IMG/VR virus record: IMGVR_UViG_3300032174_000007
Span: 1 to 62,323 of that record
Length of the DNA stretch: 62,323 nucleotides
Reading direction: 5' to 3' (one strand)
Source: a virus
Taxonomy: Duplodnaviria; Caudoviricetes
Part shown: in pieces, positions 1-62,323 of the stretch
Position numbering within the stretch: the stretch's first letter is position 1
How the letters are laid out: the number at the start of each line of letters is the position of its first letter
The notes under the pieces: generated by a model
The model's input: only the letters and a program-made list of their open reading frames with translations
Database searches by the model: none
Told to the model about the DNA's origin: nothing
Program-made: the position numbers and the translations under genes

Positions 1-167
1 CCTGACCCGAGGATTTCGGCAACGTCAAGGGGGCGCAAATTGGCTGCCAGCGCGTACAGATGTTGCGGGGTGGTCGGCTCGATTGAGTAACGGCGGCTGC
101 CATGGTGGTCGGGAAAGAACACCGCGCAGGGATCGATGGTGTGGCCGTTGGCTGCCAAGGGCGTCAT
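1..167 (-). CDS. 5' part of GNAT/T7-gp13-like virion protein (continues at window end)
   Basis: ATG at 167 reads open to position 1: MTPLAANG...YSIEPTTPQHLYALAANLRPLDVAEILGS, the typical N-terminus of the family whose C-terminal part is at 61925..62323. Confidence 0.7.
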   Translation of the reverse strand, partial: MTPLAANGHTIDPCAVFFPDHHGSRRYSIEPTTPQHLYALAANLRPLDVAEILGS

Positions 168-433
168 TTGGATCAAGGCTTCTCCTGCGATTGCGTCCCG
201 TCCGAGCGGTCAGGCATCGCCTCCCATGCCTCCACGGCAGCGCGGGCCACCTTGGGCGCATAGTGGCATCCGCACGCCGGGTAATGGCACTTGGCGGCAT
301 TGACCGCACCACAGCCACCGCGCACGGCGCGCGCCATGCGCGAGGGATGCGCTTTCTCCAGGCCCCACTCTGAGGGCCTATGATCACCGGTGATGTTCGG
401 GCGTTTTGCCGTGTCGGTCATTGTCCACAAATA
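167..433 (-). mobile_element. L/R cassette copy 1 with ~83-aa cargo ORF (173..424)
   Basis: L end ATTTGTGGACAATGACCGACACGGC..ACCGGTGATCA; R end CCTGACCGCTCGGA..AAGCCTTGATCCAAATG; ORF ends PDRSDGTQSQEKP. Confidence 0.8.
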
Positions 434-518
434 ATTTCTGTTTCTACGTCATCAACCGAACAGACAATCATCCCCGCCCCTGCTACCCGCCGCCCTCGTA
501 CCTGTCCGCGTCCGCTTA

Positions 519-558
519 CTCCCCACGGCTTACTGCCGGTCTCAGAGGCCGTGGGGAG
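519..558 (-). terminator. Hairpin just downstream of tail tubular B
   Basis: 11-bp inverted repeat CTCCCCACGGC...GCCGTGGGGAG; no clear U-tract. Confidence 0.35.
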
Positions 559-564
559 ATTCTT

Positions 565-3513
565 TCAATTCGGCACATCCCCCAGTTCATACTGCGGCAC
601 GAACGCCGTCAATTCCATCGGGAGTGGCAGCGTCTGCATCACCGCCACCATCCCAGGCGACGGCTGCCCATCCGTGGTCGAAAAATCTCCGGCAATGGAA
701 AGGTAGTGGTCGCCCGTGAACAACGGAACGGCATTCCCGGAGAATGGCGCCATCGAGGGGCCAAGGTCCATCTCGGTCATGTAGTTCGGCCCGACGTTCC
801 AGGGCAGCTCCGCCTGGTTCTCCTGGGTGGCGGCGATCGGCTGATCCTGTCCGACCTGTATCCCGCGGGTCGCGTTCATTCTCACCGTCACGCCCTGGAT
901 CCGTTTCCTCTTGCCCTGGATCATTTCGCCGCCCATGTCGGCGTGCATCCCCTGGGCTTGCGCGACGAACGGCAGGCCGAGCACGATCTGGCTGGCCGGG
1001 TAGGGTAGTGATACTTGCCCATTCACCACCACCGTCGGCGGCACCACCGAGCCGTCCATCAACCCGGTGACCGTCATGCCTTCCAGATGATGCAGCCCTG
1101 AGACCGTCTGCACTGGCGCCGTCATCGTCCATTGTCCGGGTCCCGCCGGCAGCGGCATATTGTAGGGATCGTTCGGCATGGTCGCCGTGATCGGCTTGGT
1201 GACGGTTGCCACCACGTTCTGGCTGTCGGTAACCGCGGTGATGGTCGCAATCCCGCCGCCCATGCGGATCACCGAGCCGATATTAAGCGAGGAGAATACC
1301 GCAGCGTCCGCCGTGAAGATCACGGAATTATCGACCGAGAGCGCGATGACGGCGCCCGATCCGGTCGAATCGGTGATTTCGATTTGCGGCGAGACATAGT
1401 TGACGCCGGGGAGGATGCTGACACCTGTAATTGCCCCGCCAGACAGCGTGAAGCCAGTGACAACCGCGCCGGACCCTAACCCTTGCGCATCCGTGATGAC
1501 GCCGACCGGCGCCGTGTAGCCGCCTCCGCCCGTTACCACATAATTGAACAGAACGCCTCCGGATCCCGCTGGCGCGCTCGCCGACAGCGTTGCGTTGGGT
1601 GCCGGTTGCGGCAGGGAGAGGCTCGCATCGACCGCCACCACGGCTTCGACGTTCCCCCAAATCCGATTGTCCATCCGCTCTAGGAAATAGGCCCACTGGT
1701 TGACACCGCGAATGTACCGCTTCACCACGAAGTAGGGTGCATCGACCGGTGGCTCCGAAGCCTTGGCGACCGATACGGCAAGACCATTGGTGTCGTGCCG
1801 GGTCCAGCCATCGACGTTCTGATCCTTCACGTAGGTCTGAGAGAGGATGCGGCCGTCGTTCCGCACCGACCAGATGACCTTGTAGGGCTCCTGGCACCAC
1901 GCCCATTGCTGCAGCTGGAAGCCCGTGAAGAGGTGCGAGGAGAGCACCGTAATGTCGGCGCCGGCATAGATGTTGAAATAGAAGTTATAGTTGAGCTCCC
2001 GCACGATCGATCCAAGCGACTGCTGGTAGAGAATGTTGTAGCCGATCTTCAGGGGCGGCAGCGTGGCCGAGGCGCCAATCGATTCCTGCGGCTGCGCGTT
2101 CTGTTGCGCGGGCGTGATCGGGGAGCCTATGCCTCCCGTCCCGGAAACCTGCCACGCATCCTTGCCGGTGAACACGACCAGGCCGCCCGGCATCGGCAGC
2201 ATCCACTGGATGCCATTGACCTGCGAGGCCCATGGCGTGCCGGTGATAGCATCGGAATCAATCGGCGGAATGGCCGAGTCGAAATTCAGATACGCCCCCG
2301 GCTGGCTCATCTCGTAGGTGTCGGGCGCGTTGACGGTCTCGGCATAGGCGCGGCGCTGCTGGAAGTAGGCAACGACCCCTGGAAAGTTTCCGCTCGATGG
2401 AAATGGATTGATATGCAGCGGCGGTGTGGTCACAAAATCCGGGAAGATGTTGGTATCCTGCCAGGTCGTCGTATTGGTCGAGCCGACGAAGCCGAAGAAC
2501 TGCCCGGTGAATACGCCGGCATTGGTATAATCCGGATTGGCCTTGTAGATGTTGTAGGACCCGGCGCCTGCGACCGCGGACCACGACACCGTGAGGGTGC
2601 CAAACTGGCCGGCGATGTCCACCGAGTTCGTGACGACCCCGATCGCCGACGCGATGCTCTCCTGGCCCGTGACGGCATCAACCGCCGTCACCACAAACCC
2701 ATAAGCCGCTGGCCCGGGGCCGGTCGTCCAGATATTGCTCGCGGTGACCGTGACAGGTCCAGCCGGCGGCCCGATCGAGGATGCAAACGCGGGTACGGTC
2801 AGGGTCCAATTGTTGGCGGCGTGGCGGGTCAACTCGCGCGGAGCATAGTCGGCAAGCGTTTGCTGGTTGACGCACGTCAAGCTCATCACGTCCGCGGATT
2901 GGGTGAATTTCAGATAGGGTAGATCGGCCGCGTGGTAGGGAGTGCCGAGCGTGAACAGCCGCGCGACCGTGCCACCGCCGGTATAGACCGGAAACAGCGC
3001 GCCGTTGACCGGCTGGCCGAAGATGTCATTGAGCGTGAAGGTCGAACCCGGTGTCGGCACACTGGCGACGATGAAGGTCACGCCGTTGAGCTCGGTCGAG
3101 CCCGAGGTGCCTTGGATGAAAACCCAATCGTTGACGGCAAAGTTGTTTCCCGGTGCCGTGAGCTGGATCGGGTCGGCCGAGTTGACCGCCGTGATCGCGA
3201 ACGCAGATTCCGTGACGTAGCCGCCATCGGCCGCCACGCGCATATAGTGCTCGCCAAATTCCAGAATGTAGCTCTGGAAGATCGAGAACGAGAATTCGAT
3301 GATGCGCGGGGGAATGGAAGATGCCGAGCAGGCCTGCTTACAGGCACCCACGAGGGCGAGGCCGCCGCGCGAGAACACGCCGCCCTTGTAGGAGACCACC
3401 ACATTGCGCCCGACCGAGAGGGCCTGGTGCCATTTGGTGAGGTCGAGGCGGCCGTAGAGCGAAGGGGAGATTTCGCCAGCCGAGAAGGCACCTTGCAGGA
3501 GCGGGATGGTCAT
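565..3513 (-). CDS. Tail tubular protein B / nozzle (T7 gp12-like)
   Basis: 982 aa; N-terminal FSAGEISPSLYGRLDL, FPGVVAYFQQRR and GWTRHDT motifs; follows tail tubular A. Confidence 0.85.
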   Translation of the reverse strand: MTIPLLQGAFSAGEISPSLYGRLDLTKWHQALSVGRNVVVSYKGGVFSRGGLALVGACKQACSASSIPPRIIEFSFSIFQSYILEFGEHYMRVAADGGYVTESAFAITAVNSADPIQLTAPGNNFAVNDWVFIQGTSGSTELNGVTFIVASVPTPGSTFTLNDIFGQPVNGALFPVYTGGGTVARLFTLGTPYHAADLPYLKFTQSADVMSLTCVNQQTLADYAPRELTRHAANNWTLTVPAFASSIGPPAGPVTVTASNIWTTGPGPAAYGFVVTAVDAVTGQESIASAIGVVTNSVDIAGQFGTLTVSWSAVAGAGSYNIYKANPDYTNAGVFTGQFFGFVGSTNTTTWQDTNIFPDFVTTPPLHINPFPSSGNFPGVVAYFQQRRAYAETVNAPDTYEMSQPGAYLNFDSAIPPIDSDAITGTPWASQVNGIQWMLPMPGGLVVFTGKDAWQVSGTGGIGSPITPAQQNAQPQESIGASATLPPLKIGYNILYQQSLGSIVRELNYNFYFNIYAGADITVLSSHLFTGFQLQQWAWCQEPYKVIWSVRNDGRILSQTYVKDQNVDGWTRHDTNGLAVSVAKASEPPVDAPYFVVKRYIRGVNQWAYFLERMDNRIWGNVEAVVAVDASLSLPQPAPNATLSASAPAGSGGVLFNYVVTGGGGYTAPVGVITDAQGLGSGAVVTGFTLSGGAITGVSILPGVNYVSPQIEITDSTGSGAVIALSVDNSVIFTADAAVFSSLNIGSVIRMGGGIATITAVTDSQNVVATVTKPITATMPNDPYNMPLPAGPGQWTMTAPVQTVSGLHHLEGMTVTGLMDGSVVPPTVVVNGQVSLPYPASQIVLGLPFVAQAQGMHADMGGEMIQGKRKRIQGVTVRMNATRGIQVGQDQPIAATQENQAELPWNVGPNYMTEMDLGPSMAPFSGNAVPLFTGDHYLSIAGDFSTTDGQPSPGMVAVMQTLPLPMELTAFVPQYELGDVPN

Positions 3514-3533
3514 GGCAACGCGCCGTCAGCGCA

Positions 3534-3845
3534 TCAGGTCTTCGCCCACGATAGTTTCGAGCGCAGCAGGTAACCTTCGAGCGCCCATATTTTGCTTCGG
3601 GCATTGTCGCGTGAAATCTTCTTGCCTATCTCGGCATCGAAGTTTTCAGGGGAAGCCGCCGCGCTCTCACCGACAACATGGAAGCCGTTGCGCAGAGTCA
3701 GGGCACAGACGGTCAAGGTCGTACCCGGAAAGACGTAAAAAGCTTCCGCGACGATCTGATCGTCGATGTGTGCTGGGCTTAGGCGCGGAGCATTGAGGCC
3801 CTTGCTCTGAATTTCCTTCTCGATCGCCTGTTCGTCTCTGCTCAT
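3534..3845 (-). CDS. Phage Gp49-family protein
   Basis: TLTVCALTLRNGFHVVGESAAASPENFDAEIG..IWALEGYLL signature. Confidence 0.85.
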   Translation of the reverse strand: MSRDEQAIEKEIQSKGLNAPRLSPAHIDDQIVAEAFYVFPGTTLTVCALTLRNGFHVVGESAAASPENFDAEIGKKISRDNARSKIWALEGYLLRSKLSWAKT

Positions 3846-4725
3846 GGTGTGCTTCCTCTTCGGGACGCCGAAAGCCGTTGAACGTCGCCGCTATATGCCG
3901 GGCCAGCGGCTGCGGTATCTTGGCGATCATGGCGCTGGCCATCTTGCGGGCGCGAGATTTGGAACTGTGGTTCCGCATTAGGGGCGTGTTGCCATCGTTC
4001 CCAGGACCGAACCAATCGCCGCCGCACTTGAGGCCTTCGCCTATCGCGGTACCGCGAGCCGGATTTGCCTGTTCGCTTGGCTTACCGTGGGCGATGGCGA
4101 ACCAGGAGCCGCCGTTGTTCTTGATGGCCTTCTCCGCCGTGGTGTTGAAGGCTTGTCCGGGCCGATGGCGCGGATCATCCGGGTGTTTCCAGTCCAGCCC
4201 GCCGACCTTCGTGGCCCGCCGCGTGATCGGCATCAGCGCCGGCACGTCGCCCCACAGATAGAACGAGCCGAAGTTCCAGCGCGCTCGCCCCACCCATTTC
4301 TGCGCCCCGCGCACGTTCTCCACGATCAGCGGGATTTTACGCCCAGCCGCCTCGCAAGCCTCCCGCTGGATACGAAAGCACGCCTCGAAAAGCGTATTGT
4401 CGGGCGGCGGCAACGCCTTGGCGCGCTTCCACGGCATGGCGCGATAGCTGTAGGCCTGGCAGGGCGGGGAGGCGACGATCAGCGCGGCGTCCTTGAATTG
4501 CGAGCCGTGGAGCGTGCGCACGTCCTGGATGACGAGTTGGCCGGGATAGCGGTGCTCGCCGTATTGGTGCCGCTCGATGTCGAAGCCGATGACGCGATAG
4601 CCTTCGGCGAGCCGGGCCTCGGTCCAGCCGCCGAGTCCGCAATAGAGATCAATGGCGGTCGGCTTGTTTGTTCGGGCCGCCGGCCTCTGATCACCAGTCG
4701 GACTCCCGAGCGGAACTTGTCCCAT
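3667..4725 (-). CDS. C5-cytosine DNA methyltransferase, starting inside a cassette L end
   Basis: AIDLYCGLGG (motif I), SPPCQ (IV), ENV (VI); begins MGQVPLGSPTGDQR; tail overlaps the Gp49 gene by ~180 nt. Confidence 0.75.
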   Translation of the reverse strand: MGQVPLGSPTGDQRPAARTNKPTAIDLYCGLGGWTEARLAEGYRVIGFDIERHQYGEHRYPGQLVIQDVRTLHGSQFKDAALIVASPPCQAYSYRAMPWKRAKALPPPDNTLFEACFRIQREACEAAGRKIPLIVENVRGAQKWVGRARWNFGSFYLWGDVPALMPITRRATKVGGLDWKHPDDPRHRPGQAFNTTAEKAIKNNGGSWFAIAHGKPSEQANPARGTAIGEGLKCGGDWFGPGNDGNTPLMRNHSSKSRARKMASAMIAKIPQPLARHIAATFNGFRRPEEEAHHEQRRTGDREGNSEQGPQCSAPKPSTHRRSDRRGSFLRLSGYDLDRLCPDSAQRLPCCR

Positions 4726-4727
4726 CA
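4682..4727 (-). repeat. Cassette L end, no R partner found
   Basis: TGATGGGACAAGTTCCGCTCGGGAGTCCGACTGGTGATCAGAGGCC. Confidence 0.85.
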
Positions 4728-5513
4728 CACCAGCACCCCACCCGGAAATCCCATCGAGTCCCACCCGTACCATGCCGTTGGACCGGTCAGGTAGCCGTAT
4801 GCAGTGCTCCCTCTCACAGCCATCCAATCTGGCAGGTGATCGGTTGTCGTCACCCCTTCGTTCCCATCCGAGATGCGCGCCTGCGTGATGATCGCAGCTG
4901 CAATCTCGATCTGCTCCTTGAGCACTTGCGCGTTACGCGCCAGTGGATTGACCAGCCATGCGCCCAAAGTCGCCGTTGCGGCATTCTGGAAATGCGGATC
5001 CCACAGGTCGGGGTCTAATATCCGCGCCGTGTAGACGAGCTGCGCGAATTCCAAATCCGTGAGGATGACCTTGATCTGGTTGCCGGCGGCATCGGTATCG
5101 ATCGCCACGGCGAACTTGTAGCCGACCGGGGGAAACCAGATGTTGGTCTGCATCACGCCGCCGCCGAGGATAGGTGGCGATTGCGATCCGGACTGCGGCG
5201 GATTGGGGATGAGATAGCGGGCAGCGAGGCAATCGGCCGGGTAGGCGTACTCATAACTGTACGGGATCGGCGGGACCGGCAGCGTGCCGTTGGGGTTCTC
5301 CGGCGTGCCAATCGCGGCCTTCAATAATGTGAGGCCGATTTGCTTGCGGGTACAGTTCCAGTGTGCGGCACGGTGCAGAGCGTCGATGCGGAGCTGGTAC
5401 TGCCTTGCGCAAACAGCCGCGTTCGGCGGCGGCAATGGCGGCGTTAGCGAACTCACGGAAAAACGTGCGCCTATGTTGTCCAAGGCTGCATTGACAATAT
5501 CGACCGGCGTCAT
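4725..5513 (-). CDS. Tail tubular protein A / adaptor (T7 gp11-like)
   Basis: VDIVNAALDNIGA..HWNCTRK..YEYAYPADCL..DPDLWDPHF motifs; position upstream of nozzle. Confidence 0.8.
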   Translation of the reverse strand: MTPVDIVNAALDNIGARFSVSSLTPPLPPPNAAVCARQYQLRIDALHRAAHWNCTRKQIGLTLLKAAIGTPENPNGTLPVPPIPYSYEYAYPADCLAARYLIPNPPQSGSQSPPILGGGVMQTNIWFPPVGYKFAVAIDTDAAGNQIKVILTDLEFAQLVYTARILDPDLWDPHFQNAATATLGAWLVNPLARNAQVLKEQIEIAAAIITQARISDGNEGVTTTDHLPDWMAVRGSTAYGYLTGPTAWYGWDSMGFPGGVLV

Positions 5514-5797
5514 TTCTGCTGCTCGCCATTCACTGAAGCCTTCGCAGCATCAGGCTTCTCATCCTGAAAGGCCGATCCGATGATCTCGGTGGCGTTGCCC
5601 ATGCCCGCCAGCATCGCGGCGAGCTCTTTCTCATTGGCGGCAACCTGGGAAAGGCCGGCCTTGAAGCGCGTCAAGGTCGCCTCGTAATTATCGAGGATCG
5701 GCCCGGCCTTCTCGGCAGCGCTGGCGGTATCGGCCATCAACGCTCGCGCCCGGGTAGCGTGCTCGGTGAGCCTTGCGATCGCAGCCGGTGTCGCCAT
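5510..5797 (-). CDS. Hypothetical helical protein
   Basis: ORF coupled to adaptor start; start uncertain. Confidence 0.5.
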   Translation of the reverse strand: MATPAAIARLTEHATRARALMADTASAAEKAGPILDNYEATLTRFKAGLSQVAANEKELAAMLAGMGNATEIIGSAFQDEKPDAAKASVNGEQQK

Positions 5798-5981
5798 GGG
5801 CTTTTTCAACTCTGCGATTGATTCGGTCAGATGCCGGTCGAGCGCAGCCGAAGCCGGCAAAACGTAGGGCGGACAGTCCCCAGGACACGCCCGGAGGTGG
5901 GCGGCAGCATCGCTATATGCACGTCACGCTGGCGCACGTCGCCCTCGCGGCGCAGCCCCGGCGGATCGGTGGCGTAGGTGC

Positions 5982-6287
5982 TCATCCGGTATGATCCTCG
6001 TATTCGGCGGCGGCTATGGCTTGTTCATCGGCCGCGATCTGCTCGCCGAGTTGATCTTGATTGGCTTCGGCTTCGTGGCCCTCCGCGTGCGACGGTCCCT
6101 GATCACCAGTGGCCACCTCGCCGCCAGCCGTGTCGGGACTGGTCTCAACTCCAATCCTTCCGGTCTCCGCTTCCATCACGATCTGCCGCGGCTTGTGCGC
6201 CAGCACCTCGGCAGGCTGACGATCAAGCACATCATCGCCCTTGCGCTCGACAATGGTTTCCTCAGCCAGCGTTGGAACACCCGTCAT
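5982..6287 (-). CDS. Acidic hypothetical protein containing an in-frame degenerate cassette
   Basis: ATGA-coupled ORF; ETSPDTAGGEVATGDQ segment matches the L end of copy 8265-8450. Confidence 0.55.
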   Translation of the reverse strand: MTGVPTLAEETIVERKGDDVLDRQPAEVLAHKPRQIVMEAETGRIGVETSPDTAGGEVATGDQGPSHAEGHEAEANQDQLGEQIAADEQAIAAAEYEDHTG

Positions 6288-6538
6288 GGCTTTGCCTCCT
6301 GTTGCGTCGAGATTGGCTTGCCGCTCTCGTCCACGATCTCATGGAGCGGCACATCGATCAACTCCCCGACCTGCCGGTTCGCATCAATCGGCGGGTTGGT
6401 GCCGTAGTCGATCTTGTCGTGGGATTTCCGCATCGATCGATACGGCCCCTTCCAATCATCAGGGACGGTTATGATCTCATCGCGAACGTAGCGATGATTG
6501 TCGATGAAGCATGCCTCCTTGAGCCGCACGCGCATCAC
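6284..6538 (-). CDS. Hypothetical head-region protein
   Basis: Coupled ORF with RBS. Confidence 0.6.
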   Translation of the reverse strand: MMRVRLKEACFIDNHRYVRDEIITVPDDWKGPYRSMRKSHDKIDYGTNPPIDANRQVGELIDVPLHEIVDESGKPISTQQEAKP

Positions 6539-6984
6539 GCTGCCTCCTTGCCGCCGGCGTCGCCATCAATGGCGCCGTAGAAGCGTCCGCGGCGCTGCTC
6601 GGTTGCCTCGTCGCGGGCGGTTTCCTCGTCCTCGTTTTCGGTTGCCAGATGCGTAATTTGTAGCTCGATCCGGCAGCACTTCTTCACCGTGCCATCCTCG
6701 GCAGTGTTTTGGTTCTCACTGACTGAGGTAACCTTCGCCATCGCGGCCAAGTGGATCATATCACCAATGGCGGGAAGGTCGCCGTCACCCATGCCGAGCT
6801 TGGCGAGGTCTTCCTCATTGAGCGAGATGCAGAGACCGTAAGGATAGGTCGGGACTGACGGCTTGGGCGGGCTTGCAGTCGCCATGCTGTCCTTCTTGGC
6901 CTCGGCCGGAGTCTTGGCCATATCGACCATCGCCTGAAATCCTGACATTTTCGGATTCTCCTTCTGAAAAGTTGTCGGCTTCAT
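6535..6984 (-). CDS. Capsid staple protein (epsilon15 gp10-like)
   Basis: YPYGLCISLNEEDLAKLG..IELQITHL..FYG pattern. Confidence 0.7.
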   Translation of the reverse strand: MKPTTFQKENPKMSGFQAMVDMAKTPAEAKKDSMATASPPKPSVPTYPYGLCISLNEEDLAKLGMGDGDLPAIGDMIHLAAMAKVTSVSENQNTAEDGTVKKCCRIELQITHLATENEDEETARDEATEQRRGRFYGAIDGDAGGKEAA

Positions 6985-7108
6985 CCGATTGGCGGCTTGA
7001 ACCTATGACTACACGGCTCGCCCACCGCATGGCATCGGATGCGTGTATTCCCTGCGGTCCACCGACGCCGAGCAGGGCGAAAGGAGGGCGAGCCGTAGCT
7101 GGATTGGA

Positions 7109-7423
7109 TCAGGCGGCTGCGCCCGGCATCGGCCCCGCCGCGGCAGCAGCGGGCGGCAGTTGCGCCGCTCCGGTGCCAGCTGCCGCAGCACTCGGCGCAC
7201 CTTGGCCAGCATTGCCTTGGGATCCCGCCGTCATCTCTTCGGCCTGGCGCTGCGCCATGGCGTCGAGCTCGGCCTGGTGGGCCTTGTGCATGTCGTCGCG
7301 GGCCTTGGAATGGCGTGCATGCGTCTCGCCGCGTTCGGCGGCGTGCTTCTCGTGCATGGTGGATGGCTTCTCGCCTCCGCCTTTGGAGGACTTGCCGTAG
7401 AAGCGTTCGGATCGTTCAGCCAT
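7109..7423 (-). CDS. His/Ala-rich small protein with RFYGK motif
   Basis: ORF with AGGAG RBS. Confidence 0.65.
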   Translation of the reverse strand: MAERSERFYGKSSKGGGEKPSTMHEKHAAERGETHARHSKARDDMHKAHQAELDAMAQRQAEEMTAGSQGNAGQGAPSAAAAGTGAAQLPPAAAAAGPMPGAAA

Positions 7424-7703
7424 TGGAGTCTCCTATCGGCGCGTCAGGCGCCTGTTCGAATGCGTAGATGGGATGGTCGGGATGGTTCTCAATGACCAGG
7501 GGAATATCGCGGATGCGCGACCACCACTTTCCTTCGGTCGCCAACAGATAGACGCGCATCTCGTTGAATTCTTCCATAGTGACGGCGAGACGGAAACGCG
7601 TGATATCGGGGCCGCTGAGCGCGTAAACAGCTTTTATAAGCCGCAGCATCACGCTCGGCATCCCGTGAAAGTTTCGAGCCGCTTCACTCATTTGCCGTAC
7701 CAT
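7416..7703 (-). CDS. Hypothetical protein
   Basis: Fills gap between coupled genes; start uncertain. Confidence 0.5.
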   Translation of the reverse strand: MVRQMSEAARNFHGMPSVMLRLIKAVYALSGPDITRFRLAVTMEEFNEMRVYLLATEGKWWSRIRDIPLVIENHPDHPIYAFEQAPDAPIGDSNG

Positions 7704-7885
7704 CGATCGCCGCGGCTGGCCTTCAATCCAACCTCGGCCAGTCTTGCCTGCTTGCCGAGCAGGCCCGGGGTGCGTTCCTTCGCCTTGGCGAATTCTGCCG
7801 TGGATTTTCCGGCGGCTTTGGCCTTGGCCTTGAACTGGCCGTGGCTGTTGGCGAAGGCTTGCTTCATCCAGTGCTTCTTGGCCAT
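7688..7885 (-). CDS. Small basic protein ending RGDRWYGK
   Basis: 65 aa, Lys/Ala rich, GGAG RBS. Confidence 0.7.
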   Translation of the reverse strand: MAKKHWMKQAFANSHGQFKAKAKAAGKSTAEFAKAKERTPGLLGKQARLAEVGLKASRGDRWYGK

Positions 7886-7889
7886 CGCG

Positions 7890-8087
7890 TCACTCCCCGT
7901 ACCAATCTTTCGGCTTCCGATCGAAGAACCGGCACCACCCGCGTTCCTTGATCTTGCCCATCACCTTATCGCAGCCATCGGGCGATTGAAACATCGTGCA
8001 TCGGCTGCACCACTGCGCGCCGTTGGGGTGGCCGCGGTAGTGGGCGTCGAGCTTGGAGACGCGCTTAATCGTCTTTGCCGCGTCCAT
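7890..8087 (-). CDS. HiPIP-like (4Fe-4S) protein
   Basis: Y-x3-P-x5-C-x2-C-x2-F-x5-C-x2-V-x-G-x-I-x3-GWC-x2-F, the HiPIP cysteine pattern; no Tat signal. Confidence 0.7.
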   Translation of the reverse strand: MDAAKTIKRVSKLDAHYRGHPNGAQWCSRCTMFQSPDGCDKVMGKIKERGWCRFFDRKPKDWYGE

Positions 8088-8265
8088 ACCAGCGGTCACC
8101 GCGGGTTGGCTTTCCGTCCTTCACGTGAGCCGGAAGCTTGCCGGGCTTGTCAGCTTGCGTGAACTCCTTGGCGACCGCAGGCTTGATACCCTTGGCAGCT
8201 GCGGCCTTTGGGTTGTTCTTGGCCCACCAGAACAGCTTGCGCTGAGATTGGGATACGGGCGGCAT
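8065..8265 (-). CDS. Small basic protein (MP..SQSQRKL family) with RGDRWYG
   Basis: ATG lies at the cassette R terminus; VAKEF..AD..KLP motif typical of small phage head-region proteins. Confidence 0.65.
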   Translation of the reverse strand: MPPVSQSQRKLFWWAKNNPKAAAAKGIKPAVAKEFTQADKPGKLPAHVKDGKPTRGDRWYGRGKDD

Positions 8266-8450
8266 TTGGATCAAGGAACCTCTTGCGCTTGCGTCGCCAC
8301 AGAGCGGTCAGGCGGCGGGATCAGTTGCTTCATGTCTGCGAGCGTCCATCTCATACGTTTATCGAAATGGACACTCTCAGCGGGTGGCGGACTCTGATCA
8401 CCAGTGGCCACTGGGCAGCCAGATTCAGCGGGACTGGTCTCCATCTCAAT
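8265..8450 (-). mobile_element. L/R cassette copy with 57-aa ORF (8271..8444)
   Basis: L variant GAGACCAGTCCCGCT..CACTGGTGATCAGAG; R CCTGACCGCTCTG..CCTTGATCCAAATG. Confidence 0.8.
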
Positions 8451-9144
8451 ACTGCGAATACTCATCCCACTGCGTATTCACGCAGAACGTCCATGTCCCG
8501 GTCGCCGGTACCGTCGCTTGGATCACGAAGCCCTCGTTGTTGACAAGCTGCAACGGGAAGTCGCCGCCGTTCTTGGGATCATAGAGCACCGAGTTAGGCG
8601 CCACCAGCGCAGCACCGGCTGCTACCACCACACCGACCTCGATGGCACCGAGCGGATCGGTGTCAAGGGTCCTGGTGCCGGCCGTGTTCGTCGCCGTGGT
8701 GGCGATCATGATCTGGCCGACGCCGGTGGTTGCTTGGTTGGTTTTGAGCTTGCCGTTGTTGCCGGTGAGCGTGCCGGCGGTACCGCTGGTGTCCGACGCG
8801 GTGAACGCTCGAGCAGCAAACAGGCCAAAATTTGCGACCCCTGCGGCAAAGCCGGTGCCGGCATTGCCGGCGGAGAGCGTCACGCGCCGCACCACCGCAA
8901 CGCTTCCCGTCACGCTCGGGGTGTAGCGGAAAGCATAGACCGGAGCTGCTGCGCCCAGGCCCGCCGCCATGGTGCCGCTGCACAGCCCCTTGGCGTAGCT
9001 GCCCTGCAGGAGGTTGTAGTTGGGTACGACCGAGCCGGGTTGTGTGCCGCCGGTCAACGCATTGGGCGGCTGCTGCGCAGCGGCCGGAAGGCTGAGGAAC
9101 GCGGCGCACGCGAGGACGGCGAGACGACTGCGAAGGTATTTCAT
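8446..9144 (-). CDS. Signal-peptide-bearing beta-rich putative virion/decoration protein
   Basis: MKYLRSRLAVLACAAFLSLPAAA|QQ; Gly/Thr/Ala rich; 2 Cys in mature part. Confidence 0.65.
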   Translation of the reverse strand: MKYLRSRLAVLACAAFLSLPAAAQQPPNALTGGTQPGSVVPNYNLLQGSYAKGLCSGTMAAGLGAAAPVYAFRYTPSVTGSVAVVRRVTLSAGNAGTGFAAGVANFGLFAARAFTASDTSGTAGTLTGNNGKLKTNQATTGVGQIMIATTATNTAGTRTLDTDPLGAIEVGVVVAAGAALVAPNSVLYDPKNGGDFPLQLVNNEGFVIQATVPATGTWTFCVNTQWDEYSQY

Positions 9145-9193
9145 GGGATCATCGCCGCTCTGCGGCGCTCCTTGTGAGGTGAAAGCGAATAGC

Positions 9194-9277
9194 TTTTGCG
9201 GCTCCCTTCCTCCCTTGAAGGCCAGCTTGTCCCTCGGGCTTGTTCGAGGAATGCCGACAGGAAAGGGAGCCGCAAAA
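9194..9277. repeat. 15-bp perfect inverted repeat in a 293-nt intergenic region
   Basis: TTTTGCGGCTCCCTT (9194-9208) and AAGGGAGCCGCAAAA (9263-9277). Confidence 0.85.
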
Positions 9278-9437
9278 CGAACGGGGGCGCTTCTGCGAAG
9301 CTTCAACCTACACCCCGGCCACGCTGCTGCGTCCAAACCGGTTTTAACCGTGTCACCACGGAGAGATGTCGGAAGGGGGAGCCCTATAACTCCCCACGGG
9401 GGGCCTTGCGAGCCGTACTCACCCCCTGCTGTATAAC

Positions 9438-10124
9438 TCAGACCGTCTGCGGCCCGACCGAAGCCTGTGTGTTCGGCATCGGCGGCTTGACTTGGTTGCG
9501 CCGCTGCGCCTGCGCGGCACGGATCGGGTTCTGCGGCTGATGCAGTGCGGCACTGGGCGGTGGCCCACCGGGCTGCATCATGGTATTGCCGGAGGATGCA
9601 AACGGCATGACCGGAGCCGGCGCCCCACCAGGGCGGAAGGCAGCACCGGGTTTGCCGCTCACAACCCCGCCATTGCGGCGTTTCTCGGCCAACGTCGCGG
9701 CAAGTTGCATGACATGCGCCCACCACACATCGTGGGGAAATTCCGGATCCCCCTCGCGCGGGCGCAGCGTGTAGGCAGCCTCCGTGATGTGCTCCTGCGT
9801 CACGCCCTTGGTATTGACCGGGAGCGAGGCAAGCCAACGCTGATAGTTCTCGCCGGCGGCGCGGTTGAGCGGCATCCAGGCGTGGCTCGGTGCCCGCTCG
9901 CAGGTGAAGTGCTCGCCCGGCTCGATCCTGGTCGGACCGGTCTGGCCGGTCTCGGCCGAGGTCATCACCAGAAAGCAGGGAGATATAGCCTCATAGGTCG
10001 GGGCGGCGACTTTCTGCCCGTCGTCGGCGATGTAGAATTCCGGCAGGTTGCTGCCGTCGAAGTCGAATTGATCCATGGGATTTGTGTCCTTGAAGGAGAA
10101 AAGCGGAGGCTGGTTTTCTTGCAC
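9438..10124 (-). CDS. Hypothetical head-region protein
   Basis: 228-aa ORF with phage-like codon use. Confidence 0.65.
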   Translation of the reverse strand: MQENQPPLFSFKDTNPMDQFDFDGSNLPEFYIADDGQKVAAPTYEAISPCFLVMTSAETGQTGPTRIEPGEHFTCERAPSHAWMPLNRAAGENYQRWLASLPVNTKGVTQEHITEAAYTLRPREGDPEFPHDVWWAHVMQLAATLAEKRRNGGVVSGKPGAAFRPGGAPAPVMPFASSGNTMMQPGGPPPSAALHQPQNPIRAAQAQRRNQVKPPMPNTQASVGPQTV

Positions 10125-10193
10125 GGTACCAGCCCAAACCGCAAGGCAACCTCGCTATCGGAATTCGGGCTCCGAGGCGAGGCCTGCAAGTCC

Positions 10194-10751
10194 TTAAGAT
10201 GCAACCTTGTAGTTGCTGCTCAACTGCAGCAACGTCGTCTGTGCGTCATCATCGCCCAAGGTCACGTCCGAGCTGATGGTCCCCGTCGTCGCATTCGATC
10301 CGCCGACCGCATAGTTCAGATCGATGAACCGCGGCAACGCCTGGCCGGTCTTGCGCATCGGCCAGTCAAAGGACGCGATGCGGGTGTTGGCGGTCAGGAG
10401 CGCCAACGCGATCGTGTCGGTCTCAATGTAGATCGCAAACGTCAGGTCCGAGCGGTTGCCCGACGCTTGGGCGGTCGCGTTGTTGGGCGCCCCGCGGAAC
10501 TGCACTTGCAGCGAGGTCAGCGTGGCAAAGACCGTGCCGACGTTCACCACCACGCGCGGCGTGCCGGGACCCTTGCCGAGCCCCAAGTCCTCGCCGAAGT
10601 AGGTGGCATTGCCCCAGATGTCGTTTGGCGATTTGGTGAAGGTCGTGGTGTCCAATTCGCCGGTCAACTGGTCGTACATGTTGGTGGAAGCCGCCGAAGC
10701 CGTGATGGCCTGGGCGTTACTGAATTGCAGCTGTTGATCGAGCATGCCCAT
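10194..10751 (-). CDS. Capsid cement/decoration protein (Bbp16-like)
   Basis: MLDQQLQFSNAQAITASAASTN..DLG..PRFIDLNY..G pattern; directly after capsid gene. Confidence 0.75.
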   Translation of the reverse strand: MGMLDQQLQFSNAQAITASAASTNMYDQLTGELDTTTFTKSPNDIWGNATYFGEDLGLGKGPGTPRVVVNVGTVFATLTSLQVQFRGAPNNATAQASGNRSDLTFAIYIETDTIALALLTANTRIASFDWPMRKTGQALPRFIDLNYAVGGSNATTGTISSDVTLGDDDAQTTLLQLSSNYKVAS

Positions 10752-10791
10752 GGGGCGCTCTCCTGTATTGGAAGTGAATGGGAAGGATGGA

Positions 10792-10825
10792 ACGAATCGG
10801 GAAATGTCGGGTGTTCCCGATTCGT
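10792..10825 (-). terminator. Hairpin after major capsid gene
   Basis: 12-bp stem ACGAATCGGGAA/TTCCCGATTCGT. Confidence 0.5.
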
Positions 10826-10833
10826 CTCTTGGA

Positions 10834-11868
10834 TCAGGTGATCGTGCTCTCGGTGTCGAGAATCTGATCGCTGACCTTGATCGCGATGTTGCGGAAGTTC
10901 ACGATCGGACGGCCGGCATAGTCCTCCGGGCGCAGGAGCACGTTCTTGTCGCGAATCGCCTGGATGTCCATGTATTCGCGCGAGGTGCGGTCGCACAGGA
11001 AGATGAGCCGCACCGGCGGCGCGATCCGGTCGGGTGCATCGGTCTTCGTGATGCCGGAGACCATCTGGCCCGCGGTCGGCAGGCGCACCACGGCCTTGCT
11101 CATGATGGCGAACAAGTCGGGCGGGGTCGAGCCCGCAAGCCCCGCGGTCGTCGTGTCGATGTTGGCCATGCGCACGATATAGCGCCAATCCTCGATCGCG
11201 ATGCCGCCGTTGCGCGAAAAATACGAGGTGTAGGCCTCGTAGCGCTGCGTGCCGTTGTTGGTGAACGCCGGCACGATGTCGCCTTTGTTCTCGAACGTGA
11301 GGCCGGCCTTGGTGCCTTTGGGATAGATCGAGTAGAACGTCTGATCCCCCATGCCCAAGAGCCAGATCGAGGTGTTGGAATTGCCGGTACCCCCGCAGTT
11401 GAACACATTGACGCCGTTCTGCGCGCCCGAGATCGCCGAGAAGTAGGTGGCGATGCCGGAGAACTGCGTGGGCGTGGTCCAAGAGTTGCCGTAGATGTCG
11501 AAGCCTTCCCACTGCTGGCCCATGCCTTCCATGTGGGCCACGTCTTCCTTCTCGCGGTTGGCGTTGGTGTTGCCGCCCAAGTCCGCGAGTTTCTTGTCGA
11601 TCTGGGAGTAGGCGTCGAGCATCATCATGCCGAAGGTGAGCTGGGCGGCCGACGACTTGGTGTAGCCGACACCCTGGTTGAAGCGCCGCGCGGTGCCTTG
11701 CGGGAGCGCGGTGCGAACGGTGACGACATGGCCGGTAGTGAGGTTACCCTCGACCATCGGCATCGCCTCATCGAGCGAGAGGCATTGCGACAAGAGCTCC
11801 GCCATGTCGGCGATCTTGCCGGAAGGGTCCATGCGCCGACCGAGGTCGGCAAGCGTAAGAGAAGCCAT
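10834..11868 (-). CDS. Major capsid protein (BPP-1 Bbp17/epsilon15 gp7-like)
   Basis: LTLADLGRRMDP..EGNLTTGH..RTALP..DWRYIVRMANID..DQILDTE motifs. Confidence 0.92.
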   Translation of the reverse strand: MASLTLADLGRRMDPSGKIADMAELLSQCLSLDEAMPMVEGNLTTGHVVTVRTALPQGTARRFNQGVGYTKSSAAQLTFGMMMLDAYSQIDKKLADLGGNTNANREKEDVAHMEGMGQQWEGFDIYGNSWTTPTQFSGIATYFSAISGAQNGVNVFNCGGTGNSNTSIWLLGMGDQTFYSIYPKGTKAGLTFENKGDIVPAFTNNGTQRYEAYTSYFSRNGGIAIEDWRYIVRMANIDTTTAGLAGSTPPDLFAIMSKAVVRLPTAGQMVSGITKTDAPDRIAPPVRLIFLCDRTSREYMDIQAIRDKNVLLRPEDYAGRPIVNFRNIAIKVSDQILDTESTIT

Positions 11869-11875
11869 GATGAAA

Positions 11876-12892
11876 TTATCCTTGTGGCAGGTTCACGCCG
11901 TCGATGGCGGAGTACCAGCCACGATTGCCGGCCTCCTTGCCTTTGGGCGGAACGATGGGGTTGGGTGGAACGGGCTCGGGTTCGCGGAACCGCTCGTAAA
12001 GATTATGTAGGGCGCGGATCAGAAGCGGATGGCTGGATACTCCGGCGTTGTCGAGAATCGCCATCAGTCCATCCTGTTGCTGCTTGTCCAAGCCCAACAT
12101 ACTCTCGTAGGCGTATTTCGCGTTGCCGAGCGTGGTGTCGATCCTGTTGCCGCCGAGTTGCGGATCAGCCTTGAGATCGTTGATCCATCCCTCTTTCATG
12201 CGGTTCCAGACATCGACCTGATGCCTAACAACTTCACGTCCGATGCGCTGGACCTCCGTGTGGTAGAAATCGACGAGGCTTTGCCTCAAGGATTCCACCT
12301 GGCCGTGCTCGGCCTTGGCCGTGGTCTCGAAGGCGCCAAGCAAAGTATCGAAGTCCTTGAGCTTGACATCGTCGAGCTTGAAGCCGTCGGGAAGTTTCAG
12401 CGCGGTGTAGACGGGCGTAGCCGGGGGCTTTTCAGCCAGGGCGTCCTTTGCCGCAGCGTCGGGTGCCTTGGGTTCCCCATCCTTGCCGGCTTCGGGCTTT
12501 GTGGGCTCGGGCGGTTTGGCGGGTTCCTTCGGCCCCTCGGGGGGCGGCGTTCCATCGGCTGGCTTTGCAGCCGAAGCTTGATCCGCAGCCCCCGGGCTCT
12601 TCGAGCCGGGGGTGGCGGTCGCGTCAGGAGGTGCGGCCCCATTAGGCTTGGCACCATCCGGCTTCGCGTTATCGCGCTTGCCTGCATCCGCGCCAGCGAG
12701 AAGGGATGGCGCGGGAGATTCAATCTTGGCCGGAACCGCCGGCTCGGCAGCACCGGGATGAGGGGTGGCGCCTGCGGTCGGGGCTGAGTCGCCCGCAGGC
12801 GCAGCAGCCGCCGCGCTCGCCGGGGGGCTTGCAACGGCTGCATTGGGAGTCGGGGGAGCGGCCGGTGCCGCTACAACTGGCTCGGTTGCCAT
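11876..12892 (-). CDS. Capsid scaffolding protein
   Basis: Pro/Ala-rich N-terminus, LKLPDGFKLD, G..SHP.LIR; immediately upstream of capsid gene. Confidence 0.8.
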   Translation of the reverse strand: MATEPVVAAPAAPPTPNAAVASPPASAAAAAPAGDSAPTAGATPHPGAAEPAVPAKIESPAPSLLAGADAGKRDNAKPDGAKPNGAAPPDATATPGSKSPGAADQASAAKPADGTPPPEGPKEPAKPPEPTKPEAGKDGEPKAPDAAAKDALAEKPPATPVYTALKLPDGFKLDDVKLKDFDTLLGAFETTAKAEHGQVESLRQSLVDFYHTEVQRIGREVVRHQVDVWNRMKEGWINDLKADPQLGGNRIDTTLGNAKYAYESMLGLDKQQQDGLMAILDNAGVSSHPLLIRALHNLYERFREPEPVPPNPIVPPKGKEAGNRGWYSAIDGVNLPQG

Positions 12893-12905
12893 GGGGATAG
12901 TCCTT

Positions 12906-13015
12906 TTTGGATCAAGGCTTGCGCGGAGTGTTTGTTTGCTCTGAGCGGTCAGGGATCGCTAGATACAAACCTGCGATCACCAGTCGGGCTTCCAGAGCGG
13001 TCATTGTCCCAAATC
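12906..13015 (-). mobile_element. Minimal (near-empty) L/R cassette
   Basis: L and R separated by ~20 nt; encodes MTALEARLVIAGLYLAIPDRSEQTNTPRKP. Confidence 0.85.
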
Positions 13016-13393
13016 ATCCTTCTTCTCGTTCTGCTTCAAAAGCCGCGAGTTGCGCAATTGTCGCTCGATGTCGGCTTCCTCCAGCATCTTCATGTAGAGC
13101 TCGGGGTGACGCCTCATCATACCGTCAATCAGCGCGCCGATGTTTCGCTCACCCAGATGCAGGTAGGTCCGATGCGTATCCGAGCGGCCCTGGTCGTCGG
13201 TTGCCACAAAAGTCTCGCCCATGTGGCAGGATTCGAAAACAAGGCGGTAAAGCAGATCCCGGCTATTGGGGTGGTTCATCCACACCCGCACGGTGTCGTC
13301 GTCCTGGCGCTCGCGGCGCGCCTTCTCCTTGGCGGCATTATCGACGGCGACGGGATCGGACGCGTCGTAGACGCCGAAGTCGTCAGGCATCAA
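13001..13393 (-). CDS. Bbp19-like protein
   Basis: RDLLYRLVFESCH..F..GERNIG..P.LY.KM motif; stop codon supplied by cassette L end. Confidence 0.7.
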   Translation of the reverse strand: MMPDDFGVYDASDPVAVDNAAKEKARRERQDDDTVRVWMNHPNSRDLLYRLVFESCHMGETFVATDDQGRSDTHRTYLHLGERNIGALIDGMMRRHPELYMKMLEEADIERQLRNSRLLKQNEKKDDLGQ

Positions 13394-13838
13394 TCACCTT
13401 CCTCACCGCCGGCAGGATATGCTCCGCCTGCTTCGCCATCTCGTACTCCGCCCATTTCACAAACCCCTTGATCATGTTCTTGTCGTTGCCAAATCCCGTG
13501 ACGTGCAGCCATTTCTTGAATCCCGGCATGGCCACCTCGCACACGTCCACCATCTGGGCGGTTAGTTTCAGGGTGAGGTCGAGATCGGCGCCAAAGTATT
13601 TCATCGCTGCCTGCGCGCCGCCGCGATCGGGGCCGAGGTCGAGCGCGTTGCGGAAGTGCCAGAGCGCGTGCGGGGCCTTGGCTGCCGCCTCCAGAAGACC
13701 AGCGCGATACTTGCGGTCCACCTCGATCGGAATGCCGCGCTGGCGGGTGGCCTTGTCGTAGAAATAGCCGAATGGCTCGCCGGGACCGGTGCGGTTGAGC
13801 ATCATCGGGACGGAACTGAAATGCGGGCGAACCATCAA
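13383..13838 (-). CDS. Hypothetical protein
   Basis: Coupled ORF in head operon. Confidence 0.6.
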   Translation of the reverse strand: MMVRPHFSSVPMMLNRTGPGEPFGYFYDKATRQRGIPIEVDRKYRAGLLEAAAKAPHALWHFRNALDLGPDRGGAQAAMKYFGADLDLTLKLTAQMVDVCEVAMPGFKKWLHVTGFGNDKNMIKGFVKWAEYEMAKQAEHILPAVRKVIDA

Positions 13839-14404
13839 TGCCTCACATACCCCGGTGGCAGAATCAGCGGCGATGCCGGCTTGGCATCATGGTCGTAGAG
13901 CCGCGCCCGGTATTCGCCCTTGCGCCGTTCCAGGTGCTGCGCCATCAGCGACCATCTGTAATCGCTACGGAAGCACGCCGCGAGTTGCCGCATGCCGCCG
14001 ATCGCCTGCTCGATGCCGCTGAGGAACCGATCGCGCGCTTTGCGCCACTGGTAGGGATCGCCGCGGACCTGCGCAGTCTGTTGTTGTTTCATAGTCAATT
14101 CGATACCGGCAAGACTACAGGCTGTCAGGCGCATGCGATCGAATATCTCGCCCGTGTCCCGCCAGGCCTTGCGATTCTTGATCGTGTGGCAGGAGAGGTG
14201 CATGCACGCCTCGGCGCACATCTTCAAGCCCTCGATCACCCGCTCGTACGACTCCCGCTCGATCATGGCGGTGCCGCGCGGATCGGGCAGCGGGTCGCCG
14301 TCCTTGCCGCGCTGGACGAGGTTGTTTGATGGATCGACCATGACGCCGTGGGTCGGGTCGAAGACCATCTTGGCGCGCGGGTCGGCGTTGGTGTCGTCGG
14401 TCAT
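13835..14404 (-). CDS. Hypothetical protein with internal repeat
   Basis: RBS GAGGA before ATG 14404. Confidence 0.65.
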   Translation of the reverse strand: MTDDTNADPRAKMVFDPTHGVMVDPSNNLVQRGKDGDPLPDPRGTAMIERESYERVIEGLKMCAEACMHLSCHTIKNRKAWRDTGEIFDRMRLTACSLAGIELTMKQQQTAQVRGDPYQWRKARDRFLSGIEQAIGGMRQLAACFRSDYRWSLMAQHLERRKGEYRARLYDHDAKPASPLILPPGYVRH

Positions 14405-14631
14405 CGGAAGTCCTCGACATCGCCGCCCAACGCGACACCACACCGGATCAAAGTATCGCCACAGCGCGACAGCACTCGCTTCCACCACGGAGTTCGCTTT
14501 CGTGGACCGTAGAGCGCAAGCAAATCTTCCATTGCGCGAATCTGATCAATCAAATCAGAATTCAGTTCGCGTTCGATCAATGGCCGCATACGATCGGCAT
14601 ATTCCGCGAGAGTAATCGGGTTTGCACTCAT
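14401..14631 (-). CDS. Small moron-like hypothetical protein
   Basis: Lower GC; ATGA overlaps at both ends. Confidence 0.55.
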   Translation of the reverse strand: MSANPITLAEYADRMRPLIERELNSDLIDQIRAMEDLLALYGPRKRTPWWKRVLSRCGDTLIRCGVALGGDVEDFR

Positions 14632-16457
14632 GCGCCCGCTCCCGCACCCTGCCCACCGGTCCCAAGCATCGCCTGCAGCGCGCTGATCCCACCGCCAGTA
14701 TCCGTCTGCGAGAGCGTCTGTGCAGCGGTTGCCACCGCCGGCGCCACATGGGTTGCCGCTTGCGCTGCCTTCTCCTGCTGCATCTGCTGATCGCGCGTCT
14801 GGCGGATGGCGTTCATCGTGTCCTGATCGTTCCAGTCGTCGGGCGGGAAGTCAAGCTTGTCGCCGTAGTCGCGGATCACCTTGTCCTTGTTGAAGTTGTC
14901 GAGCGTGCCCGGCATCGCCGCTTCCATGCGGCCGGCAAACGATAGCGTGCGCTCGATGCCCGCAGTGGCGGCAGCATTCTGAATCTGGGCAAGCTTGCTC
15001 ACAAACTTGATCTGGATCGGCACGTTGCGCAGCGAAGCCGGCTTGGGCGGCACGATCCCGCGCCGCGCCATGATGCTCACGATCCGATTGATGCCGTGGG
15101 CGTCCTCGCGCAGATTGCGCTCGATCACCGGCCCAAGCCGCAACAGCTTCTCGCCGCGGCGTTCGTTCAACTCCAACTCGTTCCTCGGCTGTACACCCTC
15201 CATGTCGGAGATGGCGAGGAACACATCATTGAAGAACCAGCGCTCGACCTTGTGCTCGATGTTCTCGATCACCTTCTCAAGCTCGGCCACCTGCGGATTG
15301 ACCGTGTAGGTTGGCCGCATCCCCGTGTCCTTGCCGAGGTTGGCGACGTAAGTCACGCGTCCAGGCAATATCGAGGACGGTTCATTCTTGAGCGTGGCAT
15401 CCGCCAGCATCGGCGGGCGCACCATCTTCTCGATCGCTTCGTTGAGCCTTCGCACCATGCGGTGCAGCTGCATGACATCGGGCAACGCATCCATCCCAGG
15501 CGAGCGGCCGTAAGGGTCGTTGCCGCGCGTGTTCCACAGCGGACACATGTAGGGCCGCTCATGGAAGCCGCGCACCGAGAGCGGCTGCGGGGTCGATTTC
15601 CCACGCAGCCAGTAATACTCACGATAGGCGTAGCCGCCGGGGACCACGCCGAGCGTTGGCTTCTGCCCATACATGCTCGCGGGATAGTTCGGCTCGATCG
15701 AATGCCCAACGATCGATTCGGTTTCGAGGTTGGCGCCTTTGGTGTTCCATAACTCGCCGACATCGGTGCCCTGCACGGCTTTGGGGCCGAAGCGCCCCAC
15801 GATCTGGCGCGTCGTCTGGGTGAACTCGCGGTTAAAGACGATGTTCTGCGAGCCGGCGCCGCGCCCGAGGTAATATTCGCCGGCGCATGGATTCTGGCAG
15901 TCGATGACGTAGCGCGAATCCTCGTAGATCAGCATCGGCCCGGTGCCGAAGGTCGCCTCGTCCTCGTACATCTGATGCTTGGAGTCGTAATAGTTCGAGC
16001 CGGCGAGCACGTCGTAGAACCGCTGCTCGAACTCGGCGAACCAGCGTTTGGCGGTGGTGTCGAGCTCGAAGCCCTGGATGCCGGGCTCGAACTTGACCCA
16101 CTTTTTTGTGGGCGAGGAGAGCCCATCCATCATGCCGGCGGCGCAGACGAGGATAGCCTGAGTCGGGGTCGAATCCACCACGTCCTGGTTGATCGGCAGC
16201 CCGCGCGTCATGTTGTTGGGCGTTATGAGCCAAAAATATCGTCGGGGAAGCATGTTGGCCGCGATCTCTCCCCAATGCATCCACCACGGCGTGCGCCAAT
16301 TGCGCAAGCCCAAGAGCACCTGCTCCAAGTAGGCACGCATGTCCTCCCAATCCTGGTTTGAGGTCCAGGTGCGGAATGGAATGGTGGCAGGCGTGCGCGC
16401 CAGGAGCGAGGCATCGGCGCGCTCGTAGAAAACGGAGGCTTGGTCGGTGGTGAGCAT
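14628..16457 (-). CDS. Portal (head-tail connector, Bbp21-like)
   Basis: AAGMMDGLSSP, FGTG, YGRSPGMDALPD, EKLLRLGPVIER motifs. Confidence 0.93.
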   Translation of the reverse strand: MLTTDQASVFYERADASLLARTPATIPFRTWTSNQDWEDMRAYLEQVLLGLRNWRTPWWMHWGEIAANMLPRRYFWLITPNNMTRGLPINQDVVDSTPTQAILVCAAGMMDGLSSPTKKWVKFEPGIQGFELDTTAKRWFAEFEQRFYDVLAGSNYYDSKHQMYEDEATFGTGPMLIYEDSRYVIDCQNPCAGEYYLGRGAGSQNIVFNREFTQTTRQIVGRFGPKAVQGTDVGELWNTKGANLETESIVGHSIEPNYPASMYGQKPTLGVVPGGYAYREYYWLRGKSTPQPLSVRGFHERPYMCPLWNTRGNDPYGRSPGMDALPDVMQLHRMVRRLNEAIEKMVRPPMLADATLKNEPSSILPGRVTYVANLGKDTGMRPTYTVNPQVAELEKVIENIEHKVERWFFNDVFLAISDMEGVQPRNELELNERRGEKLLRLGPVIERNLREDAHGINRIVSIMARRGIVPPKPASLRNVPIQIKFVSKLAQIQNAAATAGIERTLSFAGRMEAAMPGTLDNFNKDKVIRDYGDKLDFPPDDWNDQDTMNAIRQTRDQQMQQEKAAQAATHVAPAVATAAQTLSQTDTGGGISALQAMLGTGGQGAGAGA

Positions 16458-16524
16458 CAGAAGAACAGCACCAGATAGAATCCGAAGATGAAGCCCTGCA
16501 CGAACAGCCTTTGATTGCGCGCGC

Positions 16525-16758
16525 TCATCCGACCAAGCTCGCCTTGCTGGTCGTCGGCGGCACCAAATCGCCCCGCGGGCCGGTGCTGTCGGTCCCGCCC
16601 ATGCCGCCGCCCTTGGCGAGCGCCGCGGCCCGGGCCTGGTTGGCGCCCGCCTGCTGCACGCTCATATTGGCCATGGTGGGCGGGATCGCGGCCGGGGGCA
16701 CCGGCGGCGGAGGTGGCGGGGTCATCTGCTGACCGCCTATTCCGAAGATTCCTCCCAT
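16525..16758 (-). CDS. Small pre-portal virion protein
   Basis: Pro-rich, ends KASLVG, typical of the gene preceding the portal in this group. Confidence 0.7.
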   Translation of the reverse strand: MGGIFGIGGQQMTPPPPPPVPPAAIPPTMANMSVQQAGANQARAAALAKGGGMGGTDSTGPRGDLVPPTTSKASLVG

Positions 16759-16949
16759 CAGACAAACCTCACATGAATTGATCCATCTTCTTTCTCAATA
16801 GCGAATGCCGCCATATCGACGGCATCAAACAGCCGTGCCCGCCATAGGGCGCGCTCAGCATCAGTTAACCTGTCGGATTGGATAATCCGCGCCAGCGCTT
16901 CAATTGTAGCATCTGCAGCATCATGCAACGCGCAGCATCGGTAGCCCAT
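16758..16949 (-). CDS. Moron ORF starting inside 31-bp repeat copy
   Basis: ATG overlaps the repeat's TGA; 63 aa. Confidence 0.5.
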   Translation of the reverse strand: MGYRCCALHDAADATIEALARIIQSDRLTDAERALWRARLFDAVDMAAFAIEKEDGSIHVRFV

Positions 16950-17204
16950 CACTTGCTCCTGCATGGATCGTAATCGCCATTCCGAAGATACCGGCCATCA
17001 CACAGACGCCTTTCGTAAGCGCTGTAGAGCGGTCCAATCAAAGTCCTGCTCGAAGTCTCGCAAATACTCGTGCAGAGCGCGCAACTCGTCGTCTGATATT
17101 GCGCGATTGAATGACAGCAAGATTGCTTTGTCATTGTCAGCCATTCGGCTCACTCCTTGAACACGGATTTCATCCATCACTTGCTCCTGCATGGATCGTA
17201 ATCG
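16946..17204. repeat. Two identical 31-bp direct repeats (16946-16976, 17174-17204), with a degenerate third copy at the terminase 3' end (~17364-17394)
   Basis: CCATCACTTGCTCCTGCATGGATCGTAATCG twice; encodes DYDPCRSK* versus terminase EYDPCQTK*. Confidence 0.9.
16998..17177 (-). CDS. Moron ORF between the 31-bp repeats
   Basis: ATG overlaps the repeat's TGA; 59 aa. Confidence 0.55.
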   Translation of the reverse strand: MDEIRVQGVSRMADNDKAILLSFNRAISDDELRALHEYLRDFEQDFDWTALQRLRKASV

Positions 17205-17366
17205 AAGGTATGGCACAGTCCCGGTGTCTGATGCTTCACGTAGGCGTCCAGTTGCGCATTGCGCAGCGCCCATTCCGGATCGGGTTGGACATCGGCTTGC
17301 TTCGGTCCCGGGCGCGAGCCGTTGGCGATGCTCAACGGCGAAGAACGTAGCGAGATGGCAACGCCG

Positions 17367-18113
17367 TCACTTGGTCTGGCAGGGGTCATATTCAAACACA
17401 TGCCCTTGCGGCTTGGTGCCCATATTCCAGAGCGAAGCTGGCCGCACCGTCGCCCGCTCGATTCCAGAGACCACGAGGTAGCGCATGGCGTCCATCAGAT
17501 GGTCGTTCTTCTTGACGAGCTTGCCTTCCTCGTCGCGCTGGTAGAAGCGCAATTCCTCGCGCCATTTGGCGAGCGATTTGAAGGCGCGGAGACGGCCCGT
17601 CGAGAGTCGTACCCAGGTTTCCGTCAGCCCGTTCTCGACCCCGTTGTCGGCTGTGGTGAGGGTGTCAAGTCCGAGTTGAATATATGTCGCCAAGAGCTGC
17701 TCGCCGTCGCGCTGTCCTCGGCCGCGTGATGCTGGATCAATAACCCCCGGAATCCAAATTCCTCTTGCCCGGATGGCGGCGGCGTGAACTGGCGGTTCCG
17801 CGTGCATACGATAATGCTCATCGTAGAGGTACACAACATCGGTGTTCGGGTCCCTTGCTGCCCACAGTGCCGCGGTGACGTTCCAGCCCACATCAAGCGC
17901 ATAGCATTGCTCGAACCATTCCGGGATCGCGAATGGGTCGCAGAGGATATCGGATTCCGGCACCGGATAGATGGCGCCGGACCCGAGCTGCGGGATGCCG
18001 CGCGAGCGGGCGTCGAGCTGGTAGGGCGGGATGCCCTTGGCTTCCTCGCGCTTCTGCTCGTGGGAGAGATGGGGAACGTCGTCCCAGCCGGCGTTGGCGA
18101 CGAATTTGGACAT
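17367..18113 (-). CDS. Terminase large subunit, C-terminal nuclease part
   Basis: WDDVPHL..ARSRGIPQLGSGAIYP, ALDVGWN, NDHLMDAMRY; ATG 18113. Confidence 0.88.
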   Translation of the reverse strand: MSKFVANAGWDDVPHLSHEQKREEAKGIPPYQLDARSRGIPQLGSGAIYPVPESDILCDPFAIPEWFEQCYALDVGWNVTAALWAARDPNTDVVYLYDEHYRMHAEPPVHAAAIRARGIWIPGVIDPASRGRGQRDGEQLLATYIQLGLDTLTTADNGVENGLTETWVRLSTGRLRAFKSLAKWREELRFYQRDEEGKLVKKNDHLMDAMRYLVVSGIERATVRPASLWNMGTKPQGHVFEYDPCQTK

Positions 18114-18313
18114 CAGGCAGGTCGCCAAAATAGCGGCAGGAAGAATGGGCGATGCCAAGTTCCAGTCATCCGAGCTACTTCGCGATCACGCAGAGGCACA
18201 AACTGCCAGAATTCACCATCGATAAACCTGAATGTCTGCCCCCACGAGGTACGGCCAGACAAAGCATAGATTGGACTCCCGTCGCGCGGAGCGGTCTCAA
18301 ACGGCTCCATCAT
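18113..18313 (-). CDS. Small ORF inserted between terminase halves
   Basis: PFETAPRDG motif common in small phage proteins; coupled at both ends. Confidence 0.65.
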   Translation of the reverse strand: MMEPFETAPRDGSPIYALSGRTSWGQTFRFIDGEFWQFVPLRDREVARMTGTWHRPFFLPLFWRPA

Positions 18314-19161
18314 TCACCTCCGCCCATGCCCCGCCAGCGCTCAATGATCGCATCTAGTATTCGCGGCGTCACGAACTCCCGCACGACCTCGCTCATGCCT
18401 TCGTTGGGCGTGAACGTCGAGATCAGGTGCCCCGATCGCGTCATCAAGCGGATGCGCTGCTCGATGTAGATTGCCAGCGGCGGCTCCTCATCGTCCCAGA
18501 TGATATCACGCTCGGTGCCTTCGAACGATCCGCGGCCCTGCTGATAGGACTTGAAGCCGAGCTCGGAGAAGCCGCCATTGCGGTGCCTGATCTTGATCGT
18601 GTCGATGAAGTCGGCAATGCCGCGCTTCCACGAGATCGAGCCGTCGATGATGTCCTCGCCCGGAATGAGTCCGGTCCCGCGCACCGTCTTGCGCCGGCCT
18701 ATCCAGGTAACGGGGCCTAGAAGCTTCTTCTGCAGGATGTCGCGGGTCGGCTCGTTGAGCTTGCCGCAGGCCCACACGTCCACAGGCCGATCATAACGCA
18801 TGCCGGGCCACCAGTCGGGATAGCGGCCGGTCAGATGCAGCGTGGTCTCGTAGCCGCCGGCACCTTCGGTCTTTCCAATCCGGTTTGCGGCCAGAAACAG
18901 CCGCTCGGTGTGGGGCGACCCGTCGCAATCCTCCGGGCACGTGACCATCGGCTTGTGCTGGCCGCCGGCTGCGAAGAACTCCATGTGCCGCGCGTAGAGT
19001 TCCCGTCTTAGCGGCCCGGTGTCGGGATAGAAGCGATAAAGCGCCCGCCGCGGTTCAGCCTGGGCTACGCTCTCTCTCAGCTTGCGGGCCAACAGGAGCC
19101 GGCCCTGCGGCGTCATCGACGACGCCAAGCTCGAGAACTTCTGCAAGAGCGCGCTGGTCAT
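18310..19161 (-). CDS. Terminase large subunit, N-terminal ATPase part (P22 gp2-like)
   Basis: Walker A AANRIGKT, HLTGRYPDWW, Walker B IIWDDEEP, TFTP. Confidence 0.9.
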   Translation of the reverse strand: MTSALLQKFSSLASSMTPQGRLLLARKLRESVAQAEPRRALYRFYPDTGPLRRELYARHMEFFAAGGQHKPMVTCPEDCDGSPHTERLFLAANRIGKTEGAGGYETTLHLTGRYPDWWPGMRYDRPVDVWACGKLNEPTRDILQKKLLGPVTWIGRRKTVRGTGLIPGEDIIDGSISWKRGIADFIDTIKIRHRNGGFSELGFKSYQQGRGSFEGTERDIIWDDEEPPLAIYIEQRIRLMTRSGHLISTFTPNEGMSEVVREFVTPRILDAIIERWRGMGGGE

Positions 19162-19642
19162 CGATGCTCAGCATGTTGAAGATGTTGACATCGCGCCGCT
19201 CGGGTTCGGGCAGTCCTCCCAGATGCTTGAGCAGCGTGAAGTTGGCCTGGTTCTTGTCGTAGAGGTGGTATTGCAGCGGCTTGCCCTCGGCGTCGAAGGA
19301 GGTGTAGGCGATCGCTGCGGCGAGATCACGCGGCAGTGCTGCAATCGGGATCAGCTTGCCTTCTTGATCATAGTAGTCCTGGCTGTTGGCACGGCCGACC
19401 CGATCGATTTCGACCACAATCCGGGCGGCGCGGACATCGGCGTATTCCAGCGCCTCCTTGAACCGCTCGCGGATGCGGGCGCGGACTTCCTTGCGGTTGG
19501 AGAGGCGCCGGGCGTTGGCAGGAGCTGGCGGATAGCCGGCGCGCTTATAGGCTTCGAGCGCAGGCGATTTCTCGCCGGCAAGTGAGAGTTCCACGAACTC
19601 CTGCGCGAATTTCTCCCAAGACAGCCGTGCCAGCGCACCCAT
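19055..19642 (-). CDS. Terminase small subunit
   Basis: EKFAQEFV..AYKRAGY..ANARRL..EVRARI; LYDK..LLKHLG. Confidence 0.8.
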   Translation of the reverse strand: MGALARLSWEKFAQEFVELSLAGEKSPALEAYKRAGYPPAPANARRLSNRKEVRARIRERFKEALEYADVRAARIVVEIDRVGRANSQDYYDQEGKLIPIAALPRDLAAAIAYTSFDAEGKPLQYHLYDKNQANFTLLKHLGGLPEPERRDVNIFNMLSIDDQRALAEVLELGVVDDAAGPAPVGPQAERERSPG

Positions 19643-19669
19643 AAAACCACGCGGGCATGTCACCCGCTC

Positions 19670-20083
19670 CTATCCGTAGCCTCCGCGTCCGGGGTTATAT
19701 CGCACTCGCTCGAAGCGGCGCAAGGGGTAGGCGGGACCGACGAGTTCATGGGAAAGGTCGTCTGCGGCCGGCGGTGGGGTGACGAAGAGGGGCGGAGCCG
19801 CGGATTCAGCGGCTTCTTCGACCCGGGATTCCAGAAGCGCATCCGTTGAGTTGGTTGATTGATCTGGATCAATGCCAGTCTGTGGGTGCCGGTCGTCCTG
19901 CGCGGTCACCAGACGCCGGGCGATATCGTCCCGCGGCATCGCCACCAGCCCGTTCATCATCTTGGTAAGGAGCGACCGCACCCAGGCGGCGTTGTCCAGC
20001 CCCTCGCGCTCGGCGCGTTCGCCGATCCAGGCCTCGAGCTCATCGCCGAGGCGAATCACCATGCGCTTGGTCAATGCGGCCAT
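19670..20083 (-). CDS. Ribbon-helix-helix-like protein containing a degenerate cassette R end
   Basis: KRMVIRLGDELEAWI..A.REGL..A.WVR; AGGAGG RBS; R-like sequence at 19861-19910. Confidence 0.6.
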   Translation of the reverse strand: MAALTKRMVIRLGDELEAWIGERAEREGLDNAAWVRSLLTKMMNGLVAMPRDDIARRLVTAQDDRHPQTGIDPDQSTNSTDALLESRVEEAAESAAPPLFVTPPPAADDLSHELVGPAYPLRRFERVRYNPGRGGYG

Positions 20084-20097
20084 CGGCTGCCTCCTAT

Positions 20098-20123
20098 AAA
20101 AAAGGCCGCCCTTTCGGACGGCC
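20098..20123 (-). terminator. Intrinsic terminator at the head of the late operon
   Basis: GGCCGTCC-GAAA-GGGCGGCC followed by TTTTTT on the minus strand. Confidence 0.8.
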
Positions 20124-20196
20124 AAGGACGGGGAGGAAACCTGCGATTTTTAAGCGCGTTCCACAATAGCGATGGCTCGGTTTGCCATCACAAGGA

Positions 20197-20826
20197 TCAG
20201 AGCTTTTGGAGATCGTCAGCGTCGAACTGTACAGGGGTGGCCCGTCCGAAGATGCCCACTAGTGCCATGACGCGGCCGTGATCGTCAATAGCCGATGTGA
20301 CGGTTGCGTAAAACTCCGCGAATGGACCGGTCAGTATCCTTGTCGTATCGCCGACCTCGATCTTCCAGCGCAGCGCCTTGCGCCCGGTCTTGGTGGCGTG
20401 GCAGGCCTCGGCAAGGCGGATCGTGTCGATGATGGGCTCGGAGAGTGGATGCGGGGCACCTTCACCCACCAGCTGCCGCACACCGGCAACATTGCGGGCG
20501 CGGTCCCAATGGTCCGATCGCGGCAGACATCGGATGAACAGGTAGGTCGAGAACATCGGCCGCTCGACCTCGCGCGTCGAATGGCGGCCGTGGCGTTCCT
20601 TGACGAACAGGATCGGAAGGTAGACGCCGAAATTGCGCAGCCGCAGCCCCTCGGCGGCCAGGCGTTCGGTGTTGCCTTGACAGCGAACACCAAACCAATA
20701 GCCTTGGTCGGATGGGAGTGGGTCGATGGATTCGTGGGATCCGTAGCGTGAGAGTGTCCGATGGTGGGCAATCTTTGATTCTTCGATAAGGCGCCGATAT
20801 TCTTCGTTCTGGTCGAGATTGCCCAC
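20197..20826 (-). CDS. NusG/RfaH-family antiterminator
   Basis: NGN domain (WFGVRC..E..GVYLP..PMFSTYLFI) plus KOW (VGDTTRILTGPFAEF); start GTG inferred. Confidence 0.85.
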   Translation of the reverse strand: MGNLDQNEEYRRLIEESKIAHHRTLSRYGSHESIDPLPSDQGYWFGVRCQGNTERLAAEGLRLRNFGVYLPILFVKERHGRHSTREVERPMFSTYLFIRCLPRSDHWDRARNVAGVRQLVGEGAPHPLSEPIIDTIRLAEACHATKTGRKALRWKIEVGDTTRILTGPFAEFYATVTSAIDDHGRVMALVGIFGRATPVQFDADDLQKL

Positions 20827-20831
20827 GGTGT

Positions 20832-22031
20832 CTACCCCTTGCTGAATTCCACCAAATCGTCCTCGGTCGCGAGCGTTCCGGGAACAAGCGGTGGATCGGT
20901 GCCGGAGTAGATCGTGCCGTCGGCGCGCGGTGGCCAAGGCCAGGGAACACAGACCTCGGTCAGTCGCGGGAGGTTGTAGCCAGCGAAGGTCTCCCGGATG
21001 AAGCCCACCCAAGCGCCGAAATTCTGCGTACCGGCTTGGAATCGCTCCGTGCAAATTCCAGGCGAATCAGCCATCGCGAGGAGCCGCAGCGTGATCGGAT
21101 GCCGATAGCTGATCGTGCCGTCCTTGAACACCAGCGGCGTGAAACGAGCAATCCGCGCGAGCGCCAAAATTGCCCGGCCTTCCAACAGCATCGGATGATA
21201 GGTCTTTGGCGCGTCGGCCGCCGCATCGGCCTTCTCGCCGGCTTCGATAAACCCGATCCATTCACCGTTCTTGACCCAGATGTGGGCGTTTTTTGCCGTC
21301 CGGGACCGTCCGCGCCGCCGTTGCCGCTCGCGCTCGAGATAGGCCGCGTAGCCCTTGGCACCGGTGAGGCAGGCCTCGAAGTCGGAGTCCGCCAGCACGG
21401 CGAGCTCGGCGCGGGTGCGGTTCCAGTTGGTGATCGGGTCGGGATAGACCTTGGCGAGTTGCCTGGTTCGCTTCTCTCCAATTGAATCCTCAGCATCCTT
21501 CACCCCCCTCTTAAGGGGGGAAGGGGGGCTTACTTCCTGGTTCAGGTTAAGAGCATTAGCCCCTGTCCCTAGTGAGGTGGCTAGTAGAGGGCTAATGGAG
21601 TCCTGATCGGGATTAGTACCCCCTTCCCGTACGGGGCTAACAGAGGGTGGGGAATTTTCTTCTCCCGGCTCCTTGGGGCCTTTATTGGCTGCATTTCTCT
21701 CGATTTCTTCGGCATCGGCGTTGACCAAGAGGCGAATCTCGTCGGTCGTACGCTTGCCGCGACCGTCGCTGTTGCGCCGGCCATGCTCATCGAGCCACTG
21801 TGGCACGCGCAGCACGGCCCCGATCGACTCCAGCCACGCCAGCCGACGACGGACGGTTTCGGTCGCGAGCTCGCAATCCTCGGCCAAGGCACCAATCCCC
21901 ACAAAACACGCACCTTCGCCGTTCACATAAATCGTGAGCATCGAAAGCACGAGTTTTGCGTAGGGATTACCCAAACGCAGGTTACGCGCCCACGCATGCG
22001 CTTCGTCGGCAGCTATACGGCGCGACCTCAT
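20832..22031 (-). CDS. Replication initiator (N-terminal winged HTH)
   Basis: AKLVLSML..CFVGIGALAEDCELATETVRRRLAWLE; linker PPSPLKRG. Confidence 0.75.
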   Translation of the reverse strand: MRSRRIAADEAHAWARNLRLGNPYAKLVLSMLTIYVNGEGACFVGIGALAEDCELATETVRRRLAWLESIGAVLRVPQWLDEHGRRNSDGRGKRTTDEIRLLVNADAEEIERNAANKGPKEPGEENSPPSVSPVREGGTNPDQDSISPLLATSLGTGANALNLNQEVSPPSPLKRGVKDAEDSIGEKRTRQLAKVYPDPITNWNRTRAELAVLADSDFEACLTGAKGYAAYLERERQRRRGRSRTAKNAHIWVKNGEWIGFIEAGEKADAAADAPKTYHPMLLEGRAILALARIARFTPLVFKDGTISYRHPITLRLLAMADSPGICTERFQAGTQNFGAWVGFIRETFAGYNLPRLTEVCVPWPWPPRADGTIYSGTDPPLVPGTLATEDDLVEFSKG

Positions 22032-22066
22032 ATGGGCGATTCCCGACGATTCATGATTATGGCGCG

Positions 22067-22300
22067 CTATGCAGATTTTGCACAGCTGGCGGGGTTCACG
22101 CGGTAATAACGCAGTCGCGACCAACGGCCGGGCTCGGCTTCCTCGATCCGCTCCGCCCGTCCGCTGCTATGCAATTCACGCAAGGCGCAGCGCACGCTAT
22201 TGGGTGCCCACTGGCCCATGCGGCGCCAGATCTCAAGCGCCGTCTCGGGCGTCGGGCCGAGGTGCTTCTCGGTGTCGATGATGACTTGGGTATACTTCAT
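22067..22300 (-). CDS. Small HTH-like protein
   Basis: NSVRCALRELHSSGRAER. Confidence 0.45.
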   Translation of the reverse strand: MKYTQVIIDTEKHLGPTPETALEIWRRMGQWAPNSVRCALRELHSSGRAERIEEAEPGRWSRLRYYRVNPASCAKSA

Positions 22301-22444
22301 GGTAGCGGCTTTGTTGCTTGCGGTAGACTTGCTGGCCAAGGAACCGGATGGTGGAGGTGGGGGCACCGTTGAAGCAGGCGTGCAGGAGGGCGATGCAGGC
22401 GAGGTGGTATTCGGATTCGGTGATGATGGGGCGCGACGGGAAGG

Positions 22445-23779
22445 TCATGGTTGGATCACGAGAGGGGAGGGCGGGCGGAGAGGGTCATCGGTCATCAGAG
22501 GATCTTGGTGGGGCGGTTCGATTGCTACGTCGCAGAGCATGCCGCCTTCATTCTTGATGCGGCGCTCGGCCATCGCAGCATACGCGGGATTAAGCTCGAT
22601 CAGGATGGCGTTGCGCTGCAACCGATCGGCGACGAGGCCGGTCGTGCCGGCGCCGCCGAAGGGGTCGAGGACGGTGCCGCCGAAGGGGCAGCCCGCCACA
22701 ATGCAGCGCTCTGCGAGTTCCGGCGGGAAGGTTGCAAAATGCGCTTCGCTGAATGCTTGCGTCGCCATCGGCCATACCGAAAGCGGCGCGGGCTCGTAAT
22801 TTCGCAGGAAGCGCCCGTTTGCAACCTGCTCTGTTCGCTCCATTTGATCCCAGCGGTCGTTGAATCCTTGATGCCGACGGCTATGGCCTCGCTGCTTATC
22901 GATGAGCTTGCCAGCTTCGCGGCCATTGCGATGATGCGATCCGTGACCGCCTGGTCCGGTGTCCCAGCCGTCTGGCATTTTTATTCGCTTGTTGCCCACG
23001 ACTCGGCGTTTGCCGGGGTTGCCTTCGACATACGAGCCGCCGCGAAAAGTGGCGGCGTCTTCGTCCGAAGTGCGACCTTGCTTGATCGCCGCAGCGTCGA
23101 AATAATACGGCATCCTGATCCAGCGCGGACCAAGCTCGCCGGTCGTGACCATCACCACCTGCTCGGACAGATCGGGATTTGTTTCGATGGTGCCGGTATC
23201 GCGGGCGCGGAAATAATCGGAGATATTTGATTTTGCGAGCAACCAGATCTTTTCATGCGCGGCTGATGGCCGGATGGCGCCAGACGAATCGGGCATCGGA
23301 TTAGTTTTTCCCCAGATGTTTTCCGCCTTCACCCACCAGCCATCGTCTTGAAGGGCGATGGCGAGCCGATTTGGAATCATGCAGAGGTCGCCAGGCTTGA
23401 GCCGCCCACCCGCACGAACTCTGTTGCCGGCGTCGGGCCTATAGTTCTCTTTCGCTCGGCTGTTTTTGTTTCGATTGGCGTTTGCGAGCGAATATTGCAG
23501 ATTGCCATCCGTATTGAGACCGCTCGCAATCGTCGCGTAGCAATCACCGTAATTGAGCCACAGCGTTCCAGATGACGTGAGGATGCGGCGGACCTCTCGT
23601 AACAGGTCAACCATTAGATCTAGATGCTCGCCGAGCGAGGCTTCCAGCCCGATCTGTCCAGCGACACCGTAGTCCCGCAACCCCCAATATGGGGGGCTCG
23701 TCACCACGCAATGCACGGATTCCGCAGGCAGTGTGCGCAGCACATCGCGACAATCCCCGACGATGATCCGCACGCTCAT
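22445..23779 (-). CDS. N4-C/N6-A DNA methyltransferase (beta class)
   Basis: VTSPPY, HFATFP, VLDPFGGAGTT. Confidence 0.92.
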   Translation of the reverse strand: MSVRIIVGDCRDVLRTLPAESVHCVVTSPPYWGLRDYGVAGQIGLEASLGEHLDLMVDLLREVRRILTSSGTLWLNYGDCYATIASGLNTDGNLQYSLANANRNKNSRAKENYRPDAGNRVRAGGRLKPGDLCMIPNRLAIALQDDGWWVKAENIWGKTNPMPDSSGAIRPSAAHEKIWLLAKSNISDYFRARDTGTIETNPDLSEQVVMVTTGELGPRWIRMPYYFDAAAIKQGRTSDEDAATFRGGSYVEGNPGKRRVVGNKRIKMPDGWDTGPGGHGSHHRNGREAGKLIDKQRGHSRRHQGFNDRWDQMERTEQVANGRFLRNYEPAPLSVWPMATQAFSEAHFATFPPELAERCIVAGCPFGGTVLDPFGGAGTTGLVADRLQRNAILIELNPAYAAMAERRIKNEGGMLCDVAIEPPHQDPLMTDDPLRPPSPLVIQP

Positions 23780-23780
23780 G

Positions 23781-23832
23781 CTGAGGGCCTCTGATCACCA
23801 GTCGGGTTCCCGAGCGGGACTTGTCCCATAAG
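23781..23832 (-). repeat. Cassette L end upstream of methyltransferase
   Basis: ATGGGACAAGTCCCGCTCGGGAACCCGACTGGTGATCAGAGGCCCTCAG; encodes MGQVPLGNPTGDQRPSA* coupled to the MTase ATG. Confidence 0.85.
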
Positions 23833-23837
23833 CTTTT

Positions 23838-24799
<962 letters not shown>

Positions 24800-24803
<4 letters not shown>

Positions 24804-26020
24804 TCGGCAGCCTCGCTTGCGGCTTCGGCTTCGTTTCCCCATGCCGACCAACCGGGACGTGCCGCACCGCGGCAGTTCAACTCAACCTTGGGCAACGTCG
24901 GGAACAACCGCTCAATCATCTCCGGGAAAAACTCGGGTTTCTCAGAGTGAGTATGAACGAGCGCCTCAATGAGTGAGTTTTCCTGCGTTCCGGGCGCCGG
25001 AGCCGGTATCTTTCCGCGCGTGCCAACCAGGAGAATTTCGTGGCAATTGCGGAACCAATAGCCGGTTCCAACCGCTGACACACACGTTGACGTGCCAGCT
25101 AATTGCCGTAGCTTCCGCCATATCTGGTGGCTGCAATAATCGAAACCCCAGGCCCCCATGACTGTCAGAGCGTGCGGAAGCATGGGCACTGTGGCCCACA
25201 GGAACAGCACGCAGTCGTCGGCCGCAATGCTCGGCACGTCCCGGGAGGCGATAACCTCGGTACATGAGGTCGGATAGTGGTTGTCGGCAGCGCGATCCAT
25301 GCCAGTCTCGCGCGACCAGGGCTCGAAACGCCATTCGGGATCCGCGAGGATCACGCCGAATTTCTGCTGCGGCAGCGCACACTGAATGCCGCCCAGAACG
25401 CGCTCGCGGATGGCGCGGCGTTCCTTCTTCTCCTGCTGGCGCTCGGCGTGGGCCTCCTTGAGAACCGTTTTGTCGCCATCGATCGTGGCAACTGCAATCC
25501 GCTTGGCTTTGGCGATCTTGGCCTCTTGGGCGTCGAACGGAAGGGCGGCGAGTTGCTGCCAGCGGGAGGATTGAGTGCGGCTGATGTCGAGGTCGGAAAG
25601 TGTAGCAGCGTGCGACTCTTTCGGCCGCCCCTTTGGCCTCGCATCCCGCTCCGCAAGCTCGCGCAGGATTTCGCCGGATCGGATTTCGGCACGCAGTTTG
25701 ATCTCGGTCGCGCGGTCAATCAGTTCACGGTCCTTTGCCTGTTGAGCGTAGGTCTTGAGCGCAACTGCCTTGTCGCGGATGTCCTTGACCTCATCGATAG
25801 CCACGGCTTGGGCGAGGGCCTGGCGGGCGGTTTCGTACCATCCGAATTGGTTGGCTTGAACCGGGACGAGGGCGGTCTTGCGCTCCGCCTTCTCGATCGC
25901 GCGCCGCACCTTGTCCTTGTCCCAATTCATCGCCTTGGCGATGCGGATATAGCCCCAGGAGGGGTGCTCGGCCTTGAGGCGGAGGGCGCGGGTTGATTGA
26001 TTTGAATCAAGGCTTGGCAT
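24800..26020 (-). CDS. MT-A70 family adenine methyltransferase with N-terminal HTH/helical region
   Basis: [38 protein letters not shown]; probable ATG inside cassette R end. Confidence 0.85.
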
Positions 26021-26070
26021 GTGGGGGTGGGAGCTCTGAGCGGTCAGGGACCGCTTCTGATTATCGGTGG
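25999..26070 (-). mobile_element. Degenerate minimal cassette
   Basis: R end CCTGACCGCTCAGAG..CAAGCCTTGATTCAAATC; L remnant CCCACCGATAATCAGAAGC. Confidence 0.7.
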
Positions 26071-26522
26071 GCAATCCGCGCATGATGCGAGCAATAGCTG
26101 CCATCCCGCATCGCGGCCCCGCAGAACACGAAATCCGCCTCTTTGGGGTTGCCTATCGGCCAGCGGCAGTGCTCGGGCTCAAGCGCAAATAGGGGGACGC
26201 CGACGGCCGGGACCTCAACCGGTAGGTCGATCACTCGCTCGGTAGGCAGCATGCCCGAATCGGGGTCGATTGGGCTGCAGGTCGGGAAACGCGACCCGGC
26301 CACAAAGCGATCGGGCCGCGGCGGCTTGTTGGCTTGCTTCAACTCCCGCTTGTGGGCACGGGCGACCTTGACCTGCTCCATGGTTTGGCAGATGCCGAGA
26401 CGGTGCAGCTTGCCGATGACGGCGCTGCGGGAAATGTTGAGCCTTTTGGCGACCTCGGCGCATGACAGCCTGCGGGCGTTGAGGGCTTTCAGCTGGTCGA
26501 TCAGTTCCTGCGTCCACACCAT
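26061..26522 (-). CDS. gcrA: GcrA cell-cycle regulator homolog
   Basis: [26 protein letters not shown]; CRWPIG.P...F.FCG..YC..H. Confidence 0.9.
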
Positions 26523-26557
26523 GGCCGGTCCTCCATTGTGGGAGTTCACGTTAAAAC

Positions 26558-26761
26558 CTATCCTGTTGGGCTTAGGGAGCGCGCCAGGAGCCTGCGGATG
26601 GCTTCCGGGCGGGAAGGGAGGTCGTCCTCGTTGCGGCGCCAGTCATCGATCTGCCGCACAGTGTCAGGCTTGAGCAGGAGCTGGACGCCGATTGATTCGG
26701 TCTCGGAACGTGGACGGCCACGCTTGATTTCGGCATTGTTGGTATTTTCATTTGACGACAT
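26558..26761 (-). CDS. Arc/RHH-type regulator
   Basis: KRGRP..IDDWR..DLPSRPEAIRRLL. Confidence 0.75.
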   Translation of the reverse strand: MSSNENTNNAEIKRGRPRSETESIGVQLLLKPDTVRQIDDWRRNEDDLPSRPEAIRRLLARSLSPTG

Positions 26762-26817
26762 GGGGGAAGGTGTGCCATAGGATTGAGGGTAATGCAAGCG
26801 GAAATGTTTTAAGGGGT

Positions 26818-27113
26818 AGGATTTATGGACAATGACCGCTCTGGGAACCCGACTGGTGATCGCAGGCCGGAGGTTGAATTTGACAATTATGGGTCCCTCG
26901 TTGTTCGCCGCGGCGGTGCCGAATTTCGGCTCGTGCAAGATGGGAGAGTTATCCGCACAACCTTAAGTCGGCCGGACAAGCGCGGCTTTCGGACACCTCA
27001 CTACCGGGCGGTAAAGAGCCGATTTGCTGATCAAGTGCGCGATGCCATTCTCTCAATGATTCCTGACCGCTCGGAGCCTTCACACCCGTCGCGCACGCCT
27101 TGATCCAAATCCT
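26818..27113 (+). mobile_element. L/R cassette with 92-aa cargo ORF (26825..27103)
   Basis: AGGATTTATGGACAATGACCGCTC.. / ..CCTGACCGCTC..CCTTGATCCAAATCCT; ORF MDNDRSGNPTGDR..PDRSEPSHPSRTP. Confidence 0.88.
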
Positions 27114-27133
27114 TACGGGAATCACCCCACCCC

Positions 27134-27544
27134 ATGACCTCACCCCTCCGCGCCGGCCGTATCCCCATCCCCAGCGAGGCCTTCAGCCACGATCTCGGCA
27201 TGCGCCGCAAGCGTCCCCGGCAGGAGGCCCGTAACCACATCAAGTTCATCCGCACGCTTCCCTGCCTCGTTTGCGGCTCCCGGAAGGGCGTCCAAGCGGC
27301 CCATATCCGTTCTCGCAATCCCGTCTACGGCAAGCGCGGCACCGGAGCAGGCGAGAAGCCCGACGACAAGTTCACGCTGCCGTTGTGCCAGGAGCACCAT
27401 GCGAAGCAGCATCAGGGCAACGAGATGGCGTTCTGGGCGCGTTATGACATTGATCCATTCGCCGTCGCGCTGGCACTGTTTGCGGCTTCCGGGGATGAGG
27501 ATGCCGGGGAATTGATCTTGCAGGAGGTGCGACGGCATGGCTGA
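27134..27544 (+). CDS. DUF968/HNH-like Zn-binding nuclease
   Basis: FIRTLPCLVCG..AAHIR..KPDD.FTLPLC..HH..QH. Confidence 0.8.
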   Translation: MTSPLRAGRIPIPSEAFSHDLGMRRKRPRQEARNHIKFIRTLPCLVCGSRKGVQAAHIRSRNPVYGKRGTGAGEKPDDKFTLPLCQEHHAKQHQGNEMAFWARYDIDPFAVALALFAASGDEDAGELILQEVRRHG

Positions 27545-27737
27545 GCGTAGGATGATCAAGGTGGTCCGAACGGACCTGTCAGTCTGGCTCGGCAGACAGT
27601 CGGAGGCAGTGCGAGCTTGCGGTGCCCCACTTGTTGCGGGGCTCGATGCGGCGATGCTTGGGCCATCAACAAGCATTCCGATCAAACAACAGCTTGTCGA
27701 GGACATCGCGCGGTTGAAGGCCGCGATCGTGCAATAA
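27537..27737 (+). CDS. Hypothetical protein
   Basis: Overlapping start with GGAGG RBS. Confidence 0.5.
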   Translation: MAERRMIKVVRTDLSVWLGRQSEAVRACGAPLVAGLDAAMLGPSTSIPIKQQLVEDIARLKAAIVQ

Positions 27738-28013
27738 CGATATCGGTCGAATGCGAGCAGGAGAAAAGGAATGACACCCGATGAACATATCGCCTACTGG
27801 CGAAAAGCCGCAGCTAACGCGCGGACGAAAGAAAGCGCGCTCACGGCATTCGGCGTCTATGCTGGCCTTTCCATGATGGAGGGGCAGTGCGTAAATGCAC
27901 TGCGAAGGCGATGTACCTTCAGTTGACGGATAAAGCCACATGATTTACAAGCACTTATGGCAAGTACCTGTCGGTTATCGGTCGGTTATCGGGCCAGGGC
28001 GCCACCCGGCACT

Positions 28014-28661
28014 CTATGGCTTGGTGCCGATTTTAATGTGGATCGCGTTCGGCAGTTCGCTGTTGTCCGTGATTCGTAACGCTGTTGCTTTGATTCCTGC
28101 TGCCAATAGCGCATCCCAAAGCGCCTTCGTAGCTGGACCCCACTCGGCTGTCCGTGAATCGTGGATTTGGATTTCGAGGCCCGCGAACGCGACCATGCCA
28201 GCATTAGGTTGCCCTGGCGGCGTAAATACGATGGGTGTTCCTTGCCAAGGTTGGCGGTTCCAACCGGCCGCTTTGAGTGAAGCGCCAATTTGTTCCATCA
28301 AGGCGAACGGTTCGGCCCCTGGCTGCAAGGAAAAATCGAACGGAACGCCAGAAAATTCCATCACTTTTTCGGTGATGTCGGCCTGTTGCGTTGCCGTCAA
28401 CGAGCGGGGCGACAATTTTTCTTCCAACGATATGATTTGGCCGCGTTGGACAGACGCAATGCGTTCTTCGGACATAAAAAGTGCCAAACTGAATAGCGTT
28501 TCTAGCGCCACGCCCATGATGACGCATCTGTGGGCAATTTTAGCAAATTCTTCCCCGTTATTTTGGGTTTCCCAGACAATCCCAAAACTTGCAACGATGG
28601 CTGCCACGCCAGCCCCAACTAAGAGCCACGAATTCAGTATCGCGAGCGTATCGGCGTCCAT
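28014..28661 (-). CDS. IS passenger membrane protein
   Basis: Two or more hydrophobic helices then a soluble domain; lies inside the IRs; start uncertain. Confidence 0.7.
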   Translation of the reverse strand: MDADTLAILNSWLLVGAGVAAIVASFGIVWETQNNGEEFAKIAHRCVIMGVALETLFSLALFMSEERIASVQRGQIISLEEKLSPRSLTATQQADITEKVMEFSGVPFDFSLQPGAEPFALMEQIGASLKAAGWNRQPWQGTPIVFTPPGQPNAGMVAFAGLEIQIHDSRTAEWGPATKALWDALLAAGIKATALRITDNSELPNAIHIKIGTKP

Positions 28662-28833
28662 GCTTGCACATATATTTGCGATTGCCGCCGTTCTATCCCA
28701 GTGTGCTGTTGCGGTCTGGGCCTTGGCAAAAGCATTGCGAGATTAGAGGCTCAGAATGGCAACTCCAATTGCTCAGGCTCCGGTTTGCTCGCCTCTGTCT
28801 TTTCCATCTGAGACAGTGACCAGTGACCATGTC

Positions 28834-29739
28834 TCAGCAGCCTGCTATCGCGGCGTCGAAAATGTCGGGATTATCCCGGTTATTGTAGCGGAATTGGAAT
28901 TCCGCGACGTACAGCGGCATGTATTTCTTGCTGACCTTGTGGAAACTCCCGACGATCCCGCGCTTAAAGATAGACCAGAAGCCTTCGATGGTCTGAGTGT
29001 GGACCGCACCGACCACGTATTCACGCGCCGAATGATTGACGGTCTCGTGCGGGAAGTCTTTGAGGGTCTTGTACGCGGGCAATTCGTCGGTCGCCAGCAG
29101 GCTGACCTTGGTCGATACGGCTTCATAAACGAACTGATGCAAAGCCTCTTTGGTGGCGCGCTCAAGCACGCGCGTCACCACGTTGCCCTTGCGGCTGATT
29201 GCGCCAGCAATTGGAACCTTGTTGCCGGAACCGCCGCGCAACCCGCTCTTGCCGCCGTGCTTATTGATGCTCTTGCCGCCGATGTAGGTCTCATCGACCT
29301 CCACGATGCCCATGAGTTTGCAGAATTCCTTGTCCTGCAATGCGGCTCGGATGCGGTGGCACATGTACCAAGCGGTTTTGAGCGAACCGAAGCCCATGTA
29401 GCGGTGGACTTGCCGCGCGCTGATGCCTTTCTTGGCGGTCAGCATGAGATGGATGACGCGGAACCATTGGCGAAGATCAACCTTCGTGTTCTCGAAGATG
29501 GTCCCGACCAGATGCGAGAACCGATAAGCGCCGCCCTCCCGGCAATCCGGGCATTCCCATTTGAATTGCATGGTCTGGAGCGGATAGACGCGCTCGCTTC
29601 CGCAGCGCGGGCAGGTGACACCCTTCGACCAGCGGCGGGCGATCAAGTAGCGGTCGCAAGCCTCTTCATTCGGGAACAGCCGATCGAACTGTCCGACCGT
29701 CATTTGCATGATTTGGGGCGGCTGTTTTGCGCGGGCCAT
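28834..29739 (-). CDS. IS1595-family (ISXO2-like) DDE transposase
   Basis: Zn ribbon CPRC..CPDC, VEVDETYIGG, TDE, HTQTIEGFWS, YVAEFQFRYN. Confidence 0.95.
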   Translation of the reverse strand: MARAKQPPQIMQMTVGQFDRLFPNEEACDRYLIARRWSKGVTCPRCGSERVYPLQTMQFKWECPDCREGGAYRFSHLVGTIFENTKVDLRQWFRVIHLMLTAKKGISARQVHRYMGFGSLKTAWYMCHRIRAALQDKEFCKLMGIVEVDETYIGGKSINKHGGKSGLRGGSGNKVPIAGAISRKGNVVTRVLERATKEALHQFVYEAVSTKVSLLATDELPAYKTLKDFPHETVNHSAREYVVGAVHTQTIEGFWSIFKRGIVGSFHKVSKKYMPLYVAEFQFRYNNRDNPDIFDAAIAGC

Positions 29740-29943
29740 GGGTCTCTCCCTATCGATGAAAGGACCGTAGCACATCGAAATCTATCCGTCAAGAGGGGGT
29801 ACATCGCCACTGCGAAAGCTCGTATTCGCGGCTCGCACAAGTGGGGGAACGGCCGGGCGGGATGACGCGCTATGTGCCGCATGTGATGAGGCCGAGCGCG
29901 TACTGCTCGATCTTCAGTAGAGACGTGACAATAGGAGGGGACA

Positions 29944-30132
29944 ATGCAGCACGCTTGGGTCGAAATCGAGCGGCTGCGGGCGGCGCTCAAGTTCTTGATT
30001 GAGGAAATTATCGATCGAGAGGGGCGCGAGGGGATGACAGATTTTGACTTCGCAGAGCAGGTGATCGCGCTTGCCCGTCAGCAGCGCGAAAGGCTCGATC
30101 TTGAGCAGAGTTCGGGTGATGCGACTGGCTGA
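29944..30132 (+). CDS. Hypothetical protein
   Basis: GGAGG RBS; EIERLRAAL motif. Confidence 0.6.
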   Translation: MQHAWVEIERLRAALKFLIEEIIDREGREGMTDFDFAEQVIALARQQRERLDLEQSSGDATG

Positions 30133-30385
30133 TCAGATTGAAGAGGCGCGCGCTGCGCTGGAGCGATTAGAGCGCCAAGCCGAAGGCGCAACATGCGCTG
30201 AGTTAGGCCACGATTGGCAGTCGCTCGGCGGCTGCAACTGTGGATGTCATCCCGATGCGCAATGCAGCGTGCCGGTCAACGAATGTGCCCGATGCAAAGA
30301 TTGCGATTATGGGGATAACCGCGAGGCCCGAGAGATCAGAGATCGGTGCGAATTGCGCGCTCATGGGCAAGGTCGTGGAAAATGA
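30119..30385 (+). CDS. Cys-rich putative Zn-binding protein
   Basis: C..GHDW..GGCNCGC..CSVPV.EC..C.DCDYG. Confidence 0.65.
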   Translation: MRLADQIEEARAALERLERQAEGATCAELGHDWQSLGGCNCGCHPDAQCSVPVNECARCKDCDYGDNREAREIRDRCELRAHGQGRGK

Positions 30386-30479
30386 GCATTGACCCAGCAA
30401 TCAGGCTGCAACGCACCGAAGAACGGCTCTGCGAATGCGGCGCGTCCGGTGTTCGGGTTTATTTGGCATCACCTTCCTT

Positions 30480-30671
30480 TCAATCGTCACGATATCTCTT
30501 GTGTAGTTCCAATTCATCCAGAATGGCGTTGCGCGCATCTTTTAAGGCGATCTCTCGAATAGCGCAGGCGGCGGCCTCGATCTGTGCTCCGCGCACGCCA
30601 TTGCGATATTGCTGGCGGTGAAAGATGCGCCATTCGTGAACCTCAGAAATCATCCTTTCAAGCTCAGCCAT
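30480..30671 (-). CDS. Hypothetical protein
   Basis: ORF overlapping the upstream gene. Confidence 0.5.
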   Translation of the reverse strand: MAELERMISEVHEWRIFHRQQYRNGVRGAQIEAAACAIREIALKDARNAILDELELHKRYRDD

Positions 30672-30931
30672 TGTTCGCTCTCTTGAGTGCGTAGGCGATT
30701 CACGACCGTAACCACATTGCCGTGCGAGCAGATAAACGTGCAGCAGCCGGTGGGAACCATGACCGTGTTCTTTGACCCGTTTACGAGCTTGCGTAGATGC
30801 TTTGCCTTGGCCCCTTGAAGGCAGGCAAGTATTTCCGCCTTGGCGATTTCCGCAGGGACATCACGAACGCGCTCACGATAGCGGGCGGCGGCGTGGTTGC
30901 TAATCCGATGCTCGTAAAGGGACGATATCAT
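30650..30931 (-). CDS. Small BECR/RelE-fold-like protein
   Basis: ISNHAAARYRERV..VVTV pattern. Confidence 0.5.
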   Translation of the reverse strand: MISSLYEHRISNHAAARYRERVRDVPAEIAKAEILACLQGAKAKHLRKLVNGSKNTVMVPTGCCTFICSHGNVVTVVNRLRTQESEQWLSLKG

Positions 30932-31126
30932 CTAAGTAGTATCAATGCTAAAATTGCGAACGAGAGCAGGTTCACGGTCAAAGCAAAGATGGCGCCGTTT
31001 AGGCCGGGCCAGTTCTTGAACGGAACTTCGTATAGGTGTCTCATTTCCCATCCTCACGATCTTGCCCCTCAACGAATTTTAGAGCATCTACCGCCGTCAT
31101 GTCCCTTGGTATCTCACATAAAATGA

Positions 31127-31152
31127 CGCCCCGTGGCTTCGGCCGCGGGGCG
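31127..31152 (-). terminator. Intrinsic terminator ending the late/lysis operon
   Basis: CGCCCCGCGGC-CGAA-GCCACGGGGCG then TCATTTT on the minus strand. Confidence 0.7.
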
Positions 31153-31210
31153 CTCTTGCCTAACATGCGCGCCAACGGGCAGAGATCATCTGCCCGTTGT
31201 TTTCAGCCCC

Positions 31211-31660
31211 TCAGTCCGTAGATTTGCGTCCGATCGGACGCCCAGCTACATCGGTCGTATGAAGAAACGTTGGCGACGGCTTGCCGTCATCCCCCGCGGA
31301 GGCGATCGGCTCAATCACCTTGTCTTTGACCTGCCCCTCAAGGCTGCGCACCGTTGCCCGGGCGGAACTCATTCGCAGGCAGAAGTCGGACACCTCTTGC
31401 GCCATGTCGCGCGTCGTCTGCCGGTGGCCTTTGGCGGCCGTGCGGAGCTCGTCGGCAACCTCCTTTGCGTCCCCGAGGATCTTGCCGGCAAGCTGGCTTG
31501 CGGCTACCTCGATGGCCTCGGCGGCCTTCTCGAGCTGGAGGGCGGTCGCATCCCCGATCTGGTCGATGGCCTGCACGGTGACCTCGGAGATATGGAGCGA
31601 TGCTGCCCCGGGCGCGTAGTCGCTAACCTGGGGCGGCGTCAGGCGGGTGACGGCGCTCAT
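31211..31660 (-). CDS. Coiled-coil hypothetical protein
   Basis: 149-aa helical ORF following the porin. Confidence 0.6.
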   Translation of the reverse strand: MSAVTRLTPPQVSDYAPGAASLHISEVTVQAIDQIGDATALQLEKAAEAIEVAASQLAGKILGDAKEVADELRTAAKGHRQTTRDMAQEVSDFCLRMSSARATVRSLEGQVKDKVIEPIASAGDDGKPSPTFLHTTDVAGRPIGRKSTD

Positions 31661-31661
31661 G

Positions 31662-32405
31662 CTAGAACATCTTCAGGAAGGCAAAGCCGACCCGCTGCTC
31701 GGGCGTGGTCGAGATGACGGCCGCCGGGAGCGGAGCAACGATCGGCACCATCGCGCTCTGCGTGCTCTGCCAGTTGATGTGATGGTAGTAGATATCAAGG
31801 TTCCACCCTTGCGCCAGGATGAACTCGGTACCGGCCCCGACCGTCCAGCCTTGGTTGCCAAGCTTGAACGATTCGCCTACCGCAAGATAGGGCGACATCA
31901 GGGCTGCACCTGGGATGATTGCCAGATTGATGCCCTGTGATGGCGTTCCGGGTCCAGCCGTGCCCGGTTGCCCGATGCCGAGCAGATTGCCCATACCCAC
32001 GCCAGCCTTGACAATCACGCTCGCATCCCAATTCTTGCCGATGCCGACCTGAGCACCCAGGCCGTTGTTGGTCATGTTGGTTCCGAAATTACCCTCGCCC
32101 GCGAGGAAAAAGGAGCCGTTCCAGAACTGGTAGCCGCCCGTGAGCCCGATAATCCCGCCGCCGGCAAAGACGTTGTTGTTGATGCCGGAGGCTAGGATAT
32201 CGACGTTGGAGCCGAGGCCCTGCACGTTAAATCCGGCATAGAAGCCCGAGCAGGACGGCGCTATGCCGGGCGTGGTCGGGGTCATGATCACGCCCGCGGT
32301 GCAGACCGGCGGCACGTAAGGGTCCGCCTTGCGCAAGACCTTCAGGTCGGCGGCATGCGCCGTGGCGGCAAGCAGCAAGGCTGCCAGCGTTGCAAAAGCT
32401 TTCAT
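31662..32405 (-). CDS. Omp25/RopB-like outer-membrane beta-barrel
   Basis: Signal peptide AHA|ADL, SGFYAGFN, GGYQFW, GWTVGAGTEF, C-terminal Phe. Confidence 0.8.
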   Translation of the reverse strand: MKAFATLAALLLAATAHAADLKVLRKADPYVPPVCTAGVIMTPTTPGIAPSCSGFYAGFNVQGLGSNVDILASGINNNVFAGGGIIGLTGGYQFWNGSFFLAGEGNFGTNMTNNGLGAQVGIGKNWDASVIVKAGVGMGNLLGIGQPGTAGPGTPSQGINLAIIPGAALMSPYLAVGESFKLGNQGWTVGAGTEFILAQGWNLDIYYHHINWQSTQSAMVPIVAPLPAAVISTTPEQRVGFAFLKMF

Positions 32406-32486
32406 GTTCGGTTCTCCCATCCGCCCAGAATTGGACGCGAAATACGCTTACACTGGAAAGGTGTGCTTTGCGTGCAACAGTCAAAG

Positions 32487-32900
32487 TTAATTTGACTTTG
32501 GCACCGCGGCACTCCGCCCCACGCCAGCCACTGGGGCCGGTATCTCAGCCACCGTCGCCACCACTTTGTCGCTCTCGGTGTTCTTGGCAACGATCGGCGT
32601 GGCAACGATCCCTTTCACCTCCGGCATGTCGGCAACCGAGCTGATCAGCGTGTTGCGCGCCTCGGGGTCGGCCTTCACGGCGTCGATCTTGGCTTGCGGG
32701 CTGGCATTGTGCAGCGCGAGCGCCGTGGTCAGGTAGCCCGAACCGATGACGTTGAGGATCCCGGCCCAGGCGGTGACGTAGGGGATAGCCCCGTCCGGGA
32801 TCGCGTTGGTAAGATGGATGGTTCCGGTCGAGATGGCGCTGGCGATGAAGATCACGAGGCCGATCCAGAAATGGACGGAGAGGTCGAGGTTGATTTTCAT
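32487..32900 (-). CDS. Putative holin (2 TM)
   Basis: Two hydrophobic segments; lysis-module position. Confidence 0.55.
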   Translation of the reverse strand: MKINLDLSVHFWIGLVIFIASAISTGTIHLTNAIPDGAIPYVTAWAGILNVIGSGYLTTALALHNASPQAKIDAVKADPEARNTLISSVADMPEVKGIVATPIVAKNTESDKVVATVAEIPAPVAGVGRSAAVPKSN

Positions 32901-32901
32901 G

Positions 32902-33099
32902 TCACACTCCCGCGCCAGGATTGACGACGACAGGTCCTTTACCGATGCGGGCTTCGATGGCGTTGAGTCGCGCGTTGGTTTGCTTGCGCCAATCCGCGAG
33001 CGCGGCAAATCCGGCCTGCATGTCCTCCCAATCATTGCCGAGGGCGAACGGGCCGGAGGCGTTGGCGATGTCTTGGGCGAGCTTGTCGAAGGCGTCCAT
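32902..33099 (-). CDS. Small hypothetical protein
   Basis: AGGAG RBS; coiled-coil tail. Confidence 0.55.
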   Translation of the reverse strand: MDAFDKLAQDIANASGPFALGNDWEDMQAGFAALADWRKQTNARLNAIEARIGKGPVVVNPGAGV

Positions 33100-33314
33100 G
33101 GTGGTCTCCTATGGTGAGGTTGAATCTCTTATCCACCGAAACGGCGGCGAGTGATAGGGGCGGCAGAACCACCAGCCACAGGTGAAATCCCAACCCAATA
33201 GCCACACCAGGATCGGAATTCCGTTGTCTGTGCGTTCGGCCGATATGTACCACGAGGAACGCCAGCCGCTCAATTCCAAGCGGTCGGTCCAGCGCGTCTC
33301 CGGCATGACAACGC

Positions 33315-34220
33315 TCATTTTCCGAACGGATCGTCGCTGGTGATTCCATTCGGCAACTGCTTGACCGCCGCCTCGAAGGTCGCCCATGCATTGGTCTGTT
33401 GGCCTAGGCCGAGCTTGGCGTAGAGTTGCGCCAAGGTGCCGCTATCTCCCAAGGCAACCATCGCCTGCGCGATCTTCGCCAGCGGTGCCCCGCACGAGAT
33501 GAGAAACGAGATGAAGGCCATCCCGCAGCCGATGCTCTTGTAGTCCTGGTCGGTAGTCTCGGTGCGGTCCACCCAATTCGGCATTCCGGCTTTTGCCCAT
33601 GTCGGCGCGGAGGCAAAATCTGAAAGCGCATTGTTGCTCGCAACGGCGGCACACCAGCGCGACAGTGCCTCACCAGTCGAGAGACCGCAGAGTTGCGCAT
33701 TCATGGCACATTCCGACAGCTCGGCCTCGAACAGTGCCGAGCAACGGGCGGAGCTGCCAAATGCCGCGCAGACCTCAATGTTGCCGCCGTTCTTGTAGTC
33801 GCAGGCCATATGGTCCGCGCCGCCGGTTCCATCGGTTGCTCCGCCGAGCGCAAACACGATCACATTGGTTGGCGCGCCGGTCGTTCCGAATAGTTGATTG
33901 TTGAGCGCAACGATCCGATCGGCATCCGCCAGGAGGTCCTTGGCGTTCTGCAAACCCTCCGATCCTAACGAAGGGTCGTTGTAGACGCTAACTTTCCCCA
34001 CGGGCGACACCCCGAGCAGATTGGCGGTTCCGGTGTAGCTCGGCCAGTTGATTTTGGTCGGAGGAGGCGGCGCCGGCTGACGCAGAATAGCGACATCGGC
34101 CCTGATCTTGTTGGCGGCTGCCTGCAGCGTGTTGGCTTGCGACAACAGATCGGCCAATGCCGCGTTGGTGGACGGGGTAGCCGCGTCGAGGTGCTTGGGA
34201 TGGAAAAGCGGATGGCTCAT
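33315..34220 (-). CDS. Cys-rich protein, possibly zincin-like fold
   Basis: GGADH..AELSE..GEALSR; next to endolysin. Confidence 0.55.
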   Translation of the reverse strand: MSHPLFHPKHLDAATPSTNAALADLLSQANTLQAAANKIRADVAILRQPAPPPPTKINWPSYTGTANLLGVSPVGKVSVYNDPSLGSEGLQNAKDLLADADRIVALNNQLFGTTGAPTNVIVFALGGATDGTGGADHMACDYKNGGNIEVCAAFGSSARCSALFEAELSECAMNAQLCGLSTGEALSRWCAAVASNNALSDFASAPTWAKAGMPNWVDRTETTDQDYKSIGCGMAFISFLISCGAPLAKIAQAMVALGDSGTLAQLYAKLGLGQQTNAWATFEAAVKQLPNGITSDDPFGK

Positions 34221-34238
34221 TTGGTTTCCTTTTGATTT

Positions 34239-34907
34239 TCACACGTCAGCCGACGGGATCGCCGGTAGCGCCCATGTGGCGCGCAATTGCTCTGCGGTGC
34301 CATTGAATAGCGAGAGGTCGGCGCCGCTCTCAAGCCCATCAAGCGTATGCGGCAACGGGCCGATGTCGTCGCCGGTATACTGCCACAGGAACGGCTTGGG
34401 CCACGGTAACGTCTCGCCGTTCGCATCAATATTTCGCCAACGGGGACCATATTCACAACCCCAGAGTGGGTGGGCAGCAAGGAATTCCCGCACGGCCGCA
34501 CTCGCCTGTGGCGCCAGCGACTTGATCACGTCGCCCGAATAGAGCCCACAGCGTCGCCCGATCGCCTGGTCAACGCGATCGAGAAACTCGATCACCATTC
34601 CGAGCGTCATCTGGCCGGTGCCCCCGGGATTGCGCTCCAAGTCGAGCCAACAACTCGTTTGCGGCTCGGGTGACACGAAGGAGAGGAAGCGGGTGGCCTG
34701 TGTGGCTACCTTCTCGCCGGTGTTGAATGCGTAGGCGCCCCATTTGAGACCGACGCCGAGCGCAAGATCGCGCCGCTGGTGGTAGAGCGGATCGGTCTGC
34801 TCGTTGCTACGGGTGGCACGATGGATGACGCCCACGCATTCGGTGTGGGCGAGCTTCCCGAAATCGACCGGATTCTGCGATCCCATGTCGGCGACGTAGA
34901 CGGTCAT
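34239..34907 (-). CDS. GH25 muramidase endolysin
   Basis: GVIHRAT, WGAYAF, WLDLE, LWQYTGD, DLS.F.G. Confidence 0.85.
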   Translation of the reverse strand: MTVYVADMGSQNPVDFGKLAHTECVGVIHRATRSNEQTDPLYHQRRDLALGVGLKWGAYAFNTGEKVATQATRFLSFVSPEPQTSCWLDLERNPGGTGQMTLGMVIEFLDRVDQAIGRRCGLYSGDVIKSLAPQASAAVREFLAAHPLWGCEYGPRWRNIDANGETLPWPKPFLWQYTGDDIGPLPHTLDGLESGADLSLFNGTAEQLRATWALPAIPSADV

Positions 34908-35599
34908 CTTGCTACCCTCGGCATGTCGTCGCTAGTCTCCGGGTGCGGCTGTATCACCATGAATTTCAACTCCGGCAGCGCAATCTCTATAGGCCATAGG
35001 CCATAGAATGGAAAACACTCGAATTGCAGATAGGCCCGATAGGTGGCTTCCCCCCACGGCATCCCGAAGGGGATCTGCCACTCGCGTCCGATATCGGTGA
35101 TCTCCGGACGCGGCGCCCCTAGATCGATCGATTTCATGGCGTGATGGTAACCAGCCGGCGCCAGCGCATCGATGATGTCTGCCGATATCTTGACATCCGT
35201 GCAATCCGAGCGCTGCCACTTGACACGGCGGTGCAGGCTGAATGTGCCGCCGGGCGCAACCTCGGGCGTGGCAACGATGCTGTCCAGCACCTTGACGGGG
35301 GCTACCCGTCCAAAAATCGCGGTAACGACTGCAAACGCTGCGACCAATGCGACCGCAGCCGGGCCATGTAATATTCGCAGGCCAGCAGCTAGTGTCTCTC
35401 TAACCGTGCCACCAAGCCTTGAGAATGCTGGAGAGTGCTGCCGCGACCGGGACAGCGCTGACGACCCATTTGACATAGCGGATCGCGCTTTGGCGGCTGG
35501 CATGCCTCCTCCTGTCGATCTCGCTCCCGTACCGCCACTGCTGGATTTCCTGAGCTGTGGTCTTGCGGCGGCGAGGCATCTTCGCGACTTCTTCGTCAT
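34904..35599 (-). CDS. Membrane-anchored lysis-region protein (true start unclear, probably near 35400)
   Basis: TM segment followed by beta domain with 2 Cys. Confidence 0.5.
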   Translation of the reverse strand: MTKKSRRCLAAARPQLRKSSSGGTGARSTGGGMPAAKARSAMSNGSSALSRSRQHSPAFSRLGGTVRETLAAGLRILHGPAAVALVAAFAVVTAIFGRVAPVKVLDSIVATPEVAPGGTFSLHRRVKWQRSDCTDVKISADIIDALAPAGYHHAMKSIDLGAPRPEITDIGREWQIPFGMPWGEATYRAYLQFECFPFYGLWPIEIALPELKFMVIQPHPETSDDMPRVAR

Positions 35600-35678
35600 A
35601 GTCCCTCATGCTGATCGTCATCCCGCAGATAGGCAACTTTTCTATCCCCACGCCGAGAAGCCAGCTGGAATGCTGCAA
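35400..35678 (-). CDS. Small protein with C-terminal TM helix (holin/antiholin-like)
   Basis: YVKWVVSAVPVAAALSSILKAWW. Confidence 0.5.
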   Translation of the reverse strand: MQHSSWLLGVGIEKLPICGMTISMRDYDEEVAKMPRRRKTTAQEIQQWRYGSEIDRRRHASRQSAIRYVKWVVSAVPVAAALSSILKAWWHG

Positions 35679-36316
35679 TTGAACGGGCTCGCGCCGACAT
35701 TCAATGTACTGTTCCCGCCGCTGGAATCAAACAGTGTATACGGGAAAGCCGGATTGCCGGCAAACACTGCCGAGATGTCGATGCCGCCGACGCCGGTTGC
35801 GGGATTTGCAGCACCGCTGTTGTTCCATATTCCGCAGTTGAGGCTGTACCACGCGAGATTGGCGGTCAGGTCAACGGCAAAGTCTGCTGGTTTTGCGCTC
35901 GAAAAGCTTTGGCAGGAGATCGGAAATGTATTGTGATACCAGAGCGAGCCTGATCGATTAGGCAGGCATCCGAAGGCAGCGGTAGTATTGGCGGCCGTAA
36001 GCACCTGTGCAGCTGTTGCAAATCCGATGTATGTGTTGGCTCCGAAATCCGCATTCTTGGCGATTTCGAAAATCCATTTGCCCGAGCTGTGCGATTTGGT
36101 CCCGCGCACGCCGGCCGTCGCGCTGGTCGGATCGGTGGCGATGAGATTGCCGCCCGACAACGTGACTGCTGCCGCCTTGTCGGTCGGGCTCCAGGTCGAG
36201 AAGGTTGCTCCCGCTGGCAGCATCCATGAAGTGAACAGAAATCCTTGCGCGAGCACCGAATAGGAGACGCAGGCGAGACCAATCGCCAGCAGCGCTCGCC
36301 TGACGAAAGGCATCAT
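35642..36316 (-). CDS. Signal-peptide SPRY/ConA-like beta-sandwich protein
   Basis: MMPFVRRALLAIGLACVSYSVLA|Q; TWSPTDK..TLSGGNL..SGKWIFE..PAGFSAW. Confidence 0.7.
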   Translation of the reverse strand: MMPFVRRALLAIGLACVSYSVLAQGFLFTSWMLPAGATFSTWSPTDKAAAVTLSGGNLIATDPTSATAGVRGTKSHSSGKWIFEIAKNADFGANTYIGFATAAQVLTAANTTAAFGCLPNRSGSLWYHNTFPISCQSFSSAKPADFAVDLTANLAWYSLNCGIWNNSGAANPATGVGGIDISAVFAGNPAFPYTLFDSSGGNSTLNVGASPFNCSIPAGFSAWG

Positions 36317-36993
36317 TGCAGCGCCTTCACCAGATAGGTCGAGACGGTGTTGATCCTGGTGATCTGCAGGAGGAAAACGTGGCCGTTGGTGGTATCGAAG
36401 GCATCCCCGGTGTTCGAGCCGACGGTGAAGCCTGTGAGTGTGAGCGTGCCGGCGCTGCCGTTGTTGGTCACCAGGATGAGGCACGAGGCGCTACTGGCGG
36501 GCGCGGTCAGGGTCGCGTTGCCGCCGTTGGTGTAACTCTCGAGCGGTCCCAAGCCGCAATCGATCGTGAAGCTGCCGGCCCCGGCCACGGGCGGGGTGAC
36601 GTTGGCCCCGCCGGAGAGCGTCTGGTCGGCGGCGGTCAGGCTCGCGAGCGCCGCGTTGCAGCCGATGGTGCCGGGCACATAGGCGAGCGCAGAGTTGGCC
36701 CCGGTGCAGGTCGGGATCGGGAGGCCGACGGCGGTGTTGAGATTGTTGCCCACCCAGGTCGTGTTGTTCAGGAGCGGAGGCAGGCCACCGGGACCGAGGA
36801 TAGCCTGCTGCACGAAGGCCGTCGAGGCGCAACGATTATCGCTAGTGCCGGGCGGAGCGGTCGGGCAGATGGTGTTCTGCGCCCAGGCGGGGAGGATAAC
36901 CGGCCGCACCGGCCCCGGCGAGCCCACGAAGAGCAACGCTAGCAGCCAGAGTATGAGGCCGGCGCCAAAGATGATATTTCGGAGTCTGACCAT
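36313..36993 (-). CDS. Signal-peptide tail-fibre-like protein
   Basis: Hydrophobic leader AWA|Q; PTAPPGTSD..ASTAFVQ fibre motif; 6 Cys. Confidence 0.7.
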   Translation of the reverse strand: MVRLRNIIFGAGLILWLLALLFVGSPGPVRPVILPAWAQNTICPTAPPGTSDNRCASTAFVQQAILGPGGLPPLLNNTTWVGNNLNTAVGLPIPTCTGANSALAYVPGTIGCNAALASLTAADQTLSGGANVTPPVAGAGSFTIDCGLGPLESYTNGGNATLTAPASSASCLILVTNNGSAGTLTLTGFTVGSNTGDAFDTTNGHVFLLQITRINTVSTYLVKALQ

Positions 36994-37006
36994 CCGAGCG
37001 GCTCCA

Positions 37007-37120
37007 AGATTTGGATCAAGGCTTTGCTTGCGGTTGCCTCAACTCGGAACGGTCACCAAGCGCCCCGGATGAGGGCCTCTGATCACCAGTCGGGTTCCCG
37101 AGCGGAACTTGTCCCATCAA
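37007..37120 (-). mobile_element. Minimal (empty) L/R cassette
   Basis: Encodes MGQVPLGNPTGDQRPSSGALGDRSELRQPQAKP (37016..37117). Confidence 0.88.
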
Positions 37121-37122
37121 TT

Positions 37123-38028
37123 CTACCATCCGAGTGGCTCCATCGGCATCGGATCAGGTGAGAACACGCCTCCGGAGCCATGTCCCAGAACCGGGTTGCT
37201 GGTCACGGTGAAGATCGTGCTCGAGTTGGGCGCGCTGTTGGCATAAAGGCCGGTCGCGGCGTTCATGATCGTGTTGCGGTGGATCGTGAAGGTCACTGCC
37301 TCACCGGTCAGACCATAGAAGCCAGCCGTTGCCACAATGCCCTTGTTGTGCAGCGCGGTAAGGTTTGCCGCATTGCCGGTCAGGCCATACGCACCTTGCA
37401 CCGCAGCCAATGCCGGCCGTTGCAGGTTGGCGAGCTCGCCGGTGAGGCCGTACACGCCGGGCGCAGCCGAGAGCACCGGGCGCTTGACCCACTGTAACCC
37501 CGCCGCTTGGCCAGCCAGGGCATAACTGCCGGCTACCGGGGAAGTCTGCCGGGCGCGGTTGACGACGATGCTCTGTCCGGTGAGGCCATAGGCCCCGGCC
37601 GGAACCGGGAGGTTGTACTTGACAACGACCGACAGACCCACGGCTTTGCCAGCGAGCGCGTACGATCCCTGCGCCATTAGGGGCGCGCGGGTGGCCGTGA
37701 TCGGCTTGCCTATCAGGGCGTAGGCGCCGGTGACGGTCGCAATGCCTTTGCGCAGCACGCTCAGGCCGACGGCCTTCCCGGTCAGGGAATAGGCACCCTG
37801 CGCCATCAACGGGGTCCGGGTGGCCGTGATCGGCTTGCCGGTGAGTGCGTAGGCACCGGTCGCGGTGATCAGCGGAGTCCGGATGACCTGCATCCCGTTG
37901 GCAAAACCGGTGAGGCTGATCGAACCTTGGGCGGCGGCAAGGTTGCGCAGCGCTGCCGGAATCGCAGCTTCGCCCAGGAGGGCGTAGCTCCCGGCCGGAA
38001 CCTTCAGCGTAATGTGCCTGCGCGGCAT
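37123..38028 (-). CDS. Repeat protein with ~11 G(A/S)Y(A/G)L(T/A)G units
   Basis: ~20-24-aa periodic repeats; DNA repeat with 129-nt offset (37691/37820). Confidence 0.7.
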   Translation of the reverse strand: MPRRHITLKVPAGSYALLGEAAIPAALRNLAAAQGSISLTGFANGMQVIRTPLITATGAYALTGKPITATRTPLMAQGAYSLTGKAVGLSVLRKGIATVTGAYALIGKPITATRAPLMAQGSYALAGKAVGLSVVVKYNLPVPAGAYGLTGQSIVVNRARQTSPVAGSYALAGQAAGLQWVKRPVLSAAPGVYGLTGELANLQRPALAAVQGAYGLTGNAANLTALHNKGIVATAGFYGLTGEAVTFTIHRNTIMNAATGLYANSAPNSSTIFTVTSNPVLGHGSGGVFSPDPMPMEPLGW

Positions 38029-38032
38029 GGAT

Positions 38033-38458
38033 TTATGAGAGTTGCAGCACGCCGTTGGTGGCGTCGAACGCCACGGTGAACGAATCACCGGAGTTGAGCG
38101 TTACCTCCGAGCTGTAGTCGTACCAGGAGATGAGTGGCTTCAAGGGCGAAGTCGGCGTCGAATCATAGAGGACCACATAGCGGAATGGCCCGACCGAACC
38201 ACCGGAGGCGGTGAAGGTCACGTTCCCGGAAATGAGCTTATAGACGCCCGCTGTCTGCGTCGATGAGACTTGCGTGCTCGTCCCGCCCCCTGCCGTGTAG
38301 CCGTTGCCGGCGGCGATCTCGGTGATATTGGCAAAGACGGAGTTGGTGGCGACCGGAGCCACATCGGAGAGCATGACCTTGAGCGTATCTCCCCCGAGGT
38401 TCATCACCCCATTGGCAGCGTTGGCAACGAAGGCATTGAATTTGTTGTAGGCGGCCAT
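38033..38458 (-). CDS. Putative virion fibre/filament subunit
   Basis: YNKFN.F..DTLKVML..EI..GNGYTAGG..FTASGG..Y.VLY pattern. Confidence 0.65.
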   Translation of the reverse strand: MAAYNKFNAFVANAANGVMNLGGDTLKVMLSDVAPVATNSVFANITEIAAGNGYTAGGGTSTQVSSTQTAGVYKLISGNVTFTASGGSVGPFRYVVLYDSTPTSPLKPLISWYDYSSEVTLNSGDSFTVAFDATNGVLQLS

Positions 38459-38468
38459 GGCTTATCTC

Positions 38469-38648
38469 CTACAGATTAGATGAGATTGCGAATGCAGCAA
38501 CCATGCTGATCCCAATCCACGCCGGAAGCAGTAGTGGGAAGAACATCAACGCAATGCCGTCAGGTAGTCTCGCCGCATTTGCAAGACCGACGCAGTACAA
38601 AGCCATGCCCGTAAAACCTCCAACCATAACAATCAAACCGTTCAACAT
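38469..38648 (-). CDS. Small 2-TM moron
   Basis: Lower GC; AGGAG RBS; hydrophobic. Confidence 0.6.
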   Translation of the reverse strand: MLNGLIVMVGGFTGMALYCVGLANAARLPDGIALMFFPLLLPAWIGISMVAAFAISSNL

Positions 38649-38662
38649 GGAAGTTCTCCTGT

Positions 38663-39349
38663 TTATAGGAACTCGAGAATGGTCAGCGAATTGCCGGAGC
38701 CTTGCGAGGCAACGGCGTTCCAGGCGCAGTTCACGCGGATACGGTTGCGGGCGATGATACGCTTCTCCTGGCCCGGCAGGATGCCCATGGAGCCGGCACC
38801 CCCGGAGAGCGCAGCAAGGTTGGCTGGGCACACGGAGATCAGGATCGGCTCCGGATTGGGGTTGTGGAACAGGATGCCGCGGCGCATCGGGTTGGCGGCG
38901 ATGACCTGCTGCGAGCTGGTGCCGAGGTTGCTCACCTGAATGCCGTTGGGCGACGGTATCGGCACGCCGTAGGTCAGGCTGGTGAGCGGCATCGGGGCCG
39001 GCTGCGCGGCATTATAGCCGGTGAAGTTGAAGATGGTCAGCGGGTTTGTGCTCCCGGAATCGGCCACCGCGTTCCACCCGCTGTTGAGTGAAATCGCAGC
39101 ATCGCTGAAGATTGCTTCTTCCTCCTGCGGATAGATGAGAATACCCCCAGCGCCGGAGATGGGCGTCAGGTTGGCCGGAGTGATGCGGATGATCTGCGAA
39201 CCCGGATTGTGGAACACCACCCCGGCGCGGGTGGAGTCGGGGCCGAGCACCGAGGTCGATGAGGTTCCGAGCGTCGGGAACGCGATGGCGATCGGACCGA
39301 GCACCGGCACGTCATAGGCGAGCGAGGCAAGGGGCGATGTGCCGGACAT
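38663..39349 (-). CDS. Two-domain tandem-repeat virion protein
   Basis: Duplicated LGTSS..R.G..FHNP..PANL..GAG..I.P..WNAVA..N.LTI. Confidence 0.7.
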   Translation of the reverse strand: MSGTSPLASLAYDVPVLGPIAIAFPTLGTSSTSVLGPDSTRAGVVFHNPGSQIIRITPANLTPISGAGGILIYPQEEEAIFSDAAISLNSGWNAVADSGSTNPLTIFNFTGYNAAQPAPMPLTSLTYGVPIPSPNGIQVSNLGTSSQQVIAANPMRRGILFHNPNPEPILISVCPANLAALSGGAGSMGILPGQEKRIIARNRIRVNCAWNAVASQGSGNSLTILEFL

Positions 39350-39392
39350 CACAGTGCGCTCGGCAGGCAGTAGAGCGGGATGGTGTTGGCTA

Positions 39393-40283
39393 TCATGGGA
39401 GGGTGACAATCTTATACGTAAGCACAAGTTGGCCACTGCCATCGCCTGGTGTCACAGAATTAACATCAATCTGAAAACCAGTTCCGATCCCTGGTTGCGC
39501 TCCACTGGTCGATGTCGCATTTCCTGTCGTTCCAGTTTTGTAGCCGGCACCATTGCTGGTTAAGTGATACGTTAAGACCGCGCCACCACCGTCAACAGTA
39601 TCAACGACATACCTTGCAAGAATATCTGTTACAAAACCATAGCCAGTTACTTGCCCTGTATCCCCAATTACATATCCTGTTCCGGCATTTCCAGCAGTAA
39701 CACTGCTCGTCAGGATCGCCCCATATTTTATGTAATCCTCTACAGAATTGCTGATAACAAGAGATTGATTTGAAATATCAGAAAAAAGAGCGGCACCACC
39801 AGGGGTGAAAGCAGTTATCGGACCATAACCACCCGGAGTAGATGAACTAAAAACTACCGATGAAGCTATAACCTCAAATAGTCCTCCGTCGCCTGCAACC
39901 GTGCGCCCACTCCCATTTTGATAACTTAAAATAATATTTCCGGCATCAGCCCCTGGGCTTCCTGTTGGTACTGTTCCAACGTGATTATACCATTCCACAA
40001 AAATCGGAACGATCGCTTTTCCTGCTCCCGGAGCAGCTAAGACAGTCTGTGGCGCAGAGAATAGATGATTGATCTGACTAGCCGTCAAAGAAACTGTTGT
40101 AGTAAACGTCGTCAAGGGCACCTTGAAATTCGCCCCGGTCTTGAACCCGACGAGGTTTTCCGTCCCGCTCGGCGTGCCAAGCAGCGGAAAGTCTGTGCTG
40201 TTGCTCCACGGCACATTGGCCGCGATGGCAACGCCAACAGCGATAGTAGCAACCGCAAGCAGGCTAACCAGGAAGCGCTTCAT
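39393..40283 (-). CDS. Signal-peptide putative fibre/adhesin, chimeric GC
   Basis: MKRFLVSLLAVATIAVGVAIA|A; GTGY..GD/GAGY repeats. Confidence 0.65.
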   Translation of the reverse strand: MKRFLVSLLAVATIAVGVAIAANVPWSNSTDFPLLGTPSGTENLVGFKTGANFKVPLTTFTTTVSLTASQINHLFSAPQTVLAAPGAGKAIVPIFVEWYNHVGTVPTGSPGADAGNIILSYQNGSGRTVAGDGGLFEVIASSVVFSSSTPGGYGPITAFTPGGAALFSDISNQSLVISNSVEDYIKYGAILTSSVTAGNAGTGYVIGDTGQVTGYGFVTDILARYVVDTVDGGGAVLTYHLTSNGAGYKTGTTGNATSTSGAQPGIGTGFQIDVNSVTPGDGSGQLVLTYKIVTLP

Positions 40284-40288
40284 GGCCC

Positions 40289-40474
40289 TTACTCCGTAAT
40301 CATCACGTCACCGCCCTCGGTGATCATCGTATCGCCTGCGGCCTCGGTGATCATCACATCAGGTGCCCGCGGCGGCGTGCCATGCGTCCAGGCGCCTGCG
40401 GTCGCCAGCCAGACAACTAGGAAGCCGATCGCGAAGGCGATCATTCCGAGGCCAACTTTGTAACCGAGGTTCAT
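40289..40474 (-). CDS. Small signal-peptide protein with three MITE repeats
   Basis: Hydrophobic leader then DVMITEAAGDTMITEGGDVMITE. Confidence 0.6.
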   Translation of the reverse strand: MNLGYKVGLGMIAFAIGFLVVWLATAGAWTHGTPPRAPDVMITEAAGDTMITEGGDVMITE

Positions 40475-40562
40475 TGCCCTGGGCGCATCATCATTTGATA
40501 GAATGATGTTCACTCCGTTACCGGAAGGGTTCCAGTCAGAAGACTTCATGCGACGACCTCTG

Positions 40563-41273
40563 TCATTGCCATGCCGAGAATCCTGATGGAACGGTAAAAG
40601 TGAACTGCGAAGAAATGGTCCTTAGCGTTCCGGTTGGAGTGGCCGAGTTCGCAGTAAACGCCGCAAAGGCCGCATTGGTTGGAAACAATGTGCTGATATT
40701 CATGCCCTGGGAATTGGTTGCCGGATTTCCGGGGTTGCTACTGCCATACCAACTACCTGCTCCGTTCTTGTCAAACCACGCTTTGCTATTCCCAAAATCG
40801 ACCGCGACACGCACGACATCGCCAGCCGCAAAGCTCGTGAAACCCGTAGATGCCGAGAACGAACCATTGAACCAAACGCCAGGATTTATGACGTAGATGA
40901 TCGCCGCACCAGTCGCGCTGCTGGCGATCGTGCTCAAGGTCGCTGCACCGGTAGCTATCCCCACCCCCGTATCGCCGCCAGCAACGGTGCCACCAAGAAG
41001 AACCTCGAAATACAGCTTGCTTGCATTGTGGCTGGTCGTATTCCGAACGGCACCATCACTAGTGTTTGTGCCAGCTGCCGTCAGATTAGCGTTCGACAGC
41101 GTGATGTTGGCCGACTTGTCCGAAGGGTTCCAATTCGACGCCACTTGCGCCGCAGCAACGGTTGGGGTGCAAAAGCCGGGCGAACAGCCATTGAACTGCG
41201 CCTGCGGCGACTGCAATCCAAGTATTGCAAAGCAGAGGGTGAGGAAAGCCGCTACCGAGACTCTGGCGATCAT
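40563..41273 (-). CDS. Signal-peptide SPRY/ConA-like protein, paralog of 35642..36316
   Basis: PQA|Q; WNPSDK..TLSNANL..KLYFEV..PSGFSAW. Confidence 0.7.
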   Translation of the reverse strand: MIARVSVAAFLTLCFAILGLQSPQAQFNGCSPGFCTPTVAAAQVASNWNPSDKSANITLSNANLTAAGTNTSDGAVRNTTSHNASKLYFEVLLGGTVAGGDTGVGIATGAATLSTIASSATGAAIIYVINPGVWFNGSFSASTGFTSFAAGDVVRVAVDFGNSKAWFDKNGAGSWYGSSNPGNPATNSQGMNISTLFPTNAAFAAFTANSATPTGTLRTISSQFTFTVPSGFSAWQ

Positions 41274-41740
41274 GTGAGATCAGTCCCAGTCAGGTAGAAA
41301 TCACAGGTCGCCGCCGTTCCCTGCCCGGTAGTCAGTGACAGGTAGACCGTGTTGACGGTATAGCGCGTGGTAGCGATGTTCGCCGCAAGCGTCAGCGAGA
41401 GCAGGATCGTTGCGCTACTGAGCGCGGTATAGACCTGCGCGGCAGCAACCAGCGCTGTCCCCCCTTTGCTGGCGGCCGGATAGACGCCGCCGACCGCGAG
41501 CGTCAGAGATGCGCTGCAATTGGTGACCTTGATCGCAAGCGGAGTCCATGCCGTGATCGACGAGGGGATTGCGCACGCCTGATCGGCGGTAGAGTTGAAA
41601 TTGGCCGCACGGATCGAGCATAGCACGCGATCGGTATTGACTGCCGTGTTGGTGATCGTTGCCGAGCCGCCGGCAAATTGCGCCAGCGCGGGCGCAATTG
41701 CGAGCCAGAAGGCGAAGAGAAAGGAGGCAATGCGGTTCAT
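41270..41740 (-). CDS. Signal-peptide beta-sandwich protein
   Basis: MNRIASFLFAFWLAIAPALA|Q; 4 Cys. Confidence 0.7.
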   Translation of the reverse strand: MNRIASFLFAFWLAIAPALAQFAGGSATITNTAVNTDRVLCSIRAANFNSTADQACAIPSSITAWTPLAIKVTNCSASLTLAVGGVYPAASKGGTALVAAAQVYTALSSATILLSLTLAANIATTRYTVNTVYLSLTTGQGTAATCDFYLTGTDLT

Positions 41741-41744
41741 ATCA

Positions 41745-43226
41745 TCACCAGCGCGTACAGGAGAACTTATGCCCGGTCGTCGCAGCGATAACCGAGAGTG
41801 CCGTGTTCATGCCGAAACCCATCGGAGAGCTATAACTCGACAAACCCGAGAAGGTCGTAGCAGCCGGCGCGGCGAGCGGATAGGAGGCGGTTGCTGCAGC
41901 AACTGCCGTGCCGGTAAAGGAAATCCATAGCGGCTCGCCTGAGCCCGCACTGGCGTCGATATTGGCAATGGTGAAACCGTGGATGGCGGCATTTGCCGTG
42001 AAGGCATTCTGCGCCGTGCCGCCGGAAGTAATTGTGCCAGAGCAATCGGTCGGGGTGGTGTTGACATTGCCGGTGACGGTGCCGATCGCGGCGGTTCCGG
42101 CCACCAGCCCCACGGTCGAATCGTTCGATACGGTGACGCGCGGGATACCTGAACCGCTCGCGCCCGTGCCGGTCACGGTGTTGGCGCCGCCAAACTGCGC
42201 GACGTTGACGGATTGATTCGCGGGCAGCGCCACACTGTCGGGTGTGACCAGAAGCTTGGTCATCGACGCAATACCTTGGACACTGATCACATTAGCAGAG
42301 GCAGTGCCGGCAGTCCCCGGCGCGCTGCCTGCAATCGTGGTAGTGTCCTGCCCGACCGCCACGCGAGCGGAGCCGGTGCCCACGGCCCCCGCGCCCGCAA
42401 GCGCCGTTGCAGCGTTTACCCCCACAATGGCCACGCCGTTAGTCGTGCCCGGCGTGGTCTGATCAACCCCGACCTTGCCGATGAGATTTGTTCCGGCCGG
42501 CACCGGGCCTTGCACGGCCGCAAGCACCTGCGAATCAAATACGCGGGTCTCGCCTGCGGTCGTCAGCGACAACGGATCGGTCTGGCCGGTCGTATAGGTT
42601 GGTGCCCCTGTCGTGACGGCGCCTTGCACCAGCGGACCAAGTTGGCCGGAAGTCGTCGAACCTTGCGCATACCCAGCCGCTCCGCCGCCCGCCTTGAGGT
42701 TCACCAGAAGATTCCCGGCGTTGTCCATCTGCAGCGGCGAGGCATTCCCGGGCGTGATGGTCGTGGGCGTGGTCTGAAACTGTGCCCCCATCAGTATCGA
42801 GTTGGCCGGGCTCGCCGCGTTCTGTCCTACAAAATCAAAGACGCCGCCGATGTTGCCGACGATGCGCGAGGTCCAATTGCCGGATTGTGAAACCGCCGGG
42901 ACGTTCGTGATGAAGGCGTTCATGCCAGGCACAAGCACAGCACCGGGCGAGGTGCCGTAGTTCGCCATGGCGCCGAGCGTACCGCCGCCCCAAGCGGTGA
43001 TGCTGGAGACCCACGGCACGGTGCCCTGGGTGACCGATCCGCCGCCCCCGCCGCTCGCATTGGTGCAGAGGTTGCCGTGGGCATCGACCGTGAACGGCCC
43101 CGGGTTACCCGCATTGAAGGTCGGCGAGTTGCATGTGCTCACGACCAAGCCGGTCGTGTTCTGCGCCTGCGCTGGGAGCGCGAGCAAGCCCAAGAGGATC
43201 GACGCGGACACAAGATATCTGCGCAT
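41745..43226 (-). CDS. Signal-peptide fibre-like protein
   Basis: MRRYLVSASILLGLLALPAQA|Q; G/T/A-rich, PAGTNLIGKV; 4 Cys. Confidence 0.75.
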   Translation of the reverse strand: MRRYLVSASILLGLLALPAQAQNTTGLVVSTCNSPTFNAGNPGPFTVDAHGNLCTNASGGGGGSVTQGTVPWVSSITAWGGGTLGAMANYGTSPGAVLVPGMNAFITNVPAVSQSGNWTSRIVGNIGGVFDFVGQNAASPANSILMGAQFQTTPTTITPGNASPLQMDNAGNLLVNLKAGGGAAGYAQGSTTSGQLGPLVQGAVTTGAPTYTTGQTDPLSLTTAGETRVFDSQVLAAVQGPVPAGTNLIGKVGVDQTTPGTTNGVAIVGVNAATALAGAGAVGTGSARVAVGQDTTTIAGSAPGTAGTASANVISVQGIASMTKLLVTPDSVALPANQSVNVAQFGGANTVTGTGASGSGIPRVTVSNDSTVGLVAGTAAIGTVTGNVNTTPTDCSGTITSGGTAQNAFTANAAIHGFTIANIDASAGSGEPLWISFTGTAVAAATASYPLAAPAATTFSGLSSYSSPMGFGMNTALSVIAATTGHKFSCTRW

Positions 43227-43290
43227 AGCGGGTCTCCTGAGACTAGAGATGGTTGGAATCTATTTTAGCCTCGCCGTCAAGAAGTCTTTG

Positions 43291-44757
43291 TCAGGGAACC
43301 CCGGCAAAGATGATCTTGTTGCGGATTTGCGTCGGCTGCACGATCGAGTGGGCGTTCCCGGAGCCGAAGGTGATGGGGTTCATCGTGGGCGTATAACTTG
43401 GGATCGTTACACTGGCGAAGCCCGCAGCGAGACCCGAACCTGTGAACGGGCCAACCGCCCCACCGGCCGCTACGACCACCTGCTGATTCGTGTTGATGGT
43501 GCCTGGCACATAGCTGTTGCTCGCCGTCGGCGTTATCGAGATCACCGGCAACTGCCCCGCCGTCAGGGTCTGGCTTTTTGCTCCACAGGAGGCATTCAGG
43601 TAGGCAGGATTCCCGACGAGGCAGAAGGTGGTGTTGAGATTGACGTTGCCGGTATCAAGGCCGGCATAGACCACGCCAGCGGAGTTCGGCAAAGCAAAGG
43701 TGCCATCCTGGGCAGTGCCGTAGGGGAACAGCTGGCATTGGGTCGCGTTGGCCGAAGCGTTGCCACCGGCAATGGTGATGCTGGTGCCTCCGACCGAGGC
43801 GATGGTCTGGCCGGTCGCGATGGCTCCGGATCCCGGGCTCTCGATGATCCAGCCGGTGCCGAGACCAGGATAGGAGGTCGAACCTATCCCGGAGATGGTC
43901 GAGGACCCCATGGTGATGGTGCAGGGCACGACCGGGGCGATGACGGCGAGAAGAGCCGAGTAGGTCGTGCGGCTGATGGCGGCGCCGTTCTCGAGCTTCC
44001 AGTTGGTCGGGGCCGCGAAGGTGGGCCAGTCCACCTCCATCCCGATCGGCAGTTGCGAGACGGTGATGCCCAGAAGGCCCTGCGCCGCTGCGATGGTCGG
44101 GGCGGCCACCACCGGCTGCATGGCAGAAGAAACCAAGGCGGAGCTCGGCTGCGCTGCGATCGGATTGCAGCCGGTCGAATCAAAGCCAATGAGGTTGTTG
44201 GCGCGCTGGCTTGCCTCTGGGAGAAAGCCGAGCGGGTTGCATGTGTCGTCCACCGGAACCTGCAAGGCGCGGGCAACCTGGGTGGCGACCCCTTGGAATT
44301 CCAGCACCACCAGGTCAAGTGCCTGCTCCACCGCCTGCGGGAAGAAACTGCCTTGATTCCGCAGCGGCGTGGTCTGTAGGAGCGGCACGGTACGGGTGAT
44401 GGCGAGCTGAGTCCCCATGGCGATCGGGGAGCCTGAGAGCGGATAGGTGACGGTGCCGCCGATGCCCCAAATCTGGCCAGCCGGCGGAGCGTTCAGGGTG
44501 AGCGTGTAGGTGGTTGTGCCGAGGATTGTACGGGCGCCGGAGGCATCGATATAGGTCACCACGATGTCGTTCGGCGAGACCCCTATGAACGGGAAGTTGA
44601 ACACGGTCGCCGAGCCGTTGCCGAGCGCGGTGACGGAGGAAACGGTCGAGGAGACGGTGGCGCGGGCGGATATTGCATAAAGCCCCACAAGGATCGCCAG
44701 CACGGGGCCCAGAGCAACCGCTGCTCCAATGATTGCGCGTTCGAGAATCTGGGTCAT
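43291..44757 (-). CDS. Tail fibre (T7 gp17-like N-domain + tail collar) with N-terminal signal peptide
   Basis: ARA|TVSST..GNGSATVFNFPF..TR..Q..L.NQG.F.P..VE.ALD; collar PIG..APTNW..NG.AISRTTYSAL. Confidence 0.85.
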   Translation of the reverse strand: MTQILERAIIGAAVALGPVLAILVGLYAISARATVSSTVSSVTALGNGSATVFNFPFIGVSPNDIVVTYIDASGARTILGTTTYTLTLNAPPAGQIWGIGGTVTYPLSGSPIAMGTQLAITRTVPLLQTTPLRNQGSFFPQAVEQALDLVVLEFQGVATQVARALQVPVDDTCNPLGFLPEASQRANNLIGFDSTGCNPIAAQPSSALVSSAMQPVVAAPTIAAAQGLLGITVSQLPIGMEVDWPTFAAPTNWKLENGAAISRTTYSALLAVIAPVVPCTITMGSSTISGIGSTSYPGLGTGWIIESPGSGAIATGQTIASVGGTSITIAGGNASANATQCQLFPYGTAQDGTFALPNSAGVVYAGLDTGNVNLNTTFCLVGNPAYLNASCGAKSQTLTAGQLPVISITPTASNSYVPGTINTNQQVVVAAGGAVGPFTGSGLAAGFASVTIPSYTPTMNPITFGSGNAHSIVQPTQIRNKIIFAGVP

Positions 44758-44981
44758 GAGAACCTCTTGCTTACGACCGGCCCGGTGAAAAAGGGAACGC
44801 CCAACTGATCGCGCATGATCGAGAAGTCGATGCGGAAGTCCTCCCGCTCGGCCGCGCGCATCAGGTCCATCAGCTCGCCCAAGGTCTCGATGGCGCGAGT
44901 TTTGTAGTCGGCGGCTTTCTCCTCGGCCGTGGCGGGAGTGTTGCGCCGGGCATCGAGGTCTACGATACGGTCGTCTGGCAT
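44754..44981 (-). CDS. Hypothetical protein
   Basis: Coupled to tail fibre start. Confidence 0.6.
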   Translation of the reverse strand: MPDDRIVDLDARRNTPATAEEKAADYKTRAIETLGELMDLMRAAEREDFRIDFSIMRDQLGVPFFTGPVVSKRFS

Positions 44982-44982
44982 G

Positions 44983-45011
44983 TTGACATGTCCACTTGGT
45001 TAGCGTACAGA
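44983..45011 (+). promoter_or_regulatory. Sigma70-like promoter, copy A
   Basis: TTGACA-N17-TACAGA; shares CATGTTGACA..TAGCGTACA with copy B. Confidence 0.6.
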
Positions 45012-45015
45012 GTGG

Positions 45016-45231
45016 TTGGTAAATGGGAGAGGACTTGTGACGGAAATCATCTATCGTAGCCCATTCTTTTGGGAAAAAATCGAGAGAGAGGTTGAGTTTC
45101 CATTCAGCGTCGGTGTGGGCGACATACTAACAGTTGGGCAGTTCCGACACATCTTCGAGCAGGGTTATGATTTCTCTAGCTCGGAGGAACTGATGGCCTA
45201 CCTAAAGCAGGAGAAGATTTATGGACAATGA
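45016..45231 (+). CDS. Low-GC hypothetical protein ending in a cassette L end
   Basis: Stops at GGA CAA TGA. Confidence 0.5.
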   Translation: MVNGRGLVTEIIYRSPFFWEKIEREVEFPFSVGVGDILTVGQFRHIFEQGYDFSSSEELMAYLKQEKIYGQ

Positions 45232-45616
45232 CCGCTCTGGAAGCCCGACTGGTGATCAGAGGCTGGCACTGTGGCGCGAGATAGAAGCGCGTCGAATAGA
45301 ACGAAATCTAAGGCTACCCACCGAGCAGGCGGCCATCAATGCGATGTTTGAAGCCCACGAACGCTTACGGGATTTTGGGTGGCGAGATATCATCTATTGT
45401 CCGAAGGATGGCACTGTTTTCCAGGTCATCGAGACAGGATCAACCGGCATCTTTGATTGTTATTATTCCGGAGAATGGCCGGACGGTTGTTGGAATGTGA
45501 TGGACGCCAACGACGTTTATCCATCATCAAAGGGGCCAACGCTCTTTCGGCTCAAGCGTGCTGAGACCCCTGACCGCTCAGAGCCGACACAACCATCGCA
45601 CAAGCCTTGATCCAAA
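45215..45616 (+). mobile_element. L/R cassette with 129-aa cargo ORF (45221..45610)
   Basis: ORF MDNDRSGSPTGDQR..GWRDIIYCPKDG..PDRSEPTQPSHKP. Confidence 0.9.
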
Positions 45617-45632
45617 AAGAAGCCGCCACGCC

Positions 45633-45842
45633 ATGACCGAGGACCAAACCCGCCGCCTGCTGCGCGAGGAATGCCAATCAGCTGGCAGCATGCGGGCCTG
45701 GGCACGGAAGTATAACCTCTCCCCCGCCTATGTCTCCGATGTGCTCTCCGGGCGGCGCGACATCGGGCCTTCGATCTGCGAGGCCTTGGGGCTGGAGAAG
45801 GTCACGCACTATCGGGTCCGGTTTTACAAGAGGAAGGCATGA
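45633..45842 (+). CDS. Cro/XRE-like HTH protein
   Basis: SMRAWARKYNLSPAYVSDVLSGRR..ALGL. Confidence 0.8.
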   Translation: MTEDQTRRLLREECQSAGSMRAWARKYNLSPAYVSDVLSGRRDIGPSICEALGLEKVTHYRVRFYKRKA

Positions 45843-46105
45843 GCGAGGAAGCCGACAAGATCGAGTTCGTTCGCGGGCAGGTCAGGGCTTTGATCGCCTT
45901 CGCAACGGCGGTCATTCAAAGCTGCCAAGAGCCCGAAAGGCTCGACGCAGTATTTGCCGTCCTCTCCCAAGTTGCACTCGCAAGCAGCGAGACAACCTTG
46001 GTGTCGGATCGCCTGATTTCTGGCATGACGAGCACGAACGAGCGCCTTCGCGAGAGTCTGGCCACTCGTTTGAGAAATCAAGGAATGCCCCGTAATCCCG
46101 TTTGA
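45839..46105 (+). CDS. Hypothetical protein
   Basis: ATGA-coupled. Confidence 0.55.
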   Translation: MSEEADKIEFVRGQVRALIAFATAVIQSCQEPERLDAVFAVLSQVALASSETTLVSDRLISGMTSTNERLRESLATRLRNQGMPRNPV

Positions 46106-46397
46106 TCTTTTCCCGGTCGAAAGTATCCATCATGTCATCTCCTCAACCGCAAGAATGCCTCGACATCCTCGACATCCAGATCGGGCTGGCCTCCCAAGGC
46201 GCCGTCAGTGGCCTTGCGTTCCGCTTGGCGCTTCGCGACGGCCAATCCCTGCTATTTGCTCTGACCGACCATCAGGCCAGGTTGCTTGCCAAGGCAATCG
46301 TGGATCGATTGGAGGTGGCACGGGCAGAGCCGGTGTCACAGGCCGTGAACTGAAGATGTTCCACCATTGAGGTTGTTGTTGTTGGAAGGAGGAATTC

Positions 46398-46697
46398 ATG
46401 GATGAGGAGTTTCCTAGTGGTGCCTTGATCACCGTCAAACTTGAAATCCGTGTTCCTATTGCCTCGACTCGCAGCCAAATCAATGAGTGGCTAAACTACA
46501 ACTGCCTACAGAGTGGCGGCATAGGTCTTGACAATCCACTTTACAATAAAGAACCAGACGCTTTTGGTCCCCGGCCGCTCGCCTTTGAATATTCCGGAAT
46601 GGTGGGGCGCCGGGAGGAATTTGATCACGAAAATCGTCCAGATGGACGATATTACAAGGTGAGATGGATACGCGAGAGGGCACCGCCCAAGCCTTGA
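46398..46697 (+). CDS. Hypothetical protein ending in a short cassette R end
   Basis: AGGAGG RBS; ends AAG CCT TGA TCCAAATC (46688-46705). Confidence 0.65.
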   Translation: MDEEFPSGALITVKLEIRVPIASTRSQINEWLNYNCLQSGGIGLDNPLYNKEPDAFGPRPLAFEYSGMVGRREEFDHENRPDGRYYKVRWIRERAPPKP

Positions 46698-46703
46698 TCC
46701 AAA

Positions 46704-46901
46704 TCACTTCGGCCTGAGCCCATGCTTCGCCGCCACATGATCCTTCGGCAGGAACGGCGCCCGCGGCTTGACGTGATGCTTGTGCATCTTCACCCGCTTG
46801 GGCGCGTTCTGCGGCGGGATCGGCGGCCGGTGTATGGGTTCTGCGCTCAGAGGCGCCGGCACAAGCTGCCCTGGTTTCTGTTCCTCGCTCATTTTTTCCA
46901 T
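46704..46901 (-). CDS. Small basic Pro/His-rich protein
   Basis: High-GC minus-strand ORF between two plus-strand islands. Confidence 0.5.
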   Translation of the reverse strand: MEKMSEEQKPGQLVPAPLSAEPIHRPPIPPQNAPKRVKMHKHHVKPRAPFLPKDHVAAKHGLRPK

Positions 46902-46910
46902 TCTTCCATG

Positions 46911-46939
46911 TTGACACATACGCTAATATAGCGTACATA
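46911..46939 (+). promoter_or_regulatory. Sigma70-like promoter, copy B, with palindromic operator
   Basis: TTGACA-N17-TACATA; TACGCTA-ATA-TAGCGTA at 46919-46935. Confidence 0.7.
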
Positions 46940-47006
46940 GCGAATGTCGAACCGAGGCAAGGTTGCCGCCTCGCCTCGGTTCTAAGTCCAACCCACGGGG
47001 GATGCC

Positions 47007-47360
47007 GTGAACCAGACCATTCGAAATCTGCAAGCCTTCGAGCCGTACTTCGATCTCGTCGATCAACCGGCTCAGACCCTCATCGCCATCGTCCCGGTCT
47101 CGCACGGCGTGGGCTGCTACTCCCACCTCGTCACCGAGGCTGTTGCCCTTCCTTGGCATGACGATCTGCCGGCCTACTACAAGGGCCGCTGGCTGCTGCG
47201 CCAGCGCAACACGCGCGACAACCTCATCCGCGAGTCCACCGACACGTTCCCCTGCGCGAAGCTTGCGTCCTATGCCCATTGGTATCCGGACCCGGAGGAC
47301 CCGATCGAGTGGGAGGCCTGGGTGGCACCGATCTGGGCAAGCACGGGAGGGGTGTTATGA
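47007..47360 (+). CDS. Hypothetical protein
   Basis: First ORF after promoter B. Confidence 0.6.
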   Translation: MNQTIRNLQAFEPYFDLVDQPAQTLIAIVPVSHGVGCYSHLVTEAVALPWHDDLPAYYKGRWLLRQRNTRDNLIRESTDTFPCAKLASYAHWYPDPEDPIEWEAWVAPIWASTGGVL

Positions 47361-47740
47361 GCCTTGAAGATCGTCTCGAAGCTATCCCTCACCACAAAGT
47401 CGATTTGACTGGCACTCCTGATGATCCTCGCGACATCGATCCGCACCGGCCGGAGATCACTATCTCCGCAGATTGGAGTGATAATCGCGGCGCACAGATA
47501 AACCTACACTTTGGCGCGCTATGGGCTCAAGACAACCGGTGGGCCGATCTGAACGTCTATGAGGCTCGTCAACTCGCGAAAGCAATCGTCGAAATTGCCA
47601 ACGCGGTCGAGCAGGCTTGCGAGAACCAAAACGAAGCTGATTATGATCGTCAACAAGAACAACTGATGGAAAGCGGCGGTGGTCCGAACCTGATCGAACA
47701 ACAACAAGCGGCTTATAAAATCAAGAGAGGCTTGCCATGA
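47357..47740 (+). CDS. Hypothetical protein
   Basis: GGAGG RBS, ATGA-coupled. Confidence 0.6.
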   Translation: MSLEDRLEAIPHHKVDLTGTPDDPRDIDPHRPEITISADWSDNRGAQINLHFGALWAQDNRWADLNVYEARQLAKAIVEIANAVEQACENQNEADYDRQQEQLMESGGGPNLIEQQQAAYKIKRGLP

Positions 47741-47979
47741 ACATCCTCTCGCAAGCCACCTCCGCAGAGGTCACCATCCGCCTCATCGAACGGCGCTCCT
47801 GCGATTTCATCATCCTCTATGACTCGCTCGATCTCGCCGCCATCTCGCATCGATCGACCGACAGGGCAGAGGCCAACCGCTTGTTTGCCCGGGCGGTCGA
47901 GGTTGCCAGGCTCGGGTTCTCGCATCCGGCTTGGCGAAGGAAGCAGAGACAGACCATCAACATCACACAAGGGGAGTAG
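47737..47979 (+). CDS. Hypothetical protein
   Basis: ATGA-coupled. Confidence 0.55.
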   Translation: MNILSQATSAEVTIRLIERRSCDFIILYDSLDLAAISHRSTDRAEANRLFARAVEVARLGFSHPAWRRKQRQTINITQGE

Positions 47980-47983
47980 AACC

Positions 47984-48817
47984 ATGGCTCGACCAAAATC
48001 AGGCTACAAGAACGCCGCCGGCTTGCCGGTGCCGGGAACCGGCGACATCAATGGCCGCTACATGAACCGCGAGCGCCTGCTCTATTGGGCATTCAACCGC
48101 GGCAAGCAGGGCCTGCCCAAACTCTACGACAACTCCGCGCTCGACATCGGCACGGCCGTCCACACCATGGCCGAGCTCGATCTTCGCGGCGACCCGGAAA
48201 AGGAAATCCTCTACTACCTCGAAGCCACGCTGACCTATGCCGAGGATCGCGAGAAGGCGGCGGCTTCCTTCAAGACTTTCCGCGCTTGGCGCTCGCAGTT
48301 CCATGTGGACGCCTACAAGCAGGAAATCTCGCTCGTCTCCGAGAAGCTCCAATTCGGCGGCACGCTCGACACCGTGGCCTTCATCCGCAGCGGCAAGGGC
48401 CTGCTCGAATTCAAGACTTCATCGGAAGTCTATGAGGATCACCTGTTACAGATGGCCGCCTACGGCATCCTGTGGGCCGAGAACAATCCGACCGAGCCGC
48501 TCGATGCCGGCTATCACTTGATCCTGCTGCCGAAGGATGGCTCCAAGCCGGTCCATCGGGAATTCACGCATGAGCAGCTGCACCCATTCCGGCAGAAGTT
48601 CTGGCTCTATCGGCAAGCGTACAACTACGAAGCGCCATGCAATGATCCCAAGGTTCTGGCCGGATCGAAGGTCGCGCCCTCACCGAAGCCAAAGGGGCGT
48701 GTCGTGCCGGTGCAGATGGCCATTCCCGACTGCCGGCTTGATCCACCGGCCGTGCAACTCTCCATGGGCGAGCTGCTACGCTCCTATGGACACATCAAGG
48801 AAGGAGTCGGGGCATGA
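47984..48817 (+). CDS. PD-(D/E)XK exonuclease (RecB/Cas4-like)
   Basis: GTAVH..E, FGGTLD..LLEFKTS..QMAAY. Confidence 0.8.
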   Translation: MARPKSGYKNAAGLPVPGTGDINGRYMNRERLLYWAFNRGKQGLPKLYDNSALDIGTAVHTMAELDLRGDPEKEILYYLEATLTYAEDREKAAASFKTFRAWRSQFHVDAYKQEISLVSEKLQFGGTLDTVAFIRSGKGLLEFKTSSEVYEDHLLQMAAYGILWAENNPTEPLDAGYHLILLPKDGSKPVHREFTHEQLHPFRQKFWLYRQAYNYEAPCNDPKVLAGSKVAPSPKPKGRVVPVQMAIPDCRLDPPAVQLSMGELLRSYGHIKEGVGA

Positions 48818-49065
48818 GTAGATGGCGCCCAATAAAATCCTTTCGCGGTCCAACTTCACGTTTTGGGCGCAAGGTTGATCTATGGCTCAGTATCTATGCC
48901 TCGCCTCGATCAATGGGCATGGCCGATGATTTCCGAGTAGTTGATTGTTGGCGCAAGGATGGAAAGTGGTTCCACGAATTCAAAGGTGAAGAAACAGAGC
49001 TTTTCACCGACTATGTCACGCATTGGTTACCCATACCACGTCCGCCATCAAGGAGAGGATCATGA
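48814..49065 (+). CDS. Small hypothetical protein (WRPI..VTHWLP type)
   Basis: DUF551-like terminal motifs. Confidence 0.6.
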   Translation: MSRWRPIKSFRGPTSRFGRKVDLWLSIYASPRSMGMADDFRVVDCWRKDGKWFHEFKGEETELFTDYVTHWLPIPRPPSRRGS

Positions 49066-49460
49066 CCGCAGCCGTCATCAAGATCAAATACGCCAACCCG
49101 CCCAAGGAGGGCAAGAAACAGGCCACGGTGAAAACCGACGACAACCAGATATTCGGCGTCTGGCCGAAGGAATTCGGTCTCCTGCGTCCCGGACAGACGT
49201 ACAAGGTGGAGTTCTCCGAGCGCGCGTTCAACGGCAAGACCTATCGAACGATCACCCGTTGCGAGCCCGTGTCAGATGTTGAGGAACCACCCTCGGGTTT
49301 GGCGCAACAGTCGCAACGTAGTTCTCAATCAAATGGCGAACAGGAATTCGTAGCCAGAGTGTTAGCTGCCAGCATCCAAGCCTGTTGCGTCTCGCACACC
49401 CAGGAAGCCCTGACCGCAGAAGCGAAGATGCTGCGGTCGGTCTACCGACAGGTGTTCTAG
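49062..49460 (+). CDS. Putative OB-fold ssDNA-binding protein
   Basis: Beta-rich N-terminus; next to exonuclease; inference only. Confidence 0.45.
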   Translation: MTAAVIKIKYANPPKEGKKQATVKTDDNQIFGVWPKEFGLLRPGQTYKVEFSERAFNGKTYRTITRCEPVSDVEEPPSGLAQQSQRSSQSNGEQEFVARVLAASIQACCVSHTQEALTAEAKMLRSVYRQVF

Positions 49461-49463
49461 GTC

Positions 49464-52400
49464 TCAATGCACCGCCGTCGCCTTCCCCTGCAGCGGCGCC
49501 CGCTTCACCTCGATCGCCTTCCTGATGATGCTTTCCGGCCCGCTCGCCGACTGCATCATGATCATGTTGGCCGCCCGCTCATGCGCGGCCGTGATCTCCT
49601 TGTGCATCTCGATCGCCTTCAAGGCATCCGGCATCTGCTGGAATCCCGGGACGGCGACCAGCCGGTTGAGCGCCATCTTGGCCATCTTTCCCGCCACCCG
49701 CGCGTAATCGTGGTATTGCTGATCGGTCAGGGGCACGCCCCTGATCTTGCGCGCAAGCCTGCCCACGCTCAGATGGATCGCGTCCATCGCCTTGACCACC
49801 GGATCGTTGGCGTAGCTCGGCAGCGGGCCGGCGGTCGGGATCGGTTCGCCGAACATGTCGCGGCGGGGGAATAGGCCTTCCGAGACGAAGGGAATTTTCG
49901 CTCGCGCGGAATCGAAGATGGTGCGCACCTCCCTTTGGTACGGATCAACAACCCGGGCAACCTGGCCCAAGCCGACCGAGTACGGAATCCAATTGGTCAC
50001 GAAGTTGCGGATATATTGGCCACCGAACTCCTCCGGGTGGAACACGGCATCGAGCATATCCTTGGCGCCGCGCATCCAGGTTTCGTTGAGGATCGACCGG
50101 GTGATCCCTTGCATGAACGCGACAGCGAGCTTATCGCCATCTTCCTCACCCCATCCGGCGGCAGTCTCGTACATGTTGGCGGCAAAGCCCATCAACATTC
50201 CAAGGCTTCCGAGGTGGGCGTAGGGAATACTGAGCCCCCCAATCTGGATGGTGTTCGGCTTGTGGTTCAAGAGCCAAACCTGCCGTTGCCTTGGATCGGT
50301 CGGCCCGTCGCTGGTCATCAGCCCTTCGGCCATCATCAGCACGCTCGCCCCCATCAGGCCCATACCCGCCGCAACCTTCCCCATCTGGATGTCGAAGTCG
50401 GCACCGCCGCGTCCTAGATTGGCGCGAAACTCCTTATCAAAGATGCCGATCGGCGTGCGCTCGATGATGGCGTTGCGCGTGATCTGGCTGCCGATCTTCA
50501 TGAATGGCACAATGATCTTGGCAAGGAGGTTGTTATTGGTGAAACGCACTAGTCCAGCCCATTTGCTGTGGTAGTCGGTCGGCGCCATGTAGAGTTCTTT
50601 GAGCGCGTCACGGCTGGCGCTCGCCATCATGGCATCGGTCGGGTGTGCCGTGAGTTGCGCGATTCGGCTCGGCATGTCGGCGGCAGCCTCCCCCATTGCC
50701 TGGCGGTAGGCGAGACCTTGAATGTTCTGCTCATAGCGCAGCGCTGCGAAGAACGAATGGATAGCCGCCACACCCTTGACCGGAAGCCCGATCGCGGCCC
50801 CGATCGCGCCTGGGATCGGATTGATGTTGTGCTCGGAGAACTGCACGGTCGGTGCCCGCTGCCCCGGCAGGTTTATGGTCTGGCCGCTGTGCCAGGCGTC
50901 TACCCCAGCCCGCAAACCATCCACACTGCCCTTGAGGAGTCCGTAGAGCTGCGCGCCGGCTTCCCCGAGATAGACCCGCTTGCCAGCGGTATCGTAACCC
51001 AGGGCCTCGCGTATAGCGCCCGAGGCCGCCGAATAGGGTATCTCGACCAATGGGGTGAAAACCGCGTTCAAAGCGTTGCCAACCGCATAGCGCATGTGCG
51101 TGATCGGCCCGGAAATGAGTGCATTGACGTAGTAGAAAATAACCGCCCGCTTGATCTTTCCTCCCGCCGTATCGGCAATCAATCGCGATACGTTTGATGG
51201 TGTCGGAAGATGCTGCCCGTACTGCGCCATCTCCTTGATCTGAAACAGCGTCCGCCCGGTATTCTCCTGCAGGAACCGCGAGAGGTCGGCTGCCTCCTTC
51301 TGGCCGCCGATGATCAGGTTGAGAGCGCGGCCGGCACGTCCCCATTCGGCCGTGGCCTGCGCGACCTTGCCCTGGATCATCTCGTGGCGGGCAATCGCTG
51401 CGGCGAGCGCCATCAGGTCGTGCTCGTCCCCGGTTGCCGCCTGCTTCATCAGGTCGCGCACGTCGGTCGCCGACTGGATCAGCAGCCGCTTGGCGACGAT
51501 GATTTCCTGCTGGTTGAAGGCGTCCCCGATCTTCTTCAGATCCAGGAATGCCGGGTCCATGCCCATGGCGTCGGCGAGGTCGAGTGCCTGCCCGTCCGTG
51601 ATGACGTGGCGGCGCTCGGCCATGAAGCCGCCGGTACGCTCGGCTGCTTCTCGGATTGCGATGTCGAAGTCGTCCGGACCATTGAGCTTGTCGAGCCGGA
51701 TGTTGCCGGCCTTGTCGGTCGCGCCGGAATCCGAAGGGCCAAATCTTACGTTGGGGTCTGTTGGGACTTCGCTTCGAGCGACCTTTGATGCACTAGCGCC
51801 TTCGCCCTCCCCCTCACCTCCGCCCGCGCCGAGCGCTCCAGGTTGCGCAGCAACTCCCGCTTCTCCACCGACAGGTCCGGGCGCATTGCCATCACGGTCA
51901 GATTGCGCACCTCCTGGCGGGCCGCCTGGAGCTCCTTCTCCTGCTGGTTTGCGTCCGGTATCGGCAAGGCGGTTTTCCTCTTCTTCGGGCGCATGGGTGG
52001 CAGCAATCCTATCACGCTCGGACTGCGCCGTCACCATGGCGGGGTAAACTTCCTGCGGCGGCAATCGTTCCGCCTCGGCTTCATGAATGTCGGCAAAACC
52101 TTGGGCGGTTGGCCGCTCGGGCGTGATAATCGCCTCATGCTCGCGCGAGGCCAGAAGGCGACGATACACGCCCCGCATTTCGTCGCTGATGCCAACGAAT
52201 TCCTTGCCGGCTCCAGTCTCCCTGGCTTCCTTGATCAGATTGTCGATGGTCTTGTAGATTTCCAGGAGCCAATCGCGGAACTTGGCGAAGACCTTCGCCA
52301 TCGCCTGACTCGGGGCGCGGCCTTCCATCATAAATATTTCAAAGCCGCGGGCAAAACTCTCATGATGGCGCTCGCGGATGTCCTCGGCTTTATCGACCTT

Positions 52401-55400
52401 GAACCAATCCAGCACCGTCTTGGCGTCAGCTTTGAGATCGGGCGGTGCGTCAGGATCCCGCGCATCGTCCATCAGTTCTTCGAGCCATTTGTGGGCGGGT
52501 TCATGCAGGAGGGTGGAGGCGTTGGCGTCCCTGAAATAGGTGATTATCGAGGTGCCATCGTTAAGGAAGCGGATTTTGCCGCGCTTGGTCTGGAACAGGG
52601 GGAAGCCTTGGGAGGTGGCGGCCTCGCGGAGTTCGGGCGTGATGTCGAGGGTGTGGACTGGGGCAGTTCCTTCCATACCGACCGTTTCATCGAAGGCATA
52701 GCTACCGCCGGGATATTCACTTTCCACAAGATGTTGCGCGTAGCTTTCATCGTGAATGCCGCGCTCGACAATCTGCCCGGCGCGATCGCGCACAACGAAT
52801 GGAACATCGATGTCACGCTGATCGAAAGTGGGAACACGGGCCTCACCAACCTTCGCCCCAAACTTCTTGCCCAGCTTGCTCCCCGCCGCCGGCAGTATCT
52901 TGTCGTAGAAGCCCTTCATGCCTTCGCCGCCGACCTTGAGGTCGAGGCCGGAAAGTTCGCGATGAATGCCGATCTTTTGACCGGCGAGTTCGCGGTTGCG
53001 GTTGATCTCCGCAGCTTTGTTGTTGAAGTATCGCTCGGCGTATTCCCTGGCCTCTGCCTCGCTCTGGACGGTGCCCTTGCCGATATCTACTTGGCGGCCA
53101 TCCACATTTCGGACGATGTACTGATGCTCGGTCTGCTCGACCGTCAGATACTCCTTGTAGACGTGAGGCAGCATCTTGATCTCGGTCGGCTTCTGGTCGA
53201 GCAGCTTCTGCGCTACGTCCTTGCCGATGAGATCGGGCAATTCCTCAGCGGTCGCTTTGCGGCGCACGACCACCTCGCCGCTATGATCCTTGGCCTGGAA
53301 GTCACCCGTTGTCTCGTTCCAGCGGACAGATTGAATCTGCTTGCTCAGGTCATACCGTTCCGCATTGGTATCCCCGCTGTCCCAGGAGAGACGGTCGTAG
53401 CCGTTCTCGGCGGCGTAGCGGATCATCCTTTTCAGTGCCAACTCGGGCCACGTGGTCTTGAAGGGGGCGTCGGGGACGCCTCCATGCGTAGCGCGATCAC
53501 GCTCGCGCATAAGTTCGCCATGCCGTCGGTTTAGATCAGGATGCTTGAGCCATGCGTCATGCCAATCGCCGGGTGAATTGGCATTTATCGACGGCTCGCG
53601 GTGCAACAACTCGGTGCGCGTATCGTCTACGTCGCGGTCGATCTCCGCGACCGATCGGCCTTCACCAGCGTAACCCTGCTTCCTCCCCTTCTGGTGCCAG
53701 TCGCTCTGGATCTCTGCCAGATGCAGCGTCTTCTTTCCGTCGATGACGCGATCATCAAATCTCACATGGGCGAGGACGTTGGGCTCGTCCCAGTGGGAGG
53801 ATTTGAATTGATCCTCTCGTGGGCGCTCCATCAGCCGATAGAGTTCATCGCGTTCCTCTTGGGTTGCGTGATCAACGAAGTTGCCGCCACGTGGTTCGTA
53901 TTTTTCCGCGAGCGCATCGCGAAACCGCTGTGCTTCACTCGGTCCCGCTGGCAGCGTCAGCAGCAGCTCGCGATAGTTCTCACCGCCGGGGAGCCTATAG
54001 GTCTCGAATTTCGTGCTGCCTTGCGTGTTCCAGCCGGACGGTCCGGTCTGGCGATGTTCGACCTCGCGCACCTCGATCGCGTTCGCGCGCACGTAATCCG
54101 CGATCTCCTGCTTGGTCACTGAGCCTTTCTGCTCCTTGAGCCAATCCGGCAGGCCGAGCCAGTCCATTTCCTCACTTTTGACGCCGGGCGTGTTCTTGAG
54201 CGTGGCGAGCCATTGCTGCGGGGAGGCTTTTTCTTGGCGTGCAGATTCGACCGCGCGGGCGACAGCGGAGTAGGACCACGGCACTTGCCGGGCCTGGAAC
54301 AGCTCGCGTTGCTTGGCCGCATCCCCGAACAACCCGATGTCCATCGGCTTCTGCTCGGCCTTGGGCTTCAATGCTTGATCGGCGCGCCGCTGCGCCAGCT
54401 CCGCATCGCTGATCCGCTCGCCGCCGGGGAGAACTTGCTGGCCCTCCGCCTCTCTTTCAGCAAATAATCCAGGCTCGACCGGCCTGCGTGCCGCTTGCGC
54501 AAACTCCGGTTCCTCCATCACCGCCCGTTCATAGGCCACGCCCGGGTCGGTCACACCCTCGCGGTCCATGATCTCGACCGCGCGATCCTTGATCTTCTCC
54601 GACACGCTTGCCGGGTCGATGCCGGCCGCCGCCAAGTGGGTCTCAAGCTTCCCCATCATCCGGTGCAGCTCTTCGTCCACGTCGATCGCCTGCGCCGGCT
54701 CGAAGCCATGGATAAACTGCTTTTCCCCGCGCGCCTCCTTGTCGATCAGGTCCAAGAGCTCGACGTGCCCGACCTTGGCCTCGGTGCCTTCGATGTCGGC
54801 GCGGTCGAACATGTGGCCGCTTTCCTTCAGCGCCTCCACGGCATGATCCAAGTCCATACCGCTCTTGCGCAGCAGCGGCCCAAAGCCGCCACCGATCATC
54901 GGGTTTTTGCCGAGTATTTGCCGCAACTCTGGCGTCGGCTTAAGACCACCCAACGCGGCCAATTGCTCAAACAGCGAACGCTCAGCCTCCGGCTTGAGCG
55001 TGCGCCTGCCACCGCGGGCTCGGGCTTCCGCCCCCGGTGCCCGCGCCCCTGTGCCCCGGTCGGCTGCGAGGTCGCGGTAGCGTGTACCTTCGCCACGGTA
55101 ACGGAGAGGATCAGCCGCATAGAGTTCGGCGGCCGTGCCTTTCTTGCCCTCAAAGCGGAGCGCCCGGTCGGCGTACCGCTGCGCATTGATGGCGGCGGCG
55201 GCTTGCGCCTGCTCGGCCGGAATGCCTATGGCCACAAGCTTCCTCTCCTCCGCGTCTGCAATGGTCGTGAACATCGCTGGCGTGGCTATGGACTGGCCTT
55301 GCGGCAGTTGGGGTGCCGCTGGTGCCCCAGGAAGGACTGGTGTACCAGCGGCCCCGCCAGCCGGCGCCCGGGCGCTCTCCAGCGTTCCAGCACCGGCTGC

Positions 55401-57047
55401 GGATGGAATTTCAGCTTTGCTCACGGACTTGTGATGATCGACGGCGGCGTTGGGATCGACGTGAGGATCGGGCGGCGGATTCTTGACCGTCTCGTGCTCG
55501 ATCTTGGCGAGGTAGCCGTCGATTTCCTCGGTGTAGGCTTTCCAGGAGACGCCATCGGCTTCGACTGCGGCGCGCTCGGCCGGGGTGGCGCGGTTGGTAT
55601 GGGCGGCGTCGTAAGGCATTCCAGCCACCATGGCGGCGCGCTCATCCTGTTCATGGATGGTCAGGTATTTGTGCAGGTTGGCGGGATTGCCGTCCTTGTC
55701 CTTGAGGATAGGCGAGAATTCCGGGATGCGCGGGTCGATATAGGTGACGCCAGGGGTATCCTTGCTGGCAACCGCGCCGGAGCGCACGTCATGGGTGGTA
55801 TCGACGGCCCCGACCGCGCCCGGCTCCTGTTTCACGTGAAACAATGTGGGCGCGATCGTCCGCTCGGCGTCCTTGTAGGTCTTGGCCACCTCGGGGGCGA
55901 GCTCGGCCAGCCGCTTGTCGATGCCGGCGAGGTTGGCCTCGATCTCCTGGCGGGTTGCGGCCTTCTCAGGCGTCAGGGCGGGTTCCGCGGCGAGGTCGTT
56001 CGCCCAATTGCGGAATGTGGCCTGCCGCTCCTTGAGCGCGTCGTATTCGCCGAATAGGGGAAAGTCGAGCTGGCGGGCGACGGAGTGGATATCGGCGACG
56101 GCCGGAGTGACGGGCGCGGGAGCCGGCGGGATGGGTGCCCCTTCCTGGGGTGTGATGCCGGCCTTCTCCTGTGCCTCCCGCTCGGCCTGCAACTGCTTGA
56201 TGGCCATCAGCGCCCGATCCACCTCGGGCACATCTGCGGTCTGGGCGGTGCCTTTCCAGGCCGCCTCGCCGCCCGGGCCGATGATCTTGAGATAGCGCGC
56301 CGCCTCGATCTGATGCGGCCCGGGTGCCTCCAGCATGGCCCCCTGGAGCATGATGTTGATGTCTTGGGCGAGCCGGCCGGGGGCGCCTCCTGCCAAGCCA
56401 GCCTGATCCGCTAGTGCCGCAATCTCGCCGGCCGCACCGCCGATCACCATGCCCGGGGCGCGGATGGCGCTCTCGGCTCCGGCCAGCAGCGCCTTGGCGC
56501 GCGGGCCTAAATATCTGAGGATCGGAAACCGCTCGATATCCGCTGGCGTAATCCCCGGCGGCTTTTCGCCGAAGCCTTCCTTGGCGGCTTCCCAGGTGGT
56601 CTCAAGGAACCTGCGGGCCTGCTCCTGCTGCTCGGGTGAAGCCGCGTTGGTGAACGGATGCACATGCGGCCACAGCAGGACTTGGCTTGCGACCTTGGCG
56701 AAGCTGTTGCGGCTTGTCTCGTAGTCCTTCCAGGCCCCGGAGAGTTTCATGAAGTCTCTGGTTTCATCGGAAGGTGGTGGGGCGCCCCAATTATCCTTGG
56801 CACCTTGGCCGAAGGCGTCGAGCACGCGGGCTTGCGGGGCGACGGCGGCGTTTCCGAAGATCATATCGGCGATCGGGGAGGCACCGTGCAGCGGGCGCGG
56901 AGTGGATGGTGCGGGCTTGTCGGGGAACAGCGTCTCCACCTCGGGGAGGGGCTTGTCGGGAAAGAGGTCGTTAACGTCCGGTAGGCCGGCGGCGGCCTGA
57001 GGCGGCGCGGCAGGCGACGGAGAGGTTGAGAGGGTGGGGTCGGCCAT
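49464..57047 (-). CDS. Giant internal virion (ejection) polyvalent protein
   Basis: ~2527 aa; HExxH metallopeptidase (STLLHEPAH..ESFARGFE), EIQSDW domain, LPD38-like C-terminal region. Confidence 0.8.
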   Translation of the reverse strand: MADPTLSTSPSPAAPPQAAAGLPDVNDLFPDKPLPEVETLFPDKPAPSTPRPLHGASPIADMIFGNAAVAPQARVLDAFGQGAKDNWGAPPPSDETRDFMKLSGAWKDYETSRNSFAKVASQVLLWPHVHPFTNAASPEQQEQARRFLETTWEAAKEGFGEKPPGITPADIERFPILRYLGPRAKALLAGAESAIRAPGMVIGGAAGEIAALADQAGLAGGAPGRLAQDINIMLQGAMLEAPGPHQIEAARYLKIIGPGGEAAWKGTAQTADVPEVDRALMAIKQLQAEREAQEKAGITPQEGAPIPPAPAPVTPAVADIHSVARQLDFPLFGEYDALKERQATFRNWANDLAAEPALTPEKAATRQEIEANLAGIDKRLAELAPEVAKTYKDAERTIAPTLFHVKQEPGAVGAVDTTHDVRSGAVASKDTPGVTYIDPRIPEFSPILKDKDGNPANLHKYLTIHEQDERAAMVAGMPYDAAHTNRATPAERAAVEADGVSWKAYTEEIDGYLAKIEHETVKNPPPDPHVDPNAAVDHHKSVSKAEIPSAAGAGTLESARAPAGGAAGTPVLPGAPAAPQLPQGQSIATPAMFTTIADAEERKLVAIGIPAEQAQAAAAINAQRYADRALRFEGKKGTAAELYAADPLRYRGEGTRYRDLAADRGTGARAPGAEARARGGRRTLKPEAERSLFEQLAALGGLKPTPELRQILGKNPMIGGGFGPLLRKSGMDLDHAVEALKESGHMFDRADIEGTEAKVGHVELLDLIDKEARGEKQFIHGFEPAQAIDVDEELHRMMGKLETHLAAAGIDPASVSEKIKDRAVEIMDREGVTDPGVAYERAVMEEPEFAQAARRPVEPGLFAEREAEGQQVLPGGERISDAELAQRRADQALKPKAEQKPMDIGLFGDAAKQRELFQARQVPWSYSAVARAVESARQEKASPQQWLATLKNTPGVKSEEMDWLGLPDWLKEQKGSVTKQEIADYVRANAIEVREVEHRQTGPSGWNTQGSTKFETYRLPGGENYRELLLTLPAGPSEAQRFRDALAEKYEPRGGNFVDHATQEERDELYRLMERPREDQFKSSHWDEPNVLAHVRFDDRVIDGKKTLHLAEIQSDWHQKGRKQGYAGEGRSVAEIDRDVDDTRTELLHREPSINANSPGDWHDAWLKHPDLNRRHGELMRERDRATHGGVPDAPFKTTWPELALKRMIRYAAENGYDRLSWDSGDTNAERYDLSKQIQSVRWNETTGDFQAKDHSGEVVVRRKATAEELPDLIGKDVAQKLLDQKPTEIKMLPHVYKEYLTVEQTEHQYIVRNVDGRQVDIGKGTVQSEAEAREYAERYFNNKAAEINRNRELAGQKIGIHRELSGLDLKVGGEGMKGFYDKILPAAGSKLGKKFGAKVGEARVPTFDQRDIDVPFVVRDRAGQIVERGIHDESYAQHLVESEYPGGSYAFDETVGMEGTAPVHTLDITPELREAATSQGFPLFQTKRGKIRFLNDGTSIITYFRDANASTLLHEPAHKWLEELMDDARDPDAPPDLKADAKTVLDWFKVDKAEDIRERHHESFARGFEIFMMEGRAPSQAMAKVFAKFRDWLLEIYKTIDNLIKEARETGAGKEFVGISDEMRGVYRRLLASREHEAIITPERPTAQGFADIHEAEAERLPPQEVYPAMVTAQSERDRIAATHAPEEEENRLADTGRKPAGEGAPGGPPGGAQSDRDGNAPGPVGGEAGVAAQPGALGAGGGEGEGEGASASKVARSEVPTDPNVRFGPSDSGATDKAGNIRLDKLNGPDDFDIAIREAAERTGGFMAERRHVITDGQALDLADAMGMDPAFLDLKKIGDAFNQQEIIVAKRLLIQSATDVRDLMKQAATGDEHDLMALAAAIARHEMIQGKVAQATAEWGRAGRALNLIIGGQKEAADLSRFLQENTGRTLFQIKEMAQYGQHLPTPSNVSRLIADTAGGKIKRAVIFYYVNALISGPITHMRYAVGNALNAVFTPLVEIPYSAASGAIREALGYDTAGKRVYLGEAGAQLYGLLKGSVDGLRAGVDAWHSGQTINLPGQRAPTVQFSEHNINPIPGAIGAAIGLPVKGVAAIHSFFAALRYEQNIQGLAYRQAMGEAAADMPSRIAQLTAHPTDAMMASASRDALKELYMAPTDYHSKWAGLVRFTNNNLLAKIIVPFMKIGSQITRNAIIERTPIGIFDKEFRANLGRGGADFDIQMGKVAAGMGLMGASVLMMAEGLMTSDGPTDPRQRQVWLLNHKPNTIQIGGLSIPYAHLGSLGMLMGFAANMYETAAGWGEEDGDKLAVAFMQGITRSILNETWMRGAKDMLDAVFHPEEFGGQYIRNFVTNWIPYSVGLGQVARVVDPYQREVRTIFDSARAKIPFVSEGLFPRRDMFGEPIPTAGPLPSYANDPVVKAMDAIHLSVGRLARKIRGVPLTDQQYHDYARVAGKMAKMALNRLVAVPGFQQMPDALKAIEMHKEITAAHERAANMIMMQSASGPESIIRKAIEVKRAPLQGKATAVH

Positions 57048-57131
57048 TTGGATCAAGGCTTGGCTTGTGGGTGGATCAACTCTGAGCGGTCAGGGATCGT
57101 TGTGGGGACGATTGCAGAAGTGTCGTGCAGT

Positions 57132-57572
57132 TCAACGTCGCTCAAGGATGAGCAATCCGCCTTGGGTGTAGCCGGCCCGACGCCAGCCGGCCCGCAGAAA
57201 GCAATATCCAGGATTCGTGCTCCGGACCTTCTCCGGATGGACCTTGGTGTAATGCCTCTCACCAGGCCAGCAGTGATCAGCGATTGCGTCAGCCTGCTTG
57301 ATAAGCTCTGAACTTTGGTAGCGGCGGGGTGCCTCGTTGCGGAAGCAAGAGCATTCGATGCCTTCCTGCTTTGGGATTGTGTCATCGATATACTTTCGCC
57401 AAATAAACATGGCGTCGGCGTCGGCGGTTCGCAGGAAGATGACAAAACCGGGACCGGCGCATTGGGTGCGCTCCCGGCCGTCCGCGTACCGATTGCAGCT
57501 GTAGTGGCGCTCATAAAGTTCCAGGCAAGACTTGTCGCCGTCCCTCGTCAGATACCAAAGCGGCTCAAGCAA
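57132..57572 (-). CDS. Mom-like (GNAT-fold) DNA-modification protein
   Basis: LYERHYS..FRNE..SSELI..YT.V..S.NPGYCF..AGW; family call from memory. Confidence 0.55.
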   Translation of the reverse strand: MLEPLWYLTRDGDKSCLELYERHYSCNRYADGRERTQCAGPGFVIFLRTADADAMFIWRKYIDDTIPKQEGIECSCFRNEAPRRYQSSELIKQADAIADHCWPGERHYTKVHPEKVRSTNPGYCFLRAGWRRAGYTQGGLLILERR

Positions 57573-57789
57573 CGACCGGGCCTTTCCAACGCAGAACGCA
57601 GCCGTGATGTCCAGGCGCTGGTATGCAATGCACGATGCCGGCTGAATCCGTGACGCGATGCGTGGTGCTGTCGGCGCGAAACTCAACACTGATCGGGCTG
57701 TGAATGCGGTATGGCGTCGGCCGCCCATCAAATTCGTATTCGCGCCATTCCTCGACGCCAGCCAGTTCGATCTTTTTCAGGTCACTCAT
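57565..57789 (-). CDS. Hypothetical cargo protein
   Basis: AAGGAG RBS; WREYEF..THRV.D..G..H. Confidence 0.7.
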   Translation of the reverse strand: MSDLKKIELAGVEEWREYEFDGRPTPYRIHSPISVEFRADSTTHRVTDSAGIVHCIPAPGHHGCVLRWKGPVVA

Positions 57790-57888
57790 TTGGTCTCCTT
57801 TGTAACTTCCGCTCTATTCCCGTATCGTCCCCAGCCTCCGGCCTCTGATCACCAGTCAGGCTTCCAGAGCGCTCATTGTCCCAAAATC

Positions 57889-60492
57889 CTACTGGCTCAT
57901 CGGCAATTGAGGTGTCGGTGCTGGCGGCGGCGGTCCCCATTTCGCCCATCCCCTGGCAACAGCAATCTCCTGCGCCTGTGCCTTGCTGACTTGTCCAGCA
58001 TGATAGGCATTCACAAGACTTGGAAGATCGCGCACGGTCTTGGGATCAAATGCTGGCTGTGCTCCCGGTTGCGTAGCCCCCGGCGCGCCCCACCATTGCG
58101 ATGGCCGCAGGAAGGACGGAATGCCGAGGCTGAATCCGCTCGATGGCGCCGCAGCTGGCGGTTGATCCTGCATCACGTCGGAAAACCACGTAGCCGGATC
58201 GCGCACGAAGCTTGGAATGGCCTTGCCCAGATAATCCGGGCTGTCGGGATTGAGCAGTTGTGCCGGTGACTTGCCGGCCCGCTTGCCGGCCTCGTAGGCC
58301 GGGAAGAAATTGGCCTGAAACTTGAGAAACTGTTCCTCGCCTTTTGGATCCTTGAGGCCAATACCCTCATCCTGCCCGGTGATCTGCTTCCTCGCATTGA
58401 GCAGGAACTGCTTGCGCATGTCGGATTCCGCTTCGCCACCCGGCAACTGCTTGTCCTGCAATTCCTTCGCAAGCTCCTTTGCCCCCGCGAGCGTGAGGTC
58501 ACCGCCCGGCCCGGCGCGCCGGTAAATCTGAGTCGCGTCGGTGATCCGCGCCTCATCGCCAGGTGGAGCGTGAATAGCCGTGTACGCGCCCCAGAAGCCC
58601 TTGCCATAGGTCGCGGCCTCTTTCTCCACATCGGATCCGGAGTGCTTCTCGGCCAAGTCCCACAGGATAGTCCGCGATTCCGGCGTTAACGACTGATCGT
58701 TGGCGATCTGGTCGATGATGCCTTTCATGTCGCCCTTCATCATGCGGGTGACATAGCCGTCGCGGGCTTGCTCGCTGGCTTCCTTGCGCGCCTTGGCGGT
58801 CGCATCGGCGGCGACTTGTGCGGCGGTCACGGCCTGGTTGATGACGGTCAGCGCCCGCTCGCGCGCCTCTGGGGTGGCGTTTTCCCAATCGGGATGGTTC
58901 ATGACCGTCTGGTAGGCGGATTGCTTGATGCCTTGTGCGGTTGTCGTTGGGACGGGGGGCTGGCCCGCTCCTGTCGGCGGCGTGATCACATCGCCACCCG
59001 TCGCGACGACTGGGGTCGCCGCCATCGCGCCCTGCTCGCCGCCCATCTTGGTTTGATAGATGCCGACGAGTTGCCGCGAGGTCACAAAGTCCACTGCGGC
59101 CTTCTGCGTGGCCGAAAGGTCGCTCCAGCGCCGCGCAACAGTGAGACCTAAGCGCGCTTTATCCTGATCGGGAATGTTGCCCCAGATCGCTTGGCGGCTC
59201 CAATCGAGGCCCTTCTGGCGGCCCTCGCCGGTCGTCGCCATGTTCTGCGCCGCGGAGCCACCAGGGTTTGCAAGATGCGCATCGTAACCGGCGGCACCCT
59301 GCTGATGGATCATGTAGATGTCGGTCGGCGTGGCAGGGCGACCGTGGGCCGCTTGGAACGCTTGCTGCTCGGCCTGTAGTTTCTTCGCCGCCGCACGCGC
59401 ATTGTCGAGCGGGTTGTGGATGTCGCCGCCGCCGTAGCGGTCGAATTCAGATTGCGAGAGTTGGAACAGTCCCTTGTAGCTTCCGGTATCGGATTCAAAG
59501 CCGGGACGGCCGCCGCTTTCGATGTGGGCAATCTGCGTGAGGAGCCGCGCATCAAGCCCGCTTTCCGAGGCCGCTTGGCTGATCGCCTGTTGGACCGGCC
59601 CACTCATCTTCGGTGCGCCGGCTGCCATCCCTCCCGCAGCCGTCTGGCCGATCGCCCACTGGCCCATAGCATCGCCGACGCGCTGCGTCTTGTGGGCCGC
59701 AAGCATCCCCTCGATCTGCACGGCAGAGGTAGGGTCGATCTGACCTTGATACTTCTTGAACAAGTCCTCTGCCACACCGTGAGGATCGCCCTGCGCAAGG
59801 CTCGTTCTGATCGCCTCTTTCACATAGACGCCGGTGAACTTGTCGGTTCTCTGTTTGATGACGGCAGCCCCATCCGGCGTAGTGTGATCGAAGCCTTCGG
59901 CTTCTGCCTGGTTAACAACCTCCATCCGGCCGTTGGTGATGTGATCGAAGAAACCTTGCGGGTCCGTCTGGCTCCAGGAGAACAACGCCTGACTGCCGCG
60001 GCTTTCCACGTTGGCGGCGGCGACAGTGCGAAAATATTGCTTCTGCGCATCAAGTGCGCGCTCGCTCCCGTACCACAGATAACGATCCGTTTGGCTCGAC
60101 AGCGCTGGCGCCAGCCGCTGCTTCTCCTGCAAGCTCGGCGCCAGCGCCATGTATTTTGCATTGAGGGCGGCGAGATCATCCTTGAGCTTCGGCAGGGCGA
60201 GCATTCGCGCCTGTCCTTCGAGCGCGGTGAAGTTGGTGAACAGGTCGGTTGCTTCTCTGCCGTGTGAGGTCAAAAGTTGTGAGGAGTGAACATCATTTAT
60301 ACGCTCTTGCGCCTGTGTCGCGTAGTCGATCGCCGCAACGCCGGCCTTCTCCAATCCAGTGCCGAATTCCTTCTCGGCCTGCGCTGGAAAGCCGCCGAAC
60401 ATCTCGGGCGAGGTGCGGATATTCTCGAAGTCCCCACCAGGGGCACCCGTGGGGTTTACGGTTGGGATTTGGGCGTCGAGGATGTGAGGCAT
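57889..60492 (-). CDS. Internal virion protein with lytic transglycosylase-like domain
   Basis: IAHIESGG..YKGLFQLS..Y.IHQQG. Confidence 0.8.
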   Translation of the reverse strand: MPHILDAQIPTVNPTGAPGGDFENIRTSPEMFGGFPAQAEKEFGTGLEKAGVAAIDYATQAQERINDVHSSQLLTSHGREATDLFTNFTALEGQARMLALPKLKDDLAALNAKYMALAPSLQEKQRLAPALSSQTDRYLWYGSERALDAQKQYFRTVAAANVESRGSQALFSWSQTDPQGFFDHITNGRMEVVNQAEAEGFDHTTPDGAAVIKQRTDKFTGVYVKEAIRTSLAQGDPHGVAEDLFKKYQGQIDPTSAVQIEGMLAAHKTQRVGDAMGQWAIGQTAAGGMAAGAPKMSGPVQQAISQAASESGLDARLLTQIAHIESGGRPGFESDTGSYKGLFQLSQSEFDRYGGGDIHNPLDNARAAAKKLQAEQQAFQAAHGRPATPTDIYMIHQQGAAGYDAHLANPGGSAAQNMATTGEGRQKGLDWSRQAIWGNIPDQDKARLGLTVARRWSDLSATQKAAVDFVTSRQLVGIYQTKMGGEQGAMAATPVVATGGDVITPPTGAGQPPVPTTTAQGIKQSAYQTVMNHPDWENATPEARERALTVINQAVTAAQVAADATAKARKEASEQARDGYVTRMMKGDMKGIIDQIANDQSLTPESRTILWDLAEKHSGSDVEKEAATYGKGFWGAYTAIHAPPGDEARITDATQIYRRAGPGGDLTLAGAKELAKELQDKQLPGGEAESDMRKQFLLNARKQITGQDEGIGLKDPKGEEQFLKFQANFFPAYEAGKRAGKSPAQLLNPDSPDYLGKAIPSFVRDPATWFSDVMQDQPPAAAPSSGFSLGIPSFLRPSQWWGAPGATQPGAQPAFDPKTVRDLPSLVNAYHAGQVSKAQAQEIAVARGWAKWGPPPPAPTPQLPMSQ

Positions 60493-60719
60493 GTAAACTC
60501 TGCTTGCGGGTGGCCCGTCTCGTCGAGCACCACATCATTTTCGTACGGAATATCGCCGATTGAACATGTGAGTTCACCACTCAAAGAGGCAGTAACAAGA
60601 GCCTTCAGGCGCCGAACCGCTTCCTCAGGCGATCTTGCTCGAATGTCGAAGGAGCAACCCTCACCTTCGAACTCGTAACCGCACATATAGTTGTGCCAGC
60701 CTTTTCTGGGGTATTTCAT
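60456..60719 (-). CDS. Moron between duplicated gene starts
   Basis: Lower GC; YEFEG..FDIRARSPEEA..RL. Confidence 0.6.
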   Translation of the reverse strand: MKYPRKGWHNYMCGYEFEGEGCSFDIRARSPEEAVRRLKALVTASLSGELTCSIGDIPYENDVVLDETGHPQAEFTCLTSSTPKSQP

Positions 60720-60802
60720 TTCATAATCTGCTCGAAGTCCCCGCCGGGGGCACCGGCGGGAGCTACTGTCGGGAGTTGCGCGTCGAGGATGTGGGGAGCC
60801 AT
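60716..60802 (-). pseudogene. Displaced duplicate 5' end of the 867-aa virion gene
   Basis: MAPHILDAQLPTVAPAGAPGGDFEQIMK* versus MPHILDAQIPTVNPTGAPGGDFENI. Confidence 0.85.
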
Positions 60803-60805
60803 GTT

Positions 60806-61121
60806 AGATTTGGATCAAGGCTTGGCTTGCGTGTTTGTTTGCTCTGAGCGGTCAGGAAACATCTGTATTTTGAGGCAATTCTGGCAGCCTCATCCAATGT
60901 GTAGGCTCAAAACAAACTGTGTCGCTTGAATGTGCGTGACGCCATCCAGAAACAACACCTAGGCGGTAGGCTGTCACACAAAATTTCTCTCCCAAACAAG
61001 CAAGTAAAACAGTTTTACAAAACGGCGCCGTCTCGATTTCTTGCCAGCCTGTCTCAGCAAAGAGCATGCGATCACCAGTCGTGATCGGGCGTTTTGCCGT
61101 GTCGGTTATTGTCCCGAATCT
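60806..61121 (-). mobile_element. L/R cassette with DUF551-like cargo (60852..61067)
   Basis: L AGATTCGGGACAATAACCGACACGGCAAAACGCCCG..ACTGGTGATCG; R CCTGACCGCTCAGAG..TTGATCCAAATCT. Confidence 0.88.
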
Positions 61122-61351
61122 TTCCAACCAAGAATGATATCCCGAACCTGTGATATACCCCAATTATCGTCGGCAGCATCACCTGAGCCACCACAGGCTA
61201 TCGTCTCTGCGTCATATGATTTTTCGCAAGCGCGAAGGATCGCCATCCGGTGATGATACAAGATGCGTTCCATACTCTGCTTATCAAGCGCCTGTACTTC
61301 TGCGCTCGTACCCCGACCACGCAATTCGGAGAGCGAGATTTTCTCAGCCAT
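61106..61351 (-). CDS. Hypothetical protein ending in a cassette L end
   Basis: GAGG RBS; stops at GGA CAA TAA. Confidence 0.6.
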   Translation of the reverse strand: MAEKISLSELRGRGTSAEVQALDKQSMERILYHHRMAILRACEKSYDAETIACGGSGDAADDNWGISQVRDIILGWKDSGQ

Positions 61352-61362
61352 GCAACCTCTTC

Positions 61363-61932
61363 CTACCCCGTAAATCCAACACTAGGATTCGGCGCTTGCG
61401 TTGCGCTGCTCTGCAAATATTTCCCATAGGAGCCGAGCGTGCTGGACGCCCCCGAGAGCAGCGAGCCGGTCGCCGCCCAAGGTGCCGCATCGGACGCCTG
61501 TTGCGATTCCTGCGTGAGCAATCCCGACTCGGCCTGAAAGCCCGTCGCCTGCACCAGATCGGCATAGCCTTTCTTCGATGCGTTCGACCGGATGGTGAGC
61601 GCATCGAGCGCGCCCAATTCCGCCTCGCCCTGGCGCACCGCAACGGTCGAGCCGGTATTCACATCCACCCCGGAGGCACCCTGCCCGGCCTTGGTGGCGC
61701 CCACCATGGCGCGGGTTTGGAGGCCCTGGTTCCCCGCCTGGACCTCCCCCGAGGCAATGTCCATGCCCTGGTTCTGCAGCGCAATCTTGGCGTTGTTGGC
61801 TGCCACCTGGGCCTGGTAGGCGGCGTTGGCGGATTGGGCTTGCAGAGAGCCATATTGACCGGCAGCCGACACGCCAGCACCGGCGATGCCGGTGATGATT
61901 CCTATGGTCGCCAGTGTGATAGGATCAGCCAT
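61363..61932 (-). CDS. Internal virion protein (T7 gp14-like)
   Basis: Gly/Ala-rich; ASGVDVNTGS..LDALTIRSNA. Confidence 0.8.
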   Translation of the reverse strand: MADPITLATIGIITGIAGAGVSAAGQYGSLQAQSANAAYQAQVAANNAKIALQNQGMDIASGEVQAGNQGLQTRAMVGATKAGQGASGVDVNTGSTVAVRQGEAELGALDALTIRSNASKKGYADLVQATGFQAESGLLTQESQQASDAAPWAATGSLLSGASSTLGSYGKYLQSSATQAPNPSVGFTG

Positions 61933-62323
61933 TACCGATGGGCGCTCCGATCGCAATTGGCCGTGTCATGTGAAACCGCCGATAGGCTACGCCGTTCTGG
62001 TTGATGATCGGCTCGTCGATCTCAAATCCAACGAGCCTCACAACCCGCACGGCTTTCTCATAAGAGGCGAGTACGTAGTTTTCCAACCTCGGCTTGACCA
62101 CGAGCATCCGACGCACTGCCGCCATCGCTTCGCGCACCACGGCGAATGGCACCCTCTCTACAGCCGGTGACGTGAGCAGCCAAGGTCGCCCAACATCGCC
62201 AAGCATGCTCAAACCATCCACAAAGCCGACCGTCATACCCCAAATGGCAGCCACCGTGCCATCCACAATCGCAGTCTGGCACATGATGCTGTTGCGATAT
62301 CCGCGCCAGAGTGACCTTTTCAC
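61925..62323 (-). CDS. 3' part of GNAT/T7-gp13-like virion protein
   Basis: G.PWLLTS..LENYV..Y.KAVR..GF; open at window edge. Confidence 0.8.
   Translation of the reverse strand: MKRSLWRGYRNSIMCQTAIVDGTVAAIWGMTVGFVDGLSMLGDVGRPWLLTSPAVERVPFAVVREAMAAVRRMLVVKPRLENYVLASYEKAVRVVRLVGFEIDEPIINQNGVAYRRFHMTRPIAIGAPIGNG

Follow-up and report, generated by a model that had tools for sequence, protein, structure and literature searches.

Conserved two-ended boundary sequences bracket unrelated accessory genes at core-gene junctions of a soil podovirus

The stretch of DNA analysed here, called the window throughout, is the complete 62,323-nt genome of a podovirus of soil origin (IMGVR_UViG_3300032174_000007). 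It encodes GcrA-like and NusG-like regulators and three DNA methyltransferases. Two short sequences, L and R, recur in it. The window holds 11 copies of TGACCGCTC (0.83 expected) and, with up to three mismatches, 10 matches to the R end AAGCCTTGATCCAAAT (0.41 expected), counts that none of 100 shuffles reached in either case. The L core CCCGACTGGTGATC is matched 19 times with up to three mismatches, where 8.2 matches are expected; eight of these matches have at most one mismatch. An independent repeat search returned the same families (D1, D2 and D6 are R; D3, D4, D12 and D17 are L), and two-block patterns find 11 R and 9 L. An earlier note had described about 14 loci with such ends, all running with local transcription; all eight of its pairs and four of its lone ends stand, far above chance, and our own ORF map bears out the orientation.

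Eight cassettes have both ends. Cassette 1 (166..433, minus strand), with R at 166-214 and an L of the subtype MTDTAKRP..TGDHRP at ~382-433, carries a Cys-rich 82-aa ORF (173-421, minus strand) that is fused in frame to both ends and has no homologue in four relatives; the following core gene has its ATG within ...CCAAATG at 166. In cassette 2 (8264..8450, minus strand; diverged L subtype METSPAESGCPVATGDQSP, R at 8264-8313), a single 57-aa ORF reaches the distal stop of R, which provides the ATG of the next gene (8065-8265). Cassette 3 (12905..13015, minus strand) is empty and 110 nt long: the upstream gene (13001-13390) stops on L's TGA (..LGQ*), a 30-aa ORF runs from the overlapping ATGA to R's distal TGA, and the ATG of the following gene lies 19 nt beyond. 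Cassette 4 (26818..27110, plus strand) opens a plus-strand island and has no same-strand gene upstream; its 92-aa ORF (26825-27103) is fused to both ends, and a DUF968/HNH-like gene (27134-27544) starts 23 nt after its R. Cassette 5 (37009..37120, minus strand) is again empty, with a 33-aa ORF, MGQVPLGNPTGDQRPSSGALGDRSELRQPQAKP*, from L's ATG to R's distal stop. Cassette 6 (45215..45617, plus strand) has a 129-aa ORF (45221-45610) fused to both ends, and an HTH gene (45633-45842) comes after its R. The L of cassette 7 (57046..57890, minus strand) follows the TAG of the gene for an 867-aa internal virion protein, the cargo consists of two ORFs in other frames (57565-57789, and 57132-57731, which belongs to phrog_24928), and R provides the ATG of a 2527-aa gene (49464-57047). 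At cassette 8 (60808..61121, minus strand), the upstream ORF (61106-61351) stops on L's TAA (..SGQ*), the ATG of the DUF551-like cargo lies 2 nt past GGTGATC, the cargo stops on R's proximal TGA, and a 15-codon ORF (MFPDRSE..KP*) covers R.

The four lone ends that stand were placed by the earlier note at 4682, 23781, 25999 and 46688. The first, an L at 4682-4727, belongs to an insertion (3514..4727, minus strand) whose right end has no R; it begins where TGATG overlaps the stop codon of the tail gene upstream and continues in frame into a C5 DNA methyltransferase-like ORF (3667-4725). The second, also L-only (23782..23829, minus strand), forms a 17-codon upstream ORF, MGQVPLGNPTGDQRPSA*, whose stop shares an ATGA with the start codon of an N6/N4 DNA methyltransferase gene (22445-23779), with AGAGG 8 nt ahead of the methyltransferase ATG. 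An R-only site (26000..26049, minus strand) sits at the junction of a GcrA homologue (26061-26522) with an MT-A70 methyltransferase (24800-26083/26104). At 46689..46704 (plus strand) only the distal block of R, AAGCCTTGATCCAAAT, is present, as the ..KP* end of a 99-aa ORF (46398-46697). Two further proposals fared less well. The one near 6100 is a diverged L-like stretch, VETSPDTAGGEVATGDQGP (6081..6160, minus strand), in frame inside ORF 5982-6287 and 73% identical over 78 nt to the L of cassette 2 (repeat family D7); that at 19861 (19861..19907, minus strand) is a doubtful, weak R-like match with many mismatches, inside a conserved ORF (19670-20083) with homologues in relatives.

The earlier note had also placed the intact copies at junctions between core genes, and our reading of their anatomy agrees: L abuts the upstream stop, and R lies just before the next start. 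L itself supplies the stop of the upstream ORF in three cases (..LGQ*, ..SGQ*, ..CGQ*), in the context ..GGA CAA TGA/TAA, and its own ATG opens a new frame; in the remaining window copies preceded by a gene on the same strand, L begins at most 10 nt from that gene's stop. L also has Shine-Dalgarno (SD)-like purine runs. The SD-like reading of GGTGATC/TGATCC is built on what we take to be the rRNA sequence, and TGATC occurs at chance level upstream of starts outside the cassettes, which gives this reading no independent support. R closes two of the three frames (CC-TGA-CC and CCT-TGA-TCC) and ends in TGATCCAAAT, which lies 5-35 nt ahead of the start of the next gene or holds that start. A close start follows the distal TGA in 12 of the 15 R copies read, after 5 nt in three window copies (TGATCCAAATG) and, counting to the ATG taken as the next start, after 6-30 nt in nine others (window cassettes 3, 4, 5, 6 and 8, the 46689 block, the copy on contig L069 and both copies on L341). 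Exceptions are found on L346 (~130 nt), at the window R of 26000 and on L193, where the start is unclear. Among the 12 two-ended cassettes (eight in the window, one on L193, two on L341, one on L346), nine have one ORF from a start inside L to the distal stop of R. The three empty cassettes reach this stop through two different frames of L, which points to selection for continuity, not for one peptide.

Translated ends invite the reading that they act as peptides, L as an N-terminal tag of 15-18 aa (..TGDxRP) and R as a C-terminal tag of 13-16 aa (A-hydrophobic-PDRSE..KP), giving unrelated accessory proteins a common fate, for example entry into the procapsid and co-injection, degradation at a set time, or binding to one shared partner. 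Six cassettes with cargo (1, 2, 4 and 6 of the window, the second on L341 and that on L346) are fused in frame at both ends, which is unlikely by chance, and one methyltransferase has the L tag alone. R varies like coding sequence in exactly the tag frame, A-hydrophobic-P-D-R-S-E: four Ser codons, CGC/CGT and CTC/CTT are all used, the hydrophobic residue is swapped only conservatively, and over five codons we count 7 synonymous and 8 non-synonymous changes, against 3/16 and 5/13 in the other frames. The peptide TGD(Q/R/H)RP is likewise common to four L subtypes that differ in DNA. The DHH/DHHA1 cargo on L346 (324 aa) is a complete enzyme with both ends added. Of the 120 homologues among the matches listed, one is an identical protein and the other 119 have 262-335 aa and align to 79-93% of the cargo protein; its N-terminal extension of 18 aa is absent from all nine homologues aligned, and its C-terminal extension of 14 aa has no counterpart in eight of them, the ninth having a short unrelated tail. 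By sequence comparison, then, the ends appear as add-ons to a complete protein in this case. Against peptide tags, the cargo is unfused in 3 of the 12 two-ended cassettes (7 and 8 of the window and the first on L341), at two L-only sites L forms an upstream ORF of its own with 17 codons, the R on L069 follows a tRNA gene and so adds no protein tail there, and in two of the three empty cassettes L is translated in a different frame. L moreover retains ACT GGT GAT..AGG, although within their own codon families ACT accounts for 6%, GGT for 13% and AGG for 6%, and R retains CCT (8%) twice; such fixed rare codons point to constraint at the nucleotide level. Since a set of 5.8 billion proteins contains none that shares three 5-residue words with the tagged 92-aa ORF, the tags are not a widespread signal. 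We consider a role as tags possible but doubtful; it could hold together with exchange by recombination.

Comparison with relatives shows that units bracketed by L and R behave as insertions with unrelated accessory cargo, as the earlier note had proposed. At three junctions the flanking genes are adjacent or overlap in relatives: those of cassette 1 are adjacent in G001 and G004 (TAGCATG), those of cassette 3 overlap by 8 nt in L261, and the tail genes around 3514..4727 are 0-1 nt apart in G001, G002 and G004 and ~14 nt apart in G003. Empty junctions in G001 and G004 read TGAATG and TAGCATG. The two-block patterns have no match in G001, G003 and G004 and one R match in G002, shown to be chance; in G005, searched with single-block patterns only, nothing is better than two mismatches. 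At some junctions of the same kinds, G001, G002 and G004 have an unrelated dispersed 70-nt motif of their own. L346 is a closer relative, with three genes at 72-88% amino-acid identity to the window. It has a cassette after its homologue of gene 41, where the window junction is empty, and none before its homologue of gene 36, where the window has one. L and R are thus missing from the four complete relatives searched with the two-block patterns, and occupancy differs in L346.

These findings leave very little room for paralogous small genes that diverged in place while gene conversion kept their ends alike. Such genes would fit the empty units, which are small ORFs of 30-33 aa, and the coding-like variation at both ends. 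The cargo, however, comes from unrelated families (DHH/DHHA1, DUF551-like, DUF1281, phrog_24928, methyltransferases and even a tRNA), four complete relatives contain no member, and untagged homologues of the DHH cargo number in the hundreds (120 among the matches listed, nine of them aligned), so that the proposal is close to refuted.

An extra gene between genes that are adjacent in relatives, as at these three junctions, recalls the morons of lambdoid and other phages, a concept reportedly due to Juhala, Hendrix and colleagues. A classical moron has a promoter and a terminator of its own and shares no flanks with other morons, whereas the L/R cassettes have two conserved flanks and seem to ride the translation of the host operon. 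The L-only sites at 23782 and in L193, both 17-codon leader ORFs with AGAGG or GGAGG embedded 8 nt before an ATGA-overlapped start, resemble translational coupling and engineered bicistronic designs, in which the SD lies inside a leader cistron whose end overlaps the next start (ATGA); the L/R format differs in being natural, dispersed and two-ended, with a putative function.

A true transposable or site-specific element, non-autonomous and dependent on an enzyme whose gene lies elsewhere (integron-like, MITE/IS-like or homing), is in our view improbable. It would agree with the insertions being always at gene junctions, with ends found in backbones that share one detectable gene or none, and with the DUF968/HNH-like gene adjoining cassette 4, but that gene also occurs in relatives without L or R. 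The inverted outer termini proposed earlier are present, as short imperfect repeats, in the consensus only (7+3 of 12 bases), and the outer five bases of L differ among copies. In agreement with the earlier note, ~75 window ORFs compared with PHROGs and/or Pfam yielded no integrase or transposase, and the three comparable junctions show no target duplication; the cargo found so far includes no recombinase, and searches of 50,697 phage and 72,556 plasmid records gave no match to the minimal element. Integron gene cassettes depend on attC and IntI, have a GTTRRRY core and are arrayed at attI. The L/R cassettes resemble them in promoter-less single-gene cargo of unrelated functions, a common format and orientation with transcription, but have no IntI, no attC-type hairpin and no GTTRRRY core in L or R, and their copies are dispersed over many junctions, each with two different ends. 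Integron- or MIC-like capture, the reading of the earlier note, is not supported: there is no array beside an attI, and L and R are two different translated modules, not one recombination site. The ultra-small mobile elements of mycobacteriophages (MPMEs) and bacterial MITEs are of uniform length, with clear inverted repeats and insertion footprints; small size, a place in phage genomes or intergenic DNA and short inverted ends are shared, but the L/R cassettes range from 110 to 845 nt, carry unrelated cargo, vary in their outer bases and leave no duplication, and so do not match the IS/MITE kind.

That L and R are cis-regulatory signals of the phage lineage, marking accessory genes with no part in mobility (sites bound by phage or host regulators, sites of RNA processing, or paired promoters and terminators of an unusual kind), seems unlikely, if less so than transposition. 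The two R blocks, 87% and 94% alike (median), are held 18 nt apart in every copy by a spacer that is only 44% alike, C/A-rich and structure-poor (A 29, C 44, G 19, T 8 per cent), as in bipartite binding sites. Orientation matches transcription, and the copies are homogenised within genomes, as expected of a genome-encoded reader factor: GGAATCCCGAC is common to both L193 copies, AAAGCGCTCGGTGACC to both R copies and GATCGCAGGCCC to both L copies of L341. The regulators and methyltransferases of the phage, the GcrA homologue that accompanies R on L069, and the 70-nt motif of G001, G002 and G004 at similar junctions would fit as well. Yet at positions 1-20000 no L or R has a sigma-70-type promoter or intrinsic terminator on the element strand; promoter-like sites there number 2 against 4.9 expected, one of them in the L of cassette 1 on the plus strand, opposite to the element. 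No RNA fold among eight stretches beats shuffles (z -1.0 to +1.1), no Rfam family matches, and neither L nor R consistently contains a GANTC site. A search of the genomes of 185,579 species with the exact L pattern did not recover the motif, all 26 matches lacking the GGACAA context, and regulation leaves the open frame kept in empty L-R units unexplained.

A close known counterpart is a cassette system of T4-type phages. Its promoter-early stem-loops (PeSLs) are short repeats among non-essential ORFs (PMC2839356, PMC4122927), each a single unit of sigma-70-like promoter and terminator stem-loop, and recombination between copies inserts, deletes and replaces genes, with mini-circles demonstrated (PMC2839356). 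As described there, PeSLs share with L and R a short, conserved, dispersed format for modular shuffling. L and R differ in being two modules, in having no detected fold or element-strand promoter or terminator, and in being translated and carrying the neighbours' stop and start codons; mini-circles, shown for PeSLs, were not seen in our assembled contigs. The L/R cassettes are thus PeSL-like in logic, yet neither PeSLs nor integrons.

Together, our data suggest, at slightly less than even odds (about 0.45), that L and R are translation-preserving boundary modules of moron-like cassettes that are exchanged by homologous recombination. They would serve as the entry and exit modules of accessory-gene cassettes at tight core-gene junctions. 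L would take over from the upstream gene, open a new frame and offer SD-like runs to what follows; R would end the frames of the cargo and hand over to the start of the next gene. If ribosomes are passed across the insert from one core gene to the next in this way, a cassette could be inserted between translationally coupled genes with the downstream gene still expressed. The hand-over that we infer is not universal: in cassette 7, 76 nt separate the end of the cargo from the next ATG and there is no relay ORF, and the next gene in L346 lies ~130 nt past R. The conserved peptides also count against a mere adaptor, which needs none, and the L-only and R-only sites are a further point against this reading. 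The same modules, ~45-50 nt long and highly alike among copies, would double as homology arms, so that homologous recombination between copies, whether in one genome or in different phages that infect a cell together, could add, remove or replace cargo. L subtypes and R subtypes occur in free combination (cassettes 3 and 8 have near-identical R spacers and different L subtypes), and this mixing and the homogenised copies are, at the level of sequence, probable signs of recombination between copies. In the window, a PD-(D/E)XK exonuclease was the only recombination-type find, and a single-strand annealing protein was not identified. Movement of cassettes is likewise something that we infer, the assembled contigs showing no R-L circle, precise excision product, autonomous copy or junction that is polymorphic in a single population.

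The ends extend beyond this lineage. L193 has other terminase and portal families and only L and R in common with the window; L341 shares one HTH gene (46% identity) besides the ends, and L069, where R follows a tRNA gene, a GcrA homologue (42%) and nothing else. In L191, with 50% G+C, the match to the window is a degenerate L only. The same brackets in unrelated phages suggest a shared plug-in format for gene swapping.

The dispersed family of accessory-gene cassettes, bracketed by two different conserved end modules that we call L and R, is confirmed. An earlier note, made by reading the sequence unaided, had claimed eight complete L...R pairs, and all eight are present (cassettes 1 to 8, at 166-433, 8264-8450, 12905-13015, 26818-27110, 37009-37120, 45215-45617, 57046-57890 and 60808-61121), as are lone L modules at 4682 and 23782, a lone R at 26000 and, for an end placed at about 46688, the distal block of R at 46689. 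An end proposed at about 6100 is indeed L-like, albeit as a diverged stretch within an ORF, and one proposed at 19861 is doubtful. Every copy runs with local transcription, as had been observed. TGACCGCTC occurs 11 times in the window against 0.83 expected, the R end gives 10 matches against 0.41 expected, and eight window copies fit the core of L with 0-1 mismatch; a repeat search recovered both families independently. The window is an entire IMG/VR virus record of 62,323 bases, rated 100% complete. A separate 1.6-kb metagenome contig, L345, joins its ends (positions 1 and 62323) at 100% identity with 7 extra bases, so that nothing sizeable is missing from the record, which must be a complete, permuted or circularly assembled genome.

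On the strand of the element, L reads (A)TTT-(A)TGG(G)ACAA-TGACCGCTC or GTYCCGCTC-..-CCCGACTGGTGATC-NN-AGG, and it starts at the stop of the upstream gene or at most 10 nt from it. Its ..GGA CAA TGA/TAA provides the stop of three upstream ORFs (which end in ..LGQ, ..SGQ and ..CGQ), and the change of TGA to TAA in two copies preserves that stop. L then opens a new ORF, from ATGGGACAA.. (MGQVPLGNPTGDQRP), from ATGGACAATGACC (MDNDRSGSPTGDQR) or from an ATGA overlap (ATGACC..). Four L subtypes of differing DNA arrive at the same peptide, TGD(Q/R/H)RP (17 copies, five sources), and the codons ACT GGT GAT..AGG are fixed, ACT, GGT and AGG accounting for 6%, 13% and 6% of their own codon families in the genome. 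The shared peptide and the fixed rare codons together argue for constraint at both the peptide and the nucleotide level. Two sites with L only, at 23782 and in L193, another contig with these modules, are 17-codon leader ORFs with an AGAGG or GGAGG embedded 8 nt ahead of an ATGA-overlapped start. A 17-codon ORF also ends on the L of cassette 1; it follows an 11-bp perfect G+C-rich hairpin with no T run (about 505-550, minus strand), located directly after the 982-aa tail gene.

R is made up of CCTGACCGCTCNGAG, exactly 18 variable bases and AAGCCTTGATCCAAAT. Window copies agree at 87% and 94% in the two blocks and at 44% in the spacer, whose composition is A 29, C 44, G 19 and T 8 per cent. One frame of R reads A-hydrophobic-P-D-R-S-E-x6-K-P-stop; in this frame Ser appears in all four synonyms, Arg as CGC or CGT and Leu as CTC or CTT, the hydrophobic residue is one of I, V, L, M and F, and in one relative TAA replaces TGA. 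Over five codons, the synonymous to non-synonymous counts are 7/8 in the peptide frame versus 3/16 and 5/13 in the other two. A second stop, CC-TGA-CC, lies in another frame, and the distal stop is followed by TCCAAA(T). The next gene starts 5 nt past the distal stop in three window copies (TGATCCAAATG), one of them preceding the 2527-aa gene, and the ATG taken as the next start lies 6-30 nt past it in nine further copies; of the 15 R copies read, 12 thus have a start close by, all but those of L346 (a closer relative of the window phage) and L193 and the window R at 26000.

Twelve cassettes have both ends (eight in the window, one in L193, two in the contig L341, one in L346). An open frame crosses most of them: in nine, a single ORF runs from a start within L to the distal stop of R, with cargo fused at both ends in six and no cargo in three (30-34 aa), the empty ones passing through L in two different frames. 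In the other three of the 12, cargo occupies other frames and ends at or before the proximal TGA of R. The L-to-R peptide of empty cassettes, the supply of starts and stops by the ends, and the association with a methylase had all been set down in other notes from the same unaided reading and agree with these independent findings. Such features fit boundary modules that would accommodate an extra gene between two genes coupled in translation: L would end the upstream gene and then restart translation, while R would stop the cargo in two frames and then restart the core gene.

The cargo genes are unrelated to one another. In the window they encode a Cys-rich 82-aa protein, a weakly N4-gp8-like ORF, a DUF551-like protein, a phrog_24928 protein together with a 74-aa ORF, and a C5 methyltransferase; in other contigs we find a DHH/DHHA1 phosphoesterase, a DUF1281-type protein and a 121-aa protein, and the contig L069 carries an RtcB ligase and a tRNA-Pro, the tRNA directly ahead of R. 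In this region of L069 (873-2379), the RtcB-type RNA ligase gene begins with ATGGGACAA, as one L subtype does, and is followed by the tRNA-Pro, R directly thereafter and the ATG of the next gene. As the methylase-family match of the L-tagged C5 methyltransferase ORF is confined to residues 16-150, this insert may be a truncated methylase plus a second gene. A 103-aa ORF (3534-3845) overlaps the 3' end of the same ORF by about 180 nt. The DHH cargo of L346 is 324 aa long, and 119 of its 120 listed homologues measure 262-335 aa, aligning to 79-93% of it. All nine aligned homologues begin at the end of the 18-aa extension of the cargo, where the native ATG position reads ATA, and eight of the nine end before its 14-aa tail, the ninth having a short unrelated tail. 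The existence of untagged homologues identifies the L and R ends as add-ons.

An adaptor role leaves the conserved L and R peptides unexplained, and a function of these peptides as protein-level tags therefore remains a serious rival, compatible with the adaptor reading. No protein of 50-161 aa in the protein collection shares three 5-residue words with a tagged 92-aa ORF. We consider it rather improbable that L and R constitute a portable two-ended socket for expression and tagging, common to a soil-phage community and at once a cargo-loading signal and a gene-exchange format. An ORF would then be recombined between the arms, translation would read through into it from the core gene upstream, and its product would gain common N-terminal and C-terminal peptides routing it to a common destination; entry into the procapsid, for example, would allow methyltransferases, nucleotide phosphodiesterases and other counter-defence proteins to be injected with the DNA.

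Capsid-based retrieval yielded 26 loci, of which 10 show 81-83% identity. In four complete relatives of 63-64 kb, two-block patterns matched no L and one R, the latter by chance, versus nine L and 11 R in the window; single-block patterns, the only ones applied to the fifth relative (G005, 48 kb), gave nothing better than two-mismatch matches in any of the five. Homologues of the cargo ORFs are absent from four relatives. Three junctions are empty in the relatives and all are tight, one with an 8-nt overlap and the others reading TGAATG and TAGCATG; at these three junctions the insert, as in a moron, lies between genes that are adjacent in relatives. Comparison of filled and empty junctions at three sites reveals no target-site duplication, in line with the earlier note. 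L346, with three genes at 72-88% amino-acid identity to the window, has a cassette after its homologue of the core gene gene-41, where the window counterpart has none, and a different gene in a tight junction before its homologue of gene-36, the site of cassette 4 in the window. The terminase and portal of L193 belong to other families, and L and R are all that this contig has in common with the window; L341 and the window share one HTH gene, L069 and the window a GcrA homologue, and the contig L191, at 50% G+C, has only a degenerate L.

The element is rare, all scans together having found six other contigs, one of them the same phage. The first two IMG/VR scans, with 14-15-mers, gave more than 100 matches, mostly by chance, the real ones being L069, L191 and L193 only, and a pattern with a gap of 6-7 returned two contigs, both found before. 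The minimal element has no match in 50,697 phage or 72,556 plasmid records. A host chromosomal motif was rejected as an explanation, since the exact L pattern has 26 matches in the genomes of 185,579 species, scattered over phyla and all without the GGACAA context.

The earlier note had proposed site-specific capture of the integron or MIC type. The cassette is borne out but the capture mechanism is not, as neither an integrase nor an attC-type site was found. Integrons combine an IntI-type tyrosine recombinase, an adjacent attI and a cassette array, and each of their cassettes has one attC, an imperfectly palindromic, hairpin-forming sequence with RYYYAAC/GTTRRRY core sites. In the window, by contrast, the copies are scattered over 61 kb without an array, L and R are two different sequences with GTTRRRY in neither consensus, and no integrase or transposase was found among about 75 window ORFs (PHROGs and/or Pfam). 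RNA folding of eight stretches was no better than that of shuffles (z -1.0 to +1.1), and the sole Rfam 15 match at gathering score is the tRNA in L069. MITEs and IS elements have terminal inverted repeats in all copies, a target-site duplication, near-uniform length, and an autonomous copy or transposase. The L and R consensus ends match as an inverted repeat at 7+3 of 12 bases, and the outer 5 bases of L vary between copies; the cassettes, unlike such elements, range from 110 to 845 nt, and no autonomous copy or transposase occurs in the window, L193, L341, L346 or L069. Three further candidates were set aside: a chi-like site, because orientation tracks transcription and not genome polarity; translational bypass, because the flanking genes are separate in relatives; and an SD-like GGTGATC/TGATCC, because TGATC within 20 nt of starts is at chance level outside cassettes, so that it is kept as an idea only.

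Classical morons bring their own promoter and terminator, which were not found for the cassettes: a scan of 1-20000 placed neither a sigma-70-type promoter nor an intrinsic terminator (consensus E. coli-type) at L or R on the strand of the element, and the eight stretches that were folded gave no stable structure. According to PMC2839356, the promoter-early stem-loops (PeSLs) of T4-type phages consist of a sigma-70-like promoter with a terminator stem-loop attached, and recombination between copies has been shown experimentally to produce insertions, deletions and mini-circles. Unlike in PeSLs, neither the promoter nor the stem-loop was detected at L or R in the same scan and folds.

Our preferred reading, to which we assign a probability of roughly 0.45, is that these are recombination-shuffled moron cassettes, a new variant, with translated, translation-preserving ends. 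The length of the modules (45-50 nt), the free combination of L and R subtypes, the homogenisation of copies within each genome and the differences in occupancy together fit a putative exchange of cassettes by homologous recombination, by analogy with PeSLs. The mosaic subtype combinations and the within-genome homogenisation are indirect signs of recombination between copies. The phage is present in two soil DNA runs from two studies, and no RNA run is listed as containing it. The run data are the assembled contigs of these two DNA runs; they are interrupted at repeats, and the sides of the joints (21-45 nt, 85% likeness) are indistinguishable from other copies.

An unrelated dispersed motif of about 70 nt is found in three of the relatives (G001, G002 and G004), in 15 copies that mostly form convergent pairs (in G001, for example, 735/1199, 4758/5910, 59474/59849 and 29071) and bracket a DUF5131 gene, small ORFs and segments of 0.3-0.45 kb. 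One ORF bracketed in this way immediately precedes the gene-36 homologue, where the window carries cassette 4. Apparent shared strings had raised the idea of homology to L and R, which was rejected, as an nhmmer profile of the 15 copies finds nothing at L or R, its best E-values (6.6 and 9.8) lying elsewhere. The motif could be a transposon-like or a regulatory bracket. Because the relatives carry a bracketing motif of their own, the bracketing of accessory ORFs may be more widespread in this phage group, each lineage using brackets of its own.

Small genes are also added by a second route, in which the end of a core gene is duplicated. Here 31-bp repeats (family D10; two identical copies and one 71% copy, at 16946-16976, 17174-17204 and 17364-17394) at the 3' end of the ORF encoding the terminase nuclease delimit small ORFs. 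The gene for the 867-aa internal virion protein has its first 24 or so codons duplicated directly after the R of cassette 8, with 80% identity between the copies (60419-60489 and 60726-60796). The two copies flank an 87-aa ORF (60456-60719), an arrangement that resembles the footprint of a single-crossover insertion. The large terminase itself appears as two ORFs, an N-terminal ATPase part (18310-19161) and a nuclease part (17367-18113), with about 196 nt between them and, by tblastn, similar spacing in relatives. The split could stem from a linker that has diverged, from a frameshift or from an intervening element.

The genome is podovirus-like, with 61% G+C, and encodes a T7-type tail protein, a portal, a major capsid protein, a protease/scaffold, internal virion proteins of 867 and 2527 aa and an endolysin, as well as three DNA methyltransferases (C5, N6/N4 and MT-A70), a DUF5131 protein, and NusG-like and GcrA-like regulators. 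Capsid identity to the nearest isolated phages, whose hosts are mixed, is below 40%. An alphaproteobacterial host is likely because the phage encodes a homologue of the cell-cycle regulator GcrA (26061-26522, E 6e-32), the one piece of evidence on this point. The GcrA homologue and the NusG-like (20197-20826) and DUF5131 (23838-24803) ORFs stand beside the three methyltransferases, which suggests methylation-linked transcription control in such a host. GATC occurs 498 times in the whole window versus about 220 expected from base composition.

Phage genomes are mosaics, and how small accessory genes enter tight, translationally coupled phage operons harmlessly is poorly understood. If our reading is correct, L and R would provide a concrete, sequence-defined format for such insertion, in which the entry module ends one gene and starts the next, the exit module stops the cargo and restarts the core, and both are long enough to serve as recombination arms. 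The PeSL idea would then extend from the transcription signals of T4-like phages to translation-level adaptors in unrelated soil podoviruses, probably of alphaproteobacterial hosts. Searching between L and R would give a handle on accessory and counter-defence genes in metagenomes, and the modules would offer a natural, ready-made insertion site for engineering such phages.

Follow-up and report, generated by a model that had tools for sequence, protein, structure and literature searches.

The question raised by this locus is why two short, cargo-free repeat units in a phage genome each encode a small peptide that ends in a shared reading frame. The stretch of DNA that we analysed (the window, 62,323 nt) is a complete 62-kb podophage genome (CheckV completeness 100%). 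The phage comes from soil and its host is probably alphaproteobacterial. The units are built from two different blocks, L and R, each about 45-55 nt long and up to 95% identical between copies.

The two minimal units

Unit E3 lies at 12903-13016 on the minus strand (L 12965-13016, a spacer, R 12903-12958) and unit E4 at 37004-37126, also on the minus strand (L 37070-37126, R 37004-37062). As copies of one repeat, they are far beyond chance. A sequence-only reading had assigned peptides of 30 and 33 aa to these units, and both were reproduced exactly on the minus strand. The coordinates given there (12906-13015 and 37007-37120) are spans of the elements, and the ORFs lie inside them, at 12912-13004 (30 codons and TGA) and 37016-37117 (33 codons and TGA; starting at a second ATG, 37129, the product has 37 aa). 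As had been proposed, the two ORFs enter through different frames of L and leave through a common frame of R (..DRSE..KP and stop). The ORF of E3 starts at the ATG within ..CAATGACC.. and reads ..ARLVI.., while that of E4 starts at an upstream ATG and reads ..PTGDQRP... The self-complementarity described for E3 was found as a 6+6 palindrome, GATCGC-13 nt-GCGATC. E3 also holds a second ORF that the earlier reading did not list (12949-13017, 22 codons); it uses the canonical ..PTGD.. frame and terminates at the TGA that opens R.

Both stretches consist of abutted L and R blocks, with 23-25 nt from GGTGATC to TGACCG, and elsewhere the blocks enclose about 100-900 nt of cargo. This agrees with the suggestion that the minimal units are the cargo-free state. 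The cargo site had been placed between a sequence in L and TGACCG, which is roughly right: beyond TGGTGATC, L continues for about 10 nt (..AGGCCCTCA), and R begins about 6-10 nt upstream of TGACCG.

The retention of an open frame had been taken as a sign of selection. We compared it with chance by keeping L and R fixed and randomising the spacer at its observed length or at one nucleotide less or more (20,000 trials per copy). An ORF beginning at an ATG in L and running through to the stop of R arose in 54% of the trials for E3 and 27% for E4. The two minimal copies alone are within chance (about 0.54 x 0.27), and since such ORFs are frequent with random spacers, their frame retention is not evidence of selection by itself. 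In one of the two, the canonical frames of L and R are not in phase, and the ORF stays open only through a second L frame that has an ATG and no stop.

The TGA within L of E3 is the stop of the upstream gene (13001-13393) and overlaps the ATG of the 30-aa ORF (ATGA). Compared with six related contigs, in which the flanking genes overlap, E3 is an insertion. E4 is surrounded by an 18-nt direct repeat on the minus strand (36989-37142; copies at 36989-37006 and 37125-37142, 17/18 identical), which is the RBS and ATG of the downstream gene (36313-36993) duplicated upstream of L. Its score was reached by 0 of 300 shuffles. No flanking direct repeat was found at the other 12 of the 13 L-R pairs, where scores were like those of shuffles. 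At both minimal units the downstream gene has an RBS of its own, of the GGAG type and 19-22 nt past the R stop, which makes a need for coupling less than obvious at these two sites. The predicted RNA folds of three minimal copies were no better than those of shuffled sequences (z = -0.93, +0.16 and +1.17), and therefore no structural role was seen for minimal copies.

Copies of L and R in the phage genome

An nhmmer profile together with a repeat search gave 11 L and 10 R matches in the window (best E = 1e-17). The variant L copies at 6081-6158 and 8376-8453 were recovered only via an 11-mer with one mismatch. In total the window holds 8 L..R pairs, 3 solo L and 2 solo R, all on the same strand as the neighbouring genes.

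L begins at the stop of the upstream gene or just past it, and comprises a start codon, a leader of roughly 15 codons, and GGTGATC followed by (A/G)GAGG. R is a fixed 13-codon tail whose stop lies within TGATCCA; the next gene starts 5 to about 30 nt after this stop. The length of R was 39 nt in 15/15 full copies (5 contigs), with no indels despite a highly variable middle, and this variable part is mosaic between copies.

Four cargo units lie on the minus strand. E1 (161-433) has a variant L (371-433, start MTDTA..), a Cys-rich cargo and R at 161-219; its in-frame ORF (173-421, 82 aa) ends 5 nt before the next ATG. E2 (8261-8465) joins the variant L at 8376-8453 to R at 8261-8316 in an in-frame ORF (8271-8465, 57-64 aa), with the ATG of the next gene again 5 nt past the R stop. 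E5 (57043-57892) lies between the genes for virion proteins of 867 and 2530 aa and encloses two cargo ORFs (57565-57789 and 57053-57514) between L (57837-57892) and R (57043-57099). The stop of its L-frame ORF overlaps the ATG of the first cargo ORF, the second closes at the R stop, and the ATG of the 2530-aa gene follows 5 nt further. In E6 (60804-61124; L 61059-61124, R 60804-60860) the ATG of L is mutated to ATA, and the DUF551-like cargo (60855-61067) has its ATG 2 nt past GGTGATC and, as its stop, the first TGA of R. The other two units are on the plus strand, each with an in-frame ORF: E7 (26816-27113; L 26816-26871, R 27058-27113; ORF 26825-27103, 92 aa) opens a rightward gene block, and E8 (45213-45620; L 45213-45267, R 45565-45620) encodes 129 aa (45221-45610).

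The solo L copies are on the minus strand. L at 4679-4731 is fused in frame to a C-5 DNA methyltransferase (3667-4731, ATG at 4725), whose ATG overlaps the stop of the upstream gene 4725-5513 (TGATG). L at 23782-23836 (unit 23776-23836) forms a 17-codon leader ORF (23776-23829) with a stop that overlaps the ATG of an N6/N4 DNA methyltransferase (22445-23779; ATGA). The frame of the variant L at 6081-6158 (unit 5982-6158) closes at 5982-5984, where the stop shares nucleotides with the start codon of a 52-aa ORF (ATGA). One solo R (25995-26053, minus strand) stands 4 codons past the in-frame TAA of a GcrA homologue (26061-26549). The other is a partial R (46681-46707, plus strand, 3' half only) and ends the ORF 46398-46697 at the canonical R stop.

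Insertion at gene junctions

We compared the window with five complete or near-complete related records, the capsids of which are 81-83% identical to that of the window phage. The L core had no exact match in any of the five; with one mismatch allowed there were 3 matches, against 1 for a reversed-pattern control. At five junctions the units are insertions exactly where the relatives have adjacent or overlapping genes. The relatives have a TGATG overlap at the E5 junction, TAATG at the E6 junction, and TGAATG or TAAATG at the junction of the C-5 methyltransferase, which together with a gp49-like gene (3534-3845) is inserted between genes adjacent in the relatives. At the E2 junction, the relative G004 has TAA, 12 nt with GGAGG, and then ATG; in the window, R ending in ..TGATCCAA and followed by ATG stands ahead of the orthologous gene. 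The comparison confirmed that variable, non-essential genes differing between close relatives are flanked by L and R.

Further L/R copies were found with nhmmer in contigs L001, L088, L139, G410, L288 and L289, and these too share the strand of the adjacent genes. G410 is a more distant phage contig (capsid 46% identical), and its units are located at other junctions. No L/R copies were present in 401 sampled alphaproteobacterial genomes; the units so far occur in phage contigs only.

Reading frame and phase

The frames of L (..TGD..) and R were in phase in 9 of 13 pairs (binomial p = 0.0088), a count that includes units where cargo and tags are one ORF and so cannot separate translation-through from a protein with conserved ends. 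A further 3 of the 13 pairs were at +1, and there the L-frame ORF closes at the TGA that opens R. When the L frame was followed in 19 copies, it reached the R stop in 8, closed at the first TGA of R in 3 and was fused to a long protein in 2. In 4 copies its stop overlapped the ATG of the following ORF (50 aa or longer; offsets -1, -1, -1 and -5), and 2 copies behaved otherwise. The layout of a coupler, with an own start, an SD-like site inside and a stop at the next start, is present in all four L copies that neither join the cargo nor close at R. The next ATG follows 5-6 nt past the R stop in 5 of 15 R copies. The earlier suggestion that open frames avoid polarity fits this spacing, the siting at stop/start junctions and the phase of the pairs.

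Constraint on nucleotides

The invariant codons are ACT, GGT, GAT, AGG and CCT. In a set of 10 long phage genes, four of these codons are rarely used (ACT 6%, GGT 12%, AGG 7%, CCT 9%). Invariant blocks written in rare codons argue for a constraint on DNA or RNA and not on the peptide. Synonymous alternatives at GGT and GAT were found in 0 of 19 L copies, and ACC replaced ACT in 1 of 19. The last CCT of the R tail was CCT in 15/15 copies; the first CCT position held CCT in 10, GGT in 3 and GAT in 2 of the 15. The excess of variation at third codon positions of R was weak (permutation p = 0.11; entropies of 0.61/0.70/0.93 for the three codon positions). Further, the 5' half of L (first 8 residues) is read in three frames (MDNDRSG, MGQVPLG and MTDTA), and R is located after a tRNA-Pro gene in L288 as well as behind the TAA of the GcrA homologue in the window. 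Because of the rare invariant codons, the three L frames and the position of R after a tRNA and a stop-bearing gene, the bridge peptides are probably by-products and not the selected product.

Two other viral contigs encode homologues of the E8 cargo with different termini, and phrog_1273 matches residues 20-111 of the 121-aa protein of L088. In four more metagenomic proteins, the two tags enclose central parts that are unrelated. As cargo homologues exist that lack the L/R termini, the blocks are add-ons to the cargo.

Complementarity to 16S rRNA

We used the 3' tail of Mesorhizobium 16S rRNA (..CTGGATCACCTCCTTTCT) as an alphaproteobacterial stand-in, which may not match the 16S of the host. 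Two 7-mers are complementary to this tail, GGTGATC in 17/17 L copies and TGATCCA in 11/16 R copies; finding a 7-nt complement within 17 nt of rRNA tail is only moderately improbable by chance. An ATG stands directly after TGATCCAA(A) in 5 of 15 R copies, including those ahead of the portal gene of G410 and the 2530-aa gene of the window.

Alternative explanations

The units could be a miniature non-autonomous transposable element mobilised by a transposase in trans, with minimal copies resembling MITEs and cargo copies a 'mobile insertion cassette'. Open frames and co-orientation would then merely reflect the insertions that a compact phage genome tolerates. That the units are insertions, numerous in the window genome, absent from five close relatives and patchy at different junctions in more distant contigs such as G410, suits this explanation, as do the repeat around E4 and an IS1595-family transposase gene at 28834-29775. 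This gene is the sole transposase in the window, however, and has no L/R-like inverted repeats around it. The outer ends of the units are weakly inverted by eye (GATTTGGGACAA.. against the complement of ..TTGATCCAAATC), but the outer ~14 nt of L resemble the complement of the R end only if two indels are allowed, and a repeat search (seed 6, 5 units) returned no such similarity. Nor is a duplication seen at 12 of 13 pairs, and the repeat at E4, with its 18 nt, is longer than one would expect of a transposition footprint. Solo L and solo R occur, the 401 bacterial genomes hold no copy, and the fixed 39-nt R, the rRNA-complementary 7-mers and the ATGA-coupled leader ORFs would be left unexplained. 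We therefore consider a transposable element unlikely.

Another possibility, quite improbable in our estimation, is that the blocks act as tags at the protein level. A leader ..TGD(Q/R)RP at the N-terminus and a tail (P/G)DRSE-x6-KP at the C-terminus would then serve the accessory proteins in, for example, virion targeting, processing or turnover, and minimal copies would be decayed or tag-only genes. There is a precedent, as internal proteins of T4 share a capsid-targeting leader. TGD.RP and DRS are (nearly) invariant in 8 aligned proteins with differing N-terminal halves, both motifs recur in the four metagenomic proteins, the R tail is constant in length, most pairs are in phase, and some R codons vary in a synonymous-looking way (TCN, CCN, GCN). 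These points are set against the rare invariant codons without synonyms at GGT/GAT of L, the three frames of the first 8 L residues, the non-significant codon periodicity and the R copies behind tRNA-Pro and the TAA of GcrA. In four copies, moreover, L is a separate leader ORF outside the cargo. Very unlikely, we think, is a role of L and R as homology arms only, that is, linkers for exchange of accessory genes between co-infecting phages with no part in translation. Near-identical blocks shared by phage contigs with different cargo, the mosaic middle of R and a PD-(D/E)XK nuclease gene are what such linkers would lead one to expect, and shuffling mediated by PeSLs is described as documented (PMC2839356). 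Homology arms do not account for the start codon, phase bias, stop-start overlaps, fixed-length R and rRNA complementarity, or for the arrival of a new L-R pair between overlapping core genes. No R-to-L circle junction was found in the contigs examined, although contigs cannot show rare forms.

Comparison with known systems

PeSLs, the 'mobile regulatory cassettes' of T4-type phages (Arbiol et al. 2010, PMC2839356; Comeau et al. 2014, PMC4122927), are described as short conserved motifs that occur many times per genome and flank non-essential genes without a known function that vary among close relatives, with gene shuffling attributed to recombination between motifs. As characterised in these accounts, a PeSL is a sigma-70 promoter with a terminator stem-loop, whereas L and R provide a start, a stop and a reading frame, differ from each other as ends and lie inside operons of essential genes. 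With the E. coli consensus alone, we found 8 promoter-like sites in the window, fewer than in shuffles and none in L/R blocks; the nearest (45144-45171) is about 40 nt upstream of L of E8. A terminator-like hairpin, weak, was present in one L only (E6, 61069-61087) and in none of the other blocks.

The SAS motif of Cluster K mycobacteriophages is 13 bp long. According to its description (Pope et al. 2011, PMC3203893), SAS is repeated in one orientation, lies upstream of the start codon and is linked to translation starts of some phage genes; its function is unproven and thought to concern translation initiation, and ESAS adds 17-bp inverted repeats. Compared with the SAS/ESAS described there, L and R contain coding leader and tail codons, a paired 3' module and insertion polymorphism, and have no sequence likeness to it. 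In bicistronic-design couplers (PMC5995908; bioRxiv 10.1101/2023.02.09.527918; for a review of translational coupling see PMC12548453), a short leader cistron with efficient translation is described that holds the second RBS and whose stop overlaps the second start, giving context-independent expression. This layout is seen in L at 23776-23836 and in L001 at about 8812-8870. Each has 17 codons, with GAGG or GGAGG located 8-9 nt upstream of an ATG that overlaps the leader stop as ATGA. The couplers of those sources are engineered, whereas L is natural, repeated, paired with a 3' module and mostly fused to cargo. A review (PMC10969869) covers MITEs with in-frame insertion, among them the Rickettsia palindromic elements, and describes repeats of about 100-150 bp that keep the ORF open and are translated within host genes. 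In contrast to these elements as reviewed, which lie inside genes and carry no cargo, L-R units lie between genes, have distinct ends, carry genes and show no clear terminal inverted repeats or target duplications. The units resemble integron cassettes in having promoter-less genes inserted singly at defined boundaries, 'empty' sites and context-dependent expression; integron cassettes are arrayed, whereas L-R units are dispersed over the genome. A tyrosine integrase (PF00589) was not found in the complete window genome, there was no attC-like imperfect palindrome, and R had no inverted repeats within it. Conserved GANTC sites are a feature of a MITE-type element, and have no counterpart here (GANTC in 4/17 L and 3/16 R copies).

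Proposed role of the units

We give about an even chance to the explanation that L and R are portable translated adaptors, by which insertions of accessory genes are tolerated between coupled genes without polarity. It builds on the observed anatomy of the blocks, their status as insertions, the phase bias, the constraint on nucleotides and the 16S complementarity. The L/R pair would form boundary modules around accessory genes, conserved as nucleotide sequence and laid out for ribosomes. L would run in frame into the cargo, or place its stop over the ATG of the cargo as a natural two-cistron coupler, and R would supply a fixed tail and a stop just ahead of the next start. With the leader of L and the tail of R, a minimal unit encodes an ORF of 22-37 codons that bridges the upstream and downstream genes. 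Judging from the sequence patterns, ribosomes that translate this bridge ORF and pair with the 7-mers would keep the downstream gene expressed without polarity. Further, the units may spread or swap cargo via recombination at L and R. Integrase, resolvase and Y1 transposase genes were absent from the window, and the scanned ORFs yielded no single-strand annealing protein.

In summary, these results allow a tentative, possible wider picture of natural plug-and-play cassettes in soil alphaproteobacterial podophages, in which L and R would combine translational adaptors with recombination arms, again without polarity. L, with its site complementary to rRNA, would be a leader cistron or be fused to the N-terminus of the cargo; R would add a fixed tail, a stop and a second such site ahead of the next start. 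Any gene might then be inserted in the overlap of two translationally coupled essential genes, tRNA genes included, and the same 45-55-nt modules might serve as arms for exchange of cargo between phages. If true, integrons and PeSLs would have a counterpart that is based on translation.

A repeat family with two unlike ends

The two cargo-less units of the window, E3 (12903..13016) and E4 (37004..37126), both on the minus strand, are the shortest in a family of repeats with two unlike ends. The left block, L, is approximately 45-55 nt long and terminates in ..CCGACTGGTGATC(A/G)(G/C)AGGCC. The right block, R, is approximately 50-55 nt long and consists of (C/G)(C/G)TGACCGCTCNGAG, 18 variable C/A-rich nucleotides and AAGCCTTGATCCAAA. 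Within the window, a profile search (nhmmer) detected 11 L and 10 R, and two more variant L copies were obtained with an 11-mer search that allowed one mismatch. The blocks form eight L..R pairs (units E1-E8, inter-anchor distance 34 to 765 nt), three solo L and two solo R. In all copies the orientation of the block was that of the strand of the adjoining genes.

Further blocks were identified on a small number of contigs of viral or soil origin: a leader-type L together with a minimal L-R in L001, two pairs in L088, two pairs in G410, whose capsid is 46% identical to that of the window, one L apiece in L139 and L289, and one R in L288. Four metagenomic proteins have both ends surrounding unrelated middles. 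A different contig of 1,987 nt from one of the soil DNA runs (X1; aligned to window 12906-12953 and 382-426) carries an E3-like R, 213 nt and an E1-like L, and so holds an additional unit in another genome. The assemblies of both soil runs, compared over window 1-20000, break at L/R copies, and over the same interval their contigs gave no reliable presence/absence joint.

A repeat of host genomes was rejected: the 131-nt E4 stretch had only chance matches of 22-41 nt in 401 alphaproteobacterial genomes (BLAST), and the one pair checked among these matches sits within an ordinary gene. Among the matches listed for a loose L pattern in metagenome and genome contigs, nhmmer upheld only L088 and L139. 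In IMG/VR, 64 loci have an L core and an R core 20-50 nt apart; the 63 new ones were chance matches according to nhmmer and only L001 was real. In the collection of minimal copies suggested by the sequence-only reading, L001 was the only addition, which gives three minimal copies (E3, E4, L001) and two near-minimal ones (E2 and G410 7254-7430) within the sequences searched.

The phage and its probable host

The window is an entire assembly, a single contig of 62,323 bp that is 100% complete (CheckV), and the phage was found in two soil metagenome runs. It is a tailed phage with a structural module of podovirus type. The module includes the GP7-type major capsid protein (10834-11868), protease/scaffold (11876-12892), portal (PF12236; 14628-16457), a 982-aa tail protein (565-3513) and internal virion proteins of 867 aa and 2530 aa. 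A tail fibre, a GH25 lysin and the small and large terminases are also encoded. Capsid identity to the closest isolated phages is under 40%. The window contained no tRNA genes, and a tRNA-linked integration site in it was rejected.

The phage encodes three DNA methyltransferases and one homologue of the GcrA cell-cycle regulator (26061-26549, minus strand), which adjoins the MT-A70 (24800-26104), N6/N4 (22445-23779) and C-5 (3667-4725) DNA methyltransferases. The GcrA family is not known outside Alphaproteobacteria; therefore the host is probably an alphaproteobacterium. Together, GcrA and the methyltransferases point to possible interference with methylation-dependent host control.

We observed several further features of the genome. 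The large terminase consists of two ORFs on the minus strand, an N-terminal ATPase (18313-19167) and a C-terminal nuclease (17370-18185), with a small ORF between them that is DUF551-like by eye. The same split is present in two relatives (G002 and G003), with gaps of differing length; the gene could be split, contain an intron or have taken up another gene. An ORF starting 5 nt past the R stop of E1 exits the left end of the contig (1-176, minus strand), and an ORF with an open 5' side enters its right end (61925-62323, minus strand). The right-end ORF has an orthologue in the relative G004 that comes after the tail gene; therefore the contig looks circularly permuted. The gene upstream of E4 (37123-38088) holds two 105-nt copies, 37633-37737 and 37762-37866, which are 75% identical and 129 nt apart.

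Units are inserted between genes that adjoin in relatives

We compared the window with five related records that are 100% complete (CheckV), three of them classed as linear, with capsids 81-83% identical to that of the window. The L core was absent from these records (0 exact matches; one-mismatch matches at control level), and neither L nor R was present in 26 capsid-centred loci. The units are insertions between genes: wherever both flanking genes have orthologues, these abut in the relatives. The relatives' junction is the overlap ATGGCTGA at E3, TGATG at E5, TAATG at E6, and TGAATG or TAAATG at the C-5 methyltransferase cassette, which is headed by L. At E2 it is TAA, 12 nt including GGAGG, and ATG; in the window this Shine-Dalgarno spacer is missing, and the orthologous gene starts 5 nt past the R stop (..TGATCCAA + ATG).

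E4 has an 18-nt direct repeat on both sides (17/18 identical), which is the ribosome binding site and ATG of the downstream gene. There were no flanking repeats at the other 12 pairs. Beside E6, the 867-aa virion gene has a 71-nt stretch at its start that recurs 307 nt upstream (60419-60489 and 60726-60796, minus strand, 80% identical). These copies enclose an 87-aa ORF (phrog_2920) directly downstream of the E6 R; the arrangement is an insertion in which the 5' end of the target gene was duplicated.

Reading frames through L and R

In 10 of the 19 L copies we found an in-frame ATG, GTG or TTG located 27 or 30 nt upstream of ACT in ..ACT GGT GAT... The L frame reaches the canonical R stop through the cargo in eight copies, and halts at the R-opening TGA in three, which are the three pairs with +1 spacing. 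In four copies its stop overlaps the ATG of the following ORF (50 aa or longer; offsets -1, -1, -1 and -5), and two of the four copies are leaders of 17 codons, located before the N6/N4 methyltransferase and in L001. The L frame is fused to long proteins in two copies, and the outcome was different in the remaining two. L and R frames were in phase in 9 of 13 pairs (p = 0.0088 against an expectation of one-third).

In each of the 15 full R copies the stop is preceded by exactly 13 codons, the middle six or seven being nearly free to vary. In five of the 15 copies, including those at the G410 portal gene and the 2530-aa gene of the window, the ATG of the next gene lies 5-6 nt past the R stop; in most others it is 11-30 nt downstream, several with a purine-rich site of their own. 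The genes downstream of E2 and E5 lack a GGAG-type site. R is also placed four codons past the TAA stop of GcrA. In L288 (2247-2382, plus strand), a tRNA-Pro(TGG) gene is followed by 4 nt, a full R block and, immediately, ATG. Therefore a tRNA, too, can serve as cargo, and R needs no ORF leading into it in order to work.

The sequence-only reading had described an open L-to-R frame in both minimal copies. The peptides quoted were exact on the minus strand (ORFs including the stop 12912-13004 and 37016-37117), L is entered in different frames and R left in the same one, and the GATCGC-13 nt-GCGATC palindrome is present in the first copy. The open frames of these two copies lie within chance: random spacers of similar length give an ATG-started L-to-R ORF in 54% and 27% of cases. 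The related suggestion, that polarity in operons is avoided, fits the evidence from the whole family, and it rests on that evidence and not on the two minimal copies.

As L and R hold four TGAs, a code in which TGA is sense was considered. It was set aside: table 11 already leaves the long genes open, and the TGAs of L and R match gene ends as judged from relatives.

The blocks are constrained as nucleotides

The invariant codons are rare in ten long genes of the phage (ACT 6%, GGT 12%, AGG 7%, CCT 9%). GGT, GAT and the last CCT are invariant, also in copies from other phages with fully diverged variable parts. One copy has ACC in place of ACT, and CCT, GGT and GAT all occur as the first R codon. 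Three frames are used for the first eight L residues (MDNDRSG, MGQVPLG, MTDTA/METSP), connected by compensating single-base indels, and cargo homologues elsewhere are without L/R ends. This, together with the R blocks placed after a tRNA and after the GcrA stop, puts the constraint on the blocks at the level of DNA or RNA. Entropy per codon position in R was 0.61/0.70/0.93, with no significant periodicity (p = 0.11). Most likely, translation runs through L and R and the peptides are by-products.

GGTGATC, present in 17/17 L copies, has as its complement GATCACC of a Mesorhizobium 16S rRNA 3' tail (..CTGGATCACCTCCTTTCT), and TGATCCA, present in 11/16 R copies, has TGGATCA of the same tail, which may not be that of the host. 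In E6, 2 nt separate GGTGATC from the ATG of the cargo. R copies with an immediate ATG read TGA + TCCAA + ATG, which we take to be the aligned Shine-Dalgarno spacing expected where a site pairs with this stretch of the 16S rRNA. This complementarity may be a clue to a nucleotide-level function of the blocks.

Proposed working and alternatives

L and R would best be read as portable, translated boundary modules. L would restart translation where the upstream gene ends and pass ribosomes to the cargo via fusion or stop-start overlap. R would lead ribosomes out of the cargo, stop them, and offer a ribosome-pairing site immediately ahead of the downstream gene. In the absence of cargo, a unit would then act as a bridge ORF of 22-37 codons, which, judged from the anatomy of the family, would fit polarity being avoided.

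Other identities were considered for the blocks. A structured RNA was rejected: the window has no Rfam match at gathering score, and three minimal copies folded no better than shuffled sequences. A promoter/terminator cassette was also rejected, as neither a sigma-70 promoter nor an intrinsic terminator falls on the L/R blocks, apart from a weak hairpin in the L of E6. Site-specific recombination would make the blocks attL and attR, and they do have a common 9-mer, TGACCGCTC; this was set aside, as integrase, resolvase and Y1 transposase were not found in the window, and the nhmmer matches included no unoccupied site in which the left part of L is joined to the right part of R. The window does contain an IS1595-family DDE transposase gene (28834-29775, minus strand) with a zinc ribbon and an ISXO2-like domain, around which clear terminal inverted repeats were not found. 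IS1595 was rejected as parent element because it is without L/R-like ends.

As to movement, the L-R units have doubtful terminal inverted repeats, and 12 of 13 pairs show no target duplication. The 18-nt duplication at E4 and the 71-nt duplication beside E6 both speak more for an origin by recombination than for one by transposition. For the promoter-terminator cassettes (PeSLs) of T4-type phages, exchange by homologous recombination is shown (PMC2839356). By analogy, it is plausible that homologous recombination at the 45-55-nt blocks exchanges the units.

Comparison with known systems and significance

Of the known systems nearest to L and R, PeSLs have the same genomic role but are made of transcription signals (PMC2839356). 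The start-associated sequences of Cluster K mycobacteriophages are repeats tied to starts, yet short, upstream and unpaired (PMC3203893). Engineered bicistronic couplers have the same layout as the leader-type L, and Rickettsia palindromic elements, which are in-frame MITEs, also come close (PMC10969869). As far as these sources describe them, none is a paired 5' and 3' translated module around cargo at stop/start junctions, and the literature searched held no account of phage repeats that are paired, translated and placed at gene boundaries. Based on their anatomy, L and R appear to be repeated gene-boundary modules accompanying accessory phage genes, and pairing and translation would set them apart from known ones.

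Phage genomes are dense with overlapping, translationally coupled genes, yet they keep gaining small accessory genes, among them methyltransferases, regulators and candidates for anti-defence. It is seldom asked how a gene can enter a coupled junction and leave the essential gene that follows expressed. Should L and R be no more than the surviving copies of a transposing repeat, they would still be a clean case of a phage-confined repeat family inserted at stop/start overlaps. If they are portable adaptors, they would explain how such insertions are tolerated, give searchable markers of accessory cargo in uncultured soil phages, and represent a natural, evolved counterpart of the hand-made, context-independent expression parts of synthetic biology.

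What the first reader, a model, noticed from the sequence alone, without database searches (positions are those of the whole stretch)
35642..44757. Tail-region proteins carry Sec signal peptides and even cysteine counts: possible periplasmic virion-appendage pathway
Seen: ORFs at 35642, 36313, 39393, 40289, 40563, 41270, 41745 and 43291, plus 8446 in the head cluster, begin with a basic-hydrophobic-AxA-type leader. Six are predicted to cleave before Gln. Mature Cys counts are 4, 6, 0, 0, 2, 4, 4, 6 and 2, all even. Capsid, nozzle and the interleaved 37123, 38033 and 38663 proteins have no leader. Known: tailed-phage virions normally assemble in the cytoplasm, and disulfides form in the periplasm via DsbA. 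Inference: these fibre and lectin proteins are exported, disulfide-bonded, and attached at or after lysis, or they act at the host surface (receptor masking, adhesion).
Basis: partly seen in the sequence, partly recalled or inferred. Interest (0 to 1): 0.9.

Follow-up and report, generated by a model that had tools for sequence, protein, structure and literature searches.

The report
Phage tail fibres carrying export signals
A complete, uncultured short-tailed soil phage puts ordinary bacterial secretion signals and paired cysteines on its tail fibre and on most of its fibre-like and lectin-like proteins, so this host-recognition gear very probably folds in the periplasm and not in the cytoplasm where the rest of the particle is built.

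Summary
The window is a whole 62,323-base phage record. Seven of the nine named ORFs start with a classic basic/hydrophobic/A-x-A leader. 43291 has a longer, membrane-helix-like leader. 40289 has an internal membrane helix, not a leader. Mature Cys counts are exactly as reported.

The pattern extends well beyond this window:
- In the 41745 family, 95 of 119 homologues carry a leader by my rule, and 94 of those 95 have an even mature Cys count.
- In the 43291 family, the leader ends at A-x-A directly before the residue where leaderless relatives and the epsilon15 tailspike begin.

Export and disulfide folding are therefore well supported. How, or whether, the exported fibres join the particle is inferred only. 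One supporting fact comes from a cultured Cellulophaga phage, where three unrelated leader-bearing proteins are annotated as virion proteins from MS/MS.

No trained predictor and no experiment was available. Ten literature searches found no description of Sec-leader tail fibres in tailed phages. This scan has noted the same phenomenon before on other DNA, in at least 157 genomes.

The parts
43291..44757 (-). Tail fibre, 488 aa. Residues 1-33 (nt 44659-44757) are a hydrophobic leader ending ARA. Residues 34-170 are an epsilon15 gp20 / BPP-1 Bbp9 / T7 gp17-type tail-docking domain. A phage tail collar motif lies at 243-273. The mature part has 6 Cys.
   Evidence: PHROG tail profiles match from profile position 2 at residue 34, E = 2e-19. 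Pfam Collar scores 24.9 against a cut-off of 24. tblastn to the epsilon15 tailspike gives 34% identity, E = 7e-7, with epsilon15 codon 14 aligned to residue 46. No second copy of the domain is found in the window at E <= 0.01.
41745..43226 (-). Leader-bearing fibre, 493 aa. It has a 21-aa leader (AQA^QN), a small N-terminal module with a Cys32-Cys54 pair, a Gly run, a repeat-rich shaft, and a C-terminal jelly-roll tip (389-493) with invariant Cys395 and Cys490.
   Evidence: The AF2 model of the tip has pLDDT 86.3. Foldseek's best match is the Ena1B disulfide-linked pilus subunit, E = 8.5e-4, TM 0.51, with other jelly-rolls below it.
41270..41740 (-). Leader-bearing protein, 156 aa (ALA^QF), with 4 mature Cys.
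   Evidence: A leaderless relative lies in locus L050 (50% identity over 129 aa).
40563..41273 (-). Leader-bearing SPRY/lectin-like protein, 236 aa. The leader is followed by Q-F-N-G-C..G-F-C (2 mature Cys), then the domain. It is a paralogue of 35642.
   Evidence: Pfam SPRY E = 9e-5 but below the cut-off (23 against 26.3). phrog_10080 E = 2e-18. The paralogues share 34% identity over 190 aa. The family has 4,333 hits, mostly leaderless.
40289..40549 (-). Small membrane protein, 86 aa. It has one helix at residues 28-46 and C-terminal DVMITE-like repeats. It is not an N-terminal leader unless Met26 is the start.
39393..40283 (-). Leader-bearing protein, 296 aa (AIA^AN), with 0 Cys. Its third-position GC is 0.41 against 0.66-0.86 in its neighbours, so it looks recently acquired.
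   Evidence: It has no Pfam, PHROG or PDB relatives. Atlas hits are viral hypothetical proteins only.
38663..39349 (-). Leaderless protein, 228 aa from Met32 of the ORF, with 2 Cys.
38469..38648 (-). Small ORF of 59 aa with two hydrophobic helices (holin-like by shape only).
   Evidence: No homology test was run.
38033..38458 (-). Leaderless protein, 141 aa, 0 Cys, phrog_644 (unknown function).
37123..38028 (-). Leaderless repeat protein, 301 aa from the internal Met, 0 Cys.
36313..36993 (-). Leader-bearing protein, 226 aa (long leader, AWA^QN), with 6 mature Cys.
35642..36316 (-). Leader-bearing SPRY/lectin-like protein, 224 aa (VLA^QG), with 4 mature Cys. Its start overlaps the stop of 36313 (ATGA).
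8446..9144 (-). Leader-bearing protein in the head-gene cluster, 232 aa (AAA^QQ), with 2 mature Cys. Its mature domain equals the C-terminal tip of 789-aa leader fibres in other phages.
   Evidence: It shares 51% identity over 187 aa with the ORFs L027/L029 9233-11602.
31662..32405 (-). Context gene: an Omp25/31-like outer-membrane beta-barrel protein with a leader (AHA^AD), a C-terminal Phe and 2 Cys. It shows that the host has two membranes and that the phage uses Sec export.
   Evidence: Pfam OMP_b-brl 21.7 against a cut-off of 28.7. In one search, sources name relatives 'outer membrane immunogenic protein' or 'opacity protein-like surface antigen', and 7 of the 24 other hits carry PF13505.
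34239..34907 (-). Context gene: a leaderless GH25 endolysin, which therefore depends on a holin lesion in the inner membrane.
   Evidence: Pfam Glyco_hydro_25 E = 1e-13. PHROG endolysin families.

Best explanation
The leader-bearing genes encode the phage's own host-recognition gear: one tail-docking fibre plus fibre, tip and lectin-like proteins. These proteins are made as Sec preproteins.

Proposed sequence of events:
1. The proteins are translocated unfolded across the host inner membrane.
2. Signal peptidase I cuts them at A-x-A, often exposing Gln.
3. They fold in the periplasm, and presumably oligomerise there, with disulfide bonds made by the host Dsb system.
4. Heads, the tail hub and internal proteins are built in the cytoplasm as usual.
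5. The two sets meet when the holin breaches the inner membrane, or just after lysis. The mature fibre N-terminus is identical in position to that of leaderless fibres, and it docks on the tail then.

What is shown: leader anatomy, conservation of the leaders, the Cys pairing statistics and the docking-domain homology.

What is inferred: actual export, cleavage, oxidation and late docking.

My odds: export of most of these proteins about 0.85; late docking of at least the 43291 fibre about 0.5-0.55.
For: 1. Leader anatomy and clustering in the window. The rule flags 5 of 12 genes here against 2 of 52 elsewhere, and 74 of 6,400 shuffles.

2. The 41745 family.
- 95 of 119 homologues have a leader of divergent sequence.
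- 94 of those 95 have an even mature Cys count (2 to 14).
- 47 of the 95 cleave before Gln.
- Cys395 and Cys490 are invariant in 16 of 16 and 59 of 59 aligned sequences.
- Clearly leaderless members have 0-2 Cys.

3. The 43291 family.
- Of 77 relatives, 21 have leaders by motif, plus 2 more by eye. These end ARA, SRA or another A-x-A directly before T-V/I-S/T.
- 50 leaderless relatives begin M-T-V/I-S-T at that same residue.
- The epsilon15 tailspike starts within about a residue of the predicted cleavage site.
- On a tree of 77 N-domains the leader state needs only 3 changes. Leader clades of 17 and 6 are kept through deep divergence.

4. Gene position.
- 43291 sits where a podovirus fibre gene sits, after the SLT-bearing 867-aa and the 2,530-aa internal-type proteins.
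- In L066 a leader-bearing homologue directly follows a 1,905-aa giant protein.
- No leaderless copy of the docking domain is found in the window.

5. Other phage contigs carry arrays of 3-6 consecutive leader proteins in the structural module, right after the capsid and Bbp16-like cement genes. Examples are L002, L007, L027, L037 and L050. L016 has a leaderless one in that place.

6. Precedent for the principle. In cultured Cellulophaga phage phi18:3, gp085, gp086 and gp087 all start with leaders followed by Gln. The record annotates them as virion, structural and tail proteins 'based on experimental MS/MS proteomics analysis'. The seven other MS-listed proteins that I read have no leader.

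7. The endolysin is leaderless, so a holin lesion is expected.
Against: - No trained predictor (SignalP) and no experiment was available. My rule is a heuristic.
- The window's own 43291 leader has no net positive n-region and an h-region of about 23 residues. This fits an uncleaved membrane anchor as well as a signal peptide. A subclade keeps a conserved amphipathic stretch between the h-region and A-x-A, which a plain leader does not need.
- Cys parity is not significant in the 43291 family (17 of 21 against 30 of 50, Fisher p = 0.11). Three leader forms have 1 or 3 Cys, including the one from a Bradyrhizobium chromosome.
- The 40563 family shows no parity signal and is mostly leaderless. 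Only 9 of 150 are flagged, and some of those flags are doubtful.
- 39393 has no Cys at all.
- Nothing here shows that exported fibres reach the particle.
- The Cellulophaga proteins are not homologous to these (best E = 0.059), and MS of purified virions can pick up co-purifying proteins.
- An earlier check in this scan of a wider form of this claim on other DNA partly fell.
Confidence: 0.5

Rival explanations
1. The proteins are exported but are not virion parts. They act on the infected or lysogenic cell envelope. Possible roles are masking or modifying the receptor to block superinfection or to stop progeny sticking to debris, binding polysaccharide in the periplasm, or serving as adhesins. 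This would be like the small exported exclusion proteins encoded beside fibre genes in known phages, but much larger and built from fibre modules.
For: - Export and oxidative folding are supported.
- The phage also encodes an exported outer-membrane protein of clearly non-virion type.
- Several leader proteins are small single lectin-like domains (35642, 40563, 41270, 8446).
- 39393 has foreign composition, like a moron.
- No route from periplasm to particle has been shown.
Against: - The 43291 protein keeps a full tail-docking domain whose start coincides with the cleavage site, and it is the only copy found in the genome. A decoy would not need that domain, and a fibre-less particle would result.
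- Leader genes occupy the structural-module slots where leaderless fibres sit in relatives.
- The array takes up about 9 kb of a 62-kb genome.
- MS/MS annotation places unrelated leader proteins in Cellulophaga phage virions.
Confidence: 0.27
2. The hydrophobic N-termini are not cleaved export signals. Instead they are membrane anchors or assembly helices. The fibres would be tethered to the inner membrane in either orientation, or the segment would be buried in the tail or removed by a phage protease, and the whole particle would still be finished in the cytoplasm.
For: - The window's 43291 leader has net charge 0 before a 23-residue hydrophobic stretch and an Arg after it, so its orientation is ambiguous.
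- Related leaders are 28-35 residues long with a conserved amphipathic part.
- A published note reads 'signal peptides' on Porphyromonas phage capsid proteins as probably cleaved by the prohead protease (PMC10367356, passages read).
Against: - The other six leaders are short and canonical (18-24 residues, basic n-region, A-x-A).
- The near-perfect even-Cys rule in the 41745 family (94 of 95), and the invariant Cys pairs, make sense only outside the reducing cytoplasm.
- Leaders end exactly at the domain start with A-x-A.
Confidence: 0.15
3. This is a gene-calling artefact. The true starts lie downstream and the leaders are not translated.
For: - In-frame GTG/TTG codons exist inside or after some leaders.
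- For 8446 the longest ORF start is certainly wrong.
- For 40289 the start is uncertain.
Against: - The leader ATGs have Shine-Dalgarno-like sites or ATGA coupling.
- Leaders persist as n-h-c peptides with in-frame indels across 95 of 119 and 23 of 77 homologues at 40-90% identity.
- No ATG lies at the mature starts.
Confidence: 0.03

Closest known systems
Salmonella phage epsilon15 tailspike gp20 (AY150271.2, CDS 20017-23229); Bordetella phage BPP-1 Bbp9; T7 gp17-type podovirus fibres
   Same: The N-terminal tail-docking domain is shared (34% identity over 123 aa, E = 7e-7 to epsilon15; PHROG tail families E down to 2e-19). The gene sits after the internal virion proteins. Portal, capsid and Bbp16-like cement are of the same epsilon15/BPP-1 type.
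   Different: Those fibres start directly with the docking domain and are made in the cytoplasm. Here a 33-residue hydrophobic leader ending ARA precedes the domain, and the mature part has 6 Cys.
Cellulophaga phage phi18:3 gp085, gp086, gp087 (NC_021794.1; cultured podovirus, Pachyviridae)
   Same: Three consecutive large late proteins begin with leader peptides followed by Gln. The record annotates them as virion, structural and tail proteins from MS/MS. This is the nearest experimental hint that leader-bearing proteins end up in tailed-phage particles.
   Different: There is no sequence homology to the window's proteins (best E = 0.059). The host is Bacteroidota. Their Cys counts are 0, 1 and 3, so there is no pairing. 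I read the record's annotation, not the underlying paper. I have not seen anyone comment on the leaders in print.
Filamentous-phage adsorption protein pIII (recalled, not tested here)
   Same: It is a phage receptor-binding protein made with a Sec leader and disulfide-bonded in the periplasm before joining the virion.
   Different: Inoviruses assemble at and extrude through the membrane without lysis. The phage here is a tailed, lytic-type particle built in the cytoplasm. No homology is known.
Exported accessory proteins encoded next to tail-fibre genes: lambda Lom and Bor, T5 Llp, Cor of T1/phi80 (recalled, not tested here)
   Same: They are Sec-exported phage proteins in or near the tail region that act on the host envelope. 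The window's 31662 outer-membrane protein is of this type.
   Different: Those are small outer-membrane proteins or lipoproteins unrelated to fibres. Here the exported proteins are fibre modules, including the docking fibre itself. No lipobox is present (and my reading of the leaders).
Signal-peptide proteins of Porphyromonas gingivalis phages obeying the Bacteroidetes Q-rule (Matrishin et al. 2023, PMC10367356; Q-rule paper PMC10653852; passages read)
   Same: These are phage genes with SPase I leaders that expose N-terminal Gln. They are read as adaptation to the host's secretion system.
   Different: Those are five genes of unknown function plus capsid and spanin genes. Tail fibres are not mentioned in the passages I read. 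The Q-rule is described there as exclusive to Bacteroidetes. Here the host clues point to Bradyrhizobium-like Alphaproteobacteria, yet 6 of 9 window leaders and 47 of 95 homologues expose Gln.

Membership tests
Sec / signal peptidase I signal peptide | Basic n-region, uncharged hydrophobic h-region of about 7-15 residues, small residues at -3 and -1, no Pro at +1, within the first 15-40 residues | tested here: met
   My heuristic at score >= 5.5 flags 35642, 36313, 39393, 41270, 41745 and 8446, plus the 31662 outer-membrane protein. 40563 is borderline (4.3, Pro at -3). 43291 is not flagged (net charge 0, h-region about 23 residues). 40289 is not N-terminal. The rule is not a trained predictor.
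Sec / signal peptidase I signal peptide | Leader character conserved in homologues while leader sequence diverges | tested here: met
   95 of 119 homologues of 41745. 21 by motif plus 2 by eye of 77 relatives of 43291. 27 of 59 ORFs in viral loci.
Sec / signal peptidase I signal peptide | Actual translocation and cleavage | not testable with these tools
   This needs reporter fusions or N-terminal proteomics.
Lipoprotein (signal peptidase II) signal | Lipobox L-[AS]-[GA]-C at the end of the h-region | tested here: not met
   None of the nine leaders has it, by my reading. The only lipobox-like hit in 30.5-35.8 kb lies inside gene 33315.
Tat signal | Twin-arginine S/T-R-R-x-F-L-K motif that is consistent across homologues | tested here: not met
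   41745 starts M-R-R-Y-L, but homologues have MKR, MRK, MKK or MRF n-regions. The motif is recalled.
Periplasmic disulfide-bonded (Dsb substrate) proteins | Even number of Cys and conserved Cys pairs in the exported part | tested here: met
   Window: 6 even, 0 odd, 1 zero among flagged proteins, against 12 even, 27 odd, 18 zero among unflagged. 41745 family: 94 of 95 even, with Cys395 and Cys490 invariant in 59 of 59. The signal is weak in the 43291 family (17 of 21 against 30 of 50, p = 0.11) and absent in the 40563 family.
Periplasmic disulfide-bonded (Dsb substrate) proteins | Disulfides present in the mature protein | not testable with these tools
   This needs non-reducing gels or MS.
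epsilon15 gp20 / T7 gp17-type tail-docking fibre | Homologous N-terminal docking domain | tested here: met
   phrog_1640 E = 2e-19, with residues 34-168 on profile positions 2-128. tblastn to epsilon15, Pelagibacter podophage fibres and BPP-1 Bbp9.
epsilon15 gp20 / T7 gp17-type tail-docking fibre | Docking domain at the extreme N-terminus of the primary translation product | tested here: not met
   33 extra residues precede the domain. The domain would be N-terminal only after cleavage at ARA^T.
epsilon15 gp20 / T7 gp17-type tail-docking fibre | Presence in the virion | not testable with these tools
   The phage is uncultured.
SPRY / concanavalin-like lectin domain (35642, 40563) | Pfam SPRY above the gathering score | tested here: inconclusive
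   23.0 bits against a cut-off of 26.3 for 40563, and no Pfam hit for 35642. PDB sequence hits to RanBP9/10 SPRY have E = 0.005-0.02.
Outer-membrane beta-barrel, Omp25/31-like (31662) | Pfam OMP_b-brl, leader, C-terminal aromatic residue | tested here: inconclusive
   Pfam scores 21.7 against 28.7. 7 of the 24 other hits carry PF13505, and 7 are named 'opacity protein-like surface antigen' or 'outer membrane immunogenic protein'. The protein ends in Phe.

The most novel reading that the evidence does not exclude
A two-compartment assembly line for tailed phages. Heads and tail hubs are built in the cytoplasm. The whole host-recognition set (docking fibre, shaft/tip fibres, lectins) is exported by Sec, trimmed by signal peptidase, often capped by N-terminal Gln, and oxidised by the host Dsb system. 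It clicks onto the particle only when the holin joins the two compartments. The selective gain would be disulfide-hardened fibres for life in soil. The route would be widespread in uncultured soil and aquatic phages of several morphotypes.
Probability: 0.45. Interest if true: 0.9.

Novelty: new variant of a known kind. Interest (0 to 1): 0.75.

Why it matters
Textbook tailed-phage assembly is entirely cytoplasmic. Annotators even use the absence of signal peptides as a sign that a protein is of phage and not bacterial origin (PMC6199706, passage read).

If receptor-binding proteins of a large group of environmental phages mature in the periplasm, several things follow:
1. Virion completion depends on host Sec, signal peptidase and Dsb functions, and on the order of the lysis steps.
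2. These fibres cannot be produced correctly in the cytoplasm for structural work or for engineering host range.
3. Pipelines that discard leader-bearing proteins as 'host' or 'moron' genes will miss the true receptor-binding proteins.
4. Disulfide-stabilised fibres may explain particle persistence in soil.

The idea is directly testable on a cultured relative or an inducible prophage.

Tried and rejected
- Near-identical DNA in cultured phages: none.
- tblastn of 41745 against 50,697 phage records: no match. The family is known only from metagenomes.
- Scan of 185,579 species genomes with the 41745 alignment and with the 31662 outer-membrane protein: 194 and 97 pattern matches, none confirmed. 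This gave no host from that route. The only host clues are one relative named from a Bradyrhizobium chromosome and the Omp25/31-type names.
- Full-length AF2 model of 41745: poor (pLDDT 47.6). Its wide structure search gave only generic jelly-roll matches with Z <= 7.1. The tip domain alone folded well (pLDDT 86.3), but Foldseek gave one match at E <= 0.001 (Ena1B, TM 0.51) among many jelly-rolls. The fold class is known; the function is not.
- Sequence search of solved structures: nothing for the 41745 profile or for 39393, and weak SPRY hits for 40563.
- Atlas search for 39393: viral hypotheticals only, scores below 0.8.
- PHROG scan of six leaderless and two leader-bearing relatives plus two locus ORFs: no informative family.
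- Lipoprotein and Tat readings: rejected (see the membership test).
- Cys-parity test in the 40563 family: no signal (3 of 9 against 74 of 141 even). My rule also missed obvious leaders there (for example P0345), so that count is rough.
- N-terminal domain shared between leaderless and leader forms of the 41745 family: a short-query BLAST gave P0112 against P0092 at E = 4e-6, but in a database of only ten sequences. This is suggestive only.
- Complex prediction, the look-up of sequencing runs and read laying were not used, because none would separate the rival readings.

Literature: ten searches found no paper describing Sec leaders on tail fibres of tailed phages. I read passages of PMC8951688, PMC3556154, PMC13001222 (plus its section 12), PMC6199706, PMC12656738, PMC10367356 and PMC10653852. 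Supplements were closed and may hold per-gene SignalP tables, for example in PMC10367356. The paper behind the Cellulophaga MS/MS annotation was not found or read.

Rows dropped:
- The window's own proteins were left out of the family counts.
- 6 of 77 relatives of 43291 were left unclassified by the motif rule.
- P0198, an N-terminal fragment, was left out of the tree.

Full report
WHAT THE WINDOW IS. The 62,323-base window is an entire virus record rated 100% complete. Almost all of its genes lie on the minus strand. It encodes:
- a portal 31-33% identical to those of epsilon15-like podoviruses;
- an HK97-type major head protein and a protease;
- a Bbp16-like cement protein of the BPP-1 type;
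- an 867-aa protein with an SLT transglycosylase domain and a 2,530-aa protein without Pfam matches;
- a leaderless GH25 endolysin.
It has no tRNA and no near relative among 50,697 deposited phage records.

THE OBSERVATION. Between the endolysin region and the giant internal-type proteins lie twelve minus-strand genes (35642-44981). I read every N-terminus together with its upstream bases.
- Six proteins have short canonical leaders, with a basic start, an uncharged hydrophobic core and small residues at -3/-1. They are 35642-36316, 36313-36993, 39393-40283, 41270-41740, 41745-43226 and, in the head cluster, 8446-9144. The real start of the last one is the Met at 9144.
- 40563-41273 looks the same by eye but has Pro at -3 and falls under my cut-off.
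- 43291-44757 has a 33-residue N-terminal extension with no net positive charge and a hydrophobic run of about 23 residues, ending ARA.
- 40289-40549 has an internal helix (residues 28-46), not a leader.
- Six predicted sites expose Gln.
- The mature Cys counts are 4, 6, 0, 0, 2, 4, 4, 6, 2, exactly as reported.
- Starts are backed by GGAG/GAGG sites or ATGA overlaps, and each gene is the only open frame at its place.

Controls:
- My strict rule flags 5 of 12 genes in the segment against 2 of 52 elsewhere (p = 0.0018).
- Shuffled N-termini are flagged 74 times in 6,400.
- Flagged proteins have 6 even, 0 odd and 1 zero Cys counts. Unflagged ones have 12 even, 27 odd and 18 zero.
- The rule is a heuristic of mine. 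No trained predictor was available.

THE 41745 FAMILY. This protein has 1,581 relatives at E <= 0.001 among 8,000 scored candidates, all from metagenomes.
- Of the 119 best (the window's own left out), 95 have a leader by my rule.
- 94 of those 95 have an even number of Cys in the mature part, ranging from 2 to 14.
- 47 of the 95 expose Gln.
- The 24 unflagged are a mix of missed leaders, fragments and truly leaderless proteins. They are 14 even and 10 odd. The clearly leaderless ones have 0-2 Cys.
- The proteins are mosaics: leader, one of several small N-terminal modules, Gly runs, shared repeat blocks, and one of several C-terminal tips.
- The window's tip (residues 389-493) is conserved in 58 of the 119. 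Cys395 and Cys490 are invariant in 16 of 16 and 59 of 59 aligned sequences.
- The tip folds confidently as an eight-stranded jelly-roll (pLDDT 86.3).
- Its nearest solved folds are Bacillus Ena pilus subunits, phage tail-needle knobs, small plant-virus coats and lectins, at weak scores. The fold suits a receptor-binding tip but proves nothing.
- No relative was found in one genome each of 185,579 bacterial and archaeal species or in deposited phages.

THE 43291 FAMILY IS THE KEY. PHROG tail-fibre and tailspike profiles match 43291 from profile position 2 at residue 34 (E = 2e-19).
- tblastn finds the same domain in the epsilon15 tailspike, in Pelagibacter podophage fibres, in a Cobetia phage depolymerase and in BPP-1 Bbp9.
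- The epsilon15 gene starts 13 codons before the aligned stretch, which corresponds to residue 33-34 of 43291.
- Among 77 metagenomic relatives of the N-domain, 50 begin M-T-V/I-S-T, that is, directly with the domain.
- 21 by motif, plus 2 by eye, carry a leader of 20-46 residues. It ends ARA (9), SRA (4) or another small-x-small triplet immediately before T-V/I-S/T. Six relatives were left unclassified by the rule.
- Signal-peptidase cleavage would therefore give the same N-terminus that Met removal gives in the leaderless forms.
- On a tree of 77 N-domains the leader state needs 3 changes, with 0 of 500 label shuffles as low. Leader clades of 17, 6 and 1 are nested among leaderless forms. 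So the leader was gained or lost a few times and then kept through deep divergence.
- Cys parity here is only suggestive: 17 of 21 even against 30 of 50 (p = 0.11). Many leader forms are close kin with the same six Cys, and three have 1 or 3 Cys.
- One relative (P0178, with a leader) is named from an 8.5-Mb Bradyrhizobium chromosome. That is the only direct host clue.
- The window has no second copy of the docking domain at E <= 0.01.

SYNTENY IN OTHER PHAGES. Sixty-eight viral loci hold relatives of 41745.
- 27 of 59 homologous ORFs have leaders.
- In epsilon15/BPP-1-like contigs the leader genes follow directly on the capsid and cement genes (L002, L008, L027/L029, L032/33/35, L041).
- L016 has a leaderless homologue in that slot.
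- Arrays of 3-6 consecutive leader proteins of up to 838 aa occur in L002, L007, L009, L027, L037 and L050, often right after large Cys-free internal-type proteins.
- In L066 a leader-bearing 43291 homologue follows a 1,905-aa giant protein.
- The mature domain of 8446 equals the tip of 789-aa leader fibres (51% identity over 187 aa).
- Some leader forms carry, right after the leader, an N-terminal module that resembles the extreme N-terminus of leaderless forms. In the leader version a Cys pair sits in the aligned stretch. The statistics for this are weak.

THE LECTIN-LIKE PAIR. 35642 and 40563 are paralogues (34% identity over 190 aa). They share a SPRY-like domain that is below the Pfam cut-off.
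- The domain has 4,333 relatives at E <= 0.001.
- Most of the best 150 are leaderless and start with the domain at residue 2-5, or carry it in tandem inside giant proteins.
- Only a handful have leaders like that of 40563, and there is no Cys-parity signal.
- So the leader is a lineage-specific addition to a common phage module.

WHAT IT MOST LIKELY IS. The simplest reading of all this is that the proteins are real Sec substrates that fold and form disulfides in the periplasm. I put that at about 0.85 for the canonical leaders.
- The window's own 43291 leader is the weakest case, because it could be an uncleaved anchor.
- The presence of an Omp25/31-like outer-membrane protein shows that the host has two membranes and that the phage exploits Sec.
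- Whether the exported fibres then join the particle is inference.
- Points in favour: the retained docking domain with its exact junction, the lack of a leaderless copy, the structural-module position, and a leaderless endolysin that implies a holin lesion through which cytoplasm and periplasm would mix.
- A further point in favour is one experimental hint from elsewhere. In cultured Cellulophaga phage phi18:3 the three consecutive proteins gp085-087 begin with leaders followed by Gln. The record lists them as virion, structural and tail proteins from MS/MS, while the seven other MS-listed proteins that I read have no leader. They are not homologous to the window's proteins.
- Points against: nothing shows docking, and the exported proteins could instead act on the envelope, as receptor masks or polysaccharide binders. 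I give that rival about 0.27.

COMPARISON WITH WHAT IS KNOWN.
- Known Sec-exported proteins of tailed phages are lysis proteins (signal or SAR endolysins, spanins; passages) and small envelope proteins beside fibre genes (recalled).
- The only virion receptor-binding protein known to me that is exported and disulfide-bonded is pIII of filamentous phages (recalled).
- A paper on Bacteroides phage DGRs treats the lack of signal peptides as support for phage origin of a target protein.
- Matrishin et al. 2023 report leaders on capsid, spanin and five unknown genes of Porphyromonas phages that follow the Bacteroidetes Q-rule. The Q-rule paper calls that rule exclusive to Bacteroidetes.
- Ten searches found no description of leader-bearing tail fibres.
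- The Gln preference seen here in an apparently alphaproteobacterial setting is unexplained.

EARLIER NOTES OF THIS SCAN.
- The same genome has a separate first-reader note on the 43291 leader, with which my results agree.
- By words, 165 notes in at least 157 genomes describe the same phenomenon on other DNA, across short-tailed, long-tailed and contractile-tailed phages.
- One wider claim on other DNA partly fell on checking.
- I took two leads from these notes, the Matrishin paper and the Cellulophaga phage proteins, and checked both myself.

VERDICT. The proteins are new variants of known fibre families. If docking outside the cytoplasm is real, it is a new assembly route for tailed phages.

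Noticed in passing
window 31662-32405 (-): A phage-encoded outer-membrane beta-barrel protein (leader AHA^AD, ends in Phe, 2 Cys) lies downstream of the lysis genes. Sources name its relatives 'outer membrane immunogenic protein' or 'opacity protein-like surface antigen'. It is a Lom-like moron and a clue to a Hyphomicrobiales-type host.
   Followed up: partly
window 39393-40283 (-): Third-position GC is 0.41 against 0.66-0.86 in the neighbouring genes, and the codon-usage score is negative although this is the only open frame. It looks like a recent import from a lower-GC source into the fibre array.
   Followed up: partly
window 38469-38648 (-): A 59-aa ORF with two hydrophobic helices sits between the leaderless genes 38663 and 38033, in the middle of the fibre array. 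It is holin-like in shape, far from the endolysin.
   Followed up: no
window 40289-40549 (-): The first 20 residues resemble the start of the SPRY-like domain of 40563 and 35642, as if a remnant of a recombination event. The C-terminus has three DVMITE-like repeats.
   Followed up: no
window leaders; P0002-P0120: Gln stands at +1 in 6 of 9 window leaders and 47 of 95 family leaders. This recalls the pyroglutamate 'Q-rule', which the literature calls exclusive to Bacteroidetes, while the host clues here are alphaproteobacterial.
   Followed up: partly
P0131, P0133, P0134, P0136, P0137, P0150, P0151 (relatives of 43291): Their leaders share a conserved acidic-amphipathic stretch (E-x-x-N/D-L-x-W-L type) between the hydrophobic core and A-x-A. 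That is more sequence conservation than a plain signal peptide needs. The leader may have a second role.
   Followed up: no
window 37123-38028 (-): A leaderless, Cys-free protein made of about a dozen degenerate repeats of roughly 20 residues (G-x-Y-x-L-T-G type), interleaved with the leader genes. It might be the cytoplasmic partner or adaptor of the exported proteins.
   Followed up: no
window 33315-34220 (-): A 301-aa protein between the endolysin and the outer-membrane protein gene has 9 Cys, no leader and no family match. Its function is unknown.
   Followed up: no
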